DNA from: a virus
IMG/VR virus record: IMGVR_UViG_3300034096_001618
Location: 14,477 to 78,476 of that record
Length of the DNA: 64,000 nucleotides
Direction: 5' to 3' (one strand)
The notes under the pieces were generated by a model. It was not told the origin of the DNA. It saw nothing but the letters and a program-made list of their open reading frames with translations, and made no database searches. Shown in pieces: positions 1 through 64,000 of the stretch; the stretch's first letter is position 1; the number at the start of each line of letters is the position of its first letter. Made by a program: the position numbers and the translations under genes.

Positions 1-189
1 TGTTTTGACAAATTCTGATAACCATGCCCTTTTAGGGTAATGCGGATCTGGAATAACAACTTCAAAAGACTTATCTGTTTGATAATTCAAATTCAATAAT
101 TGTGATTTTAGTAGCTCATCATCACCAATAAGATAAAAAGGAGCCATGACAAAACTGTAATGAGGATTACATAATTTATAATTTATCAT
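1..189 (-). CDS. Partial ORF, probable GT2-family glycosyltransferase (runs off the window edge)
   Basis: Manual translation MINYKLCNPHYSFVMAP...LNYQTDKSFEVVIPD resembles the GT2 'L..QT...FEVIvvD' motif; ATG overlaps the upstream TGA (ATGA). Confidence 0.55.
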   Translation of the reverse strand, partial: MINYKLCNPHYSFVMAPFYLIGDDELLKSQLLNLNYQTDKSFEVVIPDPHYPKRAWLSEFVKT

Positions 190-758
190 TTTATTTTCAC
201 CGATGGCGTTCCAACGTATGTGCCAGATTCTTTAATATTAGTAACAACACCAGAATTTAAACCAATTATCAAATTATCACACACTTGAATCTTTTCTTTA
301 AAAGAAGAATTTGTTCCAATGTAAACGCATTCTCCAATGCTATTGTTTCCAGATATTACTGATCCCGGCATCATACTTAAAAAATCTTTGCAAACAACAT
401 CATGACCAATACTGTTAAATCTACTAATAATACTGTGTTTGCCTATTTTAACATTAGTGGTTATTATGCAATGTGGCCCTACATAAGAACCTTCTCCGAT
501 TTTTACATCATTTCCAATAATTGCTGTTGGATGAATAAATGTAAAATATTTAATGCCATTTATCTTTTCACATATTGATTTCCTTATAACTGGATCAGCT
601 ATCGCAATCATTATTTCATATTCATCTTTTTCTATAGAAGAAATAGGACGTGCAAGATCATTTGCAAATTCATCACTTACAAAAAATGTCACATCTTCTT
701 GCATCAAAAATGCTACTTCTCTAGCGTGACCACCATAGCCATATAATGCTTTTTTCAT
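186..758 (-). CDS. NeuD/PglD-type sugar acetyltransferase (left-handed beta-helix)
   Basis: GYGGHAREV N-terminus, FIHPTA, hexapeptide repeats, IGHD, GTPS. Confidence 0.9.
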   Translation of the reverse strand: MKKALYGYGGHAREVAFLMQEDVTFFVSDEFANDLARPISSIEKDEYEIMIAIADPVIRKSICEKINGIKYFTFIHPTAIIGNDVKIGEGSYVGPHCIITTNVKIGKHSIISRFNSIGHDVVCKDFLSMMPGSVISGNNSIGECVYIGTNSSFKEKIQVCDNLIIGLNSGVVTNIKESGTYVGTPSVKIK

Positions 759-791
759 GATATTATATATTAGAAATAACTAAATAACATC

Positions 792-1562
792 ATGTCGAAA
801 ATATTATCTCTATTCTCATTGACTCCAGAAAATGTTGGCGACATGGCGTGCAGTTGGGGCAACCAATACGAAAATTTCAAGATTTCAAATTTCGGAGAAG
901 ATCCACACAATTTGTATGGAATAACTACAAAAAATGTAGTTTTTGGTCATATAAACGACCATAGAAGTGATTATGATCAATTTGATTTAATTGTAGTTGG
1001 AGGCGGCGGAATAATCAATAAATCACACGAAGAAGGCATATGGCGAATAATCAATCAATCAAAAAAATGTATGATACGTTCTGTTGGTGTTAAAGACTGG
1101 GATTTTGCTCATAAGATAAGAGACATAATTGGTGACAATTTTACAATAAGACATGTAGTAGACGGTTTCACATATGAAGCTTGTCCTTCTTTAGTTTTTG
1201 TAGATAGATACAAAACAGTCCATGGAGTTAATAAGAAAATTAAAAAGACAGATGATATCCTTTTTGCAGTCCATCAAAATCATAAAAAAGAAATAGAAAT
1301 TCTGCAAGAAAAAGGATTTAATTATATTGTGAACAATTGTGAATTAGAATATGCCTTGCAAAAAATATCTTGCTGTAAAAAAATAGTAACATCTTCATAC
1401 CATTTCTTATTATGGGCAAATGAATTTAATTGTGATATTGAATTGTTTCAAAAAGATTCTGACAAACCTGTTTCAGAATTAGACAAAGACTCTGATATGC
1501 TGAAGTTTATAAACATTCCAATAAAATTTGAAATCATTGATATAAAAAAATATTTAAACTGA
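792..1562 (+). CDS. Polysaccharide pyruvyl transferase-like protein
   Basis: NVGD, VVGGGGI, SVG, TSSYH motifs. Confidence 0.7.
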   Translation: MSKILSLFSLTPENVGDMACSWGNQYENFKISNFGEDPHNLYGITTKNVVFGHINDHRSDYDQFDLIVVGGGGIINKSHEEGIWRIINQSKKCMIRSVGVKDWDFAHKIRDIIGDNFTIRHVVDGFTYEACPSLVFVDRYKTVHGVNKKIKKTDDILFAVHQNHKKEIEILQEKGFNYIVNNCELEYALQKISCCKKIVTSSYHFLLWANEFNCDIELFQKDSDKPVSELDKDSDMLKFINIPIKFEIIDIKKYLN

Positions 1563-1747
1563 AACCATGGTGTTGAGTAAATCTTGTAATTTATATTCAG
1601 CAATCTTCACTAATGAATCATTGTCTCCATGACTTATTATAATTTTATCTTTTTTATCACCATTCCAATAAGTAAAATACAAGCAATTTCATTTTGTTTT
1701 CTAAAATATCTTGCCTGAAAACAATAAATACAAGACAGGAGGCAGTG

Positions 1748-2182
1748 GTGAAAAAGAATCTCACATCAATTGAAATTCAAGATGATTTAATCAAATTGAA
1801 CACATTTCTCGAAGAAACTAAACAAAAATGGGATGTAGAAAATCCACAGCCGAAATCATGGTTTGACAGAAATAAAGTTTATTTGGTTAAAACAACAACA
1901 TTTCTTATTTCCTGTACTGATAAATTAATTAATTTGGCTCAAACTTTTGCAGCAGCTGGGCCAAATAAAAAGATTGCTGTTTTAGCTATTACGGCGCAAA
2001 TATTTGATTACATAGTTGCCAAAGCTTTTCCTATTTGGATTTCTCCATTTGTGCCAATGATTAAACAAATAGTCATTACGATTATCATTAGCAATCTGAT
2101 TGAATTCATTGTTTCTAAATACAAAGATGGGTCATGGAATATGGAGAAAAAAAATGAGCCAACTGAACCAACAACAATCTGA
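1748..2182 (+). CDS. Hypothetical membrane-associated protein (possibly holin-like)
   Basis: GTG start after AGGAGG; hydrophobic C-terminal half with G.xKK motif. Confidence 0.45.
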   Translation: MKKNLTSIEIQDDLIKLNTFLEETKQKWDVENPQPKSWFDRNKVYLVKTTTFLISCTDKLINLAQTFAAAGPNKKIAVLAITAQIFDYIVAKAFPIWISPFVPMIKQIVITIIISNLIEFIVSKYKDGSWNMEKKNEPTEPTTI

Positions 2183-3116
2183 TACAATTAGTCTTTTACC
2201 TTTTGTTCGTGAAGACATTGCAACCATTCAAGATGTGAATCAAAAATCGGGATGGGAGATAACTGCATTTGATCTTCCTAAAGCATGGCAATACACACAA
2301 GGAGAAGGTGTGATTGTTGCTGTTTTAGATACTGGTTGTGATTTAGACCATGATGATCTTAAAGAAAATCTTCTTAAAGGTAAAAATTTTGTAAATCCTT
2401 CATTGCCCCCAGAAGATGACAATTCACATGGAAGCCATTGTACTGGAACAATATGTGCTTTGAATAATAATCATGGTATTGTTGGAGTTGCTCCAAAGAC
2501 TAAGGTTATACCAGTCAAAGTTCTTGATGGTTCTGGATCTGGAAATCTTGAAGTAGTTGCAGAAGGCATTAGATGGGCTGCGGATCAAGGTGTTGATTTT
2601 ATAGTTATGTCATTAGGCTCTCCAACTCCAACGCCAGTAATTCATGAAGCAGTTAAATATGCTGCTGCAAAAGGTGTGATCACTTGGTGTGCTGCTGGCA
2701 ATGCAGGTAAAACACGACAAGTTTTTTATCCAGCTGCATATCCAGAATGCATTGGTATTGGTGCAATAGATCAAAATTTGAATAGAGCAAATTTTAGTTG
2801 CACTGGTCCTGATTTAGACTTTATGGCCCCGGGAGTAAAGATACTTAGCACTGTTCCAGATAATTGGTATGCATTTCTTTCTGGGACAAGTATGAGCAAT
2901 CCTTTTGCTGTTGGAGTGGCGTGTCTTTTACTTTCGCACAAAAGAAAATATAACTTGCCTATAAATCTCAGAAATGCTCAAGATTATATAGACATGCTTA
3001 GAAACTATACCATTCCAACTAATGATCCTAAATTCGCTGGTGAAAGGTTTTTAGAGGGATTTGGAATTATCGATCCACGCAAAGTCAATGAGTGGTTATC
3101 TCAACAAAATTCTTAA
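2154..3116 (+). CDS. Subtilisin-family (S8) serine protease
   Basis: Catalytic motifs VLDTG, HGSHCTG, AAGN, SGTSMS; ATG at 2154 after GGAG. Confidence 0.95.
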   Translation: MSQLNQQQSDTISLLPFVREDIATIQDVNQKSGWEITAFDLPKAWQYTQGEGVIVAVLDTGCDLDHDDLKENLLKGKNFVNPSLPPEDDNSHGSHCTGTICALNNNHGIVGVAPKTKVIPVKVLDGSGSGNLEVVAEGIRWAADQGVDFIVMSLGSPTPTPVIHEAVKYAAAKGVITWCAAGNAGKTRQVFYPAAYPECIGIGAIDQNLNRANFSCTGPDLDFMAPGVKILSTVPDNWYAFLSGTSMSNPFAVGVACLLLSHKRKYNLPINLRNAQDYIDMLRNYTIPTNDPKFAGERFLEGFGIIDPRKVNEWLSQQNS

Positions 3117-3153
3117 CATTTTCTGTTACAAAAATTAAAAGCACAATAAGGTT

Positions 3154-3636
3154 TCAAATTTTATTTTTGATCAAATTAATCTTTTCTTTTAAGCAAGCTG
3201 CTTTTTCGTAGTCTTCAATTTTAATTGCTTCTTGTAATTCAATATTTAAATTTTCAATTTCAGATGCATCGCTTAATTTGAAATTTTTAGGTTTCTTGCC
3301 AATATGTTTAAGTGAAATTTGGCATCTAAGCAATAGATTTAATATTGTGTCTTTGAATGTATCGTAACATTTATCACATCCCAATCTCGACTTTTCAATT
3401 AAATCATCAAATGACGCATTACATTGTTGACATTTTTTTGATTCCGTATGTTTTAAAGTTATATCTTCAATTATACTCATTAAAACATCAATATTGTATT
3501 CACTAGTTTTTTTTAATGCAGAAAAAGCACATTTGTCGCAAACATTAATTTGAGCGTAAACTCCATTATGTGCTGTGTTCACTTCATAACACTTTGAATT
3601 TGAACATGGTATATTCGTCAAAGGGCAGCGATCCAC
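3154..3636 (-). CDS. McsA-like protein (CxxC zinc motifs plus UvrB/UvrC motif)
   Basis: CDKC, CQQC, RLGCDKCYDTF, HIGKKP and EAIKIEDYEKAACLKE. Confidence 0.8.
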   Translation of the reverse strand: MDRCPLTNIPCSNSKCYEVNTAHNGVYAQINVCDKCAFSALKKTSEYNIDVLMSIIEDITLKHTESKKCQQCNASFDDLIEKSRLGCDKCYDTFKDTILNLLLRCQISLKHIGKKPKNFKLSDASEIENLNIELQEAIKIEDYEKAACLKEKINLIKNKI

Positions 3637-3640
3637 AGCC

Positions 3641-4174
3641 TCACTCCTTTTTTCTATTGATTAATCCTAAACTATCATGAAACTCTTTAATTTTTCTAAC
3701 TAATATTTTTTTCTCATCATTGGTAATTTCACTGCTAAATTCTACCAACATTTTATCAATAAAATCTTCATATTTCAAGGCAAAATTTTTCCTTATTTTC
3801 AACAATTCATTGTAATACGCTTCTACATCTTCTTTTTTGGTAAGATTCTCGTCTTTACTTTTATATTCTTGATTATTGAATTTATTTATTTCTTCTTGCC
3901 AAATAGATTGCAGTCTTAATGATTCATGACTTAATTGATTTGAAAAAGATAAAATAAATACTTTTTTTTCAATTTCTGTAAGCAAAGAAAAACTTTTAGA
4001 TTCCTTTGTCTTCTTGTCATAAATTATAATTTTCCCCCAATATTCTTTATCAAATAAAGATTCTGCGTGCTTCTTATGAAAAATAATTGATTTTTTATAA
4101 GTTTCATGAGACTTTGGTTTTTCTGGTTCATTAAAAAATGAAAAAATCAATAAAACACCAAATAAGAATTTCAT
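3641..4174 (-). CDS. Hypothetical protein with N-terminal signal/anchor
   Basis: MKFLFGVLLIFSFF followed by a charged helical region. Confidence 0.6.
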   Translation of the reverse strand: MKFLFGVLLIFSFFNEPEKPKSHETYKKSIIFHKKHAESLFDKEYWGKIIIYDKKTKESKSFSLLTEIEKKVFILSFSNQLSHESLRLQSIWQEEINKFNNQEYKSKDENLTKKEDVEAYYNELLKIRKNFALKYEDFIDKMLVEFSSEITNDEKKILVRKIKEFHDSLGLINRKKE

Positions 4175-4181
4175 GGCACCC

Positions 4182-5015
4182 TTATGGAGAAATGGCTTGG
4201 CCTCGCATTCTCACAGTAAAACCATCAATCTCTATAGGAATGGAATTTTTAGGAACAATTCTTTTTATCCATACAGGAATAACATCTAATGCCCTAAAGG
4301 TTCCAAGAGAGTAGCTACTGTTAGAAAAAACAACATTGGCTGGAGGAGTGGTTTCAAAATCAATTAATTCTGCTTCACGGTTTATTGGTCCGCCATTAAC
4401 ACTTTTAATGAAAGAAATTAATGGTACTCCTCCAGTATATGTTAAATTATTTACATTTAAAGAAATTGTTTCATGATATCTACTGCTTGCATCGCCAACG
4501 AAGTTAATTTCAAAGGTTAATATGTCTGTTCCAGAGTCATATGTCGCAGAAACTGTGACATCTTCAAGATAAGTAATTGCTCTAATGGCAGTTTGAAAAT
4601 TACTTGCAAAAGTTGCAACGGAAGAATTATAATTAAATGTAAAATTGTGAACACTTGTATCTTCGTATGCAAATGTTATTGACCCGCCAGTACAGGTATT
4701 GAAATTTGTAATATTTATATATTGCCTATCATTTTGCACTTGGTATCCAAGATAAGCATAAACATTACTTTCAATATTTGTAGTGGAAATATAAATAGAT
4801 GTACTATAAAGATTTTCAGTTGAACTATCATTTGATATATAAATGCATCTATAATCAGTCATTCCATTAATTGATTGTTCGCTGGTGACTGTGTCGAATA
4901 ATTGATTGTTCAAAATTTGATGAACAGATGGACTACCTCCTAATGATAAGTCAGGAATGAGATTAGCTGCTCCACCTGAGTATAGATATGTTATATCACC
5001 GTAGCCTATTGTCAT
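4182..5015 (-). CDS. Putative virion structural protein
   Basis: SLGG..S, LFD.V, DYRCIYI.N and PVWIKR motifs recalled from phage tail-associated beta proteins; late-type CATATATA box upstream. Confidence 0.6.
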   Translation of the reverse strand: MTIGYGDITYLYSGGAANLIPDLSLGGSPSVHQILNNQLFDTVTSEQSINGMTDYRCIYISNDSSTENLYSTSIYISTTNIESNVYAYLGYQVQNDRQYINITNFNTCTGGSITFAYEDTSVHNFTFNYNSSVATFASNFQTAIRAITYLEDVTVSATYDSGTDILTFEINFVGDASSRYHETISLNVNNLTYTGGVPLISFIKSVNGGPINREAELIDFETTPPANVVFSNSSYSLGTFRALDVIPVWIKRIVPKNSIPIEIDGFTVRMRGQAISP

Positions 5016-5100
5016 CTATCCCTCACTTTGAGTATTGTCTGTTTTTATATATGCTTTAATCCAGAAAACCCCGACTTTTTCAGGGTTATGATAAAGTGAA

Positions 5101-5178
5101 ATCATATTAGCTCAGTTAGATTAGAGAAAAAAATATTTTTTAATCAAAAGTGGTTGTTTTGTTTTGAATATATGCTTA
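5101..5178 (+). pseudogene. Degenerate tRNA-Lys(UUU)-like remnant
   Basis: TAGCTCAGTT..TAGAG (D arm), TTTTAATCAA (anticodon arm), GGT, GTTTTGAAT (T-loop-like) in tRNA order; stems eroded. Confidence 0.55.
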
Positions 5179-5213
5179 AAATTTCTTGCCACATAAAATG
5201 GAAATTATTTTAT

Positions 5214-6041
5214 ATGCAGGCCGACAACAACAATTTGCCCAGAGTTGATTCGCAAAAATCCAAGCGAATCAATAAGAAGCGTGTTGTTTGGCAAGATGTG
5301 AGCAACAAAACAAAAATCCTTCAAGTTTATAATAAAGGATTGGAATATTGTTTACTTTCAAGTAATTACGAGCAATGTCATCAGTTTGTTTGGTGCAAAG
5401 ATTTTTTGCATGATGTTGTCCAGTCTTCTCTTCATAATAAAAAGTTTGAAATTTATAAATTCAATTATGATCCAACGCATGATCCAAATCCGTGTATAAG
5501 GGAAATTAGAATTGCTGTTGCCAATAGTTGTGATGCTAAACTTGGCAAAAAGATTTTATCTTGTGTTGATTTTATTAATCAAATTGAATTAAAATTGAAT
5601 ATTCCACTGACCAAAGTACGCATTTGTTTGAATCCATTAGAATGTTATAAAAAATCAGGGGTTTTTATATTTCAAGGCAATAAAAGGTGGATTAATTCAC
5701 CACCGATGTTGTCTCTTTTCAGCTTGCTTATTAGAGTTGGTTTTTCACATTCAAAAGGACAAGAATATCAAAAAACTATTCGCTCTTTAAAAAATGGTTT
5801 TTTCAAACCATATCAAAAAAAAGATGCTCGTTGGATTAATGAAATTGAACCAGCTTTACATAAAATAATCAGAATCGGTGATCGCAAAATATTTTATAAG
5901 GACATTAAACTTAATTATCCAGCTTCCATTAACATTGACGCAATGCATAATAGAATGGGAATCGTTGGTTTCGCCTGTGATCTTATAGCTAAGAATGCTG
6001 GTCAATCAGTAACGATGCCTTATTGGCACTTGATCAAGTAA
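5214..6041 (+). CDS. Hypothetical protein, likely co-transcribed with the amidoligase
   Basis: Long ORF; ATG 5214 preferred because the upstream in-frame part overlaps the tRNA remnant. Confidence 0.7.
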   Translation: MQADNNNLPRVDSQKSKRINKKRVVWQDVSNKTKILQVYNKGLEYCLLSSNYEQCHQFVWCKDFLHDVVQSSLHNKKFEIYKFNYDPTHDPNPCIREIRIAVANSCDAKLGKKILSCVDFINQIELKLNIPLTKVRICLNPLECYKKSGVFIFQGNKRWINSPPMLSLFSLLIRVGFSHSKGQEYQKTIRSLKNGFFKPYQKKDARWINEIEPALHKIIRIGDRKIFYKDIKLNYPASINIDAMHNRMGIVGFACDLIAKNAGQSVTMPYWHLIK

Positions 6042-6059
6042 TTTTTCTATGGAGGCTCT

Positions 6060-6977
6060 ATGAATTTTACATTTGGCAGCGATCCTGAATTCATGATTTC
6101 TCGTTGGGACGAATTGCAAAGTGCTATTCCCTTGCTTCCTAAAAAAGAACAAGCACTTATTAGAAATGGCAGTAAATTTTATTACGACAATGTTCTTGCT
6201 GAAATTGCTGTTAAGCCAGCATCTTCAAAAGAAGATCTTCAGAAAAATATAGAAAACTCTTTGCAACAACTTTGTAAATTAATTAAGCCAGCAAGATTCA
6301 TTATTCAAGCTTCTGCCAAATATCCATCTAAGCAACTAAATGATAAAGATGCTAAAATTGCTGGATGTAATCCAGAATGGAACGCTTATACTTTGCGTTG
6401 TGTATTGCCACCTGAAGAAATAATTTCAAAAACCCCTTTCCGAACAGCAGGTGGACATATTCATATAGGTGCAGAAGGTCTCAACGACCCAATTAAAGCA
6501 TTTGATGTCATTAGAATGATGGATCTTTTTATAGGCATACCTTCTATATTCTTGGATACTGACGAAACATCAAAAGAACGAAGAAAAATATATGGTCATG
6601 CTGGAAGCCATCGGATGACTGATTATGGTTTTGAATATCGTTCGTTGGGTAATTTTTGGTATGGATCTCCAGAATATGTTTCGTTAATCTATGATCTTAC
6701 GAATTTCGTTCTTGAATTCGTCTCTGCCGACAACCACAAGAAGTTTTGGACAATCAATGAAAAGCTTCTACAAAGTAGTGATCCGAGCCGTGCTTACAAT
6801 TGCATTGGATATGATGCTAAATCACTTTGCAAGACGATTGATTCTTGCGACAAGAAACAAGCTTCCAAATTCATGATGTTCATTACAAATTATTTACCTA
6901 AAAACCTAGTAGAAAAGATTGAGCAACTATCTGACAAACCTTTGCCAGATCCATATGATGCTTGGAACCTTGCATGA
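6060..6977 (+). CDS. phiEco32-like COOH-NH2 ligase type 2 (amidoligase)
   Basis: GSDPEF, DNVLAE, GCNPE, RTAGGHIH, RRKIYG.AG..R, GFEYRSL motifs. Confidence 0.88.
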   Translation: MNFTFGSDPEFMISRWDELQSAIPLLPKKEQALIRNGSKFYYDNVLAEIAVKPASSKEDLQKNIENSLQQLCKLIKPARFIIQASAKYPSKQLNDKDAKIAGCNPEWNAYTLRCVLPPEEIISKTPFRTAGGHIHIGAEGLNDPIKAFDVIRMMDLFIGIPSIFLDTDETSKERRKIYGHAGSHRMTDYGFEYRSLGNFWYGSPEYVSLIYDLTNFVLEFVSADNHKKFWTINEKLLQSSDPSRAYNCIGYDAKSLCKTIDSCDKKQASKFMMFITNYLPKNLVEKIEQLSDKPLPDPYDAWNLA

Positions 6978-7606
6978 TGTTTGACTATAATTGTATAATA
7001 AGTCATTCTAAATTGACTAAAGATAAGCCAACACATGCAGTGATTTTATTAGCTGGCAGAGGATTTTCTAACAAATATATGTTTGACATTTTCAATAGTC
7101 TTCATGATATTTGTAATGTCATCATATTTTCAATAGAACCAGAAAATGAATGGTATCCAATTCCAAACGGCTTTTCTGATCAAGAAAACGCCGTTGTTGG
7201 GTTGAAACAAAATATCCCAATTTTGCGTGAATATGTCAAAAATCTACTCGATGAAAATAAGATAGAATTAAATAATACTATTTTAGTGGGATTTTCAGCA
7301 GGTGCAGTTGTGGCGCTAGAATTAGCAACACGATTTCAAGATAATTATAATCTTGTTGTATGTCACAGCGGAGCGATTCTTTGTCCTGATAAATTAACAA
7401 AATGCACGATATCAACAAATATTTTATTGTTTCATAACGAAGATGATGTTTGCTTTAGTTGGAATGAAAGGTATTTACCAATGCGTGATGCGTTGATTGC
7501 CAATAAATACAATGTCATTACCGAAGAAAAATCATTAGGTGGACATTTGATGTGCAAAAATGAAATTGATCTTGTGGTTAAAATTATTCACCAAGTTGTC
7601 GCCTGA
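6974..7606 (+). CDS. Phospholipase/carboxylesterase (alpha/beta hydrolase)
   Basis: GFSAG nucleophile elbow, later D and GGH residues. Confidence 0.85.
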   Translation: MMFDYNCIISHSKLTKDKPTHAVILLAGRGFSNKYMFDIFNSLHDICNVIIFSIEPENEWYPIPNGFSDQENAVVGLKQNIPILREYVKNLLDENKIELNNTILVGFSAGAVVALELATRFQDNYNLVVCHSGAILCPDKLTKCTISTNILLFHNEDDVCFSWNERYLPMRDALIANKYNVITEEKSLGGHLMCKNEIDLVVKIIHQVVA

Positions 7607-8288
7607 TTCTGCGGCAATCTTCTCGTATGTCAATTTTTCTACAATTGCGACACATCCATAAAAAACCATGTTCACGAAACGCATTGACTTCTAAAATAAG
7701 TCTTGTTCTATTAATTGAATAACGACAATTACACTTTTTGCATATTGTTTTTATAATCCCCTTTATTTTTTTAGGCTTAGGAACTTTACCTTTAACTTTA
7801 TGAACTTTCCTAGAAAATTTGTTTTTAAAATAGAATGTTTTTAATTCTTCTGGCATTGGAGGGATTGGAAATTGACTGCCTTTAATCCATTGATATTTAG
7901 TTCCATCTAGATGCGTACTTGGCGGAACAACAGATTGATGCAAATTACCACGAAATTCAATTCCATCAAAAACGAATCTCGTTAATTCTGGATCAGGGCT
8001 TAGGAAAAGATTATGAATTGATTTTGCACTACGAAACATTGGTCTGGGAAATCCATCAATCATTCTTTCCAATAAATCATTGGCCTGTTCAGAATCTCCT
8101 TCAACATCAACAATCTCACCCAGAAGTATTCCCATGTTGTATTCTTCTGTTAAAAAACAAGACCTCCATCTTTCCACGCTCCAATCTTTATTCCAATTAC
8201 TGGATATTGGACACTTACTGTTTAAGTGTACAGCTATGGGCTTGAAACCAATTTTTACATACCCATCGAAATATTGAATTAGTTTCAT
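7584..8288 (-). CDS. Bifunctional DNA primase/polymerase (Prim-Pol) domain with C-terminal Zn finger
   Basis: N.GIL.G.IVDVE, H, VVPPS.H..G..Y.W; two CxxC. Confidence 0.8.
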   Translation of the reverse strand: MKLIQYFDGYVKIGFKPIAVHLNSKCPISSNWNKDWSVERWRSCFLTEEYNMGILLGEIVDVEGDSEQANDLLERMIDGFPRPMFRSAKSIHNLFLSPDPELTRFVFDGIEFRGNLHQSVVPPSTHLDGTKYQWIKGSQFPIPPMPEELKTFYFKNKFSRKVHKVKGKVPKPKKIKGIIKTICKKCNCRYSINRTRLILEVNAFREHGFLWMCRNCRKIDIREDCRRIRRQLGE

Positions 8289-8428
8289 GTGTAAAGCTCT
8301 TGTAGTGCCTGAACCATGTCCTTAAAAGTCATACGTTCGACAGTTGTTTCATTCTTGCGTGCCCATTCTATTAACCTTATAAGCAGTTCTTGTCTGCTTT
8401 TTACTATACTGGAATTAAGAGGAACCAA
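8285..8428 (-). CDS. Possible small protein missed by the ORF track
   Basis: Frame ...SRQELLIRLIEWARKNETTVERMTFKDMVQALQELYT*; TGA overlaps the Prim-Pol ATG; start (TTG) uncertain. Confidence 0.4.
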   Translation of the reverse strand: MVPLNSSIVKSRQELLIRLIEWARKNETTVERMTFKDMVQALQELYT

Positions 8429-8430
8429 CA

Positions 8431-9336
8431 ATGAAGACTGTAGCATTAGTCACCGGAGGAACAGGTTTTATTGGATATCACTTATGTAAATGGCTATACG
8501 AAAACGATTATCATGTCATAGCAACTGGAATTAATGGAGAAAATAAACCTTTATGTCATGATTTACATTTGTTGCCATTGAATCAACTGCCATTTGACAA
8601 AATGCCTAATGTTGATATATGTTTTCATCAAGCTGCAAACAATGATACAACTGAAAGCAACTATGAAAAAATGTATGAAACAAATGTCATACATTCATCT
8701 ACACTATTTCGTAAACTTTCGCAAGAAAATAATTGTAAGAATTTTGTCTATGCTTCTAGCTGTTCAATCTATGGAGACAGACCAATTCCTTTCAATGAAA
8801 TTGAAACTGAGCCAAAGCCATTAAATCCATATGCAGTTTCAAAGTTAGAGTTTGAAAATTTCGCAAAAGATTTCGCAGCACTAAACGGAGTAAAAACAAT
8901 TGGCCTGCGATACACAAATGTTTATGGTCCTTTTGAAGTTCATAAAGGCAAAAGAGCCAGCATGATAAGTCAGTTATTATTTCAAATCGAACAAGGAGAA
9001 AATCCTATTCTTTTCAAGAATGGCGAACAAATGCGTGATTGGATTTATGTTGCAGATGTAGTAAGAGCAAATGTTCTTGCGAGTAAGGCCAATACACAAG
9101 GCATATACAATGTTGGCTACAGCATACCATATTCATTTAATTCATTGGTCAGAATGATATGTGAAAAGTTAAACAAAAAAGTTGAAATTCAGTATGTTGA
9201 TTGTCCATTCTTGGACAAATATCAGTCTCATACTTCCGTAGACATATCTAGGTCCAGAATAGATTTAGGATTTATGCCTAGATGGTCAATAAGAGAAGTA
9301 TTGCCAGAAATGATTCAACAAAAAAACCGCTCCTAG
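8431..9336 (+). CDS. NAD-dependent epimerase/dehydratase (HldD/RfaD-like)
   Basis: TGGTGFIG, YASS..IYG, Y..SK, NVYGP.E.HKG..AS, RDWIYV.D. Confidence 0.9.
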   Translation: MKTVALVTGGTGFIGYHLCKWLYENDYHVIATGINGENKPLCHDLHLLPLNQLPFDKMPNVDICFHQAANNDTTESNYEKMYETNVIHSSTLFRKLSQENNCKNFVYASSCSIYGDRPIPFNEIETEPKPLNPYAVSKLEFENFAKDFAALNGVKTIGLRYTNVYGPFEVHKGKRASMISQLLFQIEQGENPILFKNGEQMRDWIYVADVVRANVLASKANTQGIYNVGYSIPYSFNSLVRMICEKLNKKVEIQYVDCPFLDKYQSHTSVDISRSRIDLGFMPRWSIREVLPEMIQQKNRS

Positions 9337-9350
9337 TGGAACGGTTTTTT
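9321..9350. terminator. Bidirectional intrinsic terminator
   Basis: AAAAAACCG..TCC-TAGT-GGA..CGGTTTTTT between convergent genes. Confidence 0.75.
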
Positions 9351-9376
9351 AAAATTTTTCAAAAAATTACTTTTAT

Positions 9377-10741
9377 TTATGATTCACTTCTTAATGCCTG
9401 ATAGAGATTATTGGTATCAATCGTCTTGAACAATGATTCACAACCAGTACTGTATTTTGAAGCTGGGTCTCCTTCTCCGATCATGCTGTTGACGCTCTTC
9501 CACCAAGACGATTCTTCCTTGGTGACTTTTTCATTTTCGCCATGATGTTTCTTTTTAGATTTTAAATTTCTAAGTTTTTCAAAGTCGTGATGTGTAATCT
9601 TGCCATCTGGTTTGCTTTCTGGCCCCGATACATCTAACTTTTTCTGCCCACCTTTTAACATTTTCTTCATAGAACCCATAGAACTCTTAACAGCATCTTC
9701 GCCGTCTTCTTTACCACAGCCCATTTTCTTTTTGCCATGTTTCATATACTTCATGCCTTCGTCGTCTTCTTTACCACAGCCCATTTTCTTTTTGCCATGT
9801 TTCATATACTTCATGCCTTCGTCGTCTTCTTTACCACAGCCCATTTTCTTTTTGCCATGTTTCATATACTTCATGTTTTTTTTGCTATGTTTGACAGATT
9901 CTGTTTTATTGTGACCCATTTCTTCATCATCATGTCTAGAATGCATATCACTCATGTCATCACTCATGTCATCACTCATGTCATCGCTCATGTCATCGCT
10001 CATGTCATCACCCATGTCTTCATCTTCATCTTCATGGCGACGATGGCGCATATCACCCATGTCTTCATCTTCATCTTCATGGCGACGATGGCGACGATGG
10101 CGCATATCACCCATGTCTTCGTCATCATCTTCGTCATCATCTTCGTCATCATGGTGCATATCGCCCATTTCTTCGTCTTCGTCTTCGTCTTCGTCATCAT
10201 CTTCGTCATCATGGTGCATATCACCCATTTCATCGTCATCATGATCCATGTCGCTCATTTCATCGTCATCATGATCCATGTCATCATGATCCATGTCATC
10301 ATGATCCATGTCATCATGATCCATGTCGCTCATTTCATCGTCATCATGATCATCTCTAGGAAGATCTTCATCTTCAAAGAATCTGAAGGTATTTTCGTTT
10401 TTAAGTTCTTCGTTCTTACACATTTTGCATTTTGATTTTTTCTTTTTAGAACTTGTACTATGCATAGCGCCACATTCGGGGCAAACAGACATCTTTATTT
10501 TTTTGCCTTTGTGTTTTTTATGGCCAACTTTAATTGATGGCATGTCTTTTATTTCTGCTGGCTCAACAAGGCTTGCGTCACCATACATTTTCTTGACTTT
10601 TTTCTTCATTGACTTTCCAACTTTGGCTTCCTCGAAGCCAAATTGTGATTGTATGCCAAGATTAGAAGGTTTTCCAAAACCAAGGTTAAAACTTGGAAGC
10701 ACCGATTCGTTGACCATCTTCCACTGTTTGTATGACAGCAT
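9377..10741 (-). CDS. Low-complexity Asp/His/Met/Lys-rich protein, putative internal head protein
   Basis: MLSYKQW..VNE N-terminus, CPEC, long repeats, EF-hand-like LDVSGPESKPDGKITHHDF. Confidence 0.75.
   Translation of the reverse strand: MLSYKQWKMVNESVLPSFNLGFGKPSNLGIQSQFGFEEAKVGKSMKKKVKKMYGDASLVEPAEIKDMPSIKVGHKKHKGKKIKMSVCPECGAMHSTSSKKKKSKCKMCKNEELKNENTFRFFEDEDLPRDDHDDDEMSDMDHDDMDHDDMDHDDMDHDDDEMSDMDHDDDEMGDMHHDDEDDDEDEDEDEEMGDMHHDDEDDDEDDDEDMGDMRHRRHRRHEDEDEDMGDMRHRRHEDEDEDMGDDMSDDMSDDMSDDMSDDMSDMHSRHDDEEMGHNKTESVKHSKKNMKYMKHGKKKMGCGKEDDEGMKYMKHGKKKMGCGKEDDEGMKYMKHGKKKMGCGKEDGEDAVKSSMGSMKKMLKGGQKKLDVSGPESKPDGKITHHDFEKLRNLKSKKKHHGENEKVTKEESSWWKSVNSMIGEGDPASKYSTGCESLFKTIDTNNLYQALRSES
9697..9875. 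repeat. About three tandem 60-bp repeats encoding MKYMKHGKKKMGCGKEDDEG
   Basis: Lines at 9721 and 9781 are identical; partial copies flank them. Confidence 0.95.
9947..10352. repeat. Nested short in-frame repeats (DDMS, DDMDH, DMGDMRHRRH, DEDE)
   Basis: 12- and 15-bp units and longer duplications visible directly. Confidence 0.9.
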
Positions 10742-10822
10742 GGCATTCCTCTTTCATTAAAATAGAACACGACTCATAAAACTATATATGTGGAGCATTT
10801 ATATTTTCATTAAGGATTTACC

Positions 10823-11617
10823 ATGAGAAAACTGTTAATTTCGACAGTAATTCTTTTTGGATTTTTCATTATGTTCTTAATATTGAAAAATAATCATAAT
10901 AATATACCAGAAATTGATGTTTTAAATCCAAATTTAATTGAAATTCCAGTTAGTAAAAACGAAATAGTAAATAGAATAAACAACAAAAATAAAAAAATTA
11001 ATTCTATTTTAATTAAAAATATGCCAATAAAAGCAAAAAATGGTAGAATGACATTTAAACTTACTGGTGATTTGGCTCATAGTAAAGATAAATTTTTTCG
11101 TTTCATTGTTACCAGTAAAATTACTGGCAAAGAAATGGATATCGGATCAAACAATGATATATTTTGGTTTTGGTCTAAAAGAATAAGTCCGCCAGCACTT
11201 TATTTTAGCAAACACGAAGACTTATGGAAGACAAATTTAAAAACGCCATTAAATCCAGCTTGGATGATTGAGTCTCTTAACATTAATTTAATTGATCAAA
11301 ATAATATTTCATCAATTTCAGAAGATGGTGTTTACTTGTATTTACGAGAAAAAAGAAAAACAGCCGCAGGAGATGATTGTGTATTCATAACTGTTATTCA
11401 TAAAAAATCTGAAACTGTATGGGCTAGAAAGCTTATTGATTTAAATGGCAATGGAATAGTTAGTACATTTTACAGTGGTGAAAATATAATTATTGACTGG
11501 AAAGATGAAAATGCCAGCATGGAATGGGACACAACAAATAAAGAATTAAATGTCAATTTGTCTAATTCCATGTGGCAACTACCAAAATATAAAAACAAAA
11601 TAAATATGGGTGAATAA
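10823..11617 (+). CDS. Membrane-anchored/exported hypothetical protein
   Basis: N-terminal hydrophobic helix; EMDIGSN.DIFWFW.KR..PPALYF motif. Confidence 0.75.
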   Translation: MRKLLISTVILFGFFIMFLILKNNHNNIPEIDVLNPNLIEIPVSKNEIVNRINNKNKKINSILIKNMPIKAKNGRMTFKLTGDLAHSKDKFFRFIVTSKITGKEMDIGSNNDIFWFWSKRISPPALYFSKHEDLWKTNLKTPLNPAWMIESLNINLIDQNNISSISEDGVYLYLREKRKTAAGDDCVFITVIHKKSETVWARKLIDLNGNGIVSTFYSGENIIIDWKDENASMEWDTTNKELNVNLSNSMWQLPKYKNKINMGE

Positions 11618-11618
11618 T

Positions 11619-11852
11619 TTATTTGTTTAGTGATTTTCTAATTGCGTCTCTTCTCAATGCTTGAGTTTTACGCTTTTCCGCATTGATTCCACCTGAATTT
11701 AAAGGTTGTACAGGTGTCATTGATTGATTTCTAACTTCTGTTGGCGCTCTAGTTGCGGCAATTCCTCCAGTTGCTGACCTTGCAGAAGTTATCGGTCTAA
11801 TAATTGGAGTTTTGCTTCTATTAGATATACCTTTATTACAACCACATGCCAT
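11619..11852 (-). CDS. Small basic protein with CGCN motif
   Basis: MACGCNK after GGAGG SD. Confidence 0.7.
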   Translation of the reverse strand: MACGCNKGISNRSKTPIIRPITSARSATGGIAATRAPTEVRNQSMTPVQPLNSGGINAEKRKTQALRRDAIRKSLNK

Positions 11853-11868
11853 TTTACCTCCATATCAC

Positions 11869-12045
11869 TTACAACGGATGTTGAAAGCGTGTTTTTGATA
11901 TTTTACTCTTTCTTTTATGAACGGATTTAATCAATTCAGCCAATTCCATTTGACTATTGCTTAAAGACCGTTGTTTAAATACAATATCATTAGGTGATTT
12001 TGAGTCACCATTGCAACCACAGCCTTTTTTTTGTTCTGGTTCCAT
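11869..12045 (-). CDS. Small basic protein with CGCN motif (58 aa, below track cutoff)
   Basis: Manual translation MEPEQKKGCGCNGDSK...RFQHPL*; TATAAATA 4 nt upstream. Confidence 0.7.
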   Translation of the reverse strand: MEPEQKKGCGCNGDSKSPNDIVFKQRSLSNSQMELAELIKSVHKRKSKISKTRFQHPL

Positions 12046-12049
12046 ACTC

Positions 12050-12057
12050 TATTTATA
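12050..12057 (-). promoter_or_regulatory. T4-type late promoter TATAAATA
   Basis: Exact T4 late consensus on the minus strand. Confidence 0.65.
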
Positions 12058-12073
12058 CTGCTGGGTCATAATT

Positions 12074-13579
12074 ATGAACAAAGAAGAAGAAGTAAAACAG
12101 CTTATAAAGCAAGCCTATGAAAAGGCTTATGAAAAATTTCAAGAAAAAAAATATGAAATTGTTTGTGTTATAGCGGAGCAAATTTTAAAAGTAAGTCCCA
12201 ATGAATGGCAGGCCATGCAAATTCTTGGTTTGTCTTATAGTGCGTTAAATCGTTTCGATGATTCTATCATCATATTGAAAAGATGTTTAGAATTAAATTC
12301 TGACAATGCAGAAACACTTAATGATTTGGCTTTGGCTTATTCTGGTAAATATGATTATGATAATTCTATAAAATATTTAGAAAAAGCGATTGATGTGAAG
12401 CCAGACATGGCAGTTTTTCACAGCAACCTTGGTCTTCAATATCGGCACAAGAAAAATAATGACAAGGCAATAGAATCTTTTAAAAAATCTATTTCCTTGT
12501 CAGAAAAACCTGAAACATTGGCTATGCTTGGCGGATGTTATGGTGAAAAAAAACAACTTGACGAAGCTGAGAAATATATTTTAAAAGCATTAGAGTTAAA
12601 TCCTAACTTTGCTGCTGCTCATGTTGATTTGTCCTCTATTCTTAAATTGCAAGGAAAATGGAAAGAAGGCTTCTCTGAATATGAATGGCGATCTGATGTT
12701 TATGATCAATTGCAAATATGGAAAAAGATATACAATCCTGCTAAAAAATGGCGTGGAGAAGACATTAGCGGCAAAAGAATTGTCATCCATACTGAACAAG
12801 GGCATGGTGATGCAATTCAATTTATTAGGTATTTAAAACCATTAAAAAATAAAGGCGCATATATCATATTGCATTGCGCTGAATCTCTCAAATCAATATT
12901 TTTTAATCTTGCTGATGAATTTTATACAACTGAACCAAATACTGTTGCAAATTGGGATGTAGGAAACAACATACCAGAACATGACTATCATTGTTCTGTT
13001 ATGAGTTTACCTAATATATTACAGTCAATTTTTACATATTATTCATATATTAAAGTTGATCGAAATTTTGATTTAAGCAATTATAAAAACAATAAAAAAA
13101 TTGGAATTGTTTGGGCAGGTAATCCACAACATCCCAATGACAGAGAAAGATCTTGTAGATTAGAATTATTTAGAAAAATATCTAAAATAGACGGCGTTAA
13201 GCTTTTTAGTTTAATGAAAGACACTCGACCCAGAGCGTATAAAGACAATGGTATATCTGTTGATTTAACAATAGGATCAGAAGATATAAAAGTTGTTGAT
13301 CTTTGCGAATACATCAATGACTTCGAGGACACTGCCTCTATAATAAATTCTTTAGACTTAATAATTAGCGTTGATTCATCCGTAATTCATTTGGCAGGGG
13401 CCATGGGGAAACCTTGTTTTGGTTTGATTTCATGGAATCCTGATTGGAGATGGGAAGTAGAAGGCGATTGCACAGTTTGGTATCCAAGCGTTTCATTGGT
13501 TAGGCAAAAAGAACGTGGAAATTGGGATTCTGTTTTTGAAGAAGTTGAAATTTTAGTTGAAAAGTTTTTCAATGAATGA
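12074..13579 (+). CDS. TPR-repeat plus GT9-like glycosyltransferase
   Basis: TPR repeats, EQGHGDAIQF.RY, IGIVWAGNP.H, DLIISVDSSVIHLAGAMG, DWRW. Confidence 0.9.
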   Translation: MNKEEEVKQLIKQAYEKAYEKFQEKKYEIVCVIAEQILKVSPNEWQAMQILGLSYSALNRFDDSIIILKRCLELNSDNAETLNDLALAYSGKYDYDNSIKYLEKAIDVKPDMAVFHSNLGLQYRHKKNNDKAIESFKKSISLSEKPETLAMLGGCYGEKKQLDEAEKYILKALELNPNFAAAHVDLSSILKLQGKWKEGFSEYEWRSDVYDQLQIWKKIYNPAKKWRGEDISGKRIVIHTEQGHGDAIQFIRYLKPLKNKGAYIILHCAESLKSIFFNLADEFYTTEPNTVANWDVGNNIPEHDYHCSVMSLPNILQSIFTYYSYIKVDRNFDLSNYKNNKKIGIVWAGNPQHPNDRERSCRLELFRKISKIDGVKLFSLMKDTRPRAYKDNGISVDLTIGSEDIKVVDLCEYINDFEDTASIINSLDLIISVDSSVIHLAGAMGKPCFGLISWNPDWRWEVEGDCTVWYPSVSLVRQKERGNWDSVFEEVEILVEKFFNE

Positions 13580-13618
13580 AAAAGCGTGTCGTATTAACGA
13601 CACGCCTTATTTTTTTTT
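13579..13618. terminator. Bidirectional intrinsic terminator
   Basis: GCGTGTCGT-ATTA-ACGACACGC flanked by A and T runs. Confidence 0.85.
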
Positions 13619-13630
13619 AAATCAATTATA

Positions 13631-14011
13631 TTAGCGGCTGGCGGTTGGACGACTAATCGTTGTACCATTGCTAGCTTGCGTTGATGGAGGAGTTGCAGGA
13701 CGAGCAGTAGCCTTAGAAGCAACTGAAGACTTCTTAGCCGCCTTCTTGGTGGCAGTTGCCTTTGCAGCAACCTTTGTTGTCTTAGCAGCTGTTGTGTTGT
13801 CAGAAACTTCTACATCGCTGAAGCCTAGAGCCTTGGCAACATTCCGTGCAGTCCCAAGTACTGCCGAACGGGTAGGGAACTGTGTGCTGTTGTCAGCACG
13901 ACGACGAAGCTTGGTTGGCACCAAATTAGCGGAAATGGTAACAGTGCCTTCAAAGATTTCGCCATCGGCGGTCTTGCGGCTAACTAGGCGGACAGGTAGG
14001 GTATTGCTCAT
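13631..14011 (-). CDS. Small basic protein with histone H1-like Lys/Ala/Thr tail
   Basis: AAKTTKVAAKATATKKAAKKSS tail; GC-richer than the flanks. Confidence 0.75.
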   Translation of the reverse strand: MSNTLPVRLVSRKTADGEIFEGTVTISANLVPTKLRRRADNSTQFPTRSAVLGTARNVAKALGFSDVEVSDNTTAAKTTKVAAKATATKKAAKKSSVASKATARPATPPSTQASNGTTISRPTASR

Positions 14012-14089
14012 AAGAAACTTTTCCTTTCATTACCGTCAACTAATGACGGTTTACAAGTTGCGGCACAATCAATCGATGCGCCGATATAA

Positions 14090-14118
14090 ATTATAAAAAT
14101 AAGTAAGTAAAAAGTCAA
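14090..14118 (-). promoter_or_regulatory. Near-consensus sigma70 promoter
   Basis: TTGACT-N17-TATAAT. Confidence 0.85.
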
Positions 14119-14876
14119 GAATATTTCTTACATTCCATGTTAATAAAACTAAAATTTTTCAATTTTTCCGTAGAAATCTTGAAATCACCATCAAAACAAT
14201 CATTGAATGTAGGGTCAAGTATCATCTTACCATTAGGAATTTCTTTGATTTTGTAAAATTTATCAATACACTTTTTATATTTTGAAATAAATTTACCAAC
14301 ATTTAATGACTTTACATTTTTTTCTAAATCAAATACAGACAAAATTTCTACAACTGTTTTTTTAATTTCAGAAAAATTAATTTTATTGCCATCAACTCCA
14401 ATTCGATTGAAATCAATAAACCAAAGCATTGTTTGCTCATCGTAAACAAACAAAGGATTTTTCAACCCAACAAATTTATGTTTTTCAATATAATCAATAA
14501 TATCATGAAACCACATCTTTGAACCATAATTACTCAAATAATTTTGATAATAATACCAAGCAATTATTGTCTTGAAAGTTAAAATCAAAATATTATTCTT
14601 TTTTCGTCTTTGAAAATTATTACGCAAACAAAATTCACAAAAATGAACATCATCTCCACTTAATTTTTTGCAAATATTATAGTTTTGATCTTCATTTGAA
14701 CATTTTTTAAAACAAAATTCACAAAAATGAATAAATATTTCAGATAACTCTCCTGAAGATGGACTCGACAGGCTTTGTATCTGAATTTTATTTACATTCA
14801 TATTTTGCTGTTTCTTAATTAAATTATACGGAACTGCATAGATAATACTAAGTGAGTCAGACCAACTCAAGTACAA
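14115..14876 (-). CDS. Hypothetical protein with two CxxC motifs
   Basis: CEFC twice; true start may be ATG 14801. Confidence 0.7.
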   Translation of the reverse strand: MYLSWSDSLSIIYAVPYNLIKKQQNMNVNKIQIQSLSSPSSGELSEIFIHFCEFCFKKCSNEDQNYNICKKLSGDDVHFCEFCLRNNFQRRKKNNILILTFKTIIAWYYYQNYLSNYGSKMWFHDIIDYIEKHKFVGLKNPLFVYDEQTMLWFIDFNRIGVDGNKINFSEIKKTVVEILSVFDLEKNVKSLNVGKFISKYKKCIDKFYKIKEIPNGKMILDPTFNDCFDGDFKISTEKLKNFSFINMECKKYS

Positions 14877-14885
14877 GAGGAAATT

Positions 14886-15104
14886 ATGAATACATTTGTG
14901 AAATGGGCAGAAAAAACCAAGAAGGAGCTTCCAATTTACAGAACCGAAGAAGCTGGATCACAGAGAAGAGCAGGAATTGCATATTGGGCGTATCCTGATG
15001 CTTATGTTCGCAATCAATATCCAGACGCATATTTCACTCCTTATGCTGCTGATGCACTATTTAAATTGGGTTATGGTAAGGGCGGACCAAAGGCAGGAAA
15101 ATAA
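14886..15104 (+). CDS. Small putative internal head protein, paralog A
   Basis: MNTFVKWAE; GIAYWAYPDAY core shared with the next gene. Confidence 0.8.
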   Translation: MNTFVKWAEKTKKELPIYRTEEAGSQRRAGIAYWAYPDAYVRNQYPDAYFTPYAADALFKLGYGKGGPKAGK

Positions 15105-15106
15105 TA

Positions 15107-15337
15107 ATGAAAAGCTTTATTCAATGGGCTGGTGACAATAAGGCAGAATTACCAGTTTATAAACAAGATGAAGGTGGCAGTATCGTAAGGAACGGTATTG
15201 CCTATTGGGCTTATCCTGATGGATACATAAGAAGCCATTATCCTGACGCATACTTTATGAGTCGTGCTGCTGATGCACTATGGAAGATGTCACCCGGACC
15301 TCCTATTACAAAGCACAAGCATCATGTTAGTCACTAA
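15107..15337 (+). CDS. Small putative internal head protein, paralog B
   Basis: MKSFIQWAG; GIAYWAYPDGY core. Confidence 0.8.
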   Translation: MKSFIQWAGDNKAELPVYKQDEGGSIVRNGIAYWAYPDGYIRSHYPDAYFMSRAADALWKMSPGPPITKHKHHVSH

Positions 15338-15421
15338 ACTCCACCTGATTATGCACTTGGGACTAATGGCGAACTAGAGTATGAAAAGGGAAAAGACTAC
15401 GAGACAGATTGAAAAATTAAT

Positions 15422-15469
15422 TTTTCTAGTTCAAGTCGATATCAACAAAGACTTGAACTAGAAATTTTT
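15422..15469. terminator. Bidirectional terminator hairpin
   Basis: TTTCTAGTTCAAGTC / GACTTGAACTAGAAA inverted repeat. Confidence 0.8.
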
Positions 15470-15472
15470 ATA

Positions 15473-15793
15473 TCATTTCGCTTTTTTGACTCTATTTTTA
15501 TGATCTTCTTCGTTTATGCTTTGAACATCGTTTGGAACCATTTGCGGCACTCTTTCCCAATAAGCCCATTGATCTTCATTTTGAGGATTCTGGAAAATCA
15601 TACCTTTTTTCCAGTACTTATTGAGCAGTTCTTCAACTCTTTCTTTTGAAAGTCCTGATTCTTTAGCAATTGCAGCTACACTTCGCCATTGCCATTTAGG
15701 ATTACGGCCAAGAGCAATAAAAAATTCTTGTTCTTCATCGCCAGCTTTACATCCTTGTGGATAGACATCCGTCCATTTTGGAAGTTTTTTCAT
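15473..15793 (-). CDS. Winged-helix/HTH protein
   Basis: RSVAAIAKESGLSKERVEELL..Y.KKGMI. Confidence 0.7.
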   Translation of the reverse strand: MKKLPKWTDVYPQGCKAGDEEQEFFIALGRNPKWQWRSVAAIAKESGLSKERVEELLNKYWKKGMIFQNPQNEDQWAYWERVPQMVPNDVQSINEEDHKNRVKKAK

Positions 15794-15889
15794 AAGTTCT
15801 CCTAAAAAACTATAAGTACAACATACTATAATATCAAGAAGTTTAGATAAATTCTAAATTTTCTAAACATAGCACGAACCGAGGAAAAA

Positions 15890-16378
15890 ATGAAATATGC
15901 ACCAAGAGCCAATCGATACGAACGCCGTCAGATGCACGCAGCTAAACTTGCTAGCGACATGGGCGGAACTGGTATTTACGTTTTTGAAAATAACACCGAT
16001 GGCGACCTGAAGCTTCCTAAAGCAACAGTAGGGGGACTCAAAACAATAGGTCCAAGGAAAAGATTTCAAGGTGACAGTTATTTTCTTAAATGGGTTGGGT
16101 CACCGATGAATCTTTTACGTTTAATTGAGGAAATTAAACCTAAAATGACCACCCAAGAAATTGCAGATAAAATTTCTCAAGAACAAGGAACAGTCATGAC
16201 GGAACAGAAACTTATTCTCGATCAGCCCGATACCATTACAAATAAAGGCAAAATAGAACATGTGGTTGCTAATGATCAGCCACTACAGTCTCTTAATGAT
16301 GCTTGTGCAGCAAAACCAAACAAAGACATTTTGATCAGCGAAAATCCTCTTGATGGCATCGCTATCATTAAAGGATAA
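15890..16378 (+). CDS. Hypothetical protein
   Basis: ORF with GAGG SD and downstream terminator. Confidence 0.75.
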   Translation: MKYAPRANRYERRQMHAAKLASDMGGTGIYVFENNTDGDLKLPKATVGGLKTIGPRKRFQGDSYFLKWVGSPMNLLRLIEEIKPKMTTQEIADKISQEQGTVMTEQKLILDQPDTITNKGKIEHVVANDQPLQSLNDACAAKPNKDILISENPLDGIAIIKG

Positions 16379-16395
16379 AATTTATTGTAAGAACA

Positions 16396-16434
16396 AATAA
16401 TCCTAGTTGAATTTTAGCTTAACTAGGATTATTT
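16396..16434. terminator. Bidirectional terminator hairpin
   Basis: AAATAATCCTAGTT / AACTAGGATTATTT. Confidence 0.75.
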
Positions 16435-16447
16435 AATTTTATAAAAA

Positions 16448-17041
16448 TCAACGCTTTGGCCCACGTTTAAGAGGTACGGGCTTAAGCTTATCCTGATGCT
16501 TATCAGGCTGAGATTTTAGATTATGCATAATATTGATCAATTCTTTTGATATTTCAGATGCAGAATTTCCATTACATTTTTCTGATTTAACAATTGAAAT
16601 TGTGCCTCTGTCTCTATTGTAATTGCCCTTGCTCAATACAAAGCATTTATGTCCTGCGTGCCAAGTGATGCAGCCGACCCATTCTCCATTATCCCAATTT
16701 CTCGATGAAACCAATAACCTTAAAGGTGTTTCTGTATAAACATGTTTCGTGTGATAACCAGCATTTTTAAGAGCAGCACTAACATAACCCAAACAAATTT
16801 TAGCAAAACCATCAAGCGCCTCATCGCTGTTTGTTCTATAATTTACTTCAATAGAATATCTTGATCTTTCAGATGCTTCGGTCAAATTTTGCTGCTTGTG
16901 TTCTCTAAATGTCTTCATGTTTCCACATAAAGTGGCACCAAAATATTCAAGACAAACATCGAGAAATTCAGCCTTGCTCAAAGAAACAAGTTGAGTTCCA
17001 TCTAAATTTTGTTGTCTGCGCCAATCATCAAATTTTTTCAT
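16448..17041 (-). CDS. Hypothetical, putative internal head protein
   Basis: MKKFDDW N-terminus, internal MKTFRE and LTE-AS. Confidence 0.7.
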   Translation of the reverse strand: MKKFDDWRRQQNLDGTQLVSLSKAEFLDVCLEYFGATLCGNMKTFREHKQQNLTEASERSRYSIEVNYRTNSDEALDGFAKICLGYVSAALKNAGYHTKHVYTETPLRLLVSSRNWDNGEWVGCITWHAGHKCFVLSKGNYNRDRGTISIVKSEKCNGNSASEISKELINIMHNLKSQPDKHQDKLKPVPLKRGPKR

Positions 17042-17064
17042 GTGACCTCATGCTTATATAGTAC

Positions 17065-17712
17065 ATGATACGACTAGATTTCTCAAAATGGCTAATGGCA
17101 TTAGAATCTTCTACAGTTGGAACAGAAGAAGTTAATGCTCAACAAGTAATTAGTATTTATAATAGAGTTAAAGATAGTATAGAAATTGTTAGAATGTATG
17201 ATCAAACACTTCCAGATGATAGAAAATTATTGAAAAATATATCAACAATTGTAAATTTATCTTCTGGCGCAGCATTTGGTATGTTTATAAACACTGATAA
17301 TAACAATGTTATTGGTCAAGATGTTATGCAAAAAATTCAGTCCATTTATCCTAACGACCCAATTATTGGCAAAAAGGTGCAGAAGCTGTCTAGAAAAGAA
17401 ATTTTGGATCATTTGCCAGAAGACTTAAAAAAACAAATAGATCCACGCAAAATTCAGCCAAGCGATGTCATTAAAATAAATGTACGAGGACATCTTCAGA
17501 AATATGGCGACAGTCCAGCAGCTATAATAGAAATTGCTAGCACTATTGTTCATGAGTCAACACATGTTATAGAATATGTTGAAAAAGGTGAAACATTTGA
17601 TGGCCCCGGAACTATGGTTGAAAAAGCTGAAGATGCTTTTAAATCATGGGCTAAACAAAACTGGCCAATCATTTCCAAAAAATTTAATTTACAAGGATCA
17701 TTCCCTTTTTAA
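17065..17712 (+). CDS. Zincin-type metallopeptidase-like protein, putative internal head protein
   Basis: STIVHESTH..E with downstream E; LDFSKWLMALE N-terminus. Confidence 0.7.
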   Translation: MIRLDFSKWLMALESSTVGTEEVNAQQVISIYNRVKDSIEIVRMYDQTLPDDRKLLKNISTIVNLSSGAAFGMFINTDNNNVIGQDVMQKIQSIYPNDPIIGKKVQKLSRKEILDHLPEDLKKQIDPRKIQPSDVIKINVRGHLQKYGDSPAAIIEIASTIVHESTHVIEYVEKGETFDGPGTMVEKAEDAFKSWAKQNWPIISKKFNLQGSFPF

Positions 17713-17719
17713 TTTTCAC

Positions 17720-17748
17720 TTTACAAGAAACATTTTCCAATATACTTT
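17720..17748 (+). promoter_or_regulatory. sigma70-type promoter, predicted leaderless mRNA
   Basis: TTTACA-N17-TACTTT with ATG at 17755. Confidence 0.65.
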
Positions 17749-17754
17749 GAAAGT

Positions 17755-18342
17755 ATGAAAAACACAAATTTTGAAGCTTGGCGTGCTCGTCTCAACTGGT
17801 TCAAAGACGAGTTCCCTTTTGGCCCAATTCAACGCTTCAGGAATGAAGACGGACGGCTACATCGTGATGATGGGCCAGCACTCATTAGCCCAACTCGTAT
17901 CACATACTACCAGAACGGTAGGAAACACGGAATTGATGCCGATAAATTCGGCTCGATCAACTTTTATTACGAAAACATCAGGATTCCACCTCATTTTCAT
18001 CACAAGCCTGAAAGCTTGACTATTGATGAGGTTTTTTCTCATAGCAATGCCGAAGTTCGGTATGTGGGAATGAAAATAATTGGTTTTGATAAGGTCATGG
18101 AAGACTCAAGAACCAAAATCATTGATCAGTGCGATGACACAGGAATGGTTCTTTTCCAAATCAGTGGTATTTTTGATGAACCAATAAGTTATCTTAAAGT
18201 TATAAATAGCACACAGGAACCAGACGGTAGTTATAAAAATTACTATCTATGCATTCCTCCTGAAGCAAAAAAATGCAAAGAAGCTGTTGCATGGACATTC
18301 GGAATGAGTGCAGATGAATATCAGCCAGAACAAGAAACTTAA
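17755..18342 (+). CDS. DUF6745-like protein
   Basis: GRLHRDDGPA, NAEVR, V.NST.EPDGS.K.Y.L.IPP, AVAWTFG...EY.PE.ET (family recalled, not searched). Confidence 0.75.
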   Translation: MKNTNFEAWRARLNWFKDEFPFGPIQRFRNEDGRLHRDDGPALISPTRITYYQNGRKHGIDADKFGSINFYYENIRIPPHFHHKPESLTIDEVFSHSNAEVRYVGMKIIGFDKVMEDSRTKIIDQCDDTGMVLFQISGIFDEPISYLKVINSTQEPDGSYKNYYLCIPPEAKKCKEAVAWTFGMSADEYQPEQET

Positions 18343-18372
18343 GATATTTGAATATATATCGCAAGGAGAATC

Positions 18373-19137
18373 ATGAAAAAATTAAACGAAATGAGATATT
18401 TGGCTGGAATACTTGATCAAAACCATTATTATGGCGAAAGCTATGATAAGGCATCAATTAAAAAAATTACTCGTAGAATTAACAGAATTATTGAAAATAT
18501 TGACAATGCAATAGAAGATGCAGCAAAATCAAAAGATCCTATTGATGATTCAAAGGAAACATCTTCTGCTGAGAGTTTTTTTCAAAAACTAAAAAAAGGA
18601 ATCGGAACTCCAGATAAAAATAATCTTAGTGGCGAATCACCAAGTGGAATCGAAAGAAAAGCAGACGCAGTTAGAAGCAAACTGGCTGAATTCAAAATAA
18701 AATTTGAACAAGCTAATCCAAAAGTTGCTAATCAATTGGAAGAAGAAGCATCAAAAGATGCTAGTATGCTAAAAGGAGAGCTTCCCGTCAAAGCAGAAAG
18801 CATTCTAGGAGTGCTTGGCAAAGGCGCTGCAATGATTGGGGGAACTATATTATGGGCAGCATGGAAAACAATTAAATTTGTATTGTTTCAAACAGTAAGA
18901 TTAATCATAAGAATTGGTAGATCACTTACCTCAGAAAAAGATCCTAAGAAGGTTTTAGGCTGGAACGTAGAAGGATTACCAAGCATGGCAACAGCTTGCT
19001 TTGCACTATTGTTTCCTTTCCTAAGTTTCTTCGCCTATGGAACTGGCCATATTGCACTTGGCGGTGGACTTCTCATTCCTTCTGGAATTTATTACGTTTA
19101 TCTTATACTTACACAATTGTTGGATTCTAAATATTAA
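18373..19137 (+). CDS. Putative virion protein with C-terminal transmembrane helices
   Basis: KLNE-MRYLAGI N-terminus; hydrophobic C-terminus; late-type box upstream. Confidence 0.7.
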   Translation: MKKLNEMRYLAGILDQNHYYGESYDKASIKKITRRINRIIENIDNAIEDAAKSKDPIDDSKETSSAESFFQKLKKGIGTPDKNNLSGESPSGIERKADAVRSKLAEFKIKFEQANPKVANQLEEEASKDASMLKGELPVKAESILGVLGKGAAMIGGTILWAAWKTIKFVLFQTVRLIIRIGRSLTSEKDPKKVLGWNVEGLPSMATACFALLFPFLSFFAYGTGHIALGGGLLIPSGIYYVYLILTQLLDSKY

Positions 19138-19143
19138 TTTGAA

Positions 19144-19190
19144 AAACTTTTTCCTCGATTTTCTTTTAGTTAATCGAGGCAAAAATTTTT
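19144..19190. terminator. Bidirectional terminator
   Basis: CCTCGATT / AATCGAGG stem between convergent genes. Confidence 0.7.
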
Positions 19191-19212
19191 AATTTATATG
19201 AAGCGCAATTGA

Positions 19213-20067
19213 CTAAGTTTCAGGGCGAAGGAATGGCTGTCCTGAAACCTGTTCATAGATAGATTTAAGAACCTGAACAATATAGAAAAGACCAGTTGCA
19301 ATTAATAACTCTGATCCTGTTGATCCGTAAATAACACCCAAAGGGATAATAACAGCAATCATTAAGTTAATCATGAATTTTATTCCCTTCCCTTCTGGCG
19401 TGAACATTTGACGCATCGTATTAAGAACAGTTCTGATTGCAACACTCAAAACGTCAATAAGAATAAATTTAATTAGTTTGAAAACTGCCATCTTTGCAAA
19501 ACTTCCGATTGCCCCGATGACTGATTCGCCAAGTCGTGGATCTCTGTCAGTCATTAAGACTTTATCAAGGAAATTTGGCTCAGTACGGGAACTAGTATAA
19601 TCATTTTTTGCAATTTGGGGGTCTCTATCAAGCATCAAGGCTTTTTCCCAAAAACTTGGCACATAAGCTTTGGCATCCATTCTTGCCATTCTTTTAATAA
19701 ATTCTGCTTCTCTTTTATTGTCGGCTTCCCAATCATAAGCTTCTTCTAAAACCTTATTGACTTTATTGTTTATTTGATCTTCTCCCTTTTTGAAATATTC
19801 TGATACAGATTGCTTTATTGAGTTAATTCTATTTTTAAACCAACCAATAACACCAATAGCTTCTTTTTTTTCTTCAGGAGTAACTGATTCATCTTGTTCT
19901 ATCAACCTAAGCCATTTATTTGAATTTTTTGCTACAGATTCTTCAAAAAGGAACGCAATTTTTTCAATAACTTCTCTTTCCCCATTCAGTTCATGTACGA
20001 TATATTCTTCTTCGTTGATGACGCCAGCAAGATAAAGAGAATAATTTTTATTTTTTTTACCTAACAT
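19213..20067 (-). CDS. Putative virion membrane protein, paralog of 18373..19137
   Basis: YLAGVINEE; ESVIG..K.IKF block; C-terminal TM helices. Confidence 0.7.
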   Translation of the reverse strand: MLGKKNKNYSLYLAGVINEEEYIVHELNGEREVIEKIAFLFEESVAKNSNKWLRLIEQDESVTPEEKKEAIGVIGWFKNRINSIKQSVSEYFKKGEDQINNKVNKVLEEAYDWEADNKREAEFIKRMARMDAKAYVPSFWEKALMLDRDPQIAKNDYTSSRTEPNFLDKVLMTDRDPRLGESVIGAIGSFAKMAVFKLIKFILIDVLSVAIRTVLNTMRQMFTPEGKGIKFMINLMIAVIIPLGVIYGSTGSELLIATGLFYIVQVLKSIYEQVSGQPFLRPET

Positions 20068-20101
20068 GAAAACCTCACTTATAGGAAACCAACATATCTA
20101 C

Positions 20102-20130
20102 TTTACATTCATCAATTTTTAGTATACCAT
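20102..20130 (+). promoter_or_regulatory. sigma70-type promoter
   Basis: TTTACA-N17-TACCAT. Confidence 0.65.
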
Positions 20131-20197
20131 AATTTTGTCCAAGTAATCTGTCTCCAAGTGACAGAAGTGACAGAACTGACAGGAAACGGAGAAACTC

Positions 20198-20518
20198 ATG
20201 CAGGCAAGACAAGGTGACATTTTTTTCAAGTCGGTAAAAGACATCCCATCCAAGACTAAACCACATGAAACCAATATCCTAGCCTACGGCGAGGTTACTG
20301 GTCATAGCCACAAAATTTCTTCTCCATCAATTAGCGAGATGGAATCTGTAGTAGACGAAAAGGGCGACATCTATGTCCGCTCACTAAAATGTGATGTTAC
20401 TATCACTCACGATGAACATAATTCCATCACACTCCCAATGGGAGAATGGATCTGTATTTCCCGCCAAAAGGAATATGATCCCCTTTCGGCAAATCGTGAA
20501 CGTCAAGTGGCCGATTAA
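20198..20518 (+). CDS. Conserved hypothetical RQGD/GEVTGH protein (His-rich, probable metal binder)
   Basis: RQGD, LAYGEVTGHSH, HDEH, RQKEY, R.VAD. Confidence 0.8.
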   Translation: MQARQGDIFFKSVKDIPSKTKPHETNILAYGEVTGHSHKISSPSISEMESVVDEKGDIYVRSLKCDVTITHDEHNSITLPMGEWICISRQKEYDPLSANRERQVAD

Positions 20519-20551
20519 TCAATAGTTATCACCATAAAGGAAGGATCTATC

Positions 20552-20866
20552 ATGGCTGTTAAGCGAAGCTTTGCCCGTGTCTCGCCAGAAAAGTCTACAG
20601 GCAGCAATATGGCTGCAATTATGCAAGAGTACATTGGACAGCCTGTGGCTATTCTCTGCGCTCGTTTTAATTATCGGGGAATCCTGAGTAAGGTGACAGA
20701 TGATTGTGTCATCCTAGCCCAAGCTAGGGCCGTAGAAAGCAGCGGCGCTAGCAACAGCGAAAAACCAAACTCAGAAGATCCAATCGGAAGCTCAGTTATC
20801 ATCAGCTTAAATGCTGTAGAACTAATTTATCAGCCTGAATGGTGTCGGTTTGAAATGGATAATTAA
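20552..20866 (+). CDS. Sm/LSm-like fold protein
   Basis: YIGQPV.I.....Y.G.L..V.DD.V.L..A pattern of the Sm1 motif and a C-terminal VII...VE strand. Confidence 0.55.
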   Translation: MAVKRSFARVSPEKSTGSNMAAIMQEYIGQPVAILCARFNYRGILSKVTDDCVILAQARAVESSGASNSEKPNSEDPIGSSVIISLNAVELIYQPEWCRFEMDN

Positions 20867-20900
20867 TGCATCAAATAGGCTGTTAAACAAACAATCATTC

Positions 20901-20932
20901 ACCACTCGCAATAAATGTGAGTGGTTTTTTTG
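20901..20932 (+). terminator. Intrinsic terminator
   Basis: CCACTCGCA-ATAAA-TGTGAGTGG followed by a T run. Confidence 0.8.
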
Positions 20933-20954
20933 TTGATTTAATCTATAATTAAAG

Positions 20955-21128
20955 GTGATCAATTCAGTTGCTATTTCTAATTGTTGGTTTATGCAATGTA
21001 ACATTTGTCAAAACATTTCTTTCTGTTGGGAGCTAAATTGGAGTGTTTCGATGATTGGCAAAGATGATTGGAAAAGAAATAGTTTTATGAGTAGTTGTTT
21101 CAAAGGCGATAAATGTTATTTCAAATAA
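20955..21128 (+). CDS. Small Cys/Trp/Ser-rich peptide (57 aa, below cutoff)
   Basis: GTG start; (M)INSVAISNCWFMQCNICQNISFCWELNWSVS...SSCFKGDKCYFK*; ends 2 nt before the next ATG. Confidence 0.45.
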   Translation: MINSVAISNCWFMQCNICQNISFCWELNWSVSMIGKDDWKRNSFMSSCFKGDKCYFK

Positions 21129-21130
21129 TC

Positions 21131-21316
21131 ATGAAAAAGAAATATTTCAATAAAAATTGGCCAAACACTTGGTGTCACAGTAGATCATTTTCTTTTGATG
21201 CTAATTTATCTTCTGCTATATTAGTTCGATACTCAGGAAACTTTAAGTGGGATGATGTCAGGAGCAGTGATTGGAGTATGTTGTGGTCTAGCTCAGAATG
21301 TTGGCAGAGTCATTAA
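21131..21316 (+). CDS. Small Trp/Ser-rich peptide
   Basis: NWPNTWCHSRSFS...RSSDWSMLWSSSECWQSH. Confidence 0.5.
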   Translation: MKKKYFNKNWPNTWCHSRSFSFDANLSSAILVRYSGNFKWDDVRSSDWSMLWSSSECWQSH

Positions 21317-22043
21317 TTTCCCACCATAATTTATTTATTTCTGTGTCTTCACGTTTTTTCCAAGGCTTCTCAAGAGTATAGTGGATGACACAAATTTCGT
21401 TCCTTAGTTCTCTCCACTTAATTGGAGCGACATCAAAAACTCTGCGTGTGAAATTATAGATTGGTTTTAGTCTAAACCATTTTTTAAAAAAATAATGGTT
21501 TAGAAGGCCTTGGTCTGATGGATCTTTCGGTGTTTCAATTATATCTTTCATTTTGACAAGTTCTTCAAATATTTTCTTATCAGGCTTGAGAATCATCACG
21601 CCTGAATTAAAATAATCCCCTCTCCATCCTGCTCTGGTTGGTTTTCTGGTTTTTGCATCTAAAATAGTTTGAAAGCTTGCGCCTGCTGCAAAATCTGCTT
21701 CTATTTCAAAAAGATGATCGATGTTTTTAATTACTACGGTATCTGCATCAAAATAAATTATTTTATCAAAATCTTGGTTCCACAGATGAATTTTGTTGTA
21801 ACAATTATTGGCAAAGTTTGGATTTTCTCTATAAGGTTGTGGCTTACAGGTTTTTGATCCAAGATATTCTGTGTCGATTATATTACAACCAACAAGCTGA
21901 AGCTTTTTTTTGTTTTCTTCAGTAATGTTAATGCTGATTACATGAAATGGATATTGTGTTATTTTTTTCAATGACTTTGCAAGGCAGTATACTCCGGGCG
22001 TAAAGTCATCACTCGCAACAGTAAAGTATGCAAATTTCTTCAT
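21288..22043 (-). CDS. GT8 (glycogenin-like) glycosyltransferase
   Basis: YFDAD, FNSGVM, DQGLLN, IHY...KPW. Confidence 0.92.
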   Translation of the reverse strand: MKKFAYFTVASDDFTPGVYCLAKSLKKITQYPFHVISINITEENKKKLQLVGCNIIDTEYLGSKTCKPQPYRENPNFANNCYNKIHLWNQDFDKIIYFDADTVVIKNIDHLFEIEADFAAGASFQTILDAKTRKPTRAGWRGDYFNSGVMILKPDKKIFEELVKMKDIIETPKDPSDQGLLNHYFFKKWFRLKPIYNFTRRVFDVAPIKWRELRNEICVIHYTLEKPWKKREDTEINKLWWEINDSANILS

Positions 22044-22157
22044 ACTGAATTATATCATTATTTTTCAAAGAAAATGATTGTTTATGAAAACATTTAAAAG
22101 AACTATCATTTCTCATAATTCAACATGAGTCTAATAAGAGATAATTTTTTTAAATGA

Positions 22158-23027
22158 TTACATCATTTTCATTGGCAACAAATCTCCGTAGCGGACTAAA
22201 AGATTTGCTTCCCAATCTTTTTTGTCTTGAATTCCTTCTGCGAGTATGGTTGCTCCATCTAATTGGACACCGCCACCGGGTCCGGGTGGATTGGAAATTC
22301 TACTACGAATTCTTCCCAGAATTATTTTAGCAAAAGCTAAAGCGCCTTCTTGCATGGCTTGAGTTACTAGTTGAAAGTCTGGTTTTCTTTGTAGATAGCG
22401 AACAATAACTGGATATGTTCTATAAGGAACTGGGTATATTTTAACGTGTCTATAGCCGCCTAAAAACTCCCATCCGCCTTGTTGTCCAGAGATGCGGTTA
22501 TACATATCTTCATATTGTTTATAGAGAACCCAATCGCTCATTTTTCCCCAGACAGGTTGTTGTGGGTTGATGCCACCTGCGATTGATCCATAAGCTCCTG
22601 CTCCCATGTATTCTAGAGGAATTACACCGCCAAGGTCAGATGCTGAGAATGCATAATTTGCAGTTTCTTTATAAGAAATTTGACGAATAAATCCCACATC
22701 AGGAGGAAGTTCATATACACTTTGGCCGGGAGAAGTAACAAATGAATAATATTGAAAATACTCAGACGGAGCATAATCTTCAAATATCTGCAAAGCAAAA
22801 TCTATGCAGTTATCTAATTGCTGGTCATCTAGTTCAAGTGGGAGAACAGGCGCACCAAGCATTGTCAGAACATAATCTTTAATTTGTTCACGAACTTTTT
22901 CACGATTTTTGCGTGGTCCGATAGTAATTAATGGGTCTGTTGGCCCTAAATTATTACATCCAGATCCACAAGAAAGTTGATTATATTGATCTTTTGTTGG
23001 CCTCGGAATGTAAAGAGTATTATTCAT
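22158..23027 (-). CDS. Neck protein, T4 gp13-like
   Basis: LGAPV..LELDDQQL..CID.AL; LGRIRS...PG.GGGVQLDG. Confidence 0.85.
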   Translation of the reverse strand: MNNTLYIPRPTKDQYNQLSCGSGCNNLGPTDPLITIGPRKNREKVREQIKDYVLTMLGAPVLPLELDDQQLDNCIDFALQIFEDYAPSEYFQYYSFVTSPGQSVYELPPDVGFIRQISYKETANYAFSASDLGGVIPLEYMGAGAYGSIAGGINPQQPVWGKMSDWVLYKQYEDMYNRISGQQGGWEFLGGYRHVKIYPVPYRTYPVIVRYLQRKPDFQLVTQAMQEGALAFAKIILGRIRSRISNPPGPGGGVQLDGATILAEGIQDKKDWEANLLVRYGDLLPMKMM

Positions 23028-23122
23028 GTGCCGCCCTGCTTAAAAAATGATTAGTATTATTGTTATATATTGTAAATGATAGTGTATTTATTTTTTCACT
23101 GTATTAATAAAAAGAGGAATAA

Positions 23123-26044
23123 ATGTCGAAGTCTTTTAGAGAATACTTTATTCGTAAAATTAAAAAAGAAAATCTTAGTAGATTTTTTGGTTTTCGCATT
23201 GATGAAATGGCCAAAGAACAGCAACGTGTAAGAAAGTCTGTTCAGTTCGACAAAGATGATATTGAATTTTTGTATCAATTTCCTCATAATTTATGGTCAC
23301 AAGCCATGAATAAACGCTATGATTTACTTTTTGATGAAATTGAAAAGCTTCACAAAATTAAAGATGTACGACAATTTCGTGACTTAATAAAAGCAATAGA
23401 GAATTATTTAAAAGACAGAACAAGAGAAAATGCTGAAGTCCTTAAAGACATTGAAGAACCATTTGGAATGAGAGATGATGAAATTGAAACATTAAGCAAT
23501 AGCAATCCAATACAAGGCATTAGAGAATTAAGCGCCTATGAGTTAAGCGTTTTGGCAGAAAAAATTGCCAATGATCACTTTGATTCAAATAAAGAATCAC
23601 TTGTAGATGTTATTAATGATCCTAAATCAGTGATCTTTACTTTTAAAAATGTCGAATATGTTGCTGGTTCTGATAAGAAAAAAGGTGGACATAGAAGTAA
23701 AGATACGATTGATATTAAAGCTAATCCTTATTTGCTTCGTCTTTATCATAAATTAGAAAAAACTGAAGGTGAAAAGCATAATTTTCCTGAATTTTCTGGT
23801 CAGGTAGGCAAATATGGTATTGAACTAAGAGATCCTGTCAGAAATTTAACTGGCAGTGGCCCTCATTTGACTAGAAACACACAATTCCCAACAGAAAAAA
23901 ACATTAGAATTTCCATAAAAAGATTTATGGAATTAAATGGTCATAGAATGTTTGGAAATTTCGATCCTACAGATTCGACCATAAGATGGATGAATTCAGG
24001 TTATAAAGACACTAGAACACGAGCTTTTGCTGTTAAAGAATACAAAGACAATGCAAAAGTTAATTTGTATTTACGAAGAGCACTTGAATTGGCTCCAGAT
24101 GTCGATTTGAGTGAAGAAGAAGTAACTAGTGCCTTTCAAAATGCCAATGCTTTGTCTGTTGTTAGAATATTTAACAATCTTTTCGGAAAAGATCCATTGC
24201 ATAGTGCTCGTGATGTGACATCAGACGCAATAGAAACAGAAGCAATTCGTAATCTTGTGGATGATGTGCGTAGCGGTAGGCTTGATCTTCGTGGACCACC
24301 TTCTCCAAGTCATCCTGATGGCATTCCTGTTAAAATTCGACGTATTACTGTAAAAGGGGTAACTCGTGAAGACATTGATAATCCACCTCTTTTTCTGCCA
24401 TTCAAGAAAAAAATTGTAAATGTAAATGGAGTTGATCAAGAGAAATGGATTCCTTTAGTTAATCCTGCTCATTTTTACAGAAAACTCAAAGATGGAGAAA
24501 GTGCGCCAGAAGAAATGCTTCGTGGTCATAATAAAAAATTTGTCAAATCTGATGTTTATGACCCAAGTGGGAAGTCAGTTTATAGCGATGGTGGTATTTT
24601 CTTTAATCGTAACACACCCGCACAAAGAAGACTCATTAAGGGAAGACAAGAATATACGGATGCTTATCAAAAAATAATTGAAAACCAAAGACTTGTTGGA
24701 TATTCTATCGAAAAAGGCAAAGCAGTCATAAACGATGATTCTAGCCATAATATGAGAGAAGATATTTTGAGGGGTGTTTTACGTTGTGTTAATAGTCCTG
24801 ACTGTGGCGGAAAAACAGATCACGAAATAGCAATAATGTTACGTCATATTCCTCTGATTTATAAATTTTGTTTTAATCTTATTTTAAACAATCTAGATAA
24901 TAAATTACTTGAGAACCCAAAAAATATTGAGAGAGAATCCTTTAAGAATGCAAGTTTACTTTCTCAAAAAAACTGGGATCAAGGGGCTGGAACCAGAAGA
25001 ACAAGAGCATTTACAGATGAAACAAGGGCAGCAAGACAACAGCAGCCACTAAGACAGACTAGAACTCAAAACACAGGCACTAATACACATTTTCCTTATA
25101 CTACGGATAATCTTTTGGCATTCACCGATAGATTAAATCAAATAGAAAATAATGCAATAGAAGCAACAAGAAAAAAACAGCAAGCAAACATGAGGCGTAG
25201 TGAGACAGAATTAACAAAAGGAGAAATTTCCAATTTATTTGGAGATTTGATAAGAAGCGAATCTATGGTTTATGAAGATCTCATTATGATGTTAGCAACA
25301 ATAATTAGAACTAAAAATAGAAAAGAAAAAGAAGCAAGAGAAAATGCTGAATCTATTGTAAGAAATTGGTTAGATCAAAATCTAAGCATGACTGAAATGG
25401 TTTCTGCTTTTAAGAATTTAGAAATAGTTAAAAACTTTATGAATGCTTCAAAAGTTGCCACACCAGAAGCCACACCTATTTCAAAAAGACCAAATTTGAT
25501 TATTCAAAATAAAATCGATGCGGCATTGGCAGAACTTGATAAAGATGCTGGTCCTGAAGGCAATATGAAAAATCCAAAAATTATGGGTAAATTTACTTCA
25601 AGGTCAACAGGAGAATATAGTCCTTATGTTTCGACAATAAAATCAGATCTTGAGACAGATCCAGTTTTTTCCAATGATCCAGAAAATTTAACGATTGTAT
25701 TGAATCAAGTTCAAGATGCCTTAAATAAGAAAATAGGCATTTCAGCAACTGGTGCTGCTCCTACGGCTCCTCCTACTGCTCCTGTAACTGGTACTTCTTC
25801 TTCTCCAGATAAAATTGAAATAATACCAAATGCTGATTGGCGTAGTTTATTTTCTGATGTAAATCCAAAAAATTACTATAATATTGTGTTCTCCAATAAT
25901 TTTAAAACTGGGGCAACAAACAATATTATTTTAAATGTAAAATCTAGAATTCAAAAAATGCGCCCAGAATTTAACGAAGAACAATATAAAAAAATGATGG
26001 ATGAAATTTCTAAAATTCAAGAAGAAAGAAGAAAAGAGGAATAG
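23123..26044 (+). CDS. Large hypothetical protein, putative internal head protein
   Basis: 973 aa; MSKSFREYF N-terminus, IDE-MA. Confidence 0.75.
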   Translation: MSKSFREYFIRKIKKENLSRFFGFRIDEMAKEQQRVRKSVQFDKDDIEFLYQFPHNLWSQAMNKRYDLLFDEIEKLHKIKDVRQFRDLIKAIENYLKDRTRENAEVLKDIEEPFGMRDDEIETLSNSNPIQGIRELSAYELSVLAEKIANDHFDSNKESLVDVINDPKSVIFTFKNVEYVAGSDKKKGGHRSKDTIDIKANPYLLRLYHKLEKTEGEKHNFPEFSGQVGKYGIELRDPVRNLTGSGPHLTRNTQFPTEKNIRISIKRFMELNGHRMFGNFDPTDSTIRWMNSGYKDTRTRAFAVKEYKDNAKVNLYLRRALELAPDVDLSEEEVTSAFQNANALSVVRIFNNLFGKDPLHSARDVTSDAIETEAIRNLVDDVRSGRLDLRGPPSPSHPDGIPVKIRRITVKGVTREDIDNPPLFLPFKKKIVNVNGVDQEKWIPLVNPAHFYRKLKDGESAPEEMLRGHNKKFVKSDVYDPSGKSVYSDGGIFFNRNTPAQRRLIKGRQEYTDAYQKIIENQRLVGYSIEKGKAVINDDSSHNMREDILRGVLRCVNSPDCGGKTDHEIAIMLRHIPLIYKFCFNLILNNLDNKLLENPKNIERESFKNASLLSQKNWDQGAGTRRTRAFTDETRAARQQQPLRQTRTQNTGTNTHFPYTTDNLLAFTDRLNQIENNAIEATRKKQQANMRRSETELTKGEISNLFGDLIRSESMVYEDLIMMLATIIRTKNRKEKEARENAESIVRNWLDQNLSMTEMVSAFKNLEIVKNFMNASKVATPEATPISKRPNLIIQNKIDAALAELDKDAGPEGNMKNPKIMGKFTSRSTGEYSPYVSTIKSDLETDPVFSNDPENLTIVLNQVQDALNKKIGISATGAAPTAPPTAPVTGTSSSPDKIEIIPNADWRSLFSDVNPKNYYNIVFSNNFKTGATNNIILNVKSRIQKMRPEFNEEQYKKMMDEISKIQEERRKEE

Positions 26045-26045
26045 A

Positions 26046-26324
26046 ATGTCAAGTTGGATGGATATGTTGGTTAATCCAAAAAATAATCATATTAAAAAAG
26101 CAATGTTTCAAGTTCTCAAAGAGAGATATGCTGAAAATGAAAATATAATTGAAAGAATTGGAGCATCTCTCGTTACGGATGGAGATTCCAAGGCATTTTT
26201 CAAATTAGTTGCCGATCTTTATGAGATGGGTTATTTAAAATCAGTTAATGATCATCGTGAGCAACTTGTTAAATTAGGTTTCATTGCTACTGTTGTTCCT
26301 GAAAATAAATCAAACATCGAATGA
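26046..26324 (+). CDS. Hypothetical protein
   Basis: ATG 26046 after GAGG, adjacent to the upstream stop. Confidence 0.7.
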   Translation: MSSWMDMLVNPKNNHIKKAMFQVLKERYAENENIIERIGASLVTDGDSKAFFKLVADLYEMGYLKSVNDHREQLVKLGFIATVVPENKSNIE

Positions 26325-26909
26325 TGGTTGGAAATCTGAGGTAATTGAGTATAAAATCCAACCATTGGCTTTTTTTTCTTTATTTTTAATTCTCCACCAT
26401 CTTTTAGTATTAATTTTGGGGAAAATAACTGATCCAATTGTAATTGTGTCTGTGTCCGTCCATATTTCGCAAGATAGATCATCTTGTTTTAACATAACAG
26501 CTTCAAAGCTTGTAGGTGACCCATATTGAATAGTTTGATAGCTATCTCCATACAAATCATCGGTTTTTATTTTGATCGTTGCTGGCAAGCAATGAACGAA
26601 TATTTTGTTTATTTCTGACTTTTTCTCTTCTTCTTTTTTTGTATCAGTTTGAACTACAGTTTTTTGTTCAAATATGTTTTCTGTTATTTTTTCTAATTCT
26701 GGTTTTGTTTGCTTTAATTCTTCTATGAAGCTACTTTCCACTTGATTTTCTTCGATTGCATTTGAATCATTTTCATCAACAAATACTTCAACTTTCCATT
26801 TCATGTTATGGAGTAAATATTTTTCATTTGCCCACAAACTTTGGTGCTTCATAATTGGGTTTGGTTTTGCGAGAGTGTATGTACTCCCGTCCTTGTTTTT
26901 AAGAGCCAT
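26310..26909 (-). CDS. Hypothetical, possibly head-closure-like virion protein
   Basis: MAL.N.DG..Y.L N-terminus shared with 30456..30998; DDLYGD motif. Confidence 0.6.
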   Translation of the reverse strand: MALKNKDGSTYTLAKPNPIMKHQSLWANEKYLLHNMKWKVEVFVDENDSNAIEENQVESSFIEELKQTKPELEKITENIFEQKTVVQTDTKKEEEKKSEINKIFVHCLPATIKIKTDDLYGDSYQTIQYGSPTSFEAVMLKQDDLSCEIWTDTDTITIGSVIFPKINTKRWWRIKNKEKKANGWILYSITSDFQPSFDV

Positions 26910-26984
26910 AAATTATAGTAGTGAAAAAACAATTCTATTTTTAAGAAATTACTCTATATACATCGGACGCAAAATGAGGTTTTT

Positions 26985-27413
26985 ATGGCTTTAGTAGTTC
27001 CGAATAATAGTGATGTGTTGATGTTGAAATATATTGTCAACCAACTTGCTCAGGATGGTGGTTCTGGCCCCGCTGGGGGAGAACGTATTTTGCGTTTATA
27101 TACCAATAATTTAGTCCCGTCAAAAACAACAATCATATCTAATATAACTGAAACGACCATTTCTGGTTACACAGCAATTACACTTGCTGGTACTAGCTGG
27201 ACAGTTTCCACTTCAACAGCGGGAACTAATTCAGCCGTTTATAGCGAGCAGACTTTCAACTTCTCTACAGCAGTTACAATTTATGGTTACTATGTTACTA
27301 CAACAGAAATGTCACCTAGTTTATTGTGGGTGGAAAGATTTTCCTCGGCTCCGTTCATTTTACCCTCCGGTGGTGGCGAGATCGCAATAATCCCACGACT
27401 TACTCTTGATTAA
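26985..27413 (+). CDS. Virion structural protein (tail-associated)
   Basis: LRLYTNN..P, GY..ITL, IYGYYV, LLW.ERF; CTATATA box upstream. Confidence 0.7.
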   Translation: MALVVPNNSDVLMLKYIVNQLAQDGGSGPAGGERILRLYTNNLVPSKTTIISNITETTISGYTAITLAGTSWTVSTSTAGTNSAVYSEQTFNFSTAVTIYGYYVTTTEMSPSLLWVERFSSAPFILPSGGGEIAIIPRLTLD

Positions 27414-27434
27414 AAATTTATAAATTAATTTAAT

Positions 27435-27471
27435 GGGCTTCGATTTGCAATGAATCGAAGCCTATTTTTTT
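27435..27471 (+). terminator. Intrinsic terminator
   Basis: GGCTTCGATT / AATCGAAGCC plus T run. Confidence 0.85.
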
Positions 27472-27528
27472 AAAAATATAATTTAAAAATAAAACTTATT
27501 TAGTAAATAAATATTAGAGGTAATAAAA

Positions 27529-30432
27529 ATGGTTGTTCTAAGTTTTAAGAATTTTTTTGAATATTCAAATAAAAAAAATCACGAATTAAATGTCGTAAGA
27601 TTCATGGAATCAATCTTAGGTTCAGATTCAAAAGAATTTAAAAAGATATTAAGCAAGGAAGCATTTGAAGACTTAAGAAGAAAATTTGGACCAAATTTTT
27701 TAACTCATATTAGAAAAATGCAAAAAGAATTCGGCGACAAAGACTGGCGAGATACAATTAAAAGGCTATATTTCGACAATAAAGACTGGCGAGATACAAT
27801 TAAAAAGCTATATTCTCCAAAAAAAGTTGGCATAAGAACTCCATATTTAACACCATCAGAAAAAGATAGTTCTATGAAATCACAATGGCAATATGGCCAT
27901 GATGATGATGATACACTTATGCCAAAATATGTTGGCCCATTCAGTGCAGATAAGGGCAAAGATAGTGCAGATGAAGACGAAATTGAAAATGAAATTGAAG
28001 ATGAAATTGAAGATGAAATTGAAGATGAAATTGAAGATGAAGATGAAACACCATCATCTCAATCTAAAGAGGAATCTCCAGAAGACACTCGTGGTTTTGC
28101 TGGACAAATAGGTGGAATGAATTCTGTTGACAGAGCAACTATTGCTAGAATGAAAAAATATTTTAATGATGACTTTGGAATTACCAGTGATCATATTGAT
28201 ATAGTTGACGAAATTATTACAACCATCAAAAGCGTTAGAAAAAACAATGGCCTTCAGCAAAAAATTCCTTTAGATGAGCTTTTTGTTGACACTTTATATA
28301 AAATGCATGTTGTTGGTAATGGAGCTTTCAATAAAGAAAGTGATTATTACAAAAGAATCATTAGCCTACGAGGAACTGATGGTAAAATTTCTTCTGATAA
28401 CATGAAAGAAGTAAAATATATTGTCAAATCATCCGCTGAAAGTGCTGCTATAGATTCAATAAGAGATAACAAAAGAGCCACTGGAAAAGCAGTTTCTGGC
28501 GACCAAAAAAAAGGCGAAGACGAAGGAGAGCTAAGCATATTTGACTTAGAAGGCAAGAAAAGAGATTACAGCAAGGCTAGAAAATCAGATCTTGTCGGAG
28601 CAAAAGACCGACTTGGACCAGTAGAGCCTAATATAGATTTGTATAGCCTTGTATCACAATACTTAAGAACTAAAAATGATAATGATCTCAAAAATGCTAG
28701 AATCCATTTAAGACAAGAAATACAAAACGCAAGAAGAAATGGTAAAAGATTAGCAAATGAAGAAAGTTGGGTAGAAATTATTAATCAATTAATTTCTATG
28801 AAATTTTCTTTACTTGTAAAAAAATATATAGAAAAAAGTCCCAAACAATATAAAGATTTTTTAAATCTTGAATCAGAATTTAAAAAAGAACATGAAGAAA
28901 TTTATATCGGGGGGCCAGCAGCTGCACCAGAAAAAATTGGCAAGATACTTTCCAAAATAGATAAAGGTGCCATTTTAAAGCCAAAAGAAGAACATGGATA
29001 TCTACGAAACAAAAAACAATGGGAAAGTATTATAAATACATTACCAATGAAAGACGAGGAAGACAAAGAAAAAGTCAAAGAAATTCTTGATAAATTGTCT
29101 CCTCAAAGCGAACAAGATATTGAAAAATCTTTAAAAGATATTTCTCTGTTAAGACCAATTTCGTATATGAGCAATAAAGAATCAAAAATTACAAAAGAAT
29201 TTATTGATAAAGTTGTTAATGAGTTAGAAATAGAAGCTGAAGCTACAACAAAGAAGGTTCCAAAAACAGCACTTTTAAGAGCAGCAGAAATAGCTAGTTT
29301 GGTATTAGACACAAACACTAAATATAATGCGGAAAAAATTGTTCAACATTTCAAAAAACAAGGCGAAGGAAAATACGCCAGTAGAGAACCTGTGGACATA
29401 ACTCCTCTTACTGCCAATAATTACATAAAAAAGATTTATGATATAGTTGAAGAAACGCCATTTGAAATTCGTTCTGGATTTCCACCACCAAATTATGCGG
29501 GACGTGAAGGACAAGGTCGTAGAACTAAAAAGACTGATCCTGTATACCCCAACGCTCCATTTGAGTTGTCACTTAAAAATTATATCAAAAAACGAAAAGA
29601 TATGGCGCAATCAGACAGTGAATATGTAAAAAATGAAATAAAAAATACTATTGATAAAATCAAAAAACTTGAAGCAGAAGACGAAGCTTTAGTTAAAGCA
29701 AATGGAAAAAGAAAGTATGTTGTTTCAGATGGTAAAAATAGTACAGAAGTGACAATATCAGATGCAGAGGGATATCTTGGCGATCTAAGTCAATATACTT
29801 TACTGGAGCCTCTTAGAAGTCTAAAACTAAGACTTTTCAATCTACAAAGGCATCCTTCAGTTTCTATAGACGATGATGATTTTTTCAATTCTCGTCATGC
29901 AGCGGCAATTGCTCCAGAAACTTCACCTGAAGAACTAAAAAAAATCTATCCAGTTCGTGAGCCACAAACTAGAACTAACATTCCTTTAGGTGATATTAAA
30001 CAAAGAAATGAACCTATAAAAGCGCCAACAGATTATTCATCAATTCACCCAATTTATAGACAAAGACCTGATCAGGCCTCTTTACGAAAGGCCGCAATGA
30101 ATAAATATCTTTCTGGAGACGTGGACATTGATAAATATCTTTCTGGAGATGTGGGTACTCCTCCTCCTTCTTCAGGTCGAAGAAAACTTTTCCCTCAATT
30201 AACTTTCCCGAGCAAAGATGATTTAGAAAACTTTAAAAAGAATAGAAATGTTCCACCAAAATCAGACAATTTTGACATAGGTGATGATGCTCATGTGGCA
30301 CGAACATTACGGGATCTTCCTATATTTCCGACCTCGAAGACTAAATCACCTCCTATACCAGAACAATTTACAAGTCAAAGATTGCGAGGTTGGATTAGTT
30401 TGTCTGAGCATTTAAGCAGGATATATCGTTAA
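27529..30432 (+). CDS. Large hypothetical protein, putative internal head protein
   Basis: 967 aa; LSFKNFFE N-terminus; KDWRDTIK x2, EDEI repeats, KYLSGDV x2. Confidence 0.75.
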   Translation: MVVLSFKNFFEYSNKKNHELNVVRFMESILGSDSKEFKKILSKEAFEDLRRKFGPNFLTHIRKMQKEFGDKDWRDTIKRLYFDNKDWRDTIKKLYSPKKVGIRTPYLTPSEKDSSMKSQWQYGHDDDDTLMPKYVGPFSADKGKDSADEDEIENEIEDEIEDEIEDEIEDEDETPSSQSKEESPEDTRGFAGQIGGMNSVDRATIARMKKYFNDDFGITSDHIDIVDEIITTIKSVRKNNGLQQKIPLDELFVDTLYKMHVVGNGAFNKESDYYKRIISLRGTDGKISSDNMKEVKYIVKSSAESAAIDSIRDNKRATGKAVSGDQKKGEDEGELSIFDLEGKKRDYSKARKSDLVGAKDRLGPVEPNIDLYSLVSQYLRTKNDNDLKNARIHLRQEIQNARRNGKRLANEESWVEIINQLISMKFSLLVKKYIEKSPKQYKDFLNLESEFKKEHEEIYIGGPAAAPEKIGKILSKIDKGAILKPKEEHGYLRNKKQWESIINTLPMKDEEDKEKVKEILDKLSPQSEQDIEKSLKDISLLRPISYMSNKESKITKEFIDKVVNELEIEAEATTKKVPKTALLRAAEIASLVLDTNTKYNAEKIVQHFKKQGEGKYASREPVDITPLTANNYIKKIYDIVEETPFEIRSGFPPPNYAGREGQGRRTKKTDPVYPNAPFELSLKNYIKKRKDMAQSDSEYVKNEIKNTIDKIKKLEAEDEALVKANGKRKYVVSDGKNSTEVTISDAEGYLGDLSQYTLLEPLRSLKLRLFNLQRHPSVSIDDDDFFNSRHAAAIAPETSPEELKKIYPVREPQTRTNIPLGDIKQRNEPIKAPTDYSSIHPIYRQRPDQASLRKAAMNKYLSGDVDIDKYLSGDVGTPPPSSGRRKLFPQLTFPSKDDLENFKKNRNVPPKSDNFDIGDDAHVARTLRDLPIFPTSKTKSPPIPEQFTSQRLRGWISLSEHLSRIYR

Positions 30433-30455
30433 TTTATTGTAGGAAGGGAGGGATC

Positions 30456-30998
30456 TTGGCTTTATCTAATTTGGATGGAACTCCATATCAATTAAGAGGT
30501 AGTACTCAAATGTTCGATCCATTGGATCGAACACACGACCTTTTTAATTTGTGGGATCAGGAAGCGATCAAGAGAGGTGGATCTCCGATTTATTATTATG
30601 AAGTAATTATTACTAAAGATATGATTGACCCAATTTATTTGGAAGCGAGAAATAAATTATTTTCAAATAATCCTGTTGAGTTGTGGTGTACTTATGAGCC
30701 TATACCTTCACAGAACTTATTGAATCAGTTTGGAATTGATGCTCCAGATGAAATGAAGTTTGAACTTAATTATCGTGCTGTTTTGCAAAATGTAGGACAT
30801 CCTCCTAAAATTGGTTCGAGATTGTTTACTCCACATCTTAGAGAAAACTGGGTTGTTATTCAAAGAAACTTAGGTGAATTCAAGATGTGGGGAGCTTTGA
30901 GATTGGAATTAATTTGTCAGAGATTCCAAGAAGATGTTGTTACTGGAGAAGGTAAGGTTACAGAAAAACAACCTGATATTAAAATTAAAATTGTTTAA
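30456..30998 (+). CDS. Neck/head-closure protein, T4 gp14-like
   Basis: EAI...G..IYY, DPIYLE, QFGID..DE. Confidence 0.75.
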   Translation: MALSNLDGTPYQLRGSTQMFDPLDRTHDLFNLWDQEAIKRGGSPIYYYEVIITKDMIDPIYLEARNKLFSNNPVELWCTYEPIPSQNLLNQFGIDAPDEMKFELNYRAVLQNVGHPPKIGSRLFTPHLRENWVVIQRNLGEFKMWGALRLELICQRFQEDVVTGEGKVTEKQPDIKIKIV

Positions 30999-31007
30999 GG
31001 AAATATT

Positions 31008-31652
31008 ATGAAGTCTTTCTATGAGTTTTATCTTCATATTCAAAGAGAAGCAGCGACAACAACAACCAGTTATTCTTCCTCTATCGTCACAGGAAATCCA
31101 ACAAATAATCCAGATATGCAAAGAAAACTTGATATTATGAAAAGAATGGAAGACCCGAATTGGGACCCTAATAAGGAAGCACAAAGAAAAGCACCAGCAG
31201 CACAAGCACAAAGACAAGCACCAACAACACCAACAGCGCCAGCAAAAACAGCACCAACGGGAATGGATGTTCAAAAAACATTATCTGCAAAAACAGATCA
31301 AGAATTTTGGAATGCATTGGGACCAAAAATGCAAAAATCGATAGTTGATTATACTAAGTCTGGTAGATCACAAGAAATAGAAAAAAAATGGACTGATAAT
31401 TATAAAAATTATCCCAATGCAGTCGTAGTATTAAAGCGAATGTTTGCATCAGTAGCAAGAAAATATGCCCCAAACAATGCAACGAATGCAAATAATGCTT
31501 CCTCGCAACAAAAAGCACAACAACAAGCAGCGCCACAACAACAAGCAGCGCCACAACAACAAGCAGTGCCACAACAAGCAACACCGACCAATCAAAGAAA
31601 TTCATTCTTAAATCGAGCAGCGAATATGATTGGATTAGGCAGAAAAAAATAA
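31008..31652 (+). CDS. Low-complexity putative internal head protein
   Basis: MKSFYEFYLHIQREAAT; QQQAAP repeats. Confidence 0.8.
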   Translation: MKSFYEFYLHIQREAATTTTSYSSSIVTGNPTNNPDMQRKLDIMKRMEDPNWDPNKEAQRKAPAAQAQRQAPTTPTAPAKTAPTGMDVQKTLSAKTDQEFWNALGPKMQKSIVDYTKSGRSQEIEKKWTDNYKNYPNAVVVLKRMFASVARKYAPNNATNANNASSQQKAQQQAAPQQQAAPQQQAVPQQATPTNQRNSFLNRAANMIGLGRKK

Positions 31653-31738
31653 AAATTACATCAATAAATCATAATTATTAGATATGGTCAATAAGTATAT
31701 GGTCAAAAACATTGGAATTGAATTTAAAGAGGTGATAT

Positions 31739-32074
31739 ATGAAATCTTTCTATGAGTTTTATCTTCAGATTCAAAGAGAAGCGGCAACGGCCCCTGCTGC
31801 CCCTGCTGCTGCTGGTGCTGCTCCTGCGGCTGCTCCTGCTGCTGGTGCCGCTCCTGCTGCTGGTGCTGCCCCTGCTGCTGGTGCGGCTCCTGCGGCTCCT
31901 GCTGCTGCTGGCACAGCGAAGCCTGTTCCTCCACAAGACCCGGGAGTTGCTGCTTTCATAACTGCTGTTGGCAAAAACACAAAGGTTTATCAGGATGCAT
32001 TGTCCCAAATTAAAGATCCTAAGTTGAAGCCAGCGGCAGATGCGATATCTGCTCTTCTTAATCCTCCAAAATAA
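31739..32074 (+). CDS. Ala/Pro/Gly-rich putative internal head protein
   Basis: MKSFYEFYLQIQREAAT; AAGAAP repeats. Confidence 0.8.
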   Translation: MKSFYEFYLQIQREAATAPAAPAAAGAAPAAAPAAGAAPAAGAAPAAGAAPAAPAAAGTAKPVPPQDPGVAAFITAVGKNTKVYQDALSQIKDPKLKPAADAISALLNPPK

Positions 32075-32144
32075 AATTTTGTCTTTTGAATAAATTTGGC
32101 TTATGAATTTTTGAGAAGTAGCAAAGAGGAAATTTAGGCTTTTG

Positions 32145-32201
32145 AAAAGAAGTCACAGGTTCACCTGCGATATAGGGGATGAATCTTTGGCTTCTTTTTT
32201 T
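32145..32201. terminator. Long imperfect hairpin/terminator between convergent genes
   Basis: AAAAGAAGTCA...TGGCTTCTTTT with inner TTCA-CCT/AGG-TGAA. Confidence 0.6.
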
Positions 32202-32205
32202 AATT

Positions 32206-33045
32206 TTATATGATTTCATTTTTTGCCTTTTTGGGGAAAAATATTTTTTTCTTGGTTATTTTTTTACATTTTTCATAAACTTTTTGATTTGTTTTTTCTA
32301 AAAATTGTTTGACCCCATCGTTTCCTTTTCTGGTATAAATTTTATTAAGCACTTTATATTTATCATCAAAGTTATTTCCTTTGTGGTCATGCCAATTGTT
32401 TTCAACAAATTCTTTACAATTTTTGTTGATTGATTCTTCTGCATTAACTCGTGCAAAAATTTCAGAAGATGTCATTGGATTTATCTCATAAAAAACTTTT
32501 CTAGGCAAGATTAATATTTGTGCATATGGTTCATCTTTTCTAAAGATATAAGTTTGTTCTGGCATTGGGTTTTTAAAAACAACAAAAAATATTTTTGGCC
32601 ACATGCTGGTATTTATATGGCCGGGTATTACCAATGGCACAGTATAGGTGTGATCAGTGTAGTATTTTGGATGTGGTTCGATGCGAAGAATATAATTGTC
32701 TGGAACTTGAATATCGAGACATGAAGTCATTCCGAAGTGTCCCGGTGCAAAACTTGAAAAAGGTGGAAGAAGCACACTGGGAAAAGATTTATTTTCAATG
32801 GTAAAATCACCTAAAAAATTTACTTGATTGTTAATCATTTTCACATGGCACTCTGTATTAAAAGAATACAGAAGCTCTAATCCATATGTAGATCCTTCAA
32901 CGAAAGGGACGCAATGCCAAGGTTGTGGAATATCGCCTTCTTTATGTTCATTTGGTTCGCCAGACCATCCCGGTATTTGCAAACGAATAGGTTTGGGAGG
33001 CTGTCCTTGATACCAAGACCTGTATTTTACCAATATTTTTTCCAC
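32206..33045 (-). CDS. DUF6065-like / dUTPase-fold hypothetical protein
   Basis: HCVPF..G..YG, PG.I.T..WP, F.K.EPYAQI. Confidence 0.55.
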   Translation of the reverse strand: MEKILVKYRSWYQGQPPKPIRLQIPGWSGEPNEHKEGDIPQPWHCVPFVEGSTYGLELLYSFNTECHVKMINNQVNFLGDFTIENKSFPSVLLPPFSSFAPGHFGMTSCLDIQVPDNYILRIEPHPKYYTDHTYTVPLVIPGHINTSMWPKIFFVVFKNPMPEQTYIFRKDEPYAQILILPRKVFYEINPMTSSEIFARVNAEESINKNCKEFVENNWHDHKGNNFDDKYKVLNKIYTRKGNDGVKQFLEKTNQKVYEKCKKITKKKIFFPKKAKNEII

Positions 33046-33084
33046 AATTTCACCTCGAATGAATAATTAGAACAGGAGTTAAAA

Positions 33085-34071
33085 ATGAATCCAGACGCAG
33101 GAAATCATCAACAAAGACCACTAGATCAATGCAATGACGTTGGTGGTTTGCCTGATCCAAACCTTGATCAATCGCCTCCATATTGCGAACCAGATTATAG
33201 CAGCAATTTGAGAAAAATCAATGATGACAGCATGAATTGGCTGAAAGACCAATCCATGAAAAAAACAGGTTTTGGTGCAAAATCTGATGGCGATCCTATG
33301 CAGCGTGGTAAAATTCTGAATGATCCTGACAATCCCGACAAAACAATTTTGTATCGATATTCAAAATCTTTGCGTGGCAACGATGAAGCCATGCTTGATA
33401 TGTTTAGAAACGTGGTTGTAATTGATGAAGATGGTAAAGCTTGGCCGATTCCAATTATGCTTGGCCCTCCAGAAAAAGCTGTTGCTGCCATGATTCAAGA
33501 AAATGTTCGCAAAGATGAAACATTGGTTGTTAATAGATTACGCCTTCCAATGATGGCGCTTACACAATCAGGCATTGAGTATGATTTAAATCGTTACACA
33601 TATCACAAGGCATTGAATTTATTTAGAAACGAGCTAGGAAAACCCAGCATAACAATTAGCGAAAAGTATAACAAAGACACAATTCTTGGTTTTGCTAGAG
33701 GCATACCAGTGAACATGACTTATACATTGACTGCTTGGACAATGTACAGAGAAGATATGAATCAAATAATAGAGCAAATAATGACAAAATTTAGTCAAGT
33801 TGCATACATAACAGTGACTGGTGTACAGTGGGAAGTAATTGTTAAGTTGGACTCAATTGCAAATAATTTAAATAATGAGCCGGGAGATCAGCAAATTAGA
33901 GTAATTAAATACGAATTTAATATGACGGCGCAAACATATATACCGCAGCCAATTGAAAGAAAGAAGGCCGTCCTCAAAATGAAGATTGACTTTGTTGATG
34001 GTCTAAAAGAAGAAGAAATAACAGAAGTTTTGATGAGAATTGAACAGTCAGTAAAGGAACTAGAATGCTAG
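33085..34071 (+). CDS. Tail completion/sheath stabilizer, T4 gp15-like
   Basis: PI..GPPEK, LP.MAL, PVN.TY.L..W, DMNQI.EQI..KF. Confidence 0.85.
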   Translation: MNPDAGNHQQRPLDQCNDVGGLPDPNLDQSPPYCEPDYSSNLRKINDDSMNWLKDQSMKKTGFGAKSDGDPMQRGKILNDPDNPDKTILYRYSKSLRGNDEAMLDMFRNVVVIDEDGKAWPIPIMLGPPEKAVAAMIQENVRKDETLVVNRLRLPMMALTQSGIEYDLNRYTYHKALNLFRNELGKPSITISEKYNKDTILGFARGIPVNMTYTLTAWTMYREDMNQIIEQIMTKFSQVAYITVTGVQWEVIVKLDSIANNLNNEPGDQQIRVIKYEFNMTAQTYIPQPIERKKAVLKMKIDFVDGLKEEEITEVLMRIEQSVKELEC

Positions 34072-34286
34072 AAATAACGAATAGAAAAAGACACCCAGTG
34101 CAATTGATCATTAGGTCTAGGAGAGCCACTAAGTCTTTCACAACTTTGAATCTACCGGGAGTTGGTAAAGGAAAAAATATTTTAGTTTTGGAAGATGAAA
34201 GATCAACACCATATATAGATAGAGCAGAAAAAGATGGATTAATTTCCATAAGGCAAATAACAAACAAGTTACGAAAGGGAGAATAA
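34065..34286 (+). CDS. Small hypothetical protein upstream of the sheath gene
   Basis: AAGGA SD; coupled within the tail operon. Confidence 0.7.
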   Translation: MLEITNRKRHPVQLIIRSRRATKSFTTLNLPGVGKGKNILVLEDERSTPYIDRAEKDGLISIRQITNKLRKGE

Positions 34287-34290
34287 GACT

Positions 34291-36675
34291 ATGGCGATTC
34301 TTAAAGGTTTTCCACCATCTAATACAATCAGCCCAAGTGTTAGAATTGCTGAAAAAGACTTGAGCTTCATCGCACCTGAACAGTCAACGCATACAGCAGG
34401 ATTGGTTGGATTTGCCTCTAAAGGCCCAATCAATCTTCCTATTGCGATTGCTACTTCACGTCAGTTGCACACTATTTTCGGAAATCCACATCCAGATGTA
34501 GGTGATCCTTTCCTCATTTATGCAGCCGATCAGTATCTTCTTGTAGCTAACACTCTTTATGTAGTGCGTGTTGCAGATACCGATCCAGTAAGTGATGAGC
34601 AGGCATTGACCGCTAGCGTTGATGTTCCAGCAGCAGGTACAATAATTGAAATTCAGTCAGCGACTGCTGGCCCTTACACTTTTGACGAAGACTCATTCTT
34701 CCGTTGGAAGCTTAACGGCGAACTTTCAACTAAGACATTGGTTGTTCTTGCTGACACTTACACAACTGAGGAACTTGAAACGGCTTTGAATGATCAGTTG
34801 GATTTTCAGAATGATGGTATCGAATTTTATACTTACACTGATTCACCCGATGATTTCATTGGAGTTAAAACCGTTTGGGCCTATGGATCTAGTTCCAGCC
34901 TTGAACTGGTTTCAATTCAAAATGCAATTTACGGTGGCGAGGTTGACGATAGTTCCGATCTGACAGATGGTGACATTCGTAACAACCCTACTGGTCTTGG
35001 CACAGGCATGACCCGTGCTATAGTAACAGGTGTTAATGATCGTTGGCCAACCAATGGTTATCAGACTGTTGGAAACTATGATTTTGCAGGTTTAGTTGAT
35101 CAGTTTATTGAAATTGTTGTTGACGGAACTGATAATGTTTTGATTGATCAAGTTGTTCAGACCATTACATTCGTGGATGGAGCTTCATACACAAGCATCG
35201 GCGATGTTGTGACTGATATTAATGATCAGAAGACTGAAAACGGCGGAACTCTTCCCGGTGGTTGGACAGCAATTGCGCTAGGAAATCAACTTCGCTTTGT
35301 GACTAATCATCACGGTGAAGATGCTCGTCTTCGCATTAAGCCTACTAGCACCGAAGTTTTTGGCCTTACAACTCTTACCGTAACTGGCACAAGTCCTGAA
35401 GGCGTAAGTGGCGCAATTGACATTGAAACTTTTGGTTTGGTTGTTGGCGGCGCTAATACTCTTGAAGACGTATCTTTCACTATTAATGCTGATTCACCCG
35501 GTATTGATGGAAACTACACTGAAGTAAGAGTAACAAACGACATTTATACTAAGTTCTTTGATGTAGAAGTATTTACAAATGGCGTTCAGGTAGAATCTTG
35601 GGGTAATCTGACAAAAGACGCAGCAAGTCGTTTCTATGTTGAAACATATCTTGCCCTTGTTTCTGATTACATTAGAGTTACCGACAATACTTCTATTTTA
35701 GCAGGCCCTGCAAATGGGACTTATGAATTAGCAGATGGCACTGACGGTATTCCCTCAGATCCTGACCAGCAAGATGTTCTTTTGATGGGTAGCCCTCTTG
35801 GCTACACAGGCATTTATACTCTCAGTGAACCTGAACAAGTAAACATCGATCTTATCGCAGTTCCCGGGCACAGCAGTACTGCTGTTGTTCAAGAACTACT
35901 AATGTTTTGTCGTGATTATCGTCAAGACTGCCTTGCAATTATTGATGCTCCATTCGGTTTAACCGTTAAGGAAGTTGTTGCATGGCAGAACGGTACTCAT
36001 CCACTTAACAATACTAGATTTGATAGCGATTTCGGAGCATTGTACTGGCCTTGGGTTAAGCTATATGATGCTTATAACAAGGTAGACGTATGGTGTCCAC
36101 CAAGCGGATCAGTTATGGCAGTCATTGCAAGAAGCGATTTTCTTTCTGCTCCTTGGTTTGCTCCAGCAGGTCTTAATCGTGGTGTTGTTCCAAACATAAC
36201 AGATGTATACATTCGTCCAACTTTGGAAGAACGTGATACAATGTATGGCAACCGAAACTGCGTAAATCCAATTATTCAATTCGCTGATGTTCAGGGATTT
36301 GTGGTATTTGGACAAAAAACACTCCAGCGCACTCCAACCGCTCTTGACCGTGTTAATGTTCGCCGTCTGATGTTTTACATCGAGAAGGCAATTCGCTCTG
36401 CTAGCCGTGGTCTGTTGTTCGATCCTAATGATGAAACTTTCAGAAGGCAATTCATCACCTTATCAGAAAACATTCTGCGTCAAGTACAAGTTGGGCGTGG
36501 TCTTACTGCATTCATTATTAAAGCTGATGAAGAACTTAATACGCCAGATGTAATTGACCGCAATGAATTCCGTGCTAGAATTGGCGTTCAACCAACTCGT
36601 GCTGCTGAGTTCATGTTTATTGAATTCTCTATTCACCGTACTGGCAGCTTCCAGCAAGGTGCTGAAACATTCTAA
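34291..36675 (+). CDS. Contractile tail sheath protein, T4 gp18-like
   Basis: SP.V.I.EKD.S, GFASKGP, PWFAPAG.NRG, VFGQKTL, DRVNVRRL, P.RAAEF. Confidence 0.97.
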   Translation: MAILKGFPPSNTISPSVRIAEKDLSFIAPEQSTHTAGLVGFASKGPINLPIAIATSRQLHTIFGNPHPDVGDPFLIYAADQYLLVANTLYVVRVADTDPVSDEQALTASVDVPAAGTIIEIQSATAGPYTFDEDSFFRWKLNGELSTKTLVVLADTYTTEELETALNDQLDFQNDGIEFYTYTDSPDDFIGVKTVWAYGSSSSLELVSIQNAIYGGEVDDSSDLTDGDIRNNPTGLGTGMTRAIVTGVNDRWPTNGYQTVGNYDFAGLVDQFIEIVVDGTDNVLIDQVVQTITFVDGASYTSIGDVVTDINDQKTENGGTLPGGWTAIALGNQLRFVTNHHGEDARLRIKPTSTEVFGLTTLTVTGTSPEGVSGAIDIETFGLVVGGANTLEDVSFTINADSPGIDGNYTEVRVTNDIYTKFFDVEVFTNGVQVESWGNLTKDAASRFYVETYLALVSDYIRVTDNTSILAGPANGTYELADGTDGIPSDPDQQDVLLMGSPLGYTGIYTLSEPEQVNIDLIAVPGHSSTAVVQELLMFCRDYRQDCLAIIDAPFGLTVKEVVAWQNGTHPLNNTRFDSDFGALYWPWVKLYDAYNKVDVWCPPSGSVMAVIARSDFLSAPWFAPAGLNRGVVPNITDVYIRPTLEERDTMYGNRNCVNPIIQFADVQGFVVFGQKTLQRTPTALDRVNVRRLMFYIEKAIRSASRGLLFDPNDETFRRQFITLSENILRQVQVGRGLTAFIIKADEELNTPDVIDRNEFRARIGVQPTRAAEFMFIEFSIHRTGSFQQGAETF

Positions 36676-36708
36676 AAATTAAAAGGAACCATATAAAAGG
36701 AGAAAACA

Positions 36709-37302
36709 ATGGCAATAGTAGGTGGTAATATGGGCTTGAGTACTCTCGGTGGATCATCCATCGTGTTCAAGCGCAAGTATAGATGGACGTTTGATGTGAC
36801 TTGGAACAAACAGCAAATTCCAAGCGCATTTGTTAAGGTGGCAAACCGTCCAAGTTTAACAATTGAAGAAACTGAAATTAACTATCTACACGGAAAAATG
36901 TGGATTCCCGGTAAAGGTAGTTGGGAAACACTAAGTGTAACCTATTACGATATCGGTGGTGCTGGCGCTGCTGGTATGAAGGGTCTATGGGACTGGTTAG
37001 CTTCAGTTTACAACTTTACTGATCCGAACAGTCTTTCGCAGACTTCTCGTAGAGGTAATGATGGAAATGAGGCTGGTTGGGCAGCAGTTGGACTTCTTAC
37101 CATGTATGATGGTACAGGCGCAACTATGGAAACTTGGAAGCTTAAAAATCTTTGGCCAAGTGCTATCAACTTTGGCGATTTGGATTACGGCAACTCTGAA
37201 GAAGCCACTCTTGAATTAACCTTAAGGTTTAGCGAAGCTGAATACACGCCCTCTTGCGGTATCGGTGCTCCACAAGCAAGCAAACTTGGTTGCAACGCAT
37301 AA
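36709..37302 (+). CDS. Tail tube protein 1, gp19-like
   Basis: KRKYRW, RP.L, PGK..W, W.L...WP....FGDLDY, LTLRF. Confidence 0.92.
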   Translation: MAIVGGNMGLSTLGGSSIVFKRKYRWTFDVTWNKQQIPSAFVKVANRPSLTIEETEINYLHGKMWIPGKGSWETLSVTYYDIGGAGAAGMKGLWDWLASVYNFTDPNSLSQTSRRGNDGNEAGWAAVGLLTMYDGTGATMETWKLKNLWPSAINFGDLDYGNSEEATLELTLRFSEAEYTPSCGIGAPQASKLGCNA

Positions 37303-37328
37303 TATTAAAATTAAAATTTCAATTTTTG

Positions 37329-37357
37329 GCCTCGTATATAAAATACGAGGCTTTTTT
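37329..37357 (+). terminator. Intrinsic terminator between the tube paralogs
   Basis: GCCTCGTAT / ATACGAGGC plus T run. Confidence 0.85.
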
Positions 37358-37373
37358 ATTATCGAGGTTATAA

Positions 37374-37877
37374 ATGGCGCAGCAAATGGGATGGGGTGAT
37401 AGTTTTGGTTTAGTGGATGGTTGCTTCAAAAGAAAAAATCGTTGGCTTTTAACGATTCCAGATATAAGCGCAGAGGGAATTAATTCTTTGCCTCCATCGA
37501 AAGCATCCAGACCTTCGCTTTCATTCAAAGAACTAAGTTTGGAACATTTAAATGAAACAATTTATTTCCCCGGAAAACCAGAATGGAAGCCAATAACATT
37601 AACATTATATGACATGGCTAAACCAACTCACAAAATTTGGGAGTGGATTTATTCATATTATGATTTAGAAAATGATAAATTTAAATTTTCAGTTGGATTT
37701 AAAAAACCTGAAGCTCGGTTGACTTTATATGATGGTACTGGCTTAGAGCTTGAAACATGGTACATGAAGAATGTTTGGTGCCAAGACATTCAATTTGGCG
37801 ACCTAGACATGGGAGATTCTGGTATTGTAACAGTAGATTTAACTTTAAGATATGATAGAGCATATTTTTCATTTTAA
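37374..37877 (+). CDS. Tail tube protein 2 (gp19/gp54-like paralog)
   Basis: KRKNRW, RPSL, PGKPEW, FGDLD, LTLRYD. Confidence 0.88.
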   Translation: MAQQMGWGDSFGLVDGCFKRKNRWLLTIPDISAEGINSLPPSKASRPSLSFKELSLEHLNETIYFPGKPEWKPITLTLYDMAKPTHKIWEWIYSYYDLENDKFKFSVGFKKPEARLTLYDGTGLELETWYMKNVWCQDIQFGDLDMGDSGIVTVDLTLRYDRAYFSF

Positions 37878-37928
37878 GAATTTCTGCTGGCATATTAGAT
37901 GCTTGAATCAACCGTTACGGAATTAGAT

Positions 37929-38180
37929 TCACTCTGAATCTTCGACCTTTAATTCCTTTTTTAAAAGTTCTTGACAAGCTATAATTGCATCTTCAAGTTC
38001 TTTTGGCTTGCACTTCATTACACGGCAAGCGCCGCTTTTATTTAAGCGGCCTTTTTTTGTATAAACTTTTGTATCATTTAACAAAAAAGCATCAACCAGT
38101 CTAGAGTATCCGCTGTCAATCAATTTTTGAATTAATTCTTGGTTTTCAATATTATCAAAAAGATTTGTTTGTTTTGTCAT
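37929..38180 (-). CDS. Small HTH-like protein downstream of the sigma factor
   Basis: LNKSGACRVMKCKPKELEDAI. Confidence 0.6.
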   Translation of the reverse strand: MTKQTNLFDNIENQELIQKLIDSGYSRLVDAFLLNDTKVYTKKGRLNKSGACRVMKCKPKELEDAIIACQELLKKELKVEDSE

Positions 38181-38258
38181 TTTACCAACTTTTATAAAAT
38201 TAACCTAGCAATTTATTCGACAAGGCTGTTTTAATTATAATAAATAATAAACATAATA

Positions 38259-38804
38259 TCAAGTATCGCTAACTATATTATGCCTCCTGTATAAACTTTT
38301 TGTTTTTAAAGCAGGAATTTTTTGATCAAGTTGAATTTGGATGAAATCAAGATATTTTCTTTTTAATTCATTATAATTTCTAGCTGTTCGATAAAGTTGT
38401 CGAAAATGATTTAATATACATGTTGTCATATAATTAAAAGCTTTGCCTTTTTTTGGATCAAAGCGATCAATTTTTTCAAAACATATCATTACGCCTTCTT
38501 GAACTGCATCATCTTGATCAATCAAATTAAATTTAGCGTATCTAACTATATTTTCAGAAAGAGTATAGAAGGCTATTGCCAATTCGTCTTGTGATTCTTG
38601 AAATTGAGAAGATATAATCTTAAATTCTTTTTCAGTAACAAGCCAAGATTCGGGTTTTTTAAATTGTCCACGCTTTAATACTCTTGCTTGTGTTTCAATA
38701 ATATCATCCATGAATAATTGGTATTTGATTTTTTCTTTTTTGGTTTGCTGGAATTGGACGATCAATGTTTCAAATGTTTTGTTATTAAGATATTCAGTTG
38801 CCAT
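38259..38804 (-). CDS. Truncated sigma factor, T4 gp55-like late sigma
   Basis: YLNNK, DD.VQEG...C...IDRFDP.KG.AFNY.T; only region 2 evident. Confidence 0.8.
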   Translation of the reverse strand: MATEYLNNKTFETLIVQFQQTKKEKIKYQLFMDDIIETQARVLKRGQFKKPESWLVTEKEFKIISSQFQESQDELAIAFYTLSENIVRYAKFNLIDQDDAVQEGVMICFEKIDRFDPKKGKAFNYMTTCILNHFRQLYRTARNYNELKRKYLDFIQIQLDQKIPALKTKSLYRRHNIVSDT

Positions 38805-38834
38805 CGATCTCCTTTTGCGTGCATATAATTAAAT

Positions 38835-39026
38835 ATGGAAATATTACAAATTTTCGGTGCATTAATTGATAAGCCAGATGTTCCTAGGTTCTATCGTGAA
38901 CTACAACATTACTATCAAAAAAACAATATGTTGCACGAAGCATCATCAGTTAGTTTTTTAATAGAGAATAAATTTGGTAAAAATAATGAAAACCCCATTG
39001 ACAATTCAACTTATAGTGAAGAATAA
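38835..39026 (+). CDS. Small hypothetical protein
   Basis: 63-aa ORF divergent from the sigma gene, overlapping the next gene. Confidence 0.55.
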   Translation: MEILQIFGALIDKPDVPRFYRELQHYYQKNNMLHEASSVSFLIENKFGKNNENPIDNSTYSEE

Positions 39027-39948
39027 CGAAGAAACAATTGATTTTTTTCTAGAATCAATTGCCCCATTGGGATGTAATATAATTGCAGCAGATCTTGGTT
39101 GCAAAGATGGAACTATTAAAAAATTAGAAAATAAGAATGCGACCATAATAAAAACATTAAATTACGAAGATATGTCTAAGGTTAGGAATAAATTAATTCT
39201 TGAAATAAATTCTGAATGGATTTTGCATCTTGAGCCATATGAAACACTGATTTCTGATTCAAAAATAATTAAAGAAGCTATAAAGGGACCACCATCTTCG
39301 TTTAATTTTGGCGTATTACAAGGTGATATGCTTACCAGACAAACACGATTGTGGCATAAGTCTCTTAATTTATCTTATGTAAATCCAATATATGAAACAA
39401 TTGAAAGAAAATCAAATTTTATGAATTTTTTCATAAATGTCAATAAATTTCAACCTCAAGTTGATGTTAAATCAATAGCAAAAAATTGGCATGATAAAAA
39501 TCCATTACTTGCAGATGCAACGTATTATGTTGCCTGTAATGAGCTTATATCTAAAAATTGGGATGCCTTTATAAATTTTGCTGATCTTTATTTACATCAA
39601 CAGAAAAAGCAAACAATGTCTTATTTTATGATTCAATATTACATGGCTATGGTTCAATGTTATATAAAGAAAAATTATCAAATTGCGCTGCAAAGAATTA
39701 GCATGTGTGTTTTAAAAAATCCAACTTTAGCTGAATTTTGGTGTTTGTTGGGTGATATTTTTTATGCAATAAAGCAATATGATAAATCATATTGCTTTTA
39801 TGAAAACGCCAAAATCATAGGATCTAGAAGATTACAAGAATGTGATTGGCCTATGGAGATTTCAAAATATCATGATTATCCAACTAAAATGATGGAATCA
39901 TGCAGAAAAATTTTAAATAATACCCAGACTTATTTAAGCAATCAATAA
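38986..39948 (+). CDS. GT2-like glycosyltransferase with C-terminal TPR (degenerate DxD)
   Basis: IVKNNEE.I...L.S, D.G..DGT, S..RN, WIL.L; AEFWCLLGD. Confidence 0.8.
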   Translation: MKTPLTIQLIVKNNEETIDFFLESIAPLGCNIIAADLGCKDGTIKKLENKNATIIKTLNYEDMSKVRNKLILEINSEWILHLEPYETLISDSKIIKEAIKGPPSSFNFGVLQGDMLTRQTRLWHKSLNLSYVNPIYETIERKSNFMNFFINVNKFQPQVDVKSIAKNWHDKNPLLADATYYVACNELISKNWDAFINFADLYLHQQKKQTMSYFMIQYYMAMVQCYIKKNYQIALQRISMCVLKNPTLAEFWCLLGDIFYAIKQYDKSYCFYENAKIIGSRRLQECDWPMEISKYHDYPTKMMESCRKILNNTQTYLSNQ

Positions 39949-40325
39949 ATAATATCAAGCTCATTAACAACAACAGTAACCATATTTTCATATCGTGCAA
40001 CTGCAATTTGTTTTCTTCCGCTTGGCAATTTCATCAGTTCTTTTTCTAAGTCTTCTGCCTTGCAATTTATTACACGCCAATGGTTTTCAGCTAATTTTTT
40101 GACTTCTTCATCAAGATTTGTAATTATGCGATTTGGAAAATATTCTTGCAATTGTTTTCTTGCATCGGTCATAATTTTTTTGTAAAGAGGAATATTGCAG
40201 GCGCAACCCGGGTTATTGAGATATTTTTGCAAGTCTTCTCGAAAACCAATAGGCAAGCTTTCATGAAACCGACTATCTCTAAGGGCTTGTTTAACATCCA
40301 TCAATCCTATAGGTCTACTCATCAT
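39942..40325 (-). CDS. Hypothetical protein
   Basis: NPGCACN motif; operon-coupled. Confidence 0.7.
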   Translation of the reverse strand: MMSRPIGLMDVKQALRDSRFHESLPIGFREDLQKYLNNPGCACNIPLYKKIMTDARKQLQEYFPNRIITNLDEEVKKLAENHWRVINCKAEDLEKELMKLPSGRKQIAVARYENMVTVVVNELDIIY

Positions 40326-40584
40326 CTTCCTCCTGAATTTCTTCTGGTTTGTTATATTTAAAGGCTTTTACAGTAAATCCACATTTAGGACACCTAAAAA
40401 CTTTAGTTCTTTTTTTATCAGGAAATTTTATTGTTTTCTTTTTAATTATATCTAATTTTGGTATATTTCTGGGTATATCGCTAAGATTCAATGGCAACAT
40501 ATCTTCAATATCATTGCCATTTGAAAATCGCTTGAAATTGCATTTATTGCAATGTAAAACATAAATTATTTTTTCATCATCCAT
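40315..40584 (-). CDS. Zinc-ribbon protein
   Basis: CNKC...CPKCG; start approximate. Confidence 0.7.
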   Translation of the reverse strand: MDDEKIIYVLHCNKCNFKRFSNGNDIEDMLPLNLSDIPRNIPKLDIIKKKTIKFPDKKRTKVFRCPKCGFTVKAFKYNKPEEIQEEDDE

Positions 40585-40912
40585 TGTCATCTTCCGTTGG
40601 CAAATTGACAATGGTGGCTGATTCAATCCAATTTAAAAACACTGCTGCTAAGTTAGATAAAAAACCTCCTGCACAACCACAAGCGAAAATTTCCCAAAAA
40701 TTTTGTGAAATCCACACCCATCCCATGAAAAAACCACACCAAGTTCCGCAACAAAGGTAGCAATCAACAATGCCTCCAAGTTTAGGGACATTGATTTTTT
40801 CCGCTAAATTTTTGACTAATGTTCTGAACCAAGCAAGTATTGAGCCATCAACAATAATATGACTCATACCAATAGTGCCGACTACAAAAAGAAACAGGCT
40901 AGCAATATTCAT
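40577..40912 (-). CDS. Membrane protein, DUF1360-like
   Basis: TM helices; C..C.G.W motif; ATG 40912 after AAGGA. Confidence 0.65.
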   Translation of the reverse strand: MNIASLFLFVVGTIGMSHIIVDGSILAWFRTLVKNLAEKINVPKLGGIVDCYLCCGTWCGFFMGWVWISQNFWEIFACGCAGGFLSNLAAVFLNWIESATIVNLPTEDDNG

Positions 40913-40922
40913 GTTAAATTCC

Positions 40923-41282
40923 TTATCGCCAAAAGGTTGCTGATAATCCATCTTTATTACAAGTCAAACAAAATTCCATAAATTCTGTATATTTACAGAG
41001 CTTATCATGTTCATCTGTTGTAAAATTATAATGTTCAACGATTCTATTATTCAATCGTTCTATAGTTACAGGTTGATTGAAATATATACTTAATTTTTCT
41101 AAATGACTTGTTTCCAAATTATTCAAAACTTCAAACAAACTTTTTTGTCCTAAAGGCCTTAGCCCGGGAACCATTTGTGACAAACGCCAAGAATCAAATT
41201 GTTGTCTAAATTCAGGCAATAATTCCTGAACTTTCTTATCAAGAAAAAAATGTTCTTCAATATTTTGGAAATTTATTTTCAT
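40923..41282 (-). CDS. Hypothetical protein
   Basis: First ORF of a minus-strand cluster. Confidence 0.7.
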   Translation of the reverse strand: MKINFQNIEEHFFLDKKVQELLPEFRQQFDSWRLSQMVPGLRPLGQKSLFEVLNNLETSHLEKLSIYFNQPVTIERLNNRIVEHYNFTTDEHDKLCKYTEFMEFCLTCNKDGLSATFWR

Positions 41283-41362
41283 TATACTATGACAAATTTA
41301 AGTTTATATTAACTCTATTGTTTTGGCTAACAAATCATAAAGAGTAATAATAGGAGAAAAAA

Positions 41363-42508
41363 ATGTCAGACGAGACTTTTCGCCCAAGAAGACCAAATCA
41401 AACAGGCGAATCTAATACAACAAATCAGGAGAATATTCCATTGAGCAATCCACTAGATTCAGTCAATCAGGTACGTCAACAGGTCAATGAAGGCAATAAT
41501 CCTAATGATATGCCGGGTGGAGGCGCATTCAACATTCAAGGTAATGTTCCACCAGCATTTGCTGCTGCTATTCAGGCAGCAAAAAGTGGTCAGCAACCAC
41601 AGAGCCAGCCACAGAGCCAGCCAAAACGGGGCCTTAACATGAGTGCTGGTGGCGAATCAACTGCCTATCAGCAGGCTCCTGCTAGTTCTTTGTCAAACGC
41701 TTCTGCCAGTGGACACCTTAAGGAACTTCTTGAAGGTCTTCGTGGATCGACCACTATTTATGAAGAGCTTCAACTTCCATCAAAGGGAAGGTTCTATAAT
41801 GGCGAAGATGGACCTATCAATGGCGTTGTTTCAATTCGACCAATGACTGGTGAAGAAGAACAAATTCTTGCCACTCCAAGATTTGTTAAGAAGGGTCAAG
41901 CGATCAACATGATTTTCCAAAAGTGCCTTAAGGAAGGCTTCCGTGCTGAAAATCTTTTGACAATTGACAGAACTTATCTTCTAATTTATCTTCGTGGTAT
42001 TTCATACGGTCCAAATTATGACGTTGAAATCAAGTGTCCAGAATGCGAAACTAAGTTCAGCACAAGCATTGATCTTAACAGTCTATATGTTGAATATACT
42101 CCTGATGAATATGGACCAATTCTTCAAGATGTTTTGCCAAACACAAAGTTGCCATTCAGTTATCGCCTATCAACAGGAAAAGATGAACAAGAAATTCAGG
42201 ACCATCGTGATCGACGAATCAAGGCATTCGGAGATAATGGCACAGATGACAGCCTTACCTATCGCACTGCACAACTTTTGAACGACATCGATGGAATCGA
42301 TAGCAAGACTGAACTTCAGATTCTCTTGAAAAATCTTCCAATCAATGATGTTTCATATATTCGCAACTGTATTAACGAACCTCCTTTCGGCGTTGACACA
42401 AATACAGAAATTGTTTGCCCAAGCTGTTTATCAGAATTCAGTCTCGATCTGCCTCTTGAAGCAAATTTTTTCTTCCCCAGACGGAAGAAGGCAAAGACGC
42501 AAGTCTAG
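41363..42508 (+). CDS. Baseplate hub / tail assembly chaperone, T4 gp26-like
   Basis: LPSKG, IRPMT..EE.IL, D..YL...LR..S.G, CPEC and CPSC, FFF end. Confidence 0.85.
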   Translation: MSDETFRPRRPNQTGESNTTNQENIPLSNPLDSVNQVRQQVNEGNNPNDMPGGGAFNIQGNVPPAFAAAIQAAKSGQQPQSQPQSQPKRGLNMSAGGESTAYQQAPASSLSNASASGHLKELLEGLRGSTTIYEELQLPSKGRFYNGEDGPINGVVSIRPMTGEEEQILATPRFVKKGQAINMIFQKCLKEGFRAENLLTIDRTYLLIYLRGISYGPNYDVEIKCPECETKFSTSIDLNSLYVEYTPDEYGPILQDVLPNTKLPFSYRLSTGKDEQEIQDHRDRRIKAFGDNGTDDSLTYRTAQLLNDIDGIDSKTELQILLKNLPINDVSYIRNCINEPPFGVDTNTEIVCPSCLSEFSLDLPLEANFFFPRRKKAKTQV

Positions 42509-42690
42509 CAATCTGGGAAGGACTAGCAGAAGAGATTTTCTTCTTCCAATATCACATGCATCTAGATATGTCGGGATCAATGAGCTTGCCTATCAATCTT
42601 AGAAAATGGATGATCGAAAGATTTATTCAGCAAAAGGAAAGCGAAAATAAAGCAATGGATGCACAACAACGCAAGGCAAGAAAAAGGTAG
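42460..42690 (+). CDS. gp51-like / gpT-like ORF in the -1 frame, probably expressed by frameshift
   Basis: Frame LPQTEEG...EEIFFFQYHMH...LPINLRKWMIERF..QKE.E; opens right after TGA 42457 at the slippery site. Confidence 0.7.
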   Translation, partial: SKFFLPQTEEGKDASLAIWEGLAEEIFFFQYHMHLDMSGSMSLPINLRKWMIERFIQQKESENKAMDAQQRKARKR

Positions 42691-42696
42691 ATATAA

Positions 42697-43437
42697 ATGA
42701 CTAAAGAAAGATATCAAAATCCAAATTGCGGTGATACCATCAATCTACGACTGTTTACTTATAACAGCAACAGTCGTAGAGATGTTAAAGAAATTACCCA
42801 AGTACAAATCTTTACTATTGATCCAACTTTAAAAAGTGAATCCAATCCTGAAGGCCTAAGACTGGTAGAAACAATTTCTGGAGCCAGTGTTGTTAAATCT
42901 AATACAGGCGAATATATCTTGTCAGTTTTTCTTGACCAAGAAATTTATGGCGTAGGATCATATTATGATGTATGGAATGTAGTTTTTGAAAATGGCGATT
43001 GCCTAAGTAATAGTATAAATAATAAATTTAACATTTATGCTGATCTTTGGTTTACTACGCCAACGCCAATAATTTATGATTTTAATTTTGCATTTAGACC
43101 CAATCGAATCAGAAAAGGCACTAAACGCTACATTCAGATTGCGGTCACACCAAATGTTCCACGAGGTGCCGATCTATTAAAGTATTACGAAAATATCGCC
43201 ATAGTCTCCGATATTAAGATATCAATGGAAATGTACTGCGGGGAATGTGTACCAGCAGAAAATGACCTAAGATTGATTATAGATCGGCACCTAGTGGACT
43301 ATCGTGAAGATAGCTATGCATATTGGTTTTTAGATACAACTCAATATGATGAAGGAATTTATAACATTTGGTTTGAAACTACTTCTGGCGAAAGCACATA
43401 TGTTTCAGAAAAATATGCTCTTCAAATCTACAACTAA
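42697..43437 (+). CDS. Putative virion structural protein (Ig-like beta sandwich)
   Basis: Two beta-rich domains with G.Y.D.W / G.Y.IW motifs; baseplate context. Confidence 0.6.
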   Translation: MTKERYQNPNCGDTINLRLFTYNSNSRRDVKEITQVQIFTIDPTLKSESNPEGLRLVETISGASVVKSNTGEYILSVFLDQEIYGVGSYYDVWNVVFENGDCLSNSINNKFNIYADLWFTTPTPIIYDFNFAFRPNRIRKGTKRYIQIAVTPNVPRGADLLKYYENIAIVSDIKISMEMYCGECVPAENDLRLIIDRHLVDYREDSYAYWFLDTTQYDEGIYNIWFETTSGESTYVSEKYALQIYN

Positions 43438-43448
43438 CTGATTTTTTC

Positions 43449-43477
43449 TTTACAAGTTTAATTTTTTCCTGTACATT
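43449..43477 (+). promoter_or_regulatory. sigma70-type promoter
   Basis: TTTACA-N17-TACATT. Confidence 0.65.
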
Positions 43478-43514
43478 TCTCCTAGATAGCATCCGATCAA
43501 AGAGAAACAATACT

Positions 43515-45134
43515 ATGTCTGTTTCGACCACAAAGCTTGATTTTTGGATCGTCAACAAAATCAATGTAATGTTTATCGGTCGCCATGGCGTTGGAAAAAC
43601 AGCCATGGTAAAAGAATCTTTTGATAGACACAAGCTCAAATGGCAATATTTTAGTGCTAGCACCATGGACCCATGGTGCGATTTCATTGGCGTTCCTCGT
43701 GAACGTACTGAAAATAAAATTTCCACAGCCTTTGAAATCGTTCGTGATATAGCCAAAGTTGAACCAACTGCTGCTATAACCTATGTGGTGGAAAATTGGA
43801 AACTTGATGTAAATCAAGCAAAATTAATGGTTGAACATGCTTTAAGACCTGAGGGACAAACATTTCTTGACATTGTTCGACCACAACTTTTTGCAAGTGG
43901 TGACATTGAAGCATTGTTTTTTGATGAATTTAATCGTAGCCCTAAAAAAGTTCGTAACGCTGTAATGGAACTGATTCAATTTGGCTCAATTAATGGTCAT
44001 AAATTTCCAAAACTTAGATTTGTTTGGGCCGCTATTAATCCAGATGATGATGAACAAGAAAAATATGATGTAGAAGTTCTAGACGCAGCGCACAAAGACC
44101 GTTTTCCTGTTCAAGAATATATTCCTTACAAACCAAATGCTGAATGGTTTAGGAAGAATTATGGTCAGCGTCTTGCTGATTCGGCTCTCATTTGGTGGGA
44201 TGAACTCACTGATGAAGTAAAGCGTAACGTAAGTCCTCGCAGACTCCAATATGCCATGGACATGTACAAATTAAAAGGTGACGTTAGAGACGTATTACCA
44301 ATCAACTGTAATGTCAACAAATTGCTAACTGCTCTAAAAACTGGCCCAATTACTGAGAAATTAGAAGAATTAATCTCTACTCGTGACGAGGCAGAAACCA
44401 GTAAGTTTCTCGAAAATGAAAATAATTTCTCTTCAGCAATTAAACATATTATTAAATCTGAAAGCTTCTTGGAATTTTTTGTTCCTCTTATGCCTAATGA
44501 AAAAATTAGCAGCCTTATGGCTACAGATGAAAAAATCTGCAACCATATCATCAATAATTTAGACAAGGTCCCAGCCTTTCATAAAATTAGTAAAGAAATT
44601 ATGAAAGCCAATCTTGATGCCTCGCTCGTAAAAAAGCTTCGTAGATCTTTGACAGAAAACGAAAATTTAGCCAAGGCCTTCGCAAAAGATGCAATTGAAT
44701 GTCCCAAAGCGCCTATCCAAATTCATTTCAACAAAAGAAAAACTAATTGGACCAATGATTTAGTTCTGATTAAATCAATGCCAATAGATAGCGTCAACCA
44801 AAGATTTGCAGTTTACGAAAAAATAAAAAATGGTATCCCTGAAAAAATAACACAAGAAGAATCTATTGAAACTTTAAAAATAATCAACAATATATTTTCA
44901 AATAACAATATTATAGGAACAACACAAGAACGAGATCGTTGGCAATTTGCTTCAATTGTAGCAGATTCAGCTTTCGATAAAATTTTCGGCATCATAAATC
45001 ATTGCCTGCATAATATGCACAAAGAAAGCAAACTCTCTATTGATGAGATTATTAAAAACAATGACAACAATTTTAATGAATTGTTTAAAACAATTAATCA
45101 ATTGGGCCTCAATTTCAAGCTATCTGTTTCATAA
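43515..45134 (+). CDS. MoxR-like AAA+ ATPase
   Basis: Walker A GRHGVGKT, Walker B FFDEFNR, AAINP, DRF. Confidence 0.9.
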   Translation: MSVSTTKLDFWIVNKINVMFIGRHGVGKTAMVKESFDRHKLKWQYFSASTMDPWCDFIGVPRERTENKISTAFEIVRDIAKVEPTAAITYVVENWKLDVNQAKLMVEHALRPEGQTFLDIVRPQLFASGDIEALFFDEFNRSPKKVRNAVMELIQFGSINGHKFPKLRFVWAAINPDDDEQEKYDVEVLDAAHKDRFPVQEYIPYKPNAEWFRKNYGQRLADSALIWWDELTDEVKRNVSPRRLQYAMDMYKLKGDVRDVLPINCNVNKLLTALKTGPITEKLEELISTRDEAETSKFLENENNFSSAIKHIIKSESFLEFFVPLMPNEKISSLMATDEKICNHIINNLDKVPAFHKISKEIMKANLDASLVKKLRRSLTENENLAKAFAKDAIECPKAPIQIHFNKRKTNWTNDLVLIKSMPIDSVNQRFAVYEKIKNGIPEKITQEESIETLKIINNIFSNNNIIGTTQERDRWQFASIVADSAFDKIFGIINHCLHNMHKESKLSIDEIIKNNDNNFNELFKTINQLGLNFKLSVS

Positions 45135-45170
45135 ATGAGAAAAATTAGTTGTCATCGTTGAGGAATAATT

Positions 45171-46508
45171 ATGAGTGTTCTGGATATTGCAGTATCAGAA
45201 AAAAATGATGTTAAAATAACCAATGAAGAGTGGTTTGAAATTAGCAGCGCACTAGAGCCTCATCATGCCGTTTTCTATAAAGTCTGGCAGATGGGCAAAC
45301 CAATATTCAATGAAGAAATTTCAACCGCTGCCGTTCAATTTGACGAAGAAGGAAAATTTATATTGTTTTATTTTAATCCTAAATTTTGGAAGTCTCTAGA
45401 TCTTTACAATCGTTTATTTGTCATTTGCCATGAAGCATTGCATATTGTTCTTAATCATGGCATTAGATCAAAAGATGATAAAATTAATCGACAAGCATGT
45501 AATACTGCTATGGATATTGTTGTAAATCACACACTTATTCGTAACTTTGGATTTGAACGAAATAAAATTACAAATGGAGAAGAATACTGCTGGGTCGATA
45601 CAGTATTTAAGGATCATGAAACATTACCACCAAGCAACAATCAATTTGAATTTTATTATAATCTTTTTGAAAAATTTTATGGTGACGGCAATATGGGCGA
45701 TGGTGAAGGAGGTGGACCAAAAACTGTTGATGATCATGAATCCATGGGAGAAAAATCTGGGAATTGGAACAAATTTATCGATCAATTAAATAATGGTCTT
45801 TCAGATGAAGAAAAAGAAAGTCTAAAATCAACAGTAGATAAACATTTTCAAAAAGAACCACCAAAAAATGATAACTCAAATCTAAATTCACCCGCTGGTT
45901 CCAATACTGGCGGTCTGTGGACTTTTGCAAGTGCTAAGAAATATAAAAAAATTCTTAAATGGGAAACTGTTATCAAAAAATGGGCGCAAAAAAGAATAAT
46001 AGAAAGTTATCGTGATGTTGAACAATGGGCAAGAACCAATAGACGCATGACGCTTCTCCCTAAAGAAATGATTCTACCAAGCGAAATGGAAGTCGATGAA
46101 CGTGATTATGTTGAAAATAAAATTGATGTTTGGTTTTTTCTTGATACAAGTGGATCATGCTGGACTCTAAAAGATAGATTTTTTGCTGCTGCTGAATCTT
46201 TGCCAGAAAAAAGATTCAATGTAAGACTATTTTGCTTTGATACGAATGTGCAAGAAACCAACTTAAAAGAAAGAAAGATATATGGAGGCGGAGGCACTTC
46301 TTTCAGCATCATTGAACAATATATTCAAAGAACTATGCAAAATGAAAATGTTAAATACCCCAACGCTGTTTGGATTTTAACAGATGGTTATGGAAATCAA
46401 GTGAAACCATTGCATCCTGAAAAATGGCATTGGTTCTTAACAGAAGGTGGAGTTAAAAATTACATTGACGAAAAATCAAATGTCTTTAGTCTTAAAGATT
46501 TTGAATAA
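45171..46508 (+). CDS. Metallopeptidase-like (HExxH) plus vWA domain protein (DUF2201-like)
   Basis: HEALH....H, N.A.D...N, MIDAS DTSGS, GGGT.F, LTDG. Confidence 0.9.
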   Translation: MSVLDIAVSEKNDVKITNEEWFEISSALEPHHAVFYKVWQMGKPIFNEEISTAAVQFDEEGKFILFYFNPKFWKSLDLYNRLFVICHEALHIVLNHGIRSKDDKINRQACNTAMDIVVNHTLIRNFGFERNKITNGEEYCWVDTVFKDHETLPPSNNQFEFYYNLFEKFYGDGNMGDGEGGGPKTVDDHESMGEKSGNWNKFIDQLNNGLSDEEKESLKSTVDKHFQKEPPKNDNSNLNSPAGSNTGGLWTFASAKKYKKILKWETVIKKWAQKRIIESYRDVEQWARTNRRMTLLPKEMILPSEMEVDERDYVENKIDVWFFLDTSGSCWTLKDRFFAAAESLPEKRFNVRLFCFDTNVQETNLKERKIYGGGGTSFSIIEQYIQRTMQNENVKYPNAVWILTDGYGNQVKPLHPEKWHWFLTEGGVKNYIDEKSNVFSLKDFE

Positions 46509-46513
46509 TTGAC

Positions 46514-47086
46514 TTAATTATTTTCGTCTAATTTCAATTGTTCTTTATCAATGAAAAATGAATCATCAAGCTTAAGAAGCTGTTCAAGCGCAACTGCTGT
46601 CCACTCACGATACTTCATTGAATAATTGAATTGATTCCCTGCTAATTCTTCTGTTAATACAAATGCCAACCAAGGCTTTCTTGTCTTTTTCCAACACATC
46701 ATAGGCTTACGACCACAACGCTCACTATCACTTGTCGCTTGCTTTAAAAAATTATCTAATTCACTATTGCCATTTATAAAAACAGAACTCATGTCAATAC
46801 CATCGTATCCGCCTTTGGATTCAATCACAAACTTGAATCCTTTCATGACTACGATATCACCAGAGAAAACCTCTCTTGCGTGAGCAGGAAGAACAGCTTG
46901 GCTCCATCTTGCCCCTGATCCAACAGTTCTGCTAAAAGGTTGACCAAATCGTTCAGTTAAAATCTTAGTTAAGTCTAGTTCTGTGCGACTGCCTTTTTTC
47001 TTGCCATTTACTTTTTTCTTTTTCTTGTTCGCAAGAAGGCTGTCGTCTTGAACAAAATCATCATATTCTTCAAAGTCATGTTTCAT
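46514..47086 (-). CDS. Holliday junction resolvase-like PD-(D/E)xK nuclease
   Basis: KG.R.E, F.R..GSGA, GDI, F.IE.K, QA..D, P....K. Confidence 0.85.
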   Translation of the reverse strand: MKHDFEEYDDFVQDDSLLANKKKKKVNGKKKGSRTELDLTKILTERFGQPFSRTVGSGARWSQAVLPAHAREVFSGDIVVMKGFKFVIESKGGYDGIDMSSVFINGNSELDNFLKQATSDSERCGRKPMMCWKKTRKPWLAFVLTEELAGNQFNYSMKYREWTAVALEQLLKLDDSFFIDKEQLKLDENN

Positions 47087-47102
47087 AATTTAATTGAGTA
47101 GA

Positions 47103-48239
47103 TCATCGATTTATAATTACACTCATATCTTCTAATTCTTTTCTTTTACATTCTAAATCTGCTAAAAGTTCTTCAAATTCATTTTTACTAATTGAATTTT
47201 CTTGAGTCAATTGCTCACAATATTGTCTGATGTTATTGACGACATCTATAATTTCATCACACTTTTTATTCAAAAGATCTAACCTAAAATTACTCATGAC
47301 TTCAATTTCCTCTACTTTTTCATACTGTTCACATTCATTCAGTTCACTAATAATGTTAAAATTTGAAGAATATGATTTAATTTTAAAATGCTTTCCATCA
47401 TATTGCCAAGGTTTCATTTCCCCTTTTTGAATTTCATATTTGTTAACTTTTCTTATATGATTTTGCTTTTCATCAGTTTGGAAACACCAAATTTGGTTTT
47501 CTGGTATTTCAATTAATTTTTGAGATTTAGGGAATCCTTTTATTAAACCAAATTCTTTAATTGATTCTTCCCAAATATTAGGCTCTGAAATAAAGAAAAT
47601 TTGTCCCAAATATTCCCGACAATCCACTATCCATAAAGGTCTATGTTGATTTCTAAAAAGCCACAACCATCTCTCGCCAATTGGACCTCGTTTTCCAACA
47701 GCGACAGCCATATGGCCTTCATTTATCAAACTAAATGCTTCTTTAATTCCAGAAAGAATATCAGAACAATATTCCGAATCAAATATATCATCTGTGTTTT
47801 GAGAATTTTCAATTATTCTCAATAGTATTTCTGAATCACAATTTGATTTTACTTCATATTTTTGTCTGAGAGATTGATACTCACAATCATCAATTCTGCC
47901 ATTGTGAATTAAACCTAAAGATTTGTCTGAACTTGTAAATGGATGATTGTTAAAATTATGAATTGGTTCGCCAACACCCTTAGAAGCGCCACGAGAATGA
48001 CAAAGTAAAATATTTAAATTATATTTTGACAGATTTTGCCAAACATCTTTTTTTACAAAATCTTTTGATCTTGTTGGTTCTTTGTGAAAAACAACATGAC
48101 CTTCAATGCCTTTTTCTACACCCCAGAAACCACTTGCATCAATTCCACGAGATTCACTTTTCTCAAATAACTTAGAGATAATTTTAAAACTTATAATCGG
48201 TTTTTTGGATTCACCAATAAACCCAGCTACACCACAAAT
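47103..48239 (-). CDS. Class II (Ntn) glutamine amidotransferase, 378 aa, ATT start
   Basis: Manual extension of the track ORF: (I/M)CGVAG, RGIDASG, CHSRGAS, NNHPF, HNG, DSE; no internal stop. Confidence 0.88.
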   Translation of the reverse strand: MCGVAGFIGESKKPIISFKIISKLFEKSESRGIDASGFWGVEKGIEGHVVFHKEPTRSKDFVKKDVWQNLSKYNLNILLCHSRGASKGVGEPIHNFNNHPFTSSDKSLGLIHNGRIDDCEYQSLRQKYEVKSNCDSEILLRIIENSQNTDDIFDSEYCSDILSGIKEAFSLINEGHMAVAVGKRGPIGERWLWLFRNQHRPLWIVDCREYLGQIFFISEPNIWEESIKEFGLIKGFPKSQKLIEIPENQIWCFQTDEKQNHIRKVNKYEIQKGEMKPWQYDGKHFKIKSYSSNFNIISELNECEQYEKVEEIEVMSNFRLDLLNKKCDEIIDVVNNIRQYCEQLTQENSISKNEFEELLADLECKRKELEDMSVIINR

Positions 48240-48312
48240 ATGTCACCTGATTTACCAAACTTGTAAAAGATTGGAATGGCACCTTTCATTGCCTTTAAAT
48301 AAAATTTACTTT

Positions 48313-48891
48313 TTACATTGCATCTAATTGACCTGTACTTCCGCCAAGTGGAGGTGCGGCCATGTCTTGTCCAGTTCCACCTACTGGCGGAGTACCCTGC
48401 TGCGCTTGATCCATTGTTTCTGGAGTTGGAGGTGCGCCTGCTGCTGCTGGCGATGCTGCTGGCTCAGACTGCGGTGGTTTTTCTGGTTTATTTTCTGTTG
48501 CCGCCGTAGTTTTAGTTTCTTTGTTTTGATCTTTAGGTGATTCAGTAGGCGTCAATTTGTTGATTGGCACACCCATATCTGCAACTAATTTTTCTAAAAG
48601 TGTAGAAACAGCACTTATTGTTCCGGGTAAATCGTTTTTTTCATCAATCGATTTCATTATTGCAACGCCTGCCTTTTGAAGAACCACAAGATTCTCTCGT
48701 TCATCTTTAGGCCAACTACTGTGCAATACACGACGAATCAAATTAACAATACGCATAGAATATTGAGTTAAATCTCGTGATCCCATATTCTGAGCATCAT
48801 CACGCAATTCTTGCAAAGCAGCAAGAATATCTCCTACTTTTTGTGCTAAATAGGCTTGTGTTTCAAATAATAAAAAATCTTTAAATCTCAT
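48313..48891 (-). CDS. Putative internal head protein with Pro/Ala/Gly tail
   Basis: MRFKDFLLFE; TATAGATA 4 nt upstream. Confidence 0.75.
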   Translation of the reverse strand: MRFKDFLLFETQAYLAQKVGDILAALQELRDDAQNMGSRDLTQYSMRIVNLIRRVLHSSWPKDERENLVVLQKAGVAIMKSIDEKNDLPGTISAVSTLLEKLVADMGVPINKLTPTESPKDQNKETKTTAATENKPEKPPQSEPAASPAAAGAPPTPETMDQAQQGTPPVGGTGQDMAAPPLGGSTGQLDAM

Positions 48892-50528
48892 AGTTTATCT
48901 ATAGTTGCTCCAACATTTTTATTTTTAACAGCAGCCGCTATTAATCCCTTAAAAAGAGGCGAAGCTGATAACAAACGAGACTTAAATTCAGGATGCGCCT
49001 GAGCGCCAATAAAATAAGGATGAATAGAATTATCCATTTCCATGATTTCTACCAGCCCCGATCCTGTACTTGCTCCAGAAACATGAAATCCTTTTTTTGA
49101 ATACTGCTCAATAAACTCGGGATTTACCTCATACCTGTGCCTATGACGCTCATTAATTATTTTATTTCCATACAACTCTAAAGCCAAACTTTCTTTCTTT
49201 AATTCACATTCATAAGAGCCAAGCCTCATATTAGCCGACTTCTTCTCTAATTTTTCCTGACCATCAACAAAATGAACAACAGGATATTTGGTTTCTTTGT
49301 TAAACTCTAAACTGTTGGCATCTTCCATTAAACAAACATGTCTCGCAAATTCAATAACTGCCATTTGTAAACCCAAACAAATCCCCAAGAAAGGAATTTT
49401 TCTTTCTCGAACATATTGTATAGCTTTAATTTTTCCTTCTGTACCACGGTTATCAAAGCCACCGGGAACAACTATCCCATCCAATCCTTCAAAATACTTA
49501 TGAAGACCACGACTGTCTTTGTATTTTTCTAATTCTTCTGCCTTAATCCAACGAATATTTACCTTTACATCATTCGCCACACCAGCATGAATCAAAGCTT
49601 CTTTAAGACTCATGTAAGCTTCATCGCAATTATCATATTTACCAAATACGCCAATTTCAATTGCCTTTTCATGATTACCAACATATTTTTCAACAACATC
49701 ACGATACTTGTGAATACGACAAGAGCTTCTATTAAGCCTGAATAAGTCAACAAACAAATCATCAATATGACGATTGTAAAATTCCAAAGGAACCTGATAG
49801 ATGCTTGAAACATCAGGTGCCTCAAAAATACATTCTCTTTTTACATTTGTTTGCTGACTTATTTTAGTCAAAATCTTTTCTGGTACTTGTCTATCAACAC
49901 GACAAAAAATTGCATCTGGCTGCAATCCATGCCGTTGCAATTCCTTAACAGCATTCTGCAATGGCTTACTCTTGAATTCTTTAATGGTATTAACCCAAAG
50001 AATGGGAGCAACCATTACAACTAAAACATCATCTTTAAGCTTTTGCTTAAATTGACGCATAGCCTCAAAAAAAGCATAACTTTCACTGTCTCCAACAGTT
50101 CCGCCAATTTCTGCAATCACCACATCTTTGTCTTTACCAAGATCAAGAAGCCTTTCATGAACCTTATCTGTGATGTGTGGGCTAAGTTGAAGAGTTTGGC
50201 CTAAATACTTTCCTTCTTCTTGCTCTTCAACAAGTTCCTTATAGAGTGTTCCAGAAGTGCAAATGTTATTTTTGCTCATATTTATCCCAGCAATTCGCTC
50301 ATAATGGCCGAGATCTAGATCTGTTTCTGTTCCATCATCACAAAGAAAACACTCTCCATGTTCACGAGGAGCTAAAACACCAGCATTTGTGTTCAAATAT
50401 GGATCAAATTTAATTAAATTAATTCTATGACCACGAAATTTAAGCAGAAGGCCGATACTTGCAGCAGAAACCCCTTTACCTGTACCGCTAATCACTCCAC
50501 CAACTACAATAATATACTTGCAGGACAT
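48888..50528 (-). CDS. pyrG: CTP synthase
   Basis: GGVISG.GKG, DPYLN, ETDLDLGHYER, GICLG, RHRHRYE, HPEF. Confidence 0.98.
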   Translation of the reverse strand: MSCKYIIVVGGVISGTGKGVSAASIGLLLKFRGHRINLIKFDPYLNTNAGVLAPREHGECFLCDDGTETDLDLGHYERIAGINMSKNNICTSGTLYKELVEEQEEGKYLGQTLQLSPHITDKVHERLLDLGKDKDVVIAEIGGTVGDSESYAFFEAMRQFKQKLKDDVLVVMVAPILWVNTIKEFKSKPLQNAVKELQRHGLQPDAIFCRVDRQVPEKILTKISQQTNVKRECIFEAPDVSSIYQVPLEFYNRHIDDLFVDLFRLNRSSCRIHKYRDVVEKYVGNHEKAIEIGVFGKYDNCDEAYMSLKEALIHAGVANDVKVNIRWIKAEELEKYKDSRGLHKYFEGLDGIVVPGGFDNRGTEGKIKAIQYVRERKIPFLGICLGLQMAVIEFARHVCLMEDANSLEFNKETKYPVVHFVDGQEKLEKKSANMRLGSYECELKKESLALELYGNKIINERHRHRYEVNPEFIEQYSKKGFHVSGASTGSGLVEIMEMDNSIHPYFIGAQAHPEFKSRLLSASPLFKGLIAAAVKNKNVGATIDKL

Positions 50529-50596
50529 TACAATCACCTCTGCCTCTAAAAGAGTAGAAACAATCTAACAAAGGCCAATAAAATTAACAAGTCAAA

Positions 50597-51229
50597 CTAT
50601 TTCTTGGCGTAAATCATGTAACAGCAAGTTTCTAAATGCAATTTTTCAAGAATACACTCATAACCTAATTTAGCAAATTTATCAACCATCCCAATAGCAA
50701 ATTCACATTCTTTTGTTTTATCGCAAAACAAACCGCAAGTATGAACTTCTATTGCCCATTGCCTAACCATTTTAATGTTTTCATCAGACTCATTCAAAAC
50801 AAACGCAAATTCAAATCCCTCAATGTCTAATTTAAGGAAATCAATTTTTGATAATTTGAATTTTTCTATGATGTATTTTAGATCAATTGTTTCTATAAAG
50901 CCATTTTGACCAGTGACTTTTACATCTCTGTGGCAAATAAATGCATTTACAGGTCTGATTTTTTTATATTTTTTACAATTTTCTTTCAAATATTGATAAA
51001 TTTCCTCGTTTGACTCAAATGAAATAATTTTTTTTGCCTTTTTTTCAAGAGCAAGCAAAGAGAACAATCCAATGCTGGCACCCAGATCTAAAACAACATC
51101 GCCTTCTTTTATTTCAAGTCCATGCCTGAAATATTCTTTATCTTCCCAAATTTCCCTATAATATTTTTCATAATTTAATTTTATCTCATCGTTCCAATTT
51201 TGATTGATTTGAAAATCTGAAAATTGCAT
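50597..51229 (-). CDS. FkbM-family methyltransferase
   Basis: LDLGASIG, FE, LKLDIEG.E, EVH. Confidence 0.9.
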   Translation of the reverse strand: MQFSDFQINQNWNDEIKLNYEKYYREIWEDKEYFRHGLEIKEGDVVLDLGASIGLFSLLALEKKAKKIISFESNEEIYQYLKENCKKYKKIRPVNAFICHRDVKVTGQNGFIETIDLKYIIEKFKLSKIDFLKLDIEGFEFAFVLNESDENIKMVRQWAIEVHTCGLFCDKTKECEFAIGMVDKFAKLGYECILEKLHLETCCYMIYAKK

Positions 51230-51306
51230 AACTATTTCCCTTAAAAATATTTGCCGTCTTAGTGACGGAAAATATGACTCGTTGATCTAAAACAATAACT
51301 TAAAAA

Positions 51307-52950
51307 TTACTCGCAGCTTTTGCACTCAAGAATATTTCGTGCAAATGTTTGAGCCGCATTCACGGAAATTTGATAATACAATGACTTAATTCCCATTCTC
51401 CAAGCCTCAACCAACAAAGTATTAACATCCTTAGTTGAAATACTTGGATGGATCATTAAGTTAAGCGATTGGCCTTGATCAATAAACTGTTGTCTCTGTG
51501 CTGCCTGAATGATAATTTCTTTTGGGCTGATTTCAGCAAATGTCTTGAAAACATCCTTTTCCTTTTCGGAAAGGAAATCAAGATGCTGAACACTTCCTCC
51601 ATTCATAAGAATGTTCTTCCAAACATCATCAGTGTCTTTGCCCTTTTCCTTCAATAACTTCTCAAGTTCAACATTCTTAATCGTGAATTTGCCTTTCTGC
51701 AAATCCTTGATGTAATAGTTTGTCCTGTGTGGCTCAATACCCTCTGAAACTTGCCCTAAAATAAACGCAGATGATTTTGTGGGTGCAATTGCCATTAAGG
51801 TTGTATTACGCCGCCCATAGCCCTTACAGACTTCAGGTTCACCATATTCTTGAGCCAACTTTGCGCTTGCGGCATAAGCCTTCTCTTTGATGTTCTTGGC
51901 AACTTGAGTGTTAATCAACTTAGCTTCCATGCTCTCCCAAGGAATCATCTTGCTCTGCAAGTAACTGTGCCATCCAAGCCATCCTATGCCTAAAGCACGA
52001 TGTCTTTCTGCAAAGCGAACAGTTCGCTCCATGAACTTAATGTTCTTAGCTTTATCAATGAATTCAGTCATAACTGCATCGAGGAAGTAAGTCATCAATT
52101 CAACAGCATCAGTATCTTTCCACTCATCATAATGCAAAATATTCATGCTACTGAGATCACAAACAAATGATTCCTCTTCATTGTTTGCCAAAAAAATTTC
52201 TACGCATAAATTTGAGTGTGTTATCTTCATTCCTTTATCTTTATAACAATCAACAGTATTGTTGTTAGCATTGTCAATAAAAATTATATAAGGATATCCA
52301 AGATTAGATCTTGATTCCAACACTTTAGCCCAAACTTTACGTTTGTCTGCGTCTCCATCAATCATTTCCTGCATCCAATAATCTGGGACGCATACTCCAA
52401 ATGATAGATCTTGAATCGGACATCCTTCATGTCTTAACTGTAAAAATTCTAGAATATCAGCATGGTCGATAGGAAGATAAGCTGCAAAATTTCCACGTCG
52501 AGTCCTGCCCTGAGACACAACATTAATCAGGTTGTCAAAGGCTTGCATAAAATGAACAGAACCAGAGCTTTCACCGTTTTGCTTAATCTTAGAGCCACGA
52601 GGTCTAAGGTTGCCAAAATATCCACTTGTGCCTCCACCATGCTTAGTCATCATGGCAACTTCAGCCCAAGTGAATGCAATTGAATCCATAGAATCGCTTA
52701 TATAACTCCCAAAGCAACTAATCGGCAATCCTCGATCATTGCCAAAGTTTGTCCAGATAGGAGTGGAAAAACTATACCAACCCTTTTTGAAATTATCTTG
52801 AAAACGCTTTGCAAATCCCTGTTTTTTCAGGATTTTTTCAGCAGCGTTGCAAATTTCCGTAACACGCTCATCGACACTTTGACCTTCAACGAGATAATCT
52901 CGTTCAAGAAAAATGCGTGATAAATCAGTAAGCCATCTGTAATCTGACAT
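51307..52950 (-). CDS. nrdA: Class I ribonucleotide reductase alpha subunit
   Basis: ISCF, GGGT, SNLCVEI, APT, DQGQS, C-terminal CxxC. Confidence 0.95.
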   Translation of the reverse strand: MSDYRWLTDLSRIFLERDYLVEGQSVDERVTEICNAAEKILKKQGFAKRFQDNFKKGWYSFSTPIWTNFGNDRGLPISCFGSYISDSMDSIAFTWAEVAMMTKHGGGTSGYFGNLRPRGSKIKQNGESSGSVHFMQAFDNLINVVSQGRTRRGNFAAYLPIDHADILEFLQLRHEGCPIQDLSFGVCVPDYWMQEMIDGDADKRKVWAKVLESRSNLGYPYIIFIDNANNNTVDCYKDKGMKITHSNLCVEIFLANNEEESFVCDLSSMNILHYDEWKDTDAVELMTYFLDAVMTEFIDKAKNIKFMERTVRFAERHRALGIGWLGWHSYLQSKMIPWESMEAKLINTQVAKNIKEKAYAASAKLAQEYGEPEVCKGYGRRNTTLMAIAPTKSSAFILGQVSEGIEPHRTNYYIKDLQKGKFTIKNVELEKLLKEKGKDTDDVWKNILMNGGSVQHLDFLSEKEKDVFKTFAEISPKEIIIQAAQRQQFIDQGQSLNLMIHPSISTKDVNTLLVEAWRMGIKSLYYQISVNAAQTFARNILECKSCE

Positions 52951-53924
52951 TAGAATAAATCCTCTGCTGTAAACGACTTTGTGAACTTGGAATAAGTGAC
53001 TGGTTTCTTGTGGAAGAAATCAGTATTCACTTCGGCATGAATTTCGTCTTCAAACCACTTCAAATCCTTCAGTTTTTCCATATCAACATCGAAGTGCTTT
53101 TCGGCACCAATCATTACCAAACTCTCGTTGAAGCGATGTTTAACGAATTCCTTAACCACATCCTTGGTAAGAAATGGTAAGTCGCCATTTTCAAAAATCC
53201 AATCAACAATTTTTGATTCTGCTTCATAAGCCTTGGCACAAGCTCTTTGAAGTTTCGCATAAAAATCGTCATTGAACCAATTTGGATGTTCCTTCTTAAC
53301 TTGCTTGACTATGTAAACGCCAAGAAGCGCATGAATCGCTTCTTCTTTTTGAGTAGCTTGCACGACATTATCAATATCCTTCAAACAATTCATATATTTG
53401 TTGAAAGATTTGATAATCAAAAATTGAGAAAACAAACTTACATTCTCGATGAATATACTGAACAATGCTAATGTGAGAGTGTAGTTTTCGTTGCTATTAT
53501 CGGAAGCACCTTTTAGATACTTTGTAAGATAATCGACTCTTCCTTGGATGACAGGATTTTGGAGTAATTGATCGAATTCATTGTTCATCCCAAGAACTTC
53601 AAGAAGGTGGGAATATGCATCGGCATGACGAACTTCTGATTCGCCAAATGTAACACCTACTTGTTCAAATTCGGCTTTTGGAAATCTTTCTCCTAATTTT
53701 GTCCAAAATTTCTTGACCGAAATTTCAATCTGAGAAATAGCGAGCATAGCGTTCTTAAGAACATTTCTTTCGATATCATTTAGTTTAACATTAAAATCAT
53801 GAATGTCACCTATAAAATTCCATTCACTTACAAGCCAATAGCTATGGTTGATTGCATCTTTGTATCCGATAATTTCTGGGTACTCGAATGGCTTGAAAGC
53901 CACTCGTTTTTCAAAAATACTCAT
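52950..53924 (-). CDS. nrdB: Ribonucleotide reductase beta subunit
   Basis: EVRHADAYS, IENVSLFSQF, EEAIH, DFF.....Y. Confidence 0.95.
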   Translation of the reverse strand: MSIFEKRVAFKPFEYPEIIGYKDAINHSYWLVSEWNFIGDIHDFNVKLNDIERNVLKNAMLAISQIEISVKKFWTKLGERFPKAEFEQVGVTFGESEVRHADAYSHLLEVLGMNNEFDQLLQNPVIQGRVDYLTKYLKGASDNSNENYTLTLALFSIFIENVSLFSQFLIIKSFNKYMNCLKDIDNVVQATQKEEAIHALLGVYIVKQVKKEHPNWFNDDFYAKLQRACAKAYEAESKIVDWIFENGDLPFLTKDVVKEFVKHRFNESLVMIGAEKHFDVDMEKLKDLKWFEDEIHAEVNTDFFHKKPVTYSKFTKSFTAEDLF

Positions 53925-53959
53925 ATTTTTCCTTCCCAACTGATCTGTTGGCGTCTCAA

Positions 53960-53988
53960 ATAATACTGGGAAATTATCTAAACATCAA
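53960..53988 (-). promoter_or_regulatory. sigma70-type promoter for nrdBA
   Basis: TTGATG-N17-TATTAT. Confidence 0.6.
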
Positions 53989-54015
53989 GATCTAAAAATA
54001 CAAAAATAATTTTTA

Positions 54016-56058
54016 CTATACAACCAATTTTGTAAACCCATTTTCATGAACAAGATTAAGAACATCAGTGGTTTGTAGCATTCTTAAAAGATCTGCATCA
54101 TGTGTCGTGACAAAGACTTGGCGATCTTCGCTGAGTTCACAAATCATGTTGTAAATTCCTATGTTTCCAACAGGATCAACATTGGTAGAAATTTCATCTA
54201 AAAACAATATTGAAGGAACAGAACCAGAGCTTATAGACATAATATGGGCAAAGGCCTGACTGACTGCTAGATTCAATCTTCTACGTTGTCCTGTTGACAT
54301 AGCGAAGTAAATGTAAGGATCGCCATCAGGAGGATTTCTTTCGATCTTTTCATTCAATTCATTGTCAAATTTTAATGTGATTTTATTGTCGATCAAGAAT
54401 TGAAGCCAATAATTTATGCGATTATTGAGTTCTGGAATAATACCATCAACAATCCATTTGCGAATCCCATTATCGCCAAATCCTGTGATCCAATAATCAT
54501 AATAAGGAAGTTCAGCCTCTAAAGACTTTACTTCAGTCTCTTTTTCTGCGACAGCGTTTGTTGCTTTTTTAAGTTCTTCTTCATCATTCTCCATAATTTC
54601 CTTAAATGGACTTTCTCCTTCCAATTCTTTTTTCTTTTCAAAAATCTGATCTTTGAATTGTTGTATTTTCTGTTGAAGCAATGCTTCTTCGTTATCTGTT
54701 TTAGGTTCACGAACCTTACTAGCTTCGACTAATTCTTTACGCCAAATAATTAACTCTTGATCAATTGCAGAAATTTGCTTGGTAAAGTTTGAAATATATT
54801 CCTTGATTTTATCTTGTTTTTTCTTAACATTCTCTGCCATTTCTTGGACTTCTTTACCAGAAGCGACTAGTTTTTGCAGTTTAACATTTATATCATTTAT
54901 ATCTTTTTGAAGTTTATCGATATATTCATTTATATTTTCTTCCAGAATTTCACCTTTACACTTATCGCATCTGGTTCCGACCTCATTGGCCTTGAGTTTA
55001 GCAATTTCCTTTTCTTTTTCTTGCCTATCGACTACTAAAATCTTACTGTTGCGAGCAATTTCTTGGTATTCTTCGGAAACAATTTGAGCTTCATTTTTTA
55101 TTTCAATTTCCTTGTTCTTTGTCAATTGAAGTTTTGATTCTAATTCTTGTTTAGATTTTTCTTTTTCTGGCATTTTTTCATTGATGGATTTGATGCTTTC
55201 TTGAGCTTTTTCATAAGCTAAAACGGCAGCGCCGTTGTCTGATGAGCCAAGCATTTTTATAAATCTATCAGCACTGGCAATCAGATTGCTTATTTCATTT
55301 TTCTTATCTTCACGCCATTTTGCTTCTTTTTGCTTAGTTAAGGCCAAGCGTCTTACAGCATCATCTTTACTGTTCACGAACAATGTATATTCTTTTGCCT
55401 TAATGTCAATTTTACTTTTAATTTCCTTGCGAAGTGTTTTGGCATTTTCAAACCATTCTCGATAAACGCCCAGAGAAAGCATATTCTCAACTATTTCTTT
55501 TTTTTGTTTGCTTTCACATTCGAGAAAACATGCTCTTTGATCATCGGTGAAAACAGACATGTTGATAAAAGCTTCATAGGAAAGACCAATTATTTCTTCT
55601 ATTTTTTTCTGTGTAAGGGACATTGTTCCTTGTGTGATTTCAGTGTTTTTATCCCAAACAGCTTCTTTGCTTTCCCAAAGGCGCAATGAGTTCTTGGTGT
55701 CTTTTCCACCTTCTTTTCTTGTTCTAATGATGCGAATGTCATCAAAGATTAATTCAACTTTAGCATCTTTGCCAATTTTGTTATGAACGACATCATTTGC
55801 GCCTAATTTTTCTGGTCTTTTGACAGTTTTGCCAAAAAGTCCATATGATATTATTTCTTGGATGCTGCTTTTGCCTGTTCCGTTGCTGCTTATTTTCATT
55901 TCATCGGAAAGTAAAGATGAATCAATCTTTTTAGCGTCACGGTTTTCTCCACGAACTAAAACTATATTTTGATAATTATCAAAATGAATATTTATTCCTT
56001 CTGGTCCGAATGGAAGAAAGTTATATGCGGCAGCAAATTTGAATTTAAGATTTTTCAT
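54016..56058 (-). CDS. SbcC/Rad50-like ATPase, T4 gp46-like
   Basis: NGTGKSS, coiled coil with CDKC hook, STGQ signature, FLDE, TH. Confidence 0.95.
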   Translation of the reverse strand: MKNLKFKFAAAYNFLPFGPEGINIHFDNYQNIVLVRGENRDAKKIDSSLLSDEMKISSNGTGKSSIQEIISYGLFGKTVKRPEKLGANDVVHNKIGKDAKVELIFDDIRIIRTRKEGGKDTKNSLRLWESKEAVWDKNTEITQGTMSLTQKKIEEIIGLSYEAFINMSVFTDDQRACFLECESKQKKEIVENMLSLGVYREWFENAKTLRKEIKSKIDIKAKEYTLFVNSKDDAVRRLALTKQKEAKWREDKKNEISNLIASADRFIKMLGSSDNGAAVLAYEKAQESIKSINEKMPEKEKSKQELESKLQLTKNKEIEIKNEAQIVSEEYQEIARNSKILVVDRQEKEKEIAKLKANEVGTRCDKCKGEILEENINEYIDKLQKDINDINVKLQKLVASGKEVQEMAENVKKKQDKIKEYISNFTKQISAIDQELIIWRKELVEASKVREPKTDNEEALLQQKIQQFKDQIFEKKKELEGESPFKEIMENDEEELKKATNAVAEKETEVKSLEAELPYYDYWITGFGDNGIRKWIVDGIIPELNNRINYWLQFLIDNKITLKFDNELNEKIERNPPDGDPYIYFAMSTGQRRRLNLAVSQAFAHIMSISSGSVPSILFLDEISTNVDPVGNIGIYNMICELSEDRQVFVTTHDADLLRMLQTTDVLNLVHENGFTKLVV

Positions 56059-56093
56059 GATTTTCCCTGTCGGTAAATAGACAGGTTAGATTA

Positions 56094-56819
56094 TCACGAA
56101 CATTCAGGCTCGTCAAGTATATTTGAAGATTTGTTTAAAAGAATGTGAGGGAAATTTTTTCTTTTCGAGGAATATTCTGAGAATATATCTGGATATCTTT
56201 CGTGGAATAAAATATTTCTATTAGTGGCTAATTTTTTCAAAGAACCAGTAGGATGAATGGCTAAGGGCATTTCGCCTTGAAAATTAAGCGTTCCCTTTTC
56301 ATCTTTTAAATTTGGCAAATTAATGAAATTATAAATATTATTGACAAAATTTATATCTGAATCAAAATGTTTCATTAAGCAGTCTATTTTTTCCCCATCT
56401 TTAGTAAAATTTGTAATTGAATTGATGATATCGTATTTTTGCCAAGATTTTTTACTACCTGCAACAAATCCAGCATTTTTATTTTGAGACATTATGATTC
56501 TGTTATCAATTTGGTCGAATAGTTGATCTATATTATCTTGGAACCAAACATCGGCATCAAAATAAACAAAATTTCCACAAACTTGTTTGTTTAATTGGGC
56601 AATTGTTGCGAGTGCATCATTTCTAATTGTTGATTTTTTTTTGCCTTGATAAATAGTAATGCCAAATTCTTTAATTTTATTGGCTGTACTTGTTTTTAAG
56701 CCAAAATCAATAATTATTGGGGTATATTTTGTTTGAGCAAGCTCCCTTAAAGAAGCAATCCATGAAATCCCCCATGGATTCCAATATTTTTCATTTATAG
56801 CTGTAATGATGAAATTCAA
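56094..56819 (-). CDS. GT-A fold glycosyltransferase-like protein
   Basis: IITA....Y, IIDFGL, YFDAD.WF, NAGF..G. Confidence 0.7.
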   Translation of the reverse strand: MNFIITAINEKYWNPWGISWIASLRELAQTKYTPIIIDFGLKTSTANKIKEFGITIYQGKKKSTIRNDALATIAQLNKQVCGNFVYFDADVWFQDNIDQLFDQIDNRIIMSQNKNAGFVAGSKKSWQKYDIINSITNFTKDGEKIDCLMKHFDSDINFVNNIYNFINLPNLKDEKGTLNFQGEMPLAIHPTGSLKKLATNRNILFHERYPDIFSEYSSKRKNFPHILLNKSSNILDEPECS

Positions 56820-56822
56820 TGG

Positions 56823-57878
56823 TCACTCCGGTCTTACACAAATTTTTTGGCCTATTGCCAATAATTTATCACGGTCTAGACCTTCATGGCCAACCTGATC
56901 TGCATACTTGGCAATCATTTCGTCGCCTTTATATAGAATAGCTTTAGCATCATGAATTATATGTTCATCAATATTTTTTTTGTGCTGCTTTATTTCCAGA
57001 CTTGCAAGATTGCTGTTTTCAAGTATTTCTTTTTTAACATTTATTAGGTCTGTTGCGCCAATATCATCCACTTTTATTTGAACATAATTGCCTTCTAGTT
57101 GATATTTTTCTTTATCTGCATAATTAATGACAAGATGCTTTGGACTGAAATTATTTTCAATGTATTCTCTTTCGTTCTTATCTCCATCGAAAACAATTAT
57201 ATGTTTCTTTTGAAATGCTTCCCCAAAACTTAATTGCAGTGGAGATCCAATGTATTCGACCTTTTTATTAACACGTTGCTCAGCATGGTAATGACCTAAA
57301 AAGGTGTGTGTGTAATCATTAAACAAAGCTGCGCTAATAGCAACCATATCTCCATCATGTTCTATGGCTACATCTGAATGTTGAGAACCATGAAGTATTG
57401 CGCCATCCAATGCTATGTGACCCAAAGCATATTCCATCGTGCTATGAATCTTTTTTAATTCTTCGAGAGATTCAATTGGATTGTGGGTATAGGGAATAAA
57501 GTCCCAATTGTGGCCTTCTATTTCAATTCTAGACGGTTTTGAGATTACATGTACGTTTGGCAAAGAAGAAAGAGGCATGACACTGCTTATTGTGGTTTTA
57601 TCGTTATACCATAAATCATGGTTTCCAAGAAGGAGATATATGTCGAAAATATTTTTCTTAGATGAATTGGCGAATATTTCAAAAACCTTTTGATAGGTAT
57701 ATATCTCAATTTTTTGACGATCATGAAAAAGATCGCCTCCAAATAAAATTGATTTGATTTTCAGTTTTTCAGCAGTGTCAAAAACCCACTGAAGAGTATT
57801 GAGACAATCTTCAAGCCTTTGATTGCTTCTTTTATGTGGATGCAAATGAATGTCGCTGAAAAGTAAAACTTTAGGCAT
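56823..57878 (-). CDS. SbcD/Mre11-like nuclease, T4 gp47-like
   Basis: SDIH, GDLFH, GNHD, GHYH, GSP. Confidence 0.95.
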   Translation of the reverse strand: MPKVLLFSDIHLHPHKRSNQRLEDCLNTLQWVFDTAEKLKIKSILFGGDLFHDRQKIEIYTYQKVFEIFANSSKKNIFDIYLLLGNHDLWYNDKTTISSVMPLSSLPNVHVISKPSRIEIEGHNWDFIPYTHNPIESLEELKKIHSTMEYALGHIALDGAILHGSQHSDVAIEHDGDMVAISAALFNDYTHTFLGHYHAEQRVNKKVEYIGSPLQLSFGEAFQKKHIIVFDGDKNEREYIENNFSPKHLVINYADKEKYQLEGNYVQIKVDDIGATDLINVKKEILENSNLASLEIKQHKKNIDEHIIHDAKAILYKGDEMIAKYADQVGHEGLDRDKLLAIGQKICVRPE

Positions 57879-57969
57879 GATCGGCTCCCTTTGATGAAAT
57901 CATGACAAAATTAATGAAAAATACAAGGATAAAATTCTTAAAATAATCAGGAAGGACATAAATAATCTG

Positions 57970-58383
57970 ATGATTAGCTTCAAACATTTTATTGAAAATA
58001 AAATAATGGTAGAACAAGGCCCACCGGGAGGAGCGCCTCCCGGTGGGCCTCCCGGTGGCGGAGCAGCACCACCACCACCTATGCCAATGCCACCTGCTGG
58101 TGGTGGTGGGCCTCCCGGTGGTGGCGGAGCACCTCCCGGCGGTACAGCAGGACAAACAGCAGCAAAAAAACTTAAAGTTTCTAATTTTTTCGATGTTGCT
58201 GAAAAAATAATTGATCCACAAAAAGAAGAAGAAAAAGAAAAAGAAGAAGAAGCACCTCAAGAGGAACCTGAAGCGGGATCTGCGCCAGCACCTGAAGCAG
58301 AAATGCCACCAGCACCAGCACCAGCGCCTGAACCTGCGGCAGGTACACCACCTGCGCCTACAGAGCAACAGCCGCCAGTTTAA
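57970..58383 (+). CDS. Pro/Gly/Glu-rich putative internal head protein
   Basis: MISFKHFIE; PPGG repeats; CATAAATA 5 nt upstream. Confidence 0.75.
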   Translation: MISFKHFIENKIMVEQGPPGGAPPGGPPGGGAAPPPPMPMPPAGGGGPPGGGGAPPGGTAGQTAAKKLKVSNFFDVAEKIIDPQKEEEKEKEEEAPQEEPEAGSAPAPEAEMPPAPAPAPEPAAGTPPAPTEQQPPV

Positions 58384-58491
58384 TTTTTGAATATTATTGA
58401 AAATTCTTCCTTTTTGCGAAGATTATTATAGGGCAAGGATGCCTTTTCAAAGTAAATCATGGTTTTCTGACGTTAAACGCATATATAAAAC

Positions 58492-59079
58492 ATGATGTCT
58501 TTTAGTCAATTTATCGAAATCAAAGAGGGTTTTGGCCCTTACATAGGACCATGCGTTGACACTGATAATTATCAGGTCCAAGGAGCTTGCAGTCAACTTA
58601 ATTCCGATTCTAAAAATGCGAAGATTAGCAAAGGCGAATACAAGCATAAGAAAAAGAAAAAACGCAATCTTAAGAACGAAGAAGCATTGGCAAATCCAAC
58701 AACAGCCGTTTCTGGGCCAAATTCCCCACTTCTTGTTTCTGGTCCTGTCGCAGATAGAGAAAAATGGAGTGCTAGCAAAAAAGATATCCTAAAATTTTGG
58801 AAAACACTTGAAGCTAATAAGCCAATTACAACAAGTCCAATTAAATATGGCTTCAAGGGATCAACATATAGCGAAGATGGAATCCGTATAACAGGAAGTC
58901 CTGCTTTTATAACAAGTGTAATAAGTCATCTTAAAGATTTCTTGGCTTATGAGAACCCACAAAGTAAGTTAGCTGTTTCGTATCGTGAAACACAATCTCC
59001 CAGCAAGATTGCAACTGGACAAAGCAAAACAAGTTATGTATTTTACATTGCAGTCAAGGACAGAGGCGACAAAAACTAA
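58492..59079 (+). CDS. Putative internal head protein
   Basis: MMSFSQFIEIKE; CATATATA 4 nt upstream. Confidence 0.75.
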   Translation: MMSFSQFIEIKEGFGPYIGPCVDTDNYQVQGACSQLNSDSKNAKISKGEYKHKKKKKRNLKNEEALANPTTAVSGPNSPLLVSGPVADREKWSASKKDILKFWKTLEANKPITTSPIKYGFKGSTYSEDGIRITGSPAFITSVISHLKDFLAYENPQSKLAVSYRETQSPSKIATGQSKTSYVFYIAVKDRGDKN

Positions 59080-59094
59080 GAGGGGAATTCCAAA

Positions 59095-59199
59095 ATGGAA
59101 TTTTTTCTTTGGGGAATTATTACAGGAATCGGATTTTCCTTTATCTATGTCACAGCCTTTGTATACTGGATTCTGAAAGATCATCAAAATCCACAGTAG
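59095..59199 (+). CDS. Small single-pass membrane peptide (34 aa)
   Basis: MEFFLWGIITGIGFSFIYVTAFVYWILKDHQNPQ*; GAGGGG upstream. Confidence 0.55.
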   Translation: MEFFLWGIITGIGFSFIYVTAFVYWILKDHQNPQ

Positions 59200-59223
59200 T
59201 ACTCCGAGGAGTCAATTAAAGCC

Positions 59224-59583
59224 ATGATGGCAATTCTCTGCACTGATGGTCAACTCAAGCTTAAAGAAGTCGAACAAGAATGTGTCAATCAGAAGTGGAT
59301 TCCACTTCTGACATTCAAGTATGAAAAAGATGAATCAATATATCTTCCTATATTCAGCATTGAAGATACTGCCAAAAGCTTCATCAAGCGTAATCTTCCA
59401 AGATCTTGGACCCATGCTGGAATATATTTGTCAGATCATGACTTTCTAGTTATTGAACAAAAAGGCTGGAAACTTGAACATTTCAGCTTTCCTAGAAAAA
59501 TATCAGATCTTCCTGATGTACACTTAAGCTTTGAGATCCATGAGTTTGTAGACAAGCCTGACTACAAAGTCGGTCGCCTTTGA
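59224..59583 (+). CDS. Hypothetical protein
   Basis: GAGGAG SD; LPIFS....A..F motif. Confidence 0.7.
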   Translation: MMAILCTDGQLKLKEVEQECVNQKWIPLLTFKYEKDESIYLPIFSIEDTAKSFIKRNLPRSWTHAGIYLSDHDFLVIEQKGWKLEHFSFPRKISDLPDVHLSFEIHEFVDKPDYKVGRL

Positions 59584-59610
59584 TCTGCCTTTCATTTAGA
59601 CGAGAAAATT

Positions 59611-60702
59611 ATGCAACTCACAGAAGAACAGAAAGATGTGATCAAAGGCATCTTGAAATCATTGGACAATGAACAGATTGTCACAATGGGAGGTCTTGCT
59701 GGAGTAGGTAAATCGACAATTTGCCGAACACTTCTCCAAGCACTTAAGAACAAAGGTCTATCTTTTGCTGTAAGTGCATATACTGGAAAAGCGGCTAATG
59801 TTCTTCGTAAGAAAGGACTTGGTGCCAACACAATCCATAGTATGATTTATCGTCCTGAAACTGACTCAAAAAGCGAAACAACTTGGCATTTGATTCCAAA
59901 ATGGGAAATAGAAGAACAAGTAGATGGTTTTATTATTGATGAAGCCAGCATGGTCAGTAGAGAAATACATCAAGATTTAGTCTCTTTTGGCCTACCAATC
60001 ATATATGTTGGTGATCATGGACAACTTGAACCAATTGGAACAAAATTTAATTTAATGGAAAACCCGATGTATAGACTTGAAACTGTACATCGCAATGCAG
60101 GTGAAATTGCACATTTTGCAGAACATCTCCGCAAAGGTAATTCGGCCAGCACATTTTCTGCATCCCAAAAAGTACAAATAGTAGAAGAGTCATCTATTGA
60201 AGATCGACATTTAGCGGCTGTTGATCAAATAATTGTTGCCTTCAACAAGACTAGAGTCAAACTTAACCAAAGGGTTAGAAAAGAAAAGAAGATAGATTTT
60301 ACATTTATTGCAAAAGGGGAAAAAATAATTTGTTTAAGAAACAGCAGGCAACTTGGTCTTTTCAATGGAATGCAAGGAGTCGTAACTAAAGTTCACAAAA
60401 ATGAAAAATTTGATTTCACTTCTGATGGTTTGAGTTTTCATCAGATTAAATATGATCACGATCAATTTGGGCAAGAATCAAATCAATTTGAATTCAAGCA
60501 GGAAGCTAATCCTTTCGACTATGCTTACGCCATCACATGCCATAAAGCTCAAGGAGATCAGTTCGGCAATGTAATAGTCTATGAGCAAAGATGTGACAAT
60601 TGGGATCATGTAAGATGGTCTTACACTGCCGCTAGCAGAGCTGTAAATGGATTGATTTGGGTGAAATCAGCAGAATTTCACCCCTCTTACCTGTTGTCTT
60701 AA
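59611..60702 (+). CDS. SF1B helicase, Dda/RecD-like
   Basis: GLAGVGKS, TIH, IDEASM, GD..QL.P, YAIT.HKAQG, YTA.SRA. Confidence 0.93.
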   Translation: MQLTEEQKDVIKGILKSLDNEQIVTMGGLAGVGKSTICRTLLQALKNKGLSFAVSAYTGKAANVLRKKGLGANTIHSMIYRPETDSKSETTWHLIPKWEIEEQVDGFIIDEASMVSREIHQDLVSFGLPIIYVGDHGQLEPIGTKFNLMENPMYRLETVHRNAGEIAHFAEHLRKGNSASTFSASQKVQIVEESSIEDRHLAAVDQIIVAFNKTRVKLNQRVRKEKKIDFTFIAKGEKIICLRNSRQLGLFNGMQGVVTKVHKNEKFDFTSDGLSFHQIKYDHDQFGQESNQFEFKQEANPFDYAYAITCHKAQGDQFGNVIVYEQRCDNWDHVRWSYTAASRAVNGLIWVKSAEFHPSYLLS

Positions 60703-60727
60703 AAAGCTCTTATGGTAGCATGATAAA

Positions 60728-61108
60728 GTGCGTGCTAAAATAATTCACATTACTGATCATGCATTAGATCGTTGGAAACAAAGAGTTTCCAACGATCTAA
60801 TGATTAGTGTTTATGCAATTATAGATTCTGTAAAAGAATCTAGAATTGTAAAAAAGACGGAAATAATACCTTTTTCAACACCAAGACACAAAAACACAAT
60901 TTATGCCATAAACCAAGATGTGCTTTTTATATTAGAAGCAATAACAATTGATGAATATAATTTAATTACCGTCATTACCCAATCAACGCCATATGTCCAG
61001 ATAATTAAAAATAAGAAAAAAATTCGCACCCCATTCAAACCTGAATCTAAAAAAAAGAAGGAAAAAAGACCAGCAAGAAACAAGAAAGTCAATATAGATT
61101 TCTATTGA
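60728..61108 (+). CDS. Hypothetical protein (RelE/DUF4258-like fold possible)
   Basis: ITDHALDRW.QR ... LITVIT. Confidence 0.55.
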   Translation: MRAKIIHITDHALDRWKQRVSNDLMISVYAIIDSVKESRIVKKTEIIPFSTPRHKNTIYAINQDVLFILEAITIDEYNLITVITQSTPYVQIIKNKKKIRTPFKPESKKKKEKRPARNKKVNIDFY

Positions 61109-61113
61109 TGAAA

Positions 61114-61992
61114 TTATTCATTTTCTTTTCTGATAGCCTCGAAAATTTGCTGTTTCTGTTCTTCTAAATATTCAATAGCAATAGATCTTGCATTTTCCTT
61201 TGTGTCAAGATCTGACTCTTCCCACAAATCATTAATTAAATCTTGATAAATGTAATTTTTAAAAATATTTTTAACAATCAAAATTTTCAACTGGCCCTTT
61301 TTGGCATAATTTATACTCGCCAAAATATCTCCTACCGCAAACTTTGGAGGACGAACATAAGGAGCAGGCTCCACAGGCGTCAGCATAATTGGTCTTTCAG
61401 ATCGTTCAACATATTGAGAAATAGCAATATTTGCTTCTTCCAAAATAACTAATTCATTTTCATTCCACAAATTACCAAAAAAATCCGAGTAAACCATATT
61501 TTGTAAGTATTTTTTTATTCCAACTTTTTGCAAAACACCCTTTTCAGCTGAAATTAAAGAATAAACTGAATCTCCCGGCTCATATTTATTATCGTTTAGT
61601 TGTTGGATTTTTACTTGGTCTTCTACAATTTGTTTTTTAAAACCTTTTGATTCACGAAATCCCATGCCAATAATATCTTGAGCTTCAGCATAAGTAATAA
61701 TCTCATCCTCTCTATACAAGCTCTTCAATTTATCTTCGTAAAAATTAACATTTTTATAAAATGTTTTTATCGTATTTTTTAAATAAACCCTTTCAATAAC
61801 AATTTTTTCGAGAATTCCAAGTTCAGCTTTACGTTTTATATAAGCAATATCTTTTTGCTTGAAACGAACAACAGAAGAACGATCATATTTATGATAAATA
61901 TACAGTCGCCTAAACTGCTTGGCGCTTCCCAACACCTTTATTTCACCGTCTCCATAGTATGTGTATTGCATCTTTAATAATGTCCTATACAA
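61114..61992 (-). CDS. Hypothetical protein with three internal repeats
   Basis: (F/Y)..(G/K)D....A.KG.L..I.I....Y.D....LW.E.E repeated. Confidence 0.7.
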   Translation of the reverse strand: MYRTLLKMQYTYYGDGEIKVLGSAKQFRRLYIYHKYDRSSVVRFKQKDIAYIKRKAELGILEKIVIERVYLKNTIKTFYKNVNFYEDKLKSLYREDEIITYAEAQDIIGMGFRESKGFKKQIVEDQVKIQQLNDNKYEPGDSVYSLISAEKGVLQKVGIKKYLQNMVYSDFFGNLWNENELVILEEANIAISQYVERSERPIMLTPVEPAPYVRPPKFAVGDILASINYAKKGQLKILIVKNIFKNYIYQDLINDLWEESDLDTKENARSIAIEYLEEQKQQIFEAIRKENE

Positions 61993-62479
61993 TTAAATTA
62001 TTTAATTGAGAATCTATAAGAAAAAGTTTATTTGCATAATATTGATTTCTATCTGAATATAAAAGAGATTCAGCAACAAACATTGTTTCGTTATAATTAG
62101 TTATCTCATATTTTAACTCAGCATCTAAATCCCAGAAAAATCCCAAAACCATATACTCTAAACCATTATCCATATAAACTTTATCTCCAAGACTATAAGG
62201 AATAATTTTTCTAAGTATAGATTCAAAACTTAAAAATGCCTCGCCATTAAGCTCTACACCACCTGTAAATTGAGAATTAAATTCAGCTTCATTTGGCGCA
62301 AAGCCATCAATTTTTACACCATCATTTGTCGTAATTACATAATTTCCTGATACACCAGATATGGTTGCTCCACCAGCAGCAACTACATTCATGAGCTTTT
62401 CAACCATCGCAACACCATCAACCACTACACCATTTGCGGTTGGCTGAAGGTTCTGCATAATCCATTGAATGAGTGGCAT
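61985..62479 (-). CDS. Putative virion protein
   Basis: GG..I.G repeats; AATATATA 4 nt upstream. Confidence 0.6.
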   Translation of the reverse strand: MPLIQWIMQNLQPTANGVVVDGVAMVEKLMNVVAAGGATISGVSGNYVITTNDGVKIDGFAPNEAEFNSQFTGGVELNGEAFLSFESILRKIIPYSLGDKVYMDNGLEYMVLGFFWDLDAELKYEITNYNETMFVAESLLYSDRNQYYANKLFLIDSQLNNLIV

Positions 62480-62531
62480 AATTTATATATTATGTCCACT
62501 CTATTAGAATGATTAATTTCGAGGCGAAACC

Positions 62532-63323
62532 ATGAATTTGATAAAAAAATGTCGTTATGGACTCATGATTTACAATAACAGCGACATATGGGTTGGTCGC
62601 TCTATTGAAAAATATGGTGAGTTTTCTGAATCAGAAGTACAAGTTTTTCAAGACATACTAAAACCCGGTCACGTTGTTCTCAATCTTGGAGCAAATATTG
62701 GATGTCATACTATTGCTTTTTCTAGATTGGTTGGACCAAATGGTGTTGTTTTTTCATATGAGCCAGAAAGAAATAATTTCACAACATTGGCTGGCAATAT
62801 TGCCATAAACAACCTCAGAAACGTCTATGCCTTTCAAAAGGCAGTTGGTTCAACAAGCGGTCTTATTGCAGTGCCAGAAATCAATATAGAAAAGACAGTT
62901 AACTTCGGAGGTCTTTCTCTCATTCATGATTATAGTGGTAGTTCCCATTATCCAGTTCCACTCATCAAACTTGACGAATGTAATTTTATCAAGTGTAATT
63001 TAATTAAAATTGATGTTGAAGGAATGGAAAAACTAGCATTACAAGGATCGCAAGAAACCATTAAGAAAAACAAACCAATTCTTTATGTTGAAAACGACAG
63101 AGAAGAAAAATCTAAAGATTTAATCGAATACATAAAATCATTAGATTATATTGTTTACAAACACCTTGCTCCTCTTTTTAATCCTAACAATTTTTTTGGT
63201 GACAAGGAAAATGTTTTTGTAAATGAAAATAATGCCTTGATAGTGTCAAGCAACCTTTATTGTCACCATAAAAGCATTGATTCTCCAATTAATGTCAAAA
63301 AATTTGCAATGGAGTTAATTTGA
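62532..63323 (+). CDS. FkbM-family methyltransferase
   Basis: YGE.SE.E, LGANIG.H, EP, IKIDVEGME. Confidence 0.92.
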   Translation: MNLIKKCRYGLMIYNNSDIWVGRSIEKYGEFSESEVQVFQDILKPGHVVLNLGANIGCHTIAFSRLVGPNGVVFSYEPERNNFTTLAGNIAINNLRNVYAFQKAVGSTSGLIAVPEINIEKTVNFGGLSLIHDYSGSSHYPVPLIKLDECNFIKCNLIKIDVEGMEKLALQGSQETIKKNKPILYVENDREEKSKDLIEYIKSLDYIVYKHLAPLFNPNNFFGDKENVFVNENNALIVSSNLYCHHKSIDSPINVKKFAMELI

Positions 63324-64000
63324 TTACAGCATTTATTATTTTTTTGACTTTAAGTCAAAATGCGCCTGAAACAACAGGACTTCCTTATGATCGCAATGCC
63401 AAAAACATTGCGACTCTCTTCACCATGACAAATGAAGATGGAAGGCTTGAAAACATCCAAATCATGGAAAGTATTTTCAAAGATGGAAGTCTTGGATTCA
63501 AATCTGAATCACATCATAATAAGTCTTCAAAATACATTTATGAGAGATTGGAATCTGCCGCAAAAGAAGTAGGAACATACGGAACACTTCTTTTTTATGT
63601 AAACAGCCATGGAGGAGGAAGCTGGAAAGATTTTTCAATGACTGCTGCTGGAGGTGATTTCAAATTCAGCAAAGCTCTTCAGGCTATTGCAAAAGGAAAC
63701 AAAGTAAAAAGACTCATTATTTTTATAGACACATGTCATGCAGAAGGAGGAATCCAAGAGGGATTCCAAGAAGGAGGCAAACAGATTTTGAACATAAGAA
63801 CAGGTTTGCAAGAATTACCTTCAATTTATAAGGTTTCTGAACCAGATAAGTTTTTTGACACAGAAATTACAATTAATTATGGACAAGATAGCGGTTCTTA
63901 TTCAGAAGCACTGATACTTGCCTCGACAAATGTTAACACATTATCAACAAGAACTATTTTCCCAACAAAAATGAAAGCAACACTTCAAAAAATAAAAAAT
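63320..64000 (+). CDS. Caspase/metacaspase-family (clan CD) cysteine protease, partial
   Basis: Manual translation: TTG start after GGAG; LLFYVNSHG and LIIFIDTCHA; open to the window end. Confidence 0.8.
   Translation, partial: MITAFIIFLTLSQNAPETTGLPYDRNAKNIATLFTMTNEDGRLENIQIMESIFKDGSLGFKSESHHNKSSKYIYERLESAAKEVGTYGTLLFYVNSHGGGSWKDFSMTAAGGDFKFSKALQAIAKGNKVKRLIIFIDTCHAEGGIQEGFQEGGKQILNIRTGLQELPSIYKVSEPDKFFDTEITINYGQDSGSYSEALILASTNVNTLSTRTIFPTKMKATLQKIKN

What the first reader, a model, noticed from the sequence alone, without database searches (positions are those of the whole stretch)
9377..59079. Large dispersed family of genes with a capsid-targeting-like N-terminus: a candidate head-packaged/ejected protein cargo system
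Seen: mostly unrelated ORFs begin with a similar motif, roughly M-x(1-4)-(F/Y)-x-x-(F/W/Y), followed by a Glu site: 9377 MLSYKQW..VNE, 14886 MNTFVKWAE, 15107 MKSFIQW, 16448 MKKFDDW, 17065 LDFSKWLMALE, 23123 SFREYF..IDE, 27529 SFKNFFE, 31008 and 31739 MKSFYEFYL.IQRE, 48313 MRFKDFLLFE, 57970 MISFKHFIE, 58492 MSFSQFIEIKE. Two more (18373 KLNE, 19213 VINE) have only the Glu site. Most have a TA(A/T/G)ATA late-type box upstream. Known: T4 internal proteins carry the capsid-targeting sequence MKTYQEFIAE, are cut by prohead protease gp21 after (I/L)-x-E and are injected with the DNA. Inference: a modular address tag loads a much larger and more varied cargo (protease, membrane proteins, disordered polymers, two ~970-aa proteins) than T4's three IPs.
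Basis: partly seen in the sequence, partly recalled or inferred. Interest (0 to 1): 0.85.

Follow-up and report, generated by a model that had tools for sequence, protein, structure and literature searches.

The report
T4-like capsid-address tag, greatly expanded
About one gene in six of this uncultured giant lake-water phage begins with a short peptide that closely resembles the signal phage T4 uses to load proteins into its head. The set of proteins packed with the DNA may therefore be readable from the sequence alone, although packing itself has not been observed.

Summary
The window is part of a 78-kb fragment (about 18% complete) of an uncultured giant myovirus of the T4 superfamily from lake water.

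A matrix trained only on a 55%-GC relative finds 19 such N-termini among 107 genes, against 1.1 expected. T4 itself shows far fewer.

The tag behaves as a detachable protein-level address:
- It is kept on orthologues whose bodies share only 25-40% identity.
- It is present on each half of a gene that is split in a relative.
- It is disordered in AlphaFold models, yet invariant across a family.
- It is followed by a hydrophobic-x-Glu site in 61% of cases, against 19% for controls.

Relatives encode a T4-type portal, gp21 protease, scaffold and gp23 module, which lies just beyond the contig end. Tagged genes are strongly linked to a late-type TANATA box, often 4-5 nt before the ATG.

Best reading: an expanded T4-type capsid-targeting sequence. 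Packaging, cleavage and ejection are inferred, not shown. The two 'Glu-only' ORFs (18373, 19213) are not members.

This scan has reported similar tag expansions on other uncultured giant phages. I found no paper describing them.

The parts
9377..10741 (-). Tagged gene, 454 aa. It starts MLSYKQWKMVNE|S. The body is Lys-rich with an Asp/His/Glu-rich low-complexity region. It has a strong SD.
   Evidence: PWM 14.4 with the full training set. Orthologues in G001, G005 and G004 keep SYK.WK..NE.
14886..15104 (+). Tagged micro-protein, 72 aa. It starts MNTFVKWAE and has a YPDAY repeat core.
   Evidence: PWM 15-17. The tag is conserved in all four genomes through synonymous codon changes.
15107..15337 (+). 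Tagged micro-protein, 76 aa, a paralogue of the previous gene. It starts MKSFIQWAGDNKAE.
16448..17041 (-). Tagged gene, 197 aa. It starts MKKFDDWRRQQ.
   Evidence: PWM 15-17. A contig from an RNA library matches 16580-16730 (weak).
17065..17712 (+). Tagged zincin-like metallohydrolase, 215 aa. It starts MIRLDFSKWLMALE|SSTVGTE and has HExxH at residue 163.
   Evidence: A TATATA box ends 4 nt before ATG 17065. The family has 53 clusters, nearly all tagged. F6, W9, H163, E164 and H167 are invariant. The AF2 model has pLDDT 87, with residues 1-20 below 50. VIA-align top rows are zincins such as Wss1, YbeY and deuterolysin, Z 7-8, aligned from residue 17-20 on.
23123..26044 (+). Tagged 973-aa protein with no known family. 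It starts MSKSFREYF.
   Evidence: Orthologues at 41%, 27% and 25% identity all start x-SF-(R/K/A)-(E/G)-(Y/F). RNA-library contigs match 23076-24163 (weak).
27529..30432 (+). Tagged 967-aa protein. It starts MVVLSFKNFFE. The tag score is weaker than the others.
   Evidence: PWM 7.1, above the 1% threshold. The syntenic 957-aa gene of G001 is only 21% identical but starts MLDFRSWLLFTE.
31008..31652 (+). Tagged 214-aa protein rich in Gln, Ala, Pro and Thr. It starts MKSFYEFYLHIQRE|A.
   Evidence: The first 45 nt are nearly identical to those of 31739, and the rest cannot be aligned.
31739..32074 (+). Tagged 111-aa protein with an Ala/Pro/Gly repeat. It starts MKSFYEFYLQIQRE|A.
48313..48891 (-). 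Tagged 192-aa protein. It starts MRFKDFLLFE|T. A TAGATA box ends 4 nt before the ATG.
   Evidence: The L-x-E site is kept in G001, G005 and G004.
57970..58383 (+). Tagged 137-aa Pro/Gly/Ala-rich protein. It starts MISFKHFIENKIMVE|Q. A TAAATA box ends 5 nt before the ATG.
58492..59079 (+). Tagged 195-aa two-module protein. It starts MMSFSQFIEIKE|G. A TATATA box ends 4 nt before the ATG.
   Evidence: In G005 the two modules are separate overlapping genes, each with its own tag. G004 has only the C-terminal module, tagged directly.
17755..18342 (+). Borderline case: a DUF6745 protein starting MKNTNFEAWRARL. It has the aromatic pair but no Glu site.
   Evidence: PWM 3.4-3.9, close to the 1% threshold. 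Pfam DUF6745 E 4e-32.
18373..20067 (.). They are not members.
   Evidence: They have no aromatic pair and low PWM scores. They share a YLAG(I/V) motif and C-terminal hydrophobic segments.
38259..38804 (-). A gp55-like late sigma factor. It gives context for the TANATA late-type box.
   Evidence: PHROG 234 'late sigma transcription factor', E 9e-8.
33085..37877 (+). T4-type tail module: gp15-like sheath stabilizer, gp18-like sheath and two gp19-like tube proteins. All are untagged.
   Evidence: PHROGs 227, 23 and 4542; Pfam Phage_sheath_1.

Best explanation
The tag is a T4-type capsid-targeting sequence (CTS) used on a much larger scale than in T4.

Proposed mechanism:
1. Each tagged protein is made late in infection, often from a leaderless or near-leaderless transcript that starts just after a TANATA late box.
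2. Its first 9-16 residues form a short amphipathic helix. The aromatic residues at positions i and i+3 and the Leu at i+4 lie on one face.
3. The helix docks the precursor onto the scaffolding core of the prohead, which is built by the lineage's gp20-portal, gp21-protease, gp22-scaffold and gp23-capsid module.
4. After shell assembly, the gp21-family protease cuts after the Glu of a hydrophobic-x-Glu site at the end of the tag. This releases the tag and leaves the cargo inside with the DNA.
5. Cargo is mostly small, hydrophilic, low-complexity orphan protein. It also includes a zincin-like metallohydrolase, two proteins of about 970 aa and, in a relative, a CCA-adding-type nucleotidyltransferase.

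Shown: the tag exists; it is enriched, selected at the protein level, modular, and structurally independent of the body; a cut-site motif follows it; a late-type box precedes it; relatives have T4-type head genes.

Inferred: binding to the core, cleavage, retention in the virion, and ejection into the host.
For: 1. Likeness to the T4 CTS. The T4 CTS is MKTYQEFIAE (PMC8442874; also read from T4 ipII and ipIII). Members here read MKSYQEYLAE (own contig). Relative G005 has MKSFRDFIAE, MKTFVEYLAE and MKSFNEYLAE.

2. T4-type head machinery. Four of five relatives found through the sheath carry Peptidase_S77 (gp21) above Pfam's cut-off. The G005 protease is 32% identical to gp21 (E 5e-23). Its capsid protein is 29% identical to gp23 (E 4e-39). 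The gene order is portal, protease, scaffold, capsid. A tagged small gene sits next to the portal in all four relatives. G005 is syntenic with the 5' end of this contig, so the head module lies just beyond that end.

3. Enrichment. The T4 control is much lower.

4. Selection on the protein, not the DNA. The tag is kept in a 55%-GC relative. Phe codon choice and GC3 in the tag follow each genome's own usage. Genes with an SD leader carry it as well.

5. Modularity. A gene split in G005 carries a tag on each half. The paralogues 31008 and 31739 share 45 nearly identical nucleotides and nothing else. Orthologues and syntenic replacements at 21-41% identity keep the tag.

6. Structural independence. 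In the zincin family, F6 and W9 are invariant like the catalytic HExxH. Yet residues 1-20 have pLDDT below 50 and lie outside the fold. In the SWIM-like family the tag is a short helix with pLDDT about 57. Glu11 at the junction between tag and body is invariant in 59 sequences.

7. Cut-site motif. [LIVMF]-x-E lies 5-14 residues after the first aromatic in 57 of 94 tagged proteins. The rate at internal aromatic pairs is 19% (p = 2e-18).

8. Late expression signal. A TANATA box ends 2-9 nt before the ATG in 15 of 38 tagged and 11 of 331 untagged genes in G004 (p = 3e-10). The other three genomes give similar results. A gp55-like late sigma factor lies in the window.

9. Cargo character. About 12 of 100 tagged proteins have any Pfam domain. 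Tagged proteins are more hydrophilic and of lower complexity than untagged ones (p = 1e-13 to 1e-18). Tail, replication and nucleotide-metabolism proteins are untagged.
Against: - No virion proteome, no N-terminal sequencing and no cultured relative exist. Sheath identity to any isolate is under 42%.
- The protease is seen only in relatives, not on this fragment.
- About 40% of tagged proteins lack a clean hydrophobic-x-Glu site.
- The preferred Glu offsets from the first aromatic (+5 and +8) differ from T4's +6.
- A strongly tagged CCA-adding-type enzyme in G004 is not an obvious capsid passenger.
- The homologue of the SWIM-like tagged protein in cultured phage XacN1 has no tag. It is not named among that phage's virion proteins in the main text; the figure and supplements were not checked.
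- Tagged proteins do not evolve significantly faster than untagged ones. This gives no support to an arms-race view of the cargo.
Confidence: 0.7

Rival explanations
1. The tag is an address or interaction peptide for something other than the prohead core. Candidates are a phage chaperone, a degradation tag that times protein turnover, a membrane or assembly-site anchor, or another intracellular compartment.
For: The data show only a flexible, conserved, N-terminal, protein-level interaction motif on late proteins. About 40% of members lack a clear cut site. One strongly tagged protein is a CCA-adding-type enzyme that would normally act in the cytoplasm.
Against: - Several members are near-identical to the experimentally defined T4 CTS, in a lineage with the homologous head-maturation module.
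- A tagged gene is conserved next to the portal gene.
- A gp21-type site is enriched right after the tag.
- The tag has only 2-3 hydrophobic residues, too few for a membrane anchor.
Confidence: 0.15
2. The shared N-termini reflect common descent. On this view the tag is the remnant of one ancestral N-terminal domain in a fast-diverging paralogous family, not an address that each protein needs.
For: The genes at 31008 and 31739 are recent duplicates that share 45 nucleotides. Many members are low-complexity proteins whose bodies cannot be aligned, so distant paralogy is hard to rule out.
Against: - The bodies include clearly unrelated folds: a zincin, a SWIM-like beta domain, a PolyA_pol domain and YPDAY micro-proteins.
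- A gene split in G005 created a second tag on the downstream half.
- Tag residues stay invariant across families at 35-45% identity although they lie outside the fold.
Confidence: 0.07
3. The motif is a by-product of nucleotide-level constraints on translation initiation. Possible sources are AT-rich 5' coding ends or the needs of leaderless mRNAs.
For: Many tagged genes have the promoter-like box only 4-5 nt before the ATG and no SD.
Against: - The same amino-acid motif occurs in a 55%-GC genome. Its codon choice follows that genome (TTC rather than TTT), and GC3 in the tag equals GC3 in the body.
- More than half of the tagged genes have ordinary SD leaders.
- F, Y and W are interchangeable at the second aromatic position although their codons differ.
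Confidence: 0.03

Closest known systems
[quoted passage not shown] All are removed by prohead protease gp21 (Mullaney and Black 1996, as cited in PMC8442874, PMC3012670 and PMC5694885).
   Same: - Located at the extreme N-terminus and about 10-15 residues long.
- Same pattern: M-K-(S/T)-(F/Y)-x-(E/Q)-(F/Y/W)-(L/I)-x-E.
- Ends in a hydrophobic-x-Glu site.
- Shared by otherwise unrelated, fast-changing proteins.
- The lineage has a homologous gp20, gp21, gp22 and gp23 head module.
   Different: - Scale: 15-17% of genes here (18-19 of 107 on this fragment, 27-38 per 260 kb in a relative). In T4, only two of the three IPs and seven other N-termini pass the same matrix at its 1% threshold.
- Trp is preferred at the second aromatic position.
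- The Glu lies mostly at +5 or +8 from the first aromatic, against +6 in T4.
- Many genes are leaderless behind a late box, whereas the T4 ip genes have SD leaders.
- Cargo reaches 970 aa and includes enzymes.
- There is no experimental evidence here.
Processed head and ejection proteins of the giant phages phiKZ, 201phi2-1 and SPN3US (PMC5694885, PMC7411985).
   Same: These are giant phages whose gp21-family protease processes many internal head proteins after Glu. The propeptides are thought to target proteins to the prohead. The virion carries a large and varied protein cargo.
   Different: Their propeptides are mostly longer than 100 residues and are not a shared short motif. The cut sites are (S/A/G)-x-E. 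Those phages belong to a different lineage without a T4-type scaffold. Here the tag is a short sequence common to all members.
Phage P1 DarB N-terminal packaging signal (PMC9024508).
   Same: An N-terminal peptide (the first 30 residues) is sufficient to send a large protein, or a reporter, into the capsid for delivery to the host.
   Different: The P1 signal is described for DarB, within a stepwise Dar assembly pathway. It has no shared consensus across dozens of proteins and no sequence likeness to the tag here.
Encapsulin cargo-loading peptides (from my own knowledge, not tested here).
   Same: A short terminal peptide docks diverse cargo onto the inner face of an HK97-fold shell.
   Different: These peptides are usually C-terminal. 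They are not removed by a protease. The shell is a cellular nanocompartment, not a virion.

Membership tests
T4-type capsid targeting sequence (CTS) | Short peptide at the extreme N-terminus of the precursor | tested here: met
   High-scoring matches sit almost only at real gene starts. Of 20 ATG-ORFs scoring above 9 among 958, 16 are real gene starts or their alternates. Homologue families carry it as an N-terminal add-on before the conserved body.
T4-type capsid targeting sequence (CTS) | Sequence resembles MKTYQEFIAE | tested here: met
   The T4 sequence was read from AF158101 and from PMC8442874. Members here include MKSYQEYLAE, MKSFRDFIAE and MKTFVEYLAE. However, the lineage matrix gives T4 IPIII, IPI and IPII only modest scores (5.3, 5.0 and 3.1; only the first two pass the 1% threshold of 3.8), because Trp and Phe are preferred here.
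T4-type capsid targeting sequence (CTS) | Ends at a gp21 cleavage site, (L/I)-x-E | tested here: inconclusive
   [LIVMF]-x-E follows in 57 of 94 tagged proteins, against 19% in controls (p = 2e-18). The P3 residue is Leu in 26, Phe in 18, Ile in 6. The junction Glu is invariant in one family. About 40% have no clean site. Actual cleavage is untested.
T4-type capsid targeting sequence (CTS) | The phage encodes a gp21-family (Peptidase_S77) prohead protease and a scaffolding core | tested here: inconclusive
   Absent from this 18%-complete fragment. Present above cut-off in 4 of 5 relatives, together with portal, scaffold and a gp23-like capsid protein. Synteny places the module just beyond the contig's 5' end.
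T4-type capsid targeting sequence (CTS) | Shared by otherwise unrelated cargo proteins (modular) | tested here: met
   Distinct folds are shown.
T4-type capsid targeting sequence (CTS) | Sufficient to load a protein into the prohead, and removed during maturation | not testable with these tools
   This needs virion proteomics or reporter fusions in a cultured member. None is known.
phiKZ/SPN3US-type long propeptides | Propeptides longer than 100 residues with (S/A/G)-x-E sites and no shared short consensus | tested here: not met
   Tags here are 9-16 residues long, share one consensus, and have Leu or Phe at P3. The comparison is taken from PMC5694885.

The most novel reading that the evidence does not exclude
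A whole clade of uncultured giant T4-superfamily phages writes its packaged proteome into the genome as a readable N-terminal code. Some 15% of genes would be loaded into the capsid through one short tag and delivered with the DNA, perhaps 50-70 proteins per genome of about 430 kb. This cargo would include enzymes such as a zincin-like hydrolase and a CCA-adding-type enzyme. Expression would be wired to leaderless late transcripts. The clade would reach the published 595-kb genome LR756511.1, where the same tag and box occur at lower density. If true, the injected effector set of uncultured phages could be predicted from sequence alone.
Probability: 0.45. Interest if true: 0.8.

Novelty: new variant of a known kind. 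Interest (0 to 1): 0.6.

Why it matters
T4's capsid-targeting sequence is the textbook way to load proteins into a phage head. It is known for a handful of T-even proteins that disarm host restriction.

Here the same kind of tag marks roughly one gene in six in a widespread lake phage and its relatives. If it works as in T4, three things follow.
- It gives a sequence rule for listing the proteins that a giant uncultured phage carries into the cell. Most of these are orphans, and they are candidates for early takeover and anti-defence functions.
- It shows how giant capsids may be filled with protein.
- It offers natural variants of a tag already used to package foreign proteins in T4 nanoparticles.

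The link to leaderless late transcripts is an unexpected regulatory feature in its own right.

Tried and rejected
- PHROGs and Pfam on the tagged proteins gave almost nothing.
- The ESM Atlas gave no usable hit for the 973-aa protein.
- Foldseek against the PDB found nothing significant for either AF2 model. Only the VIA-align wide search showed a consistent zincin signal for 17065-17712.
- A DNA search of phage records found no close relative. The sheath protein search found no cultured relative above 42% identity.
- A search of five relatives with the T4 gp55 sequence found nothing. A PHROG profile did find a late sigma factor in the window.
- XacN1 ORF253 is the only homologue of a tagged protein in a cultured phage with a virion proteome. 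It lacks the tag and is not mentioned among virion proteins in the main text, so it could not serve as a test.
- RNA-library contigs of run X20 match parts of 16448-17041 and 23123-26044. One contig begins at 23076, just after a TATATAT box. Contigs cannot show transcription or a 5' end, and DNA carry-over is possible. The very high depth at 9668-10334 comes from a GAT-type low-complexity repeat that matches unrelated organisms.
- Tagged proteins were not significantly more diverged than untagged ones, so I dropped the idea that they evolve faster.
- Chance, composition and translation-signal explanations were rejected.

Full report
**What the DNA is**

The window is bases 14477-78476 of a single 78,476-bp IMG/VR virus contig with no terminal repeat. 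CheckV rates it 18% complete, which implies a genome of roughly 400 kb or more. GC content is 34%.

The window encodes a T4-type contractile tail:
- a gp15-like sheath stabilizer at 33085-34071;
- a gp18-like sheath at 34291-36675;
- two gp19-like tube proteins at 36709-37877;
- a baseplate hub protein at 41363-42508 (PHROG 150 'baseplate hub'; Pfam T4_baseplate).

It also encodes a gp55-like late sigma factor at 38259-38804. The N-termini of other ORFs suggest ribonucleotide reductase, a CTP synthase and a DNA polymerase, but these were not checked. One Pfam ribonucleotide-reductase hit is consistent with 51307-52950.

No cultured phage is close. The best sheath match to an isolate is under 42% identity. 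Nineteen lake-water metagenome runs from 2020-2024 hold at least half of the sampled words of this stretch.

Yes. I called genes with a simple codon and SD model that knows nothing about the motif.

For the minus-strand genes the N-terminus is at the high coordinate: 10741, 17041 and 48891. Six or seven more members lie on the same contig upstream of the window. One of them starts MKSYQEYLAE.

- The loose pattern hits 23 of 108 genes. Internal positions predict 4.8. Shuffling residues 2-20 gives 7.8 +/- 2.6.
- With a following Glu the count is 17, against 1.9-3.5 expected.
- To avoid circularity I trained a position matrix only on relative G004, which has 55% GC. It scores 19 of 107 N-termini of this contig above the 1% threshold set by internal windows (1.1 expected), and 10 above the 0.1% threshold (0.11 expected).
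- Of 958 ATG-started ORFs on both strands, 20 score above 9. Sixteen of these are real gene starts or their alternates.
- T4 has the same GC content and served as the control. With the Glu pattern it gives 9 of 242 genes against 5.9 expected. With the matrix it gives 10 and 3 of 242 at the two thresholds.

The consensus is M-(K)-(S/T)-F-(K/R)-(Q/E)-(W/F/Y)-L-E-x-x-E.

They share a different motif and C-terminal hydrophobic segments.

**The lineage and its head genes**

The sheath protein retrieved 38 related viral contigs. Five larger ones became handles G001-G005.

Four of these five carry Peptidase_S77, the T4 gp21 family, above Pfam's cut-off. Around the protease lies a T4-type head module: portal, protease, scaffold and major capsid protein. 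The G005 protease is 32% identical to gp21 (E 5e-23). Its capsid protein is 29% identical to gp23 (E 4e-39).

A small tagged gene (MKTF..YV..RE) sits next to the portal gene in all four relatives. T4 keeps its core-protein genes 67 and 68 between the portal and protease genes, which is a comparable position.

G005 is syntenic with the first genes of this contig. The head module of this phage therefore most likely lies just beyond the contig's 5' end. The fragment itself has no protease or capsid gene.

**The tag is a protein-level, modular, detachable element**

1. It occurs at a similar rate in all four genomes studied: 17-39 pattern hits against 2-6.5 expected. This includes the 55%-GC genome.
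2. Codon choice inside the tag follows each genome's own usage, and GC3 in the tag equals GC3 in the body. Selection therefore acts on the amino acids.
3. Orthologues keep the tag while their bodies diverge.
   - The 973-aa protein is 41%, 27% and 25% identical to its orthologues, and all are tagged.
   - The syntenic partner of the 967-aa protein is only 21% identical, yet it starts MLDFRSWLLFTE.
4. The gene 58492-59079 is a single gene here and in G001. In G005 it is two overlapping genes, each with its own tag (MISFKEWLKSIEE and MKSFRDFIAEQE). In G004 only the C-terminal module exists, tagged directly.
5. The paralogues at 31008 and 31739 share 45 nearly identical nucleotides at the start and cannot be aligned beyond that. 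This recalls the conserved CTS of the variable T-even internal proteins (PMC3012670).
6. Two wide families show the tag as an add-on.
   - In the SWIM-like family, 88 of 120 clusters carry the aromatic pair. The Glu at the junction between tag and body is invariant. AlphaFold gives a confident body (pLDDT 84), while the tag is a short helix with pLDDT about 57.
   - In the family of 17065-17712, nearly all 53 clusters are tagged. F6 and W9 are invariant, like the catalytic His, Glu and His. Yet residues 1-20 have pLDDT below 50 and lie outside the fold.
   - Residues that are invariant but play no part in the fold point to binding of another molecule.

**Cut site and expression**

A [LIVMF]-x-E site lies 5-14 residues after the first aromatic in 57 of 94 tagged proteins. 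At internal aromatic pairs the rate is 19% (p = 2e-18). The P3 residue is mostly Leu or Phe. Orthologues keep the site, for example FLL(F/N/Q)E and W(L/K)..(I/L/V/M)-x-E|S.

The capsid protein of the relatives has LLE and MNE sites at residues 41 and 48, where T4 gp23 is cut.

Tagged genes are tied to a TANATA box.
- In G004 the box ends 2-9 nt before the ATG in 15 of 38 tagged genes and 11 of 331 untagged genes (p = 3e-10).
- G001, G005 and this contig give p = 2e-7, 0.003 and 0.005.
- The same box sits 14-22 nt upstream, followed by an SD, on other genes. It therefore behaves as a promoter element.
- It resembles the T4 late promoter TATAAATA, seen upstream of T4 alt.
- Many tagged genes would thus give leaderless mRNAs. 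The T4 ip genes, by contrast, have SD leaders.

**What the cargo is**

About 12 of 100 tagged proteins from the four genomes have any Pfam domain. Some of those are likely false positives of the 1% threshold.

Tagged proteins are shorter, more hydrophilic and of lower complexity than untagged ones. Examples are Ala/Pro repeats (31739), Pro/Gly repeats (57970) and Asp/His/Glu runs (9377).

The protein at 17065-17712 has a zincin-like fold. The top VIA-align rows are almost all HExxH metallohydrolases, with Z 7-8.

A strongly tagged protein of G004 carries a PolyA_pol (CCA-adding type) head domain.

Tail, replication and nucleotide-metabolism proteins are untagged.

**Comparison with what is known**

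In T4 the CTS targets IPI, IPII and IPIII into the scaffolding core. Comparable short propeptides are found on Alt and gp24. All are removed by gp21. Foreign proteins fused to the CTS are packaged (PMC8442874, PMC3012670, PMC5694885).

Giant phiKZ and SPN3US phages process many head proteins, but through long and dissimilar propeptides. Phage P1 has an N-terminal packaging signal on DarB.

Only 21 papers in the searchable library contain the phrase 'capsid targeting sequence'. None deals with uncultured giant phages.

The same tag and box also occur, more sparsely, in the published 595-kb genome LR756511.1. Five of 298 genes in the 150 kb I examined pass the 0.1% threshold.

Earlier agents of this scan reported similar expansions on other uncultured giant phages. 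Those are unchecked notes, not independent evidence.

**Verdict**

The tag is best explained as a T4-type capsid-targeting sequence used on about one gene in six. This is a new variant of a known mechanism. Loading, cleavage and ejection remain to be shown.

Noticed in passing
window 17041-17065, 48891-48910, 57950-57970, 58470-58492; also L001 and relatives G001, G004, G005: A TANATA box ends 4-6 nt before the ATG of many genes that have no Shine-Dalgarno sequence. On other genes the same box lies 14-22 nt upstream, followed by an SD. This suggests leaderless late mRNAs from a T4-late-like promoter. It holds in a 55%-GC relative and in LR756511.1.
   Followed up: partly
window 38259-38804 (-): A gp55-like late sigma factor (PHROG 234, E 9e-8). 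A search with the T4 gp55 sequence itself found nothing in the relatives.
   Followed up: partly
homologues of window 17065-17712 (P0122, P0123, P0126, P0128, P0131): A 262-aa subfamily has a basic, Cys-containing insert of about 46 residues between tag and body. The insert is flanked by Glu-ended sites that vary between members (for example L-R-E|S and Y-L-E|Q in P0122), as if it were an extra cleavable module.
   Followed up: no
L001:4210-4743 (-) and L001:3647-4210 (-): The tagged SWIM-like protein and its upstream neighbour. In the cultured Xanthomonas jumbo phage XacN1, an untagged homologue of the SWIM-like protein (ORF253) also has an upstream neighbour (ORF254), and this pair lies next to the large terminase gene. 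Whether the two upstream neighbours are homologous was not tested. The AF2 model (pLDDT 84) has no PDB match by Foldseek.
   Followed up: partly
L076:6090-7373 (-) in relative G004: A 427-aa protein with a strong tag (MSFKTFLENEEE) and a PolyA_pol (CCA-adding type) head domain starting at residue 41. It is a known enzyme family carrying the tag.
   Followed up: no
window 43515-46508 (+): An adjacent pair: a protein with a PHROG 'ATPase' match (and a weak, below-cut-off Pfam AAA_7 hit), followed by a protein with a DUF2201_N putative metallopeptidase domain and a weak, below-cut-off VWA-like DUF2201 hit. PHROGs labels the second one 'HNH endonuclease', which looks like a mislabel.
   Followed up: no
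window 10150-10212: A GAT/GAC-type low-complexity repeat inside the acidic region of the 454-aa tagged gene attracts contigs of unrelated organisms from RNA libraries. Depth there is meaningless.
   Followed up: yes
L001:2018-2590 (-): A LAGLIDADG homing endonuclease gene (PHROG 11023, E 9e-13) lies among the tagged genes near the 5' end of the contig.
   Followed up: no
T4 record AF158101, 18966-19130 (-): T4 gp61.1 (54 aa, hypothetical) starts MKTFKEFIKEDM. This is the best match in T4 to the lineage matrix, better than the internal proteins themselves. It may be an unrecognised CTS-bearing protein or a coincidence.
   Followed up: no
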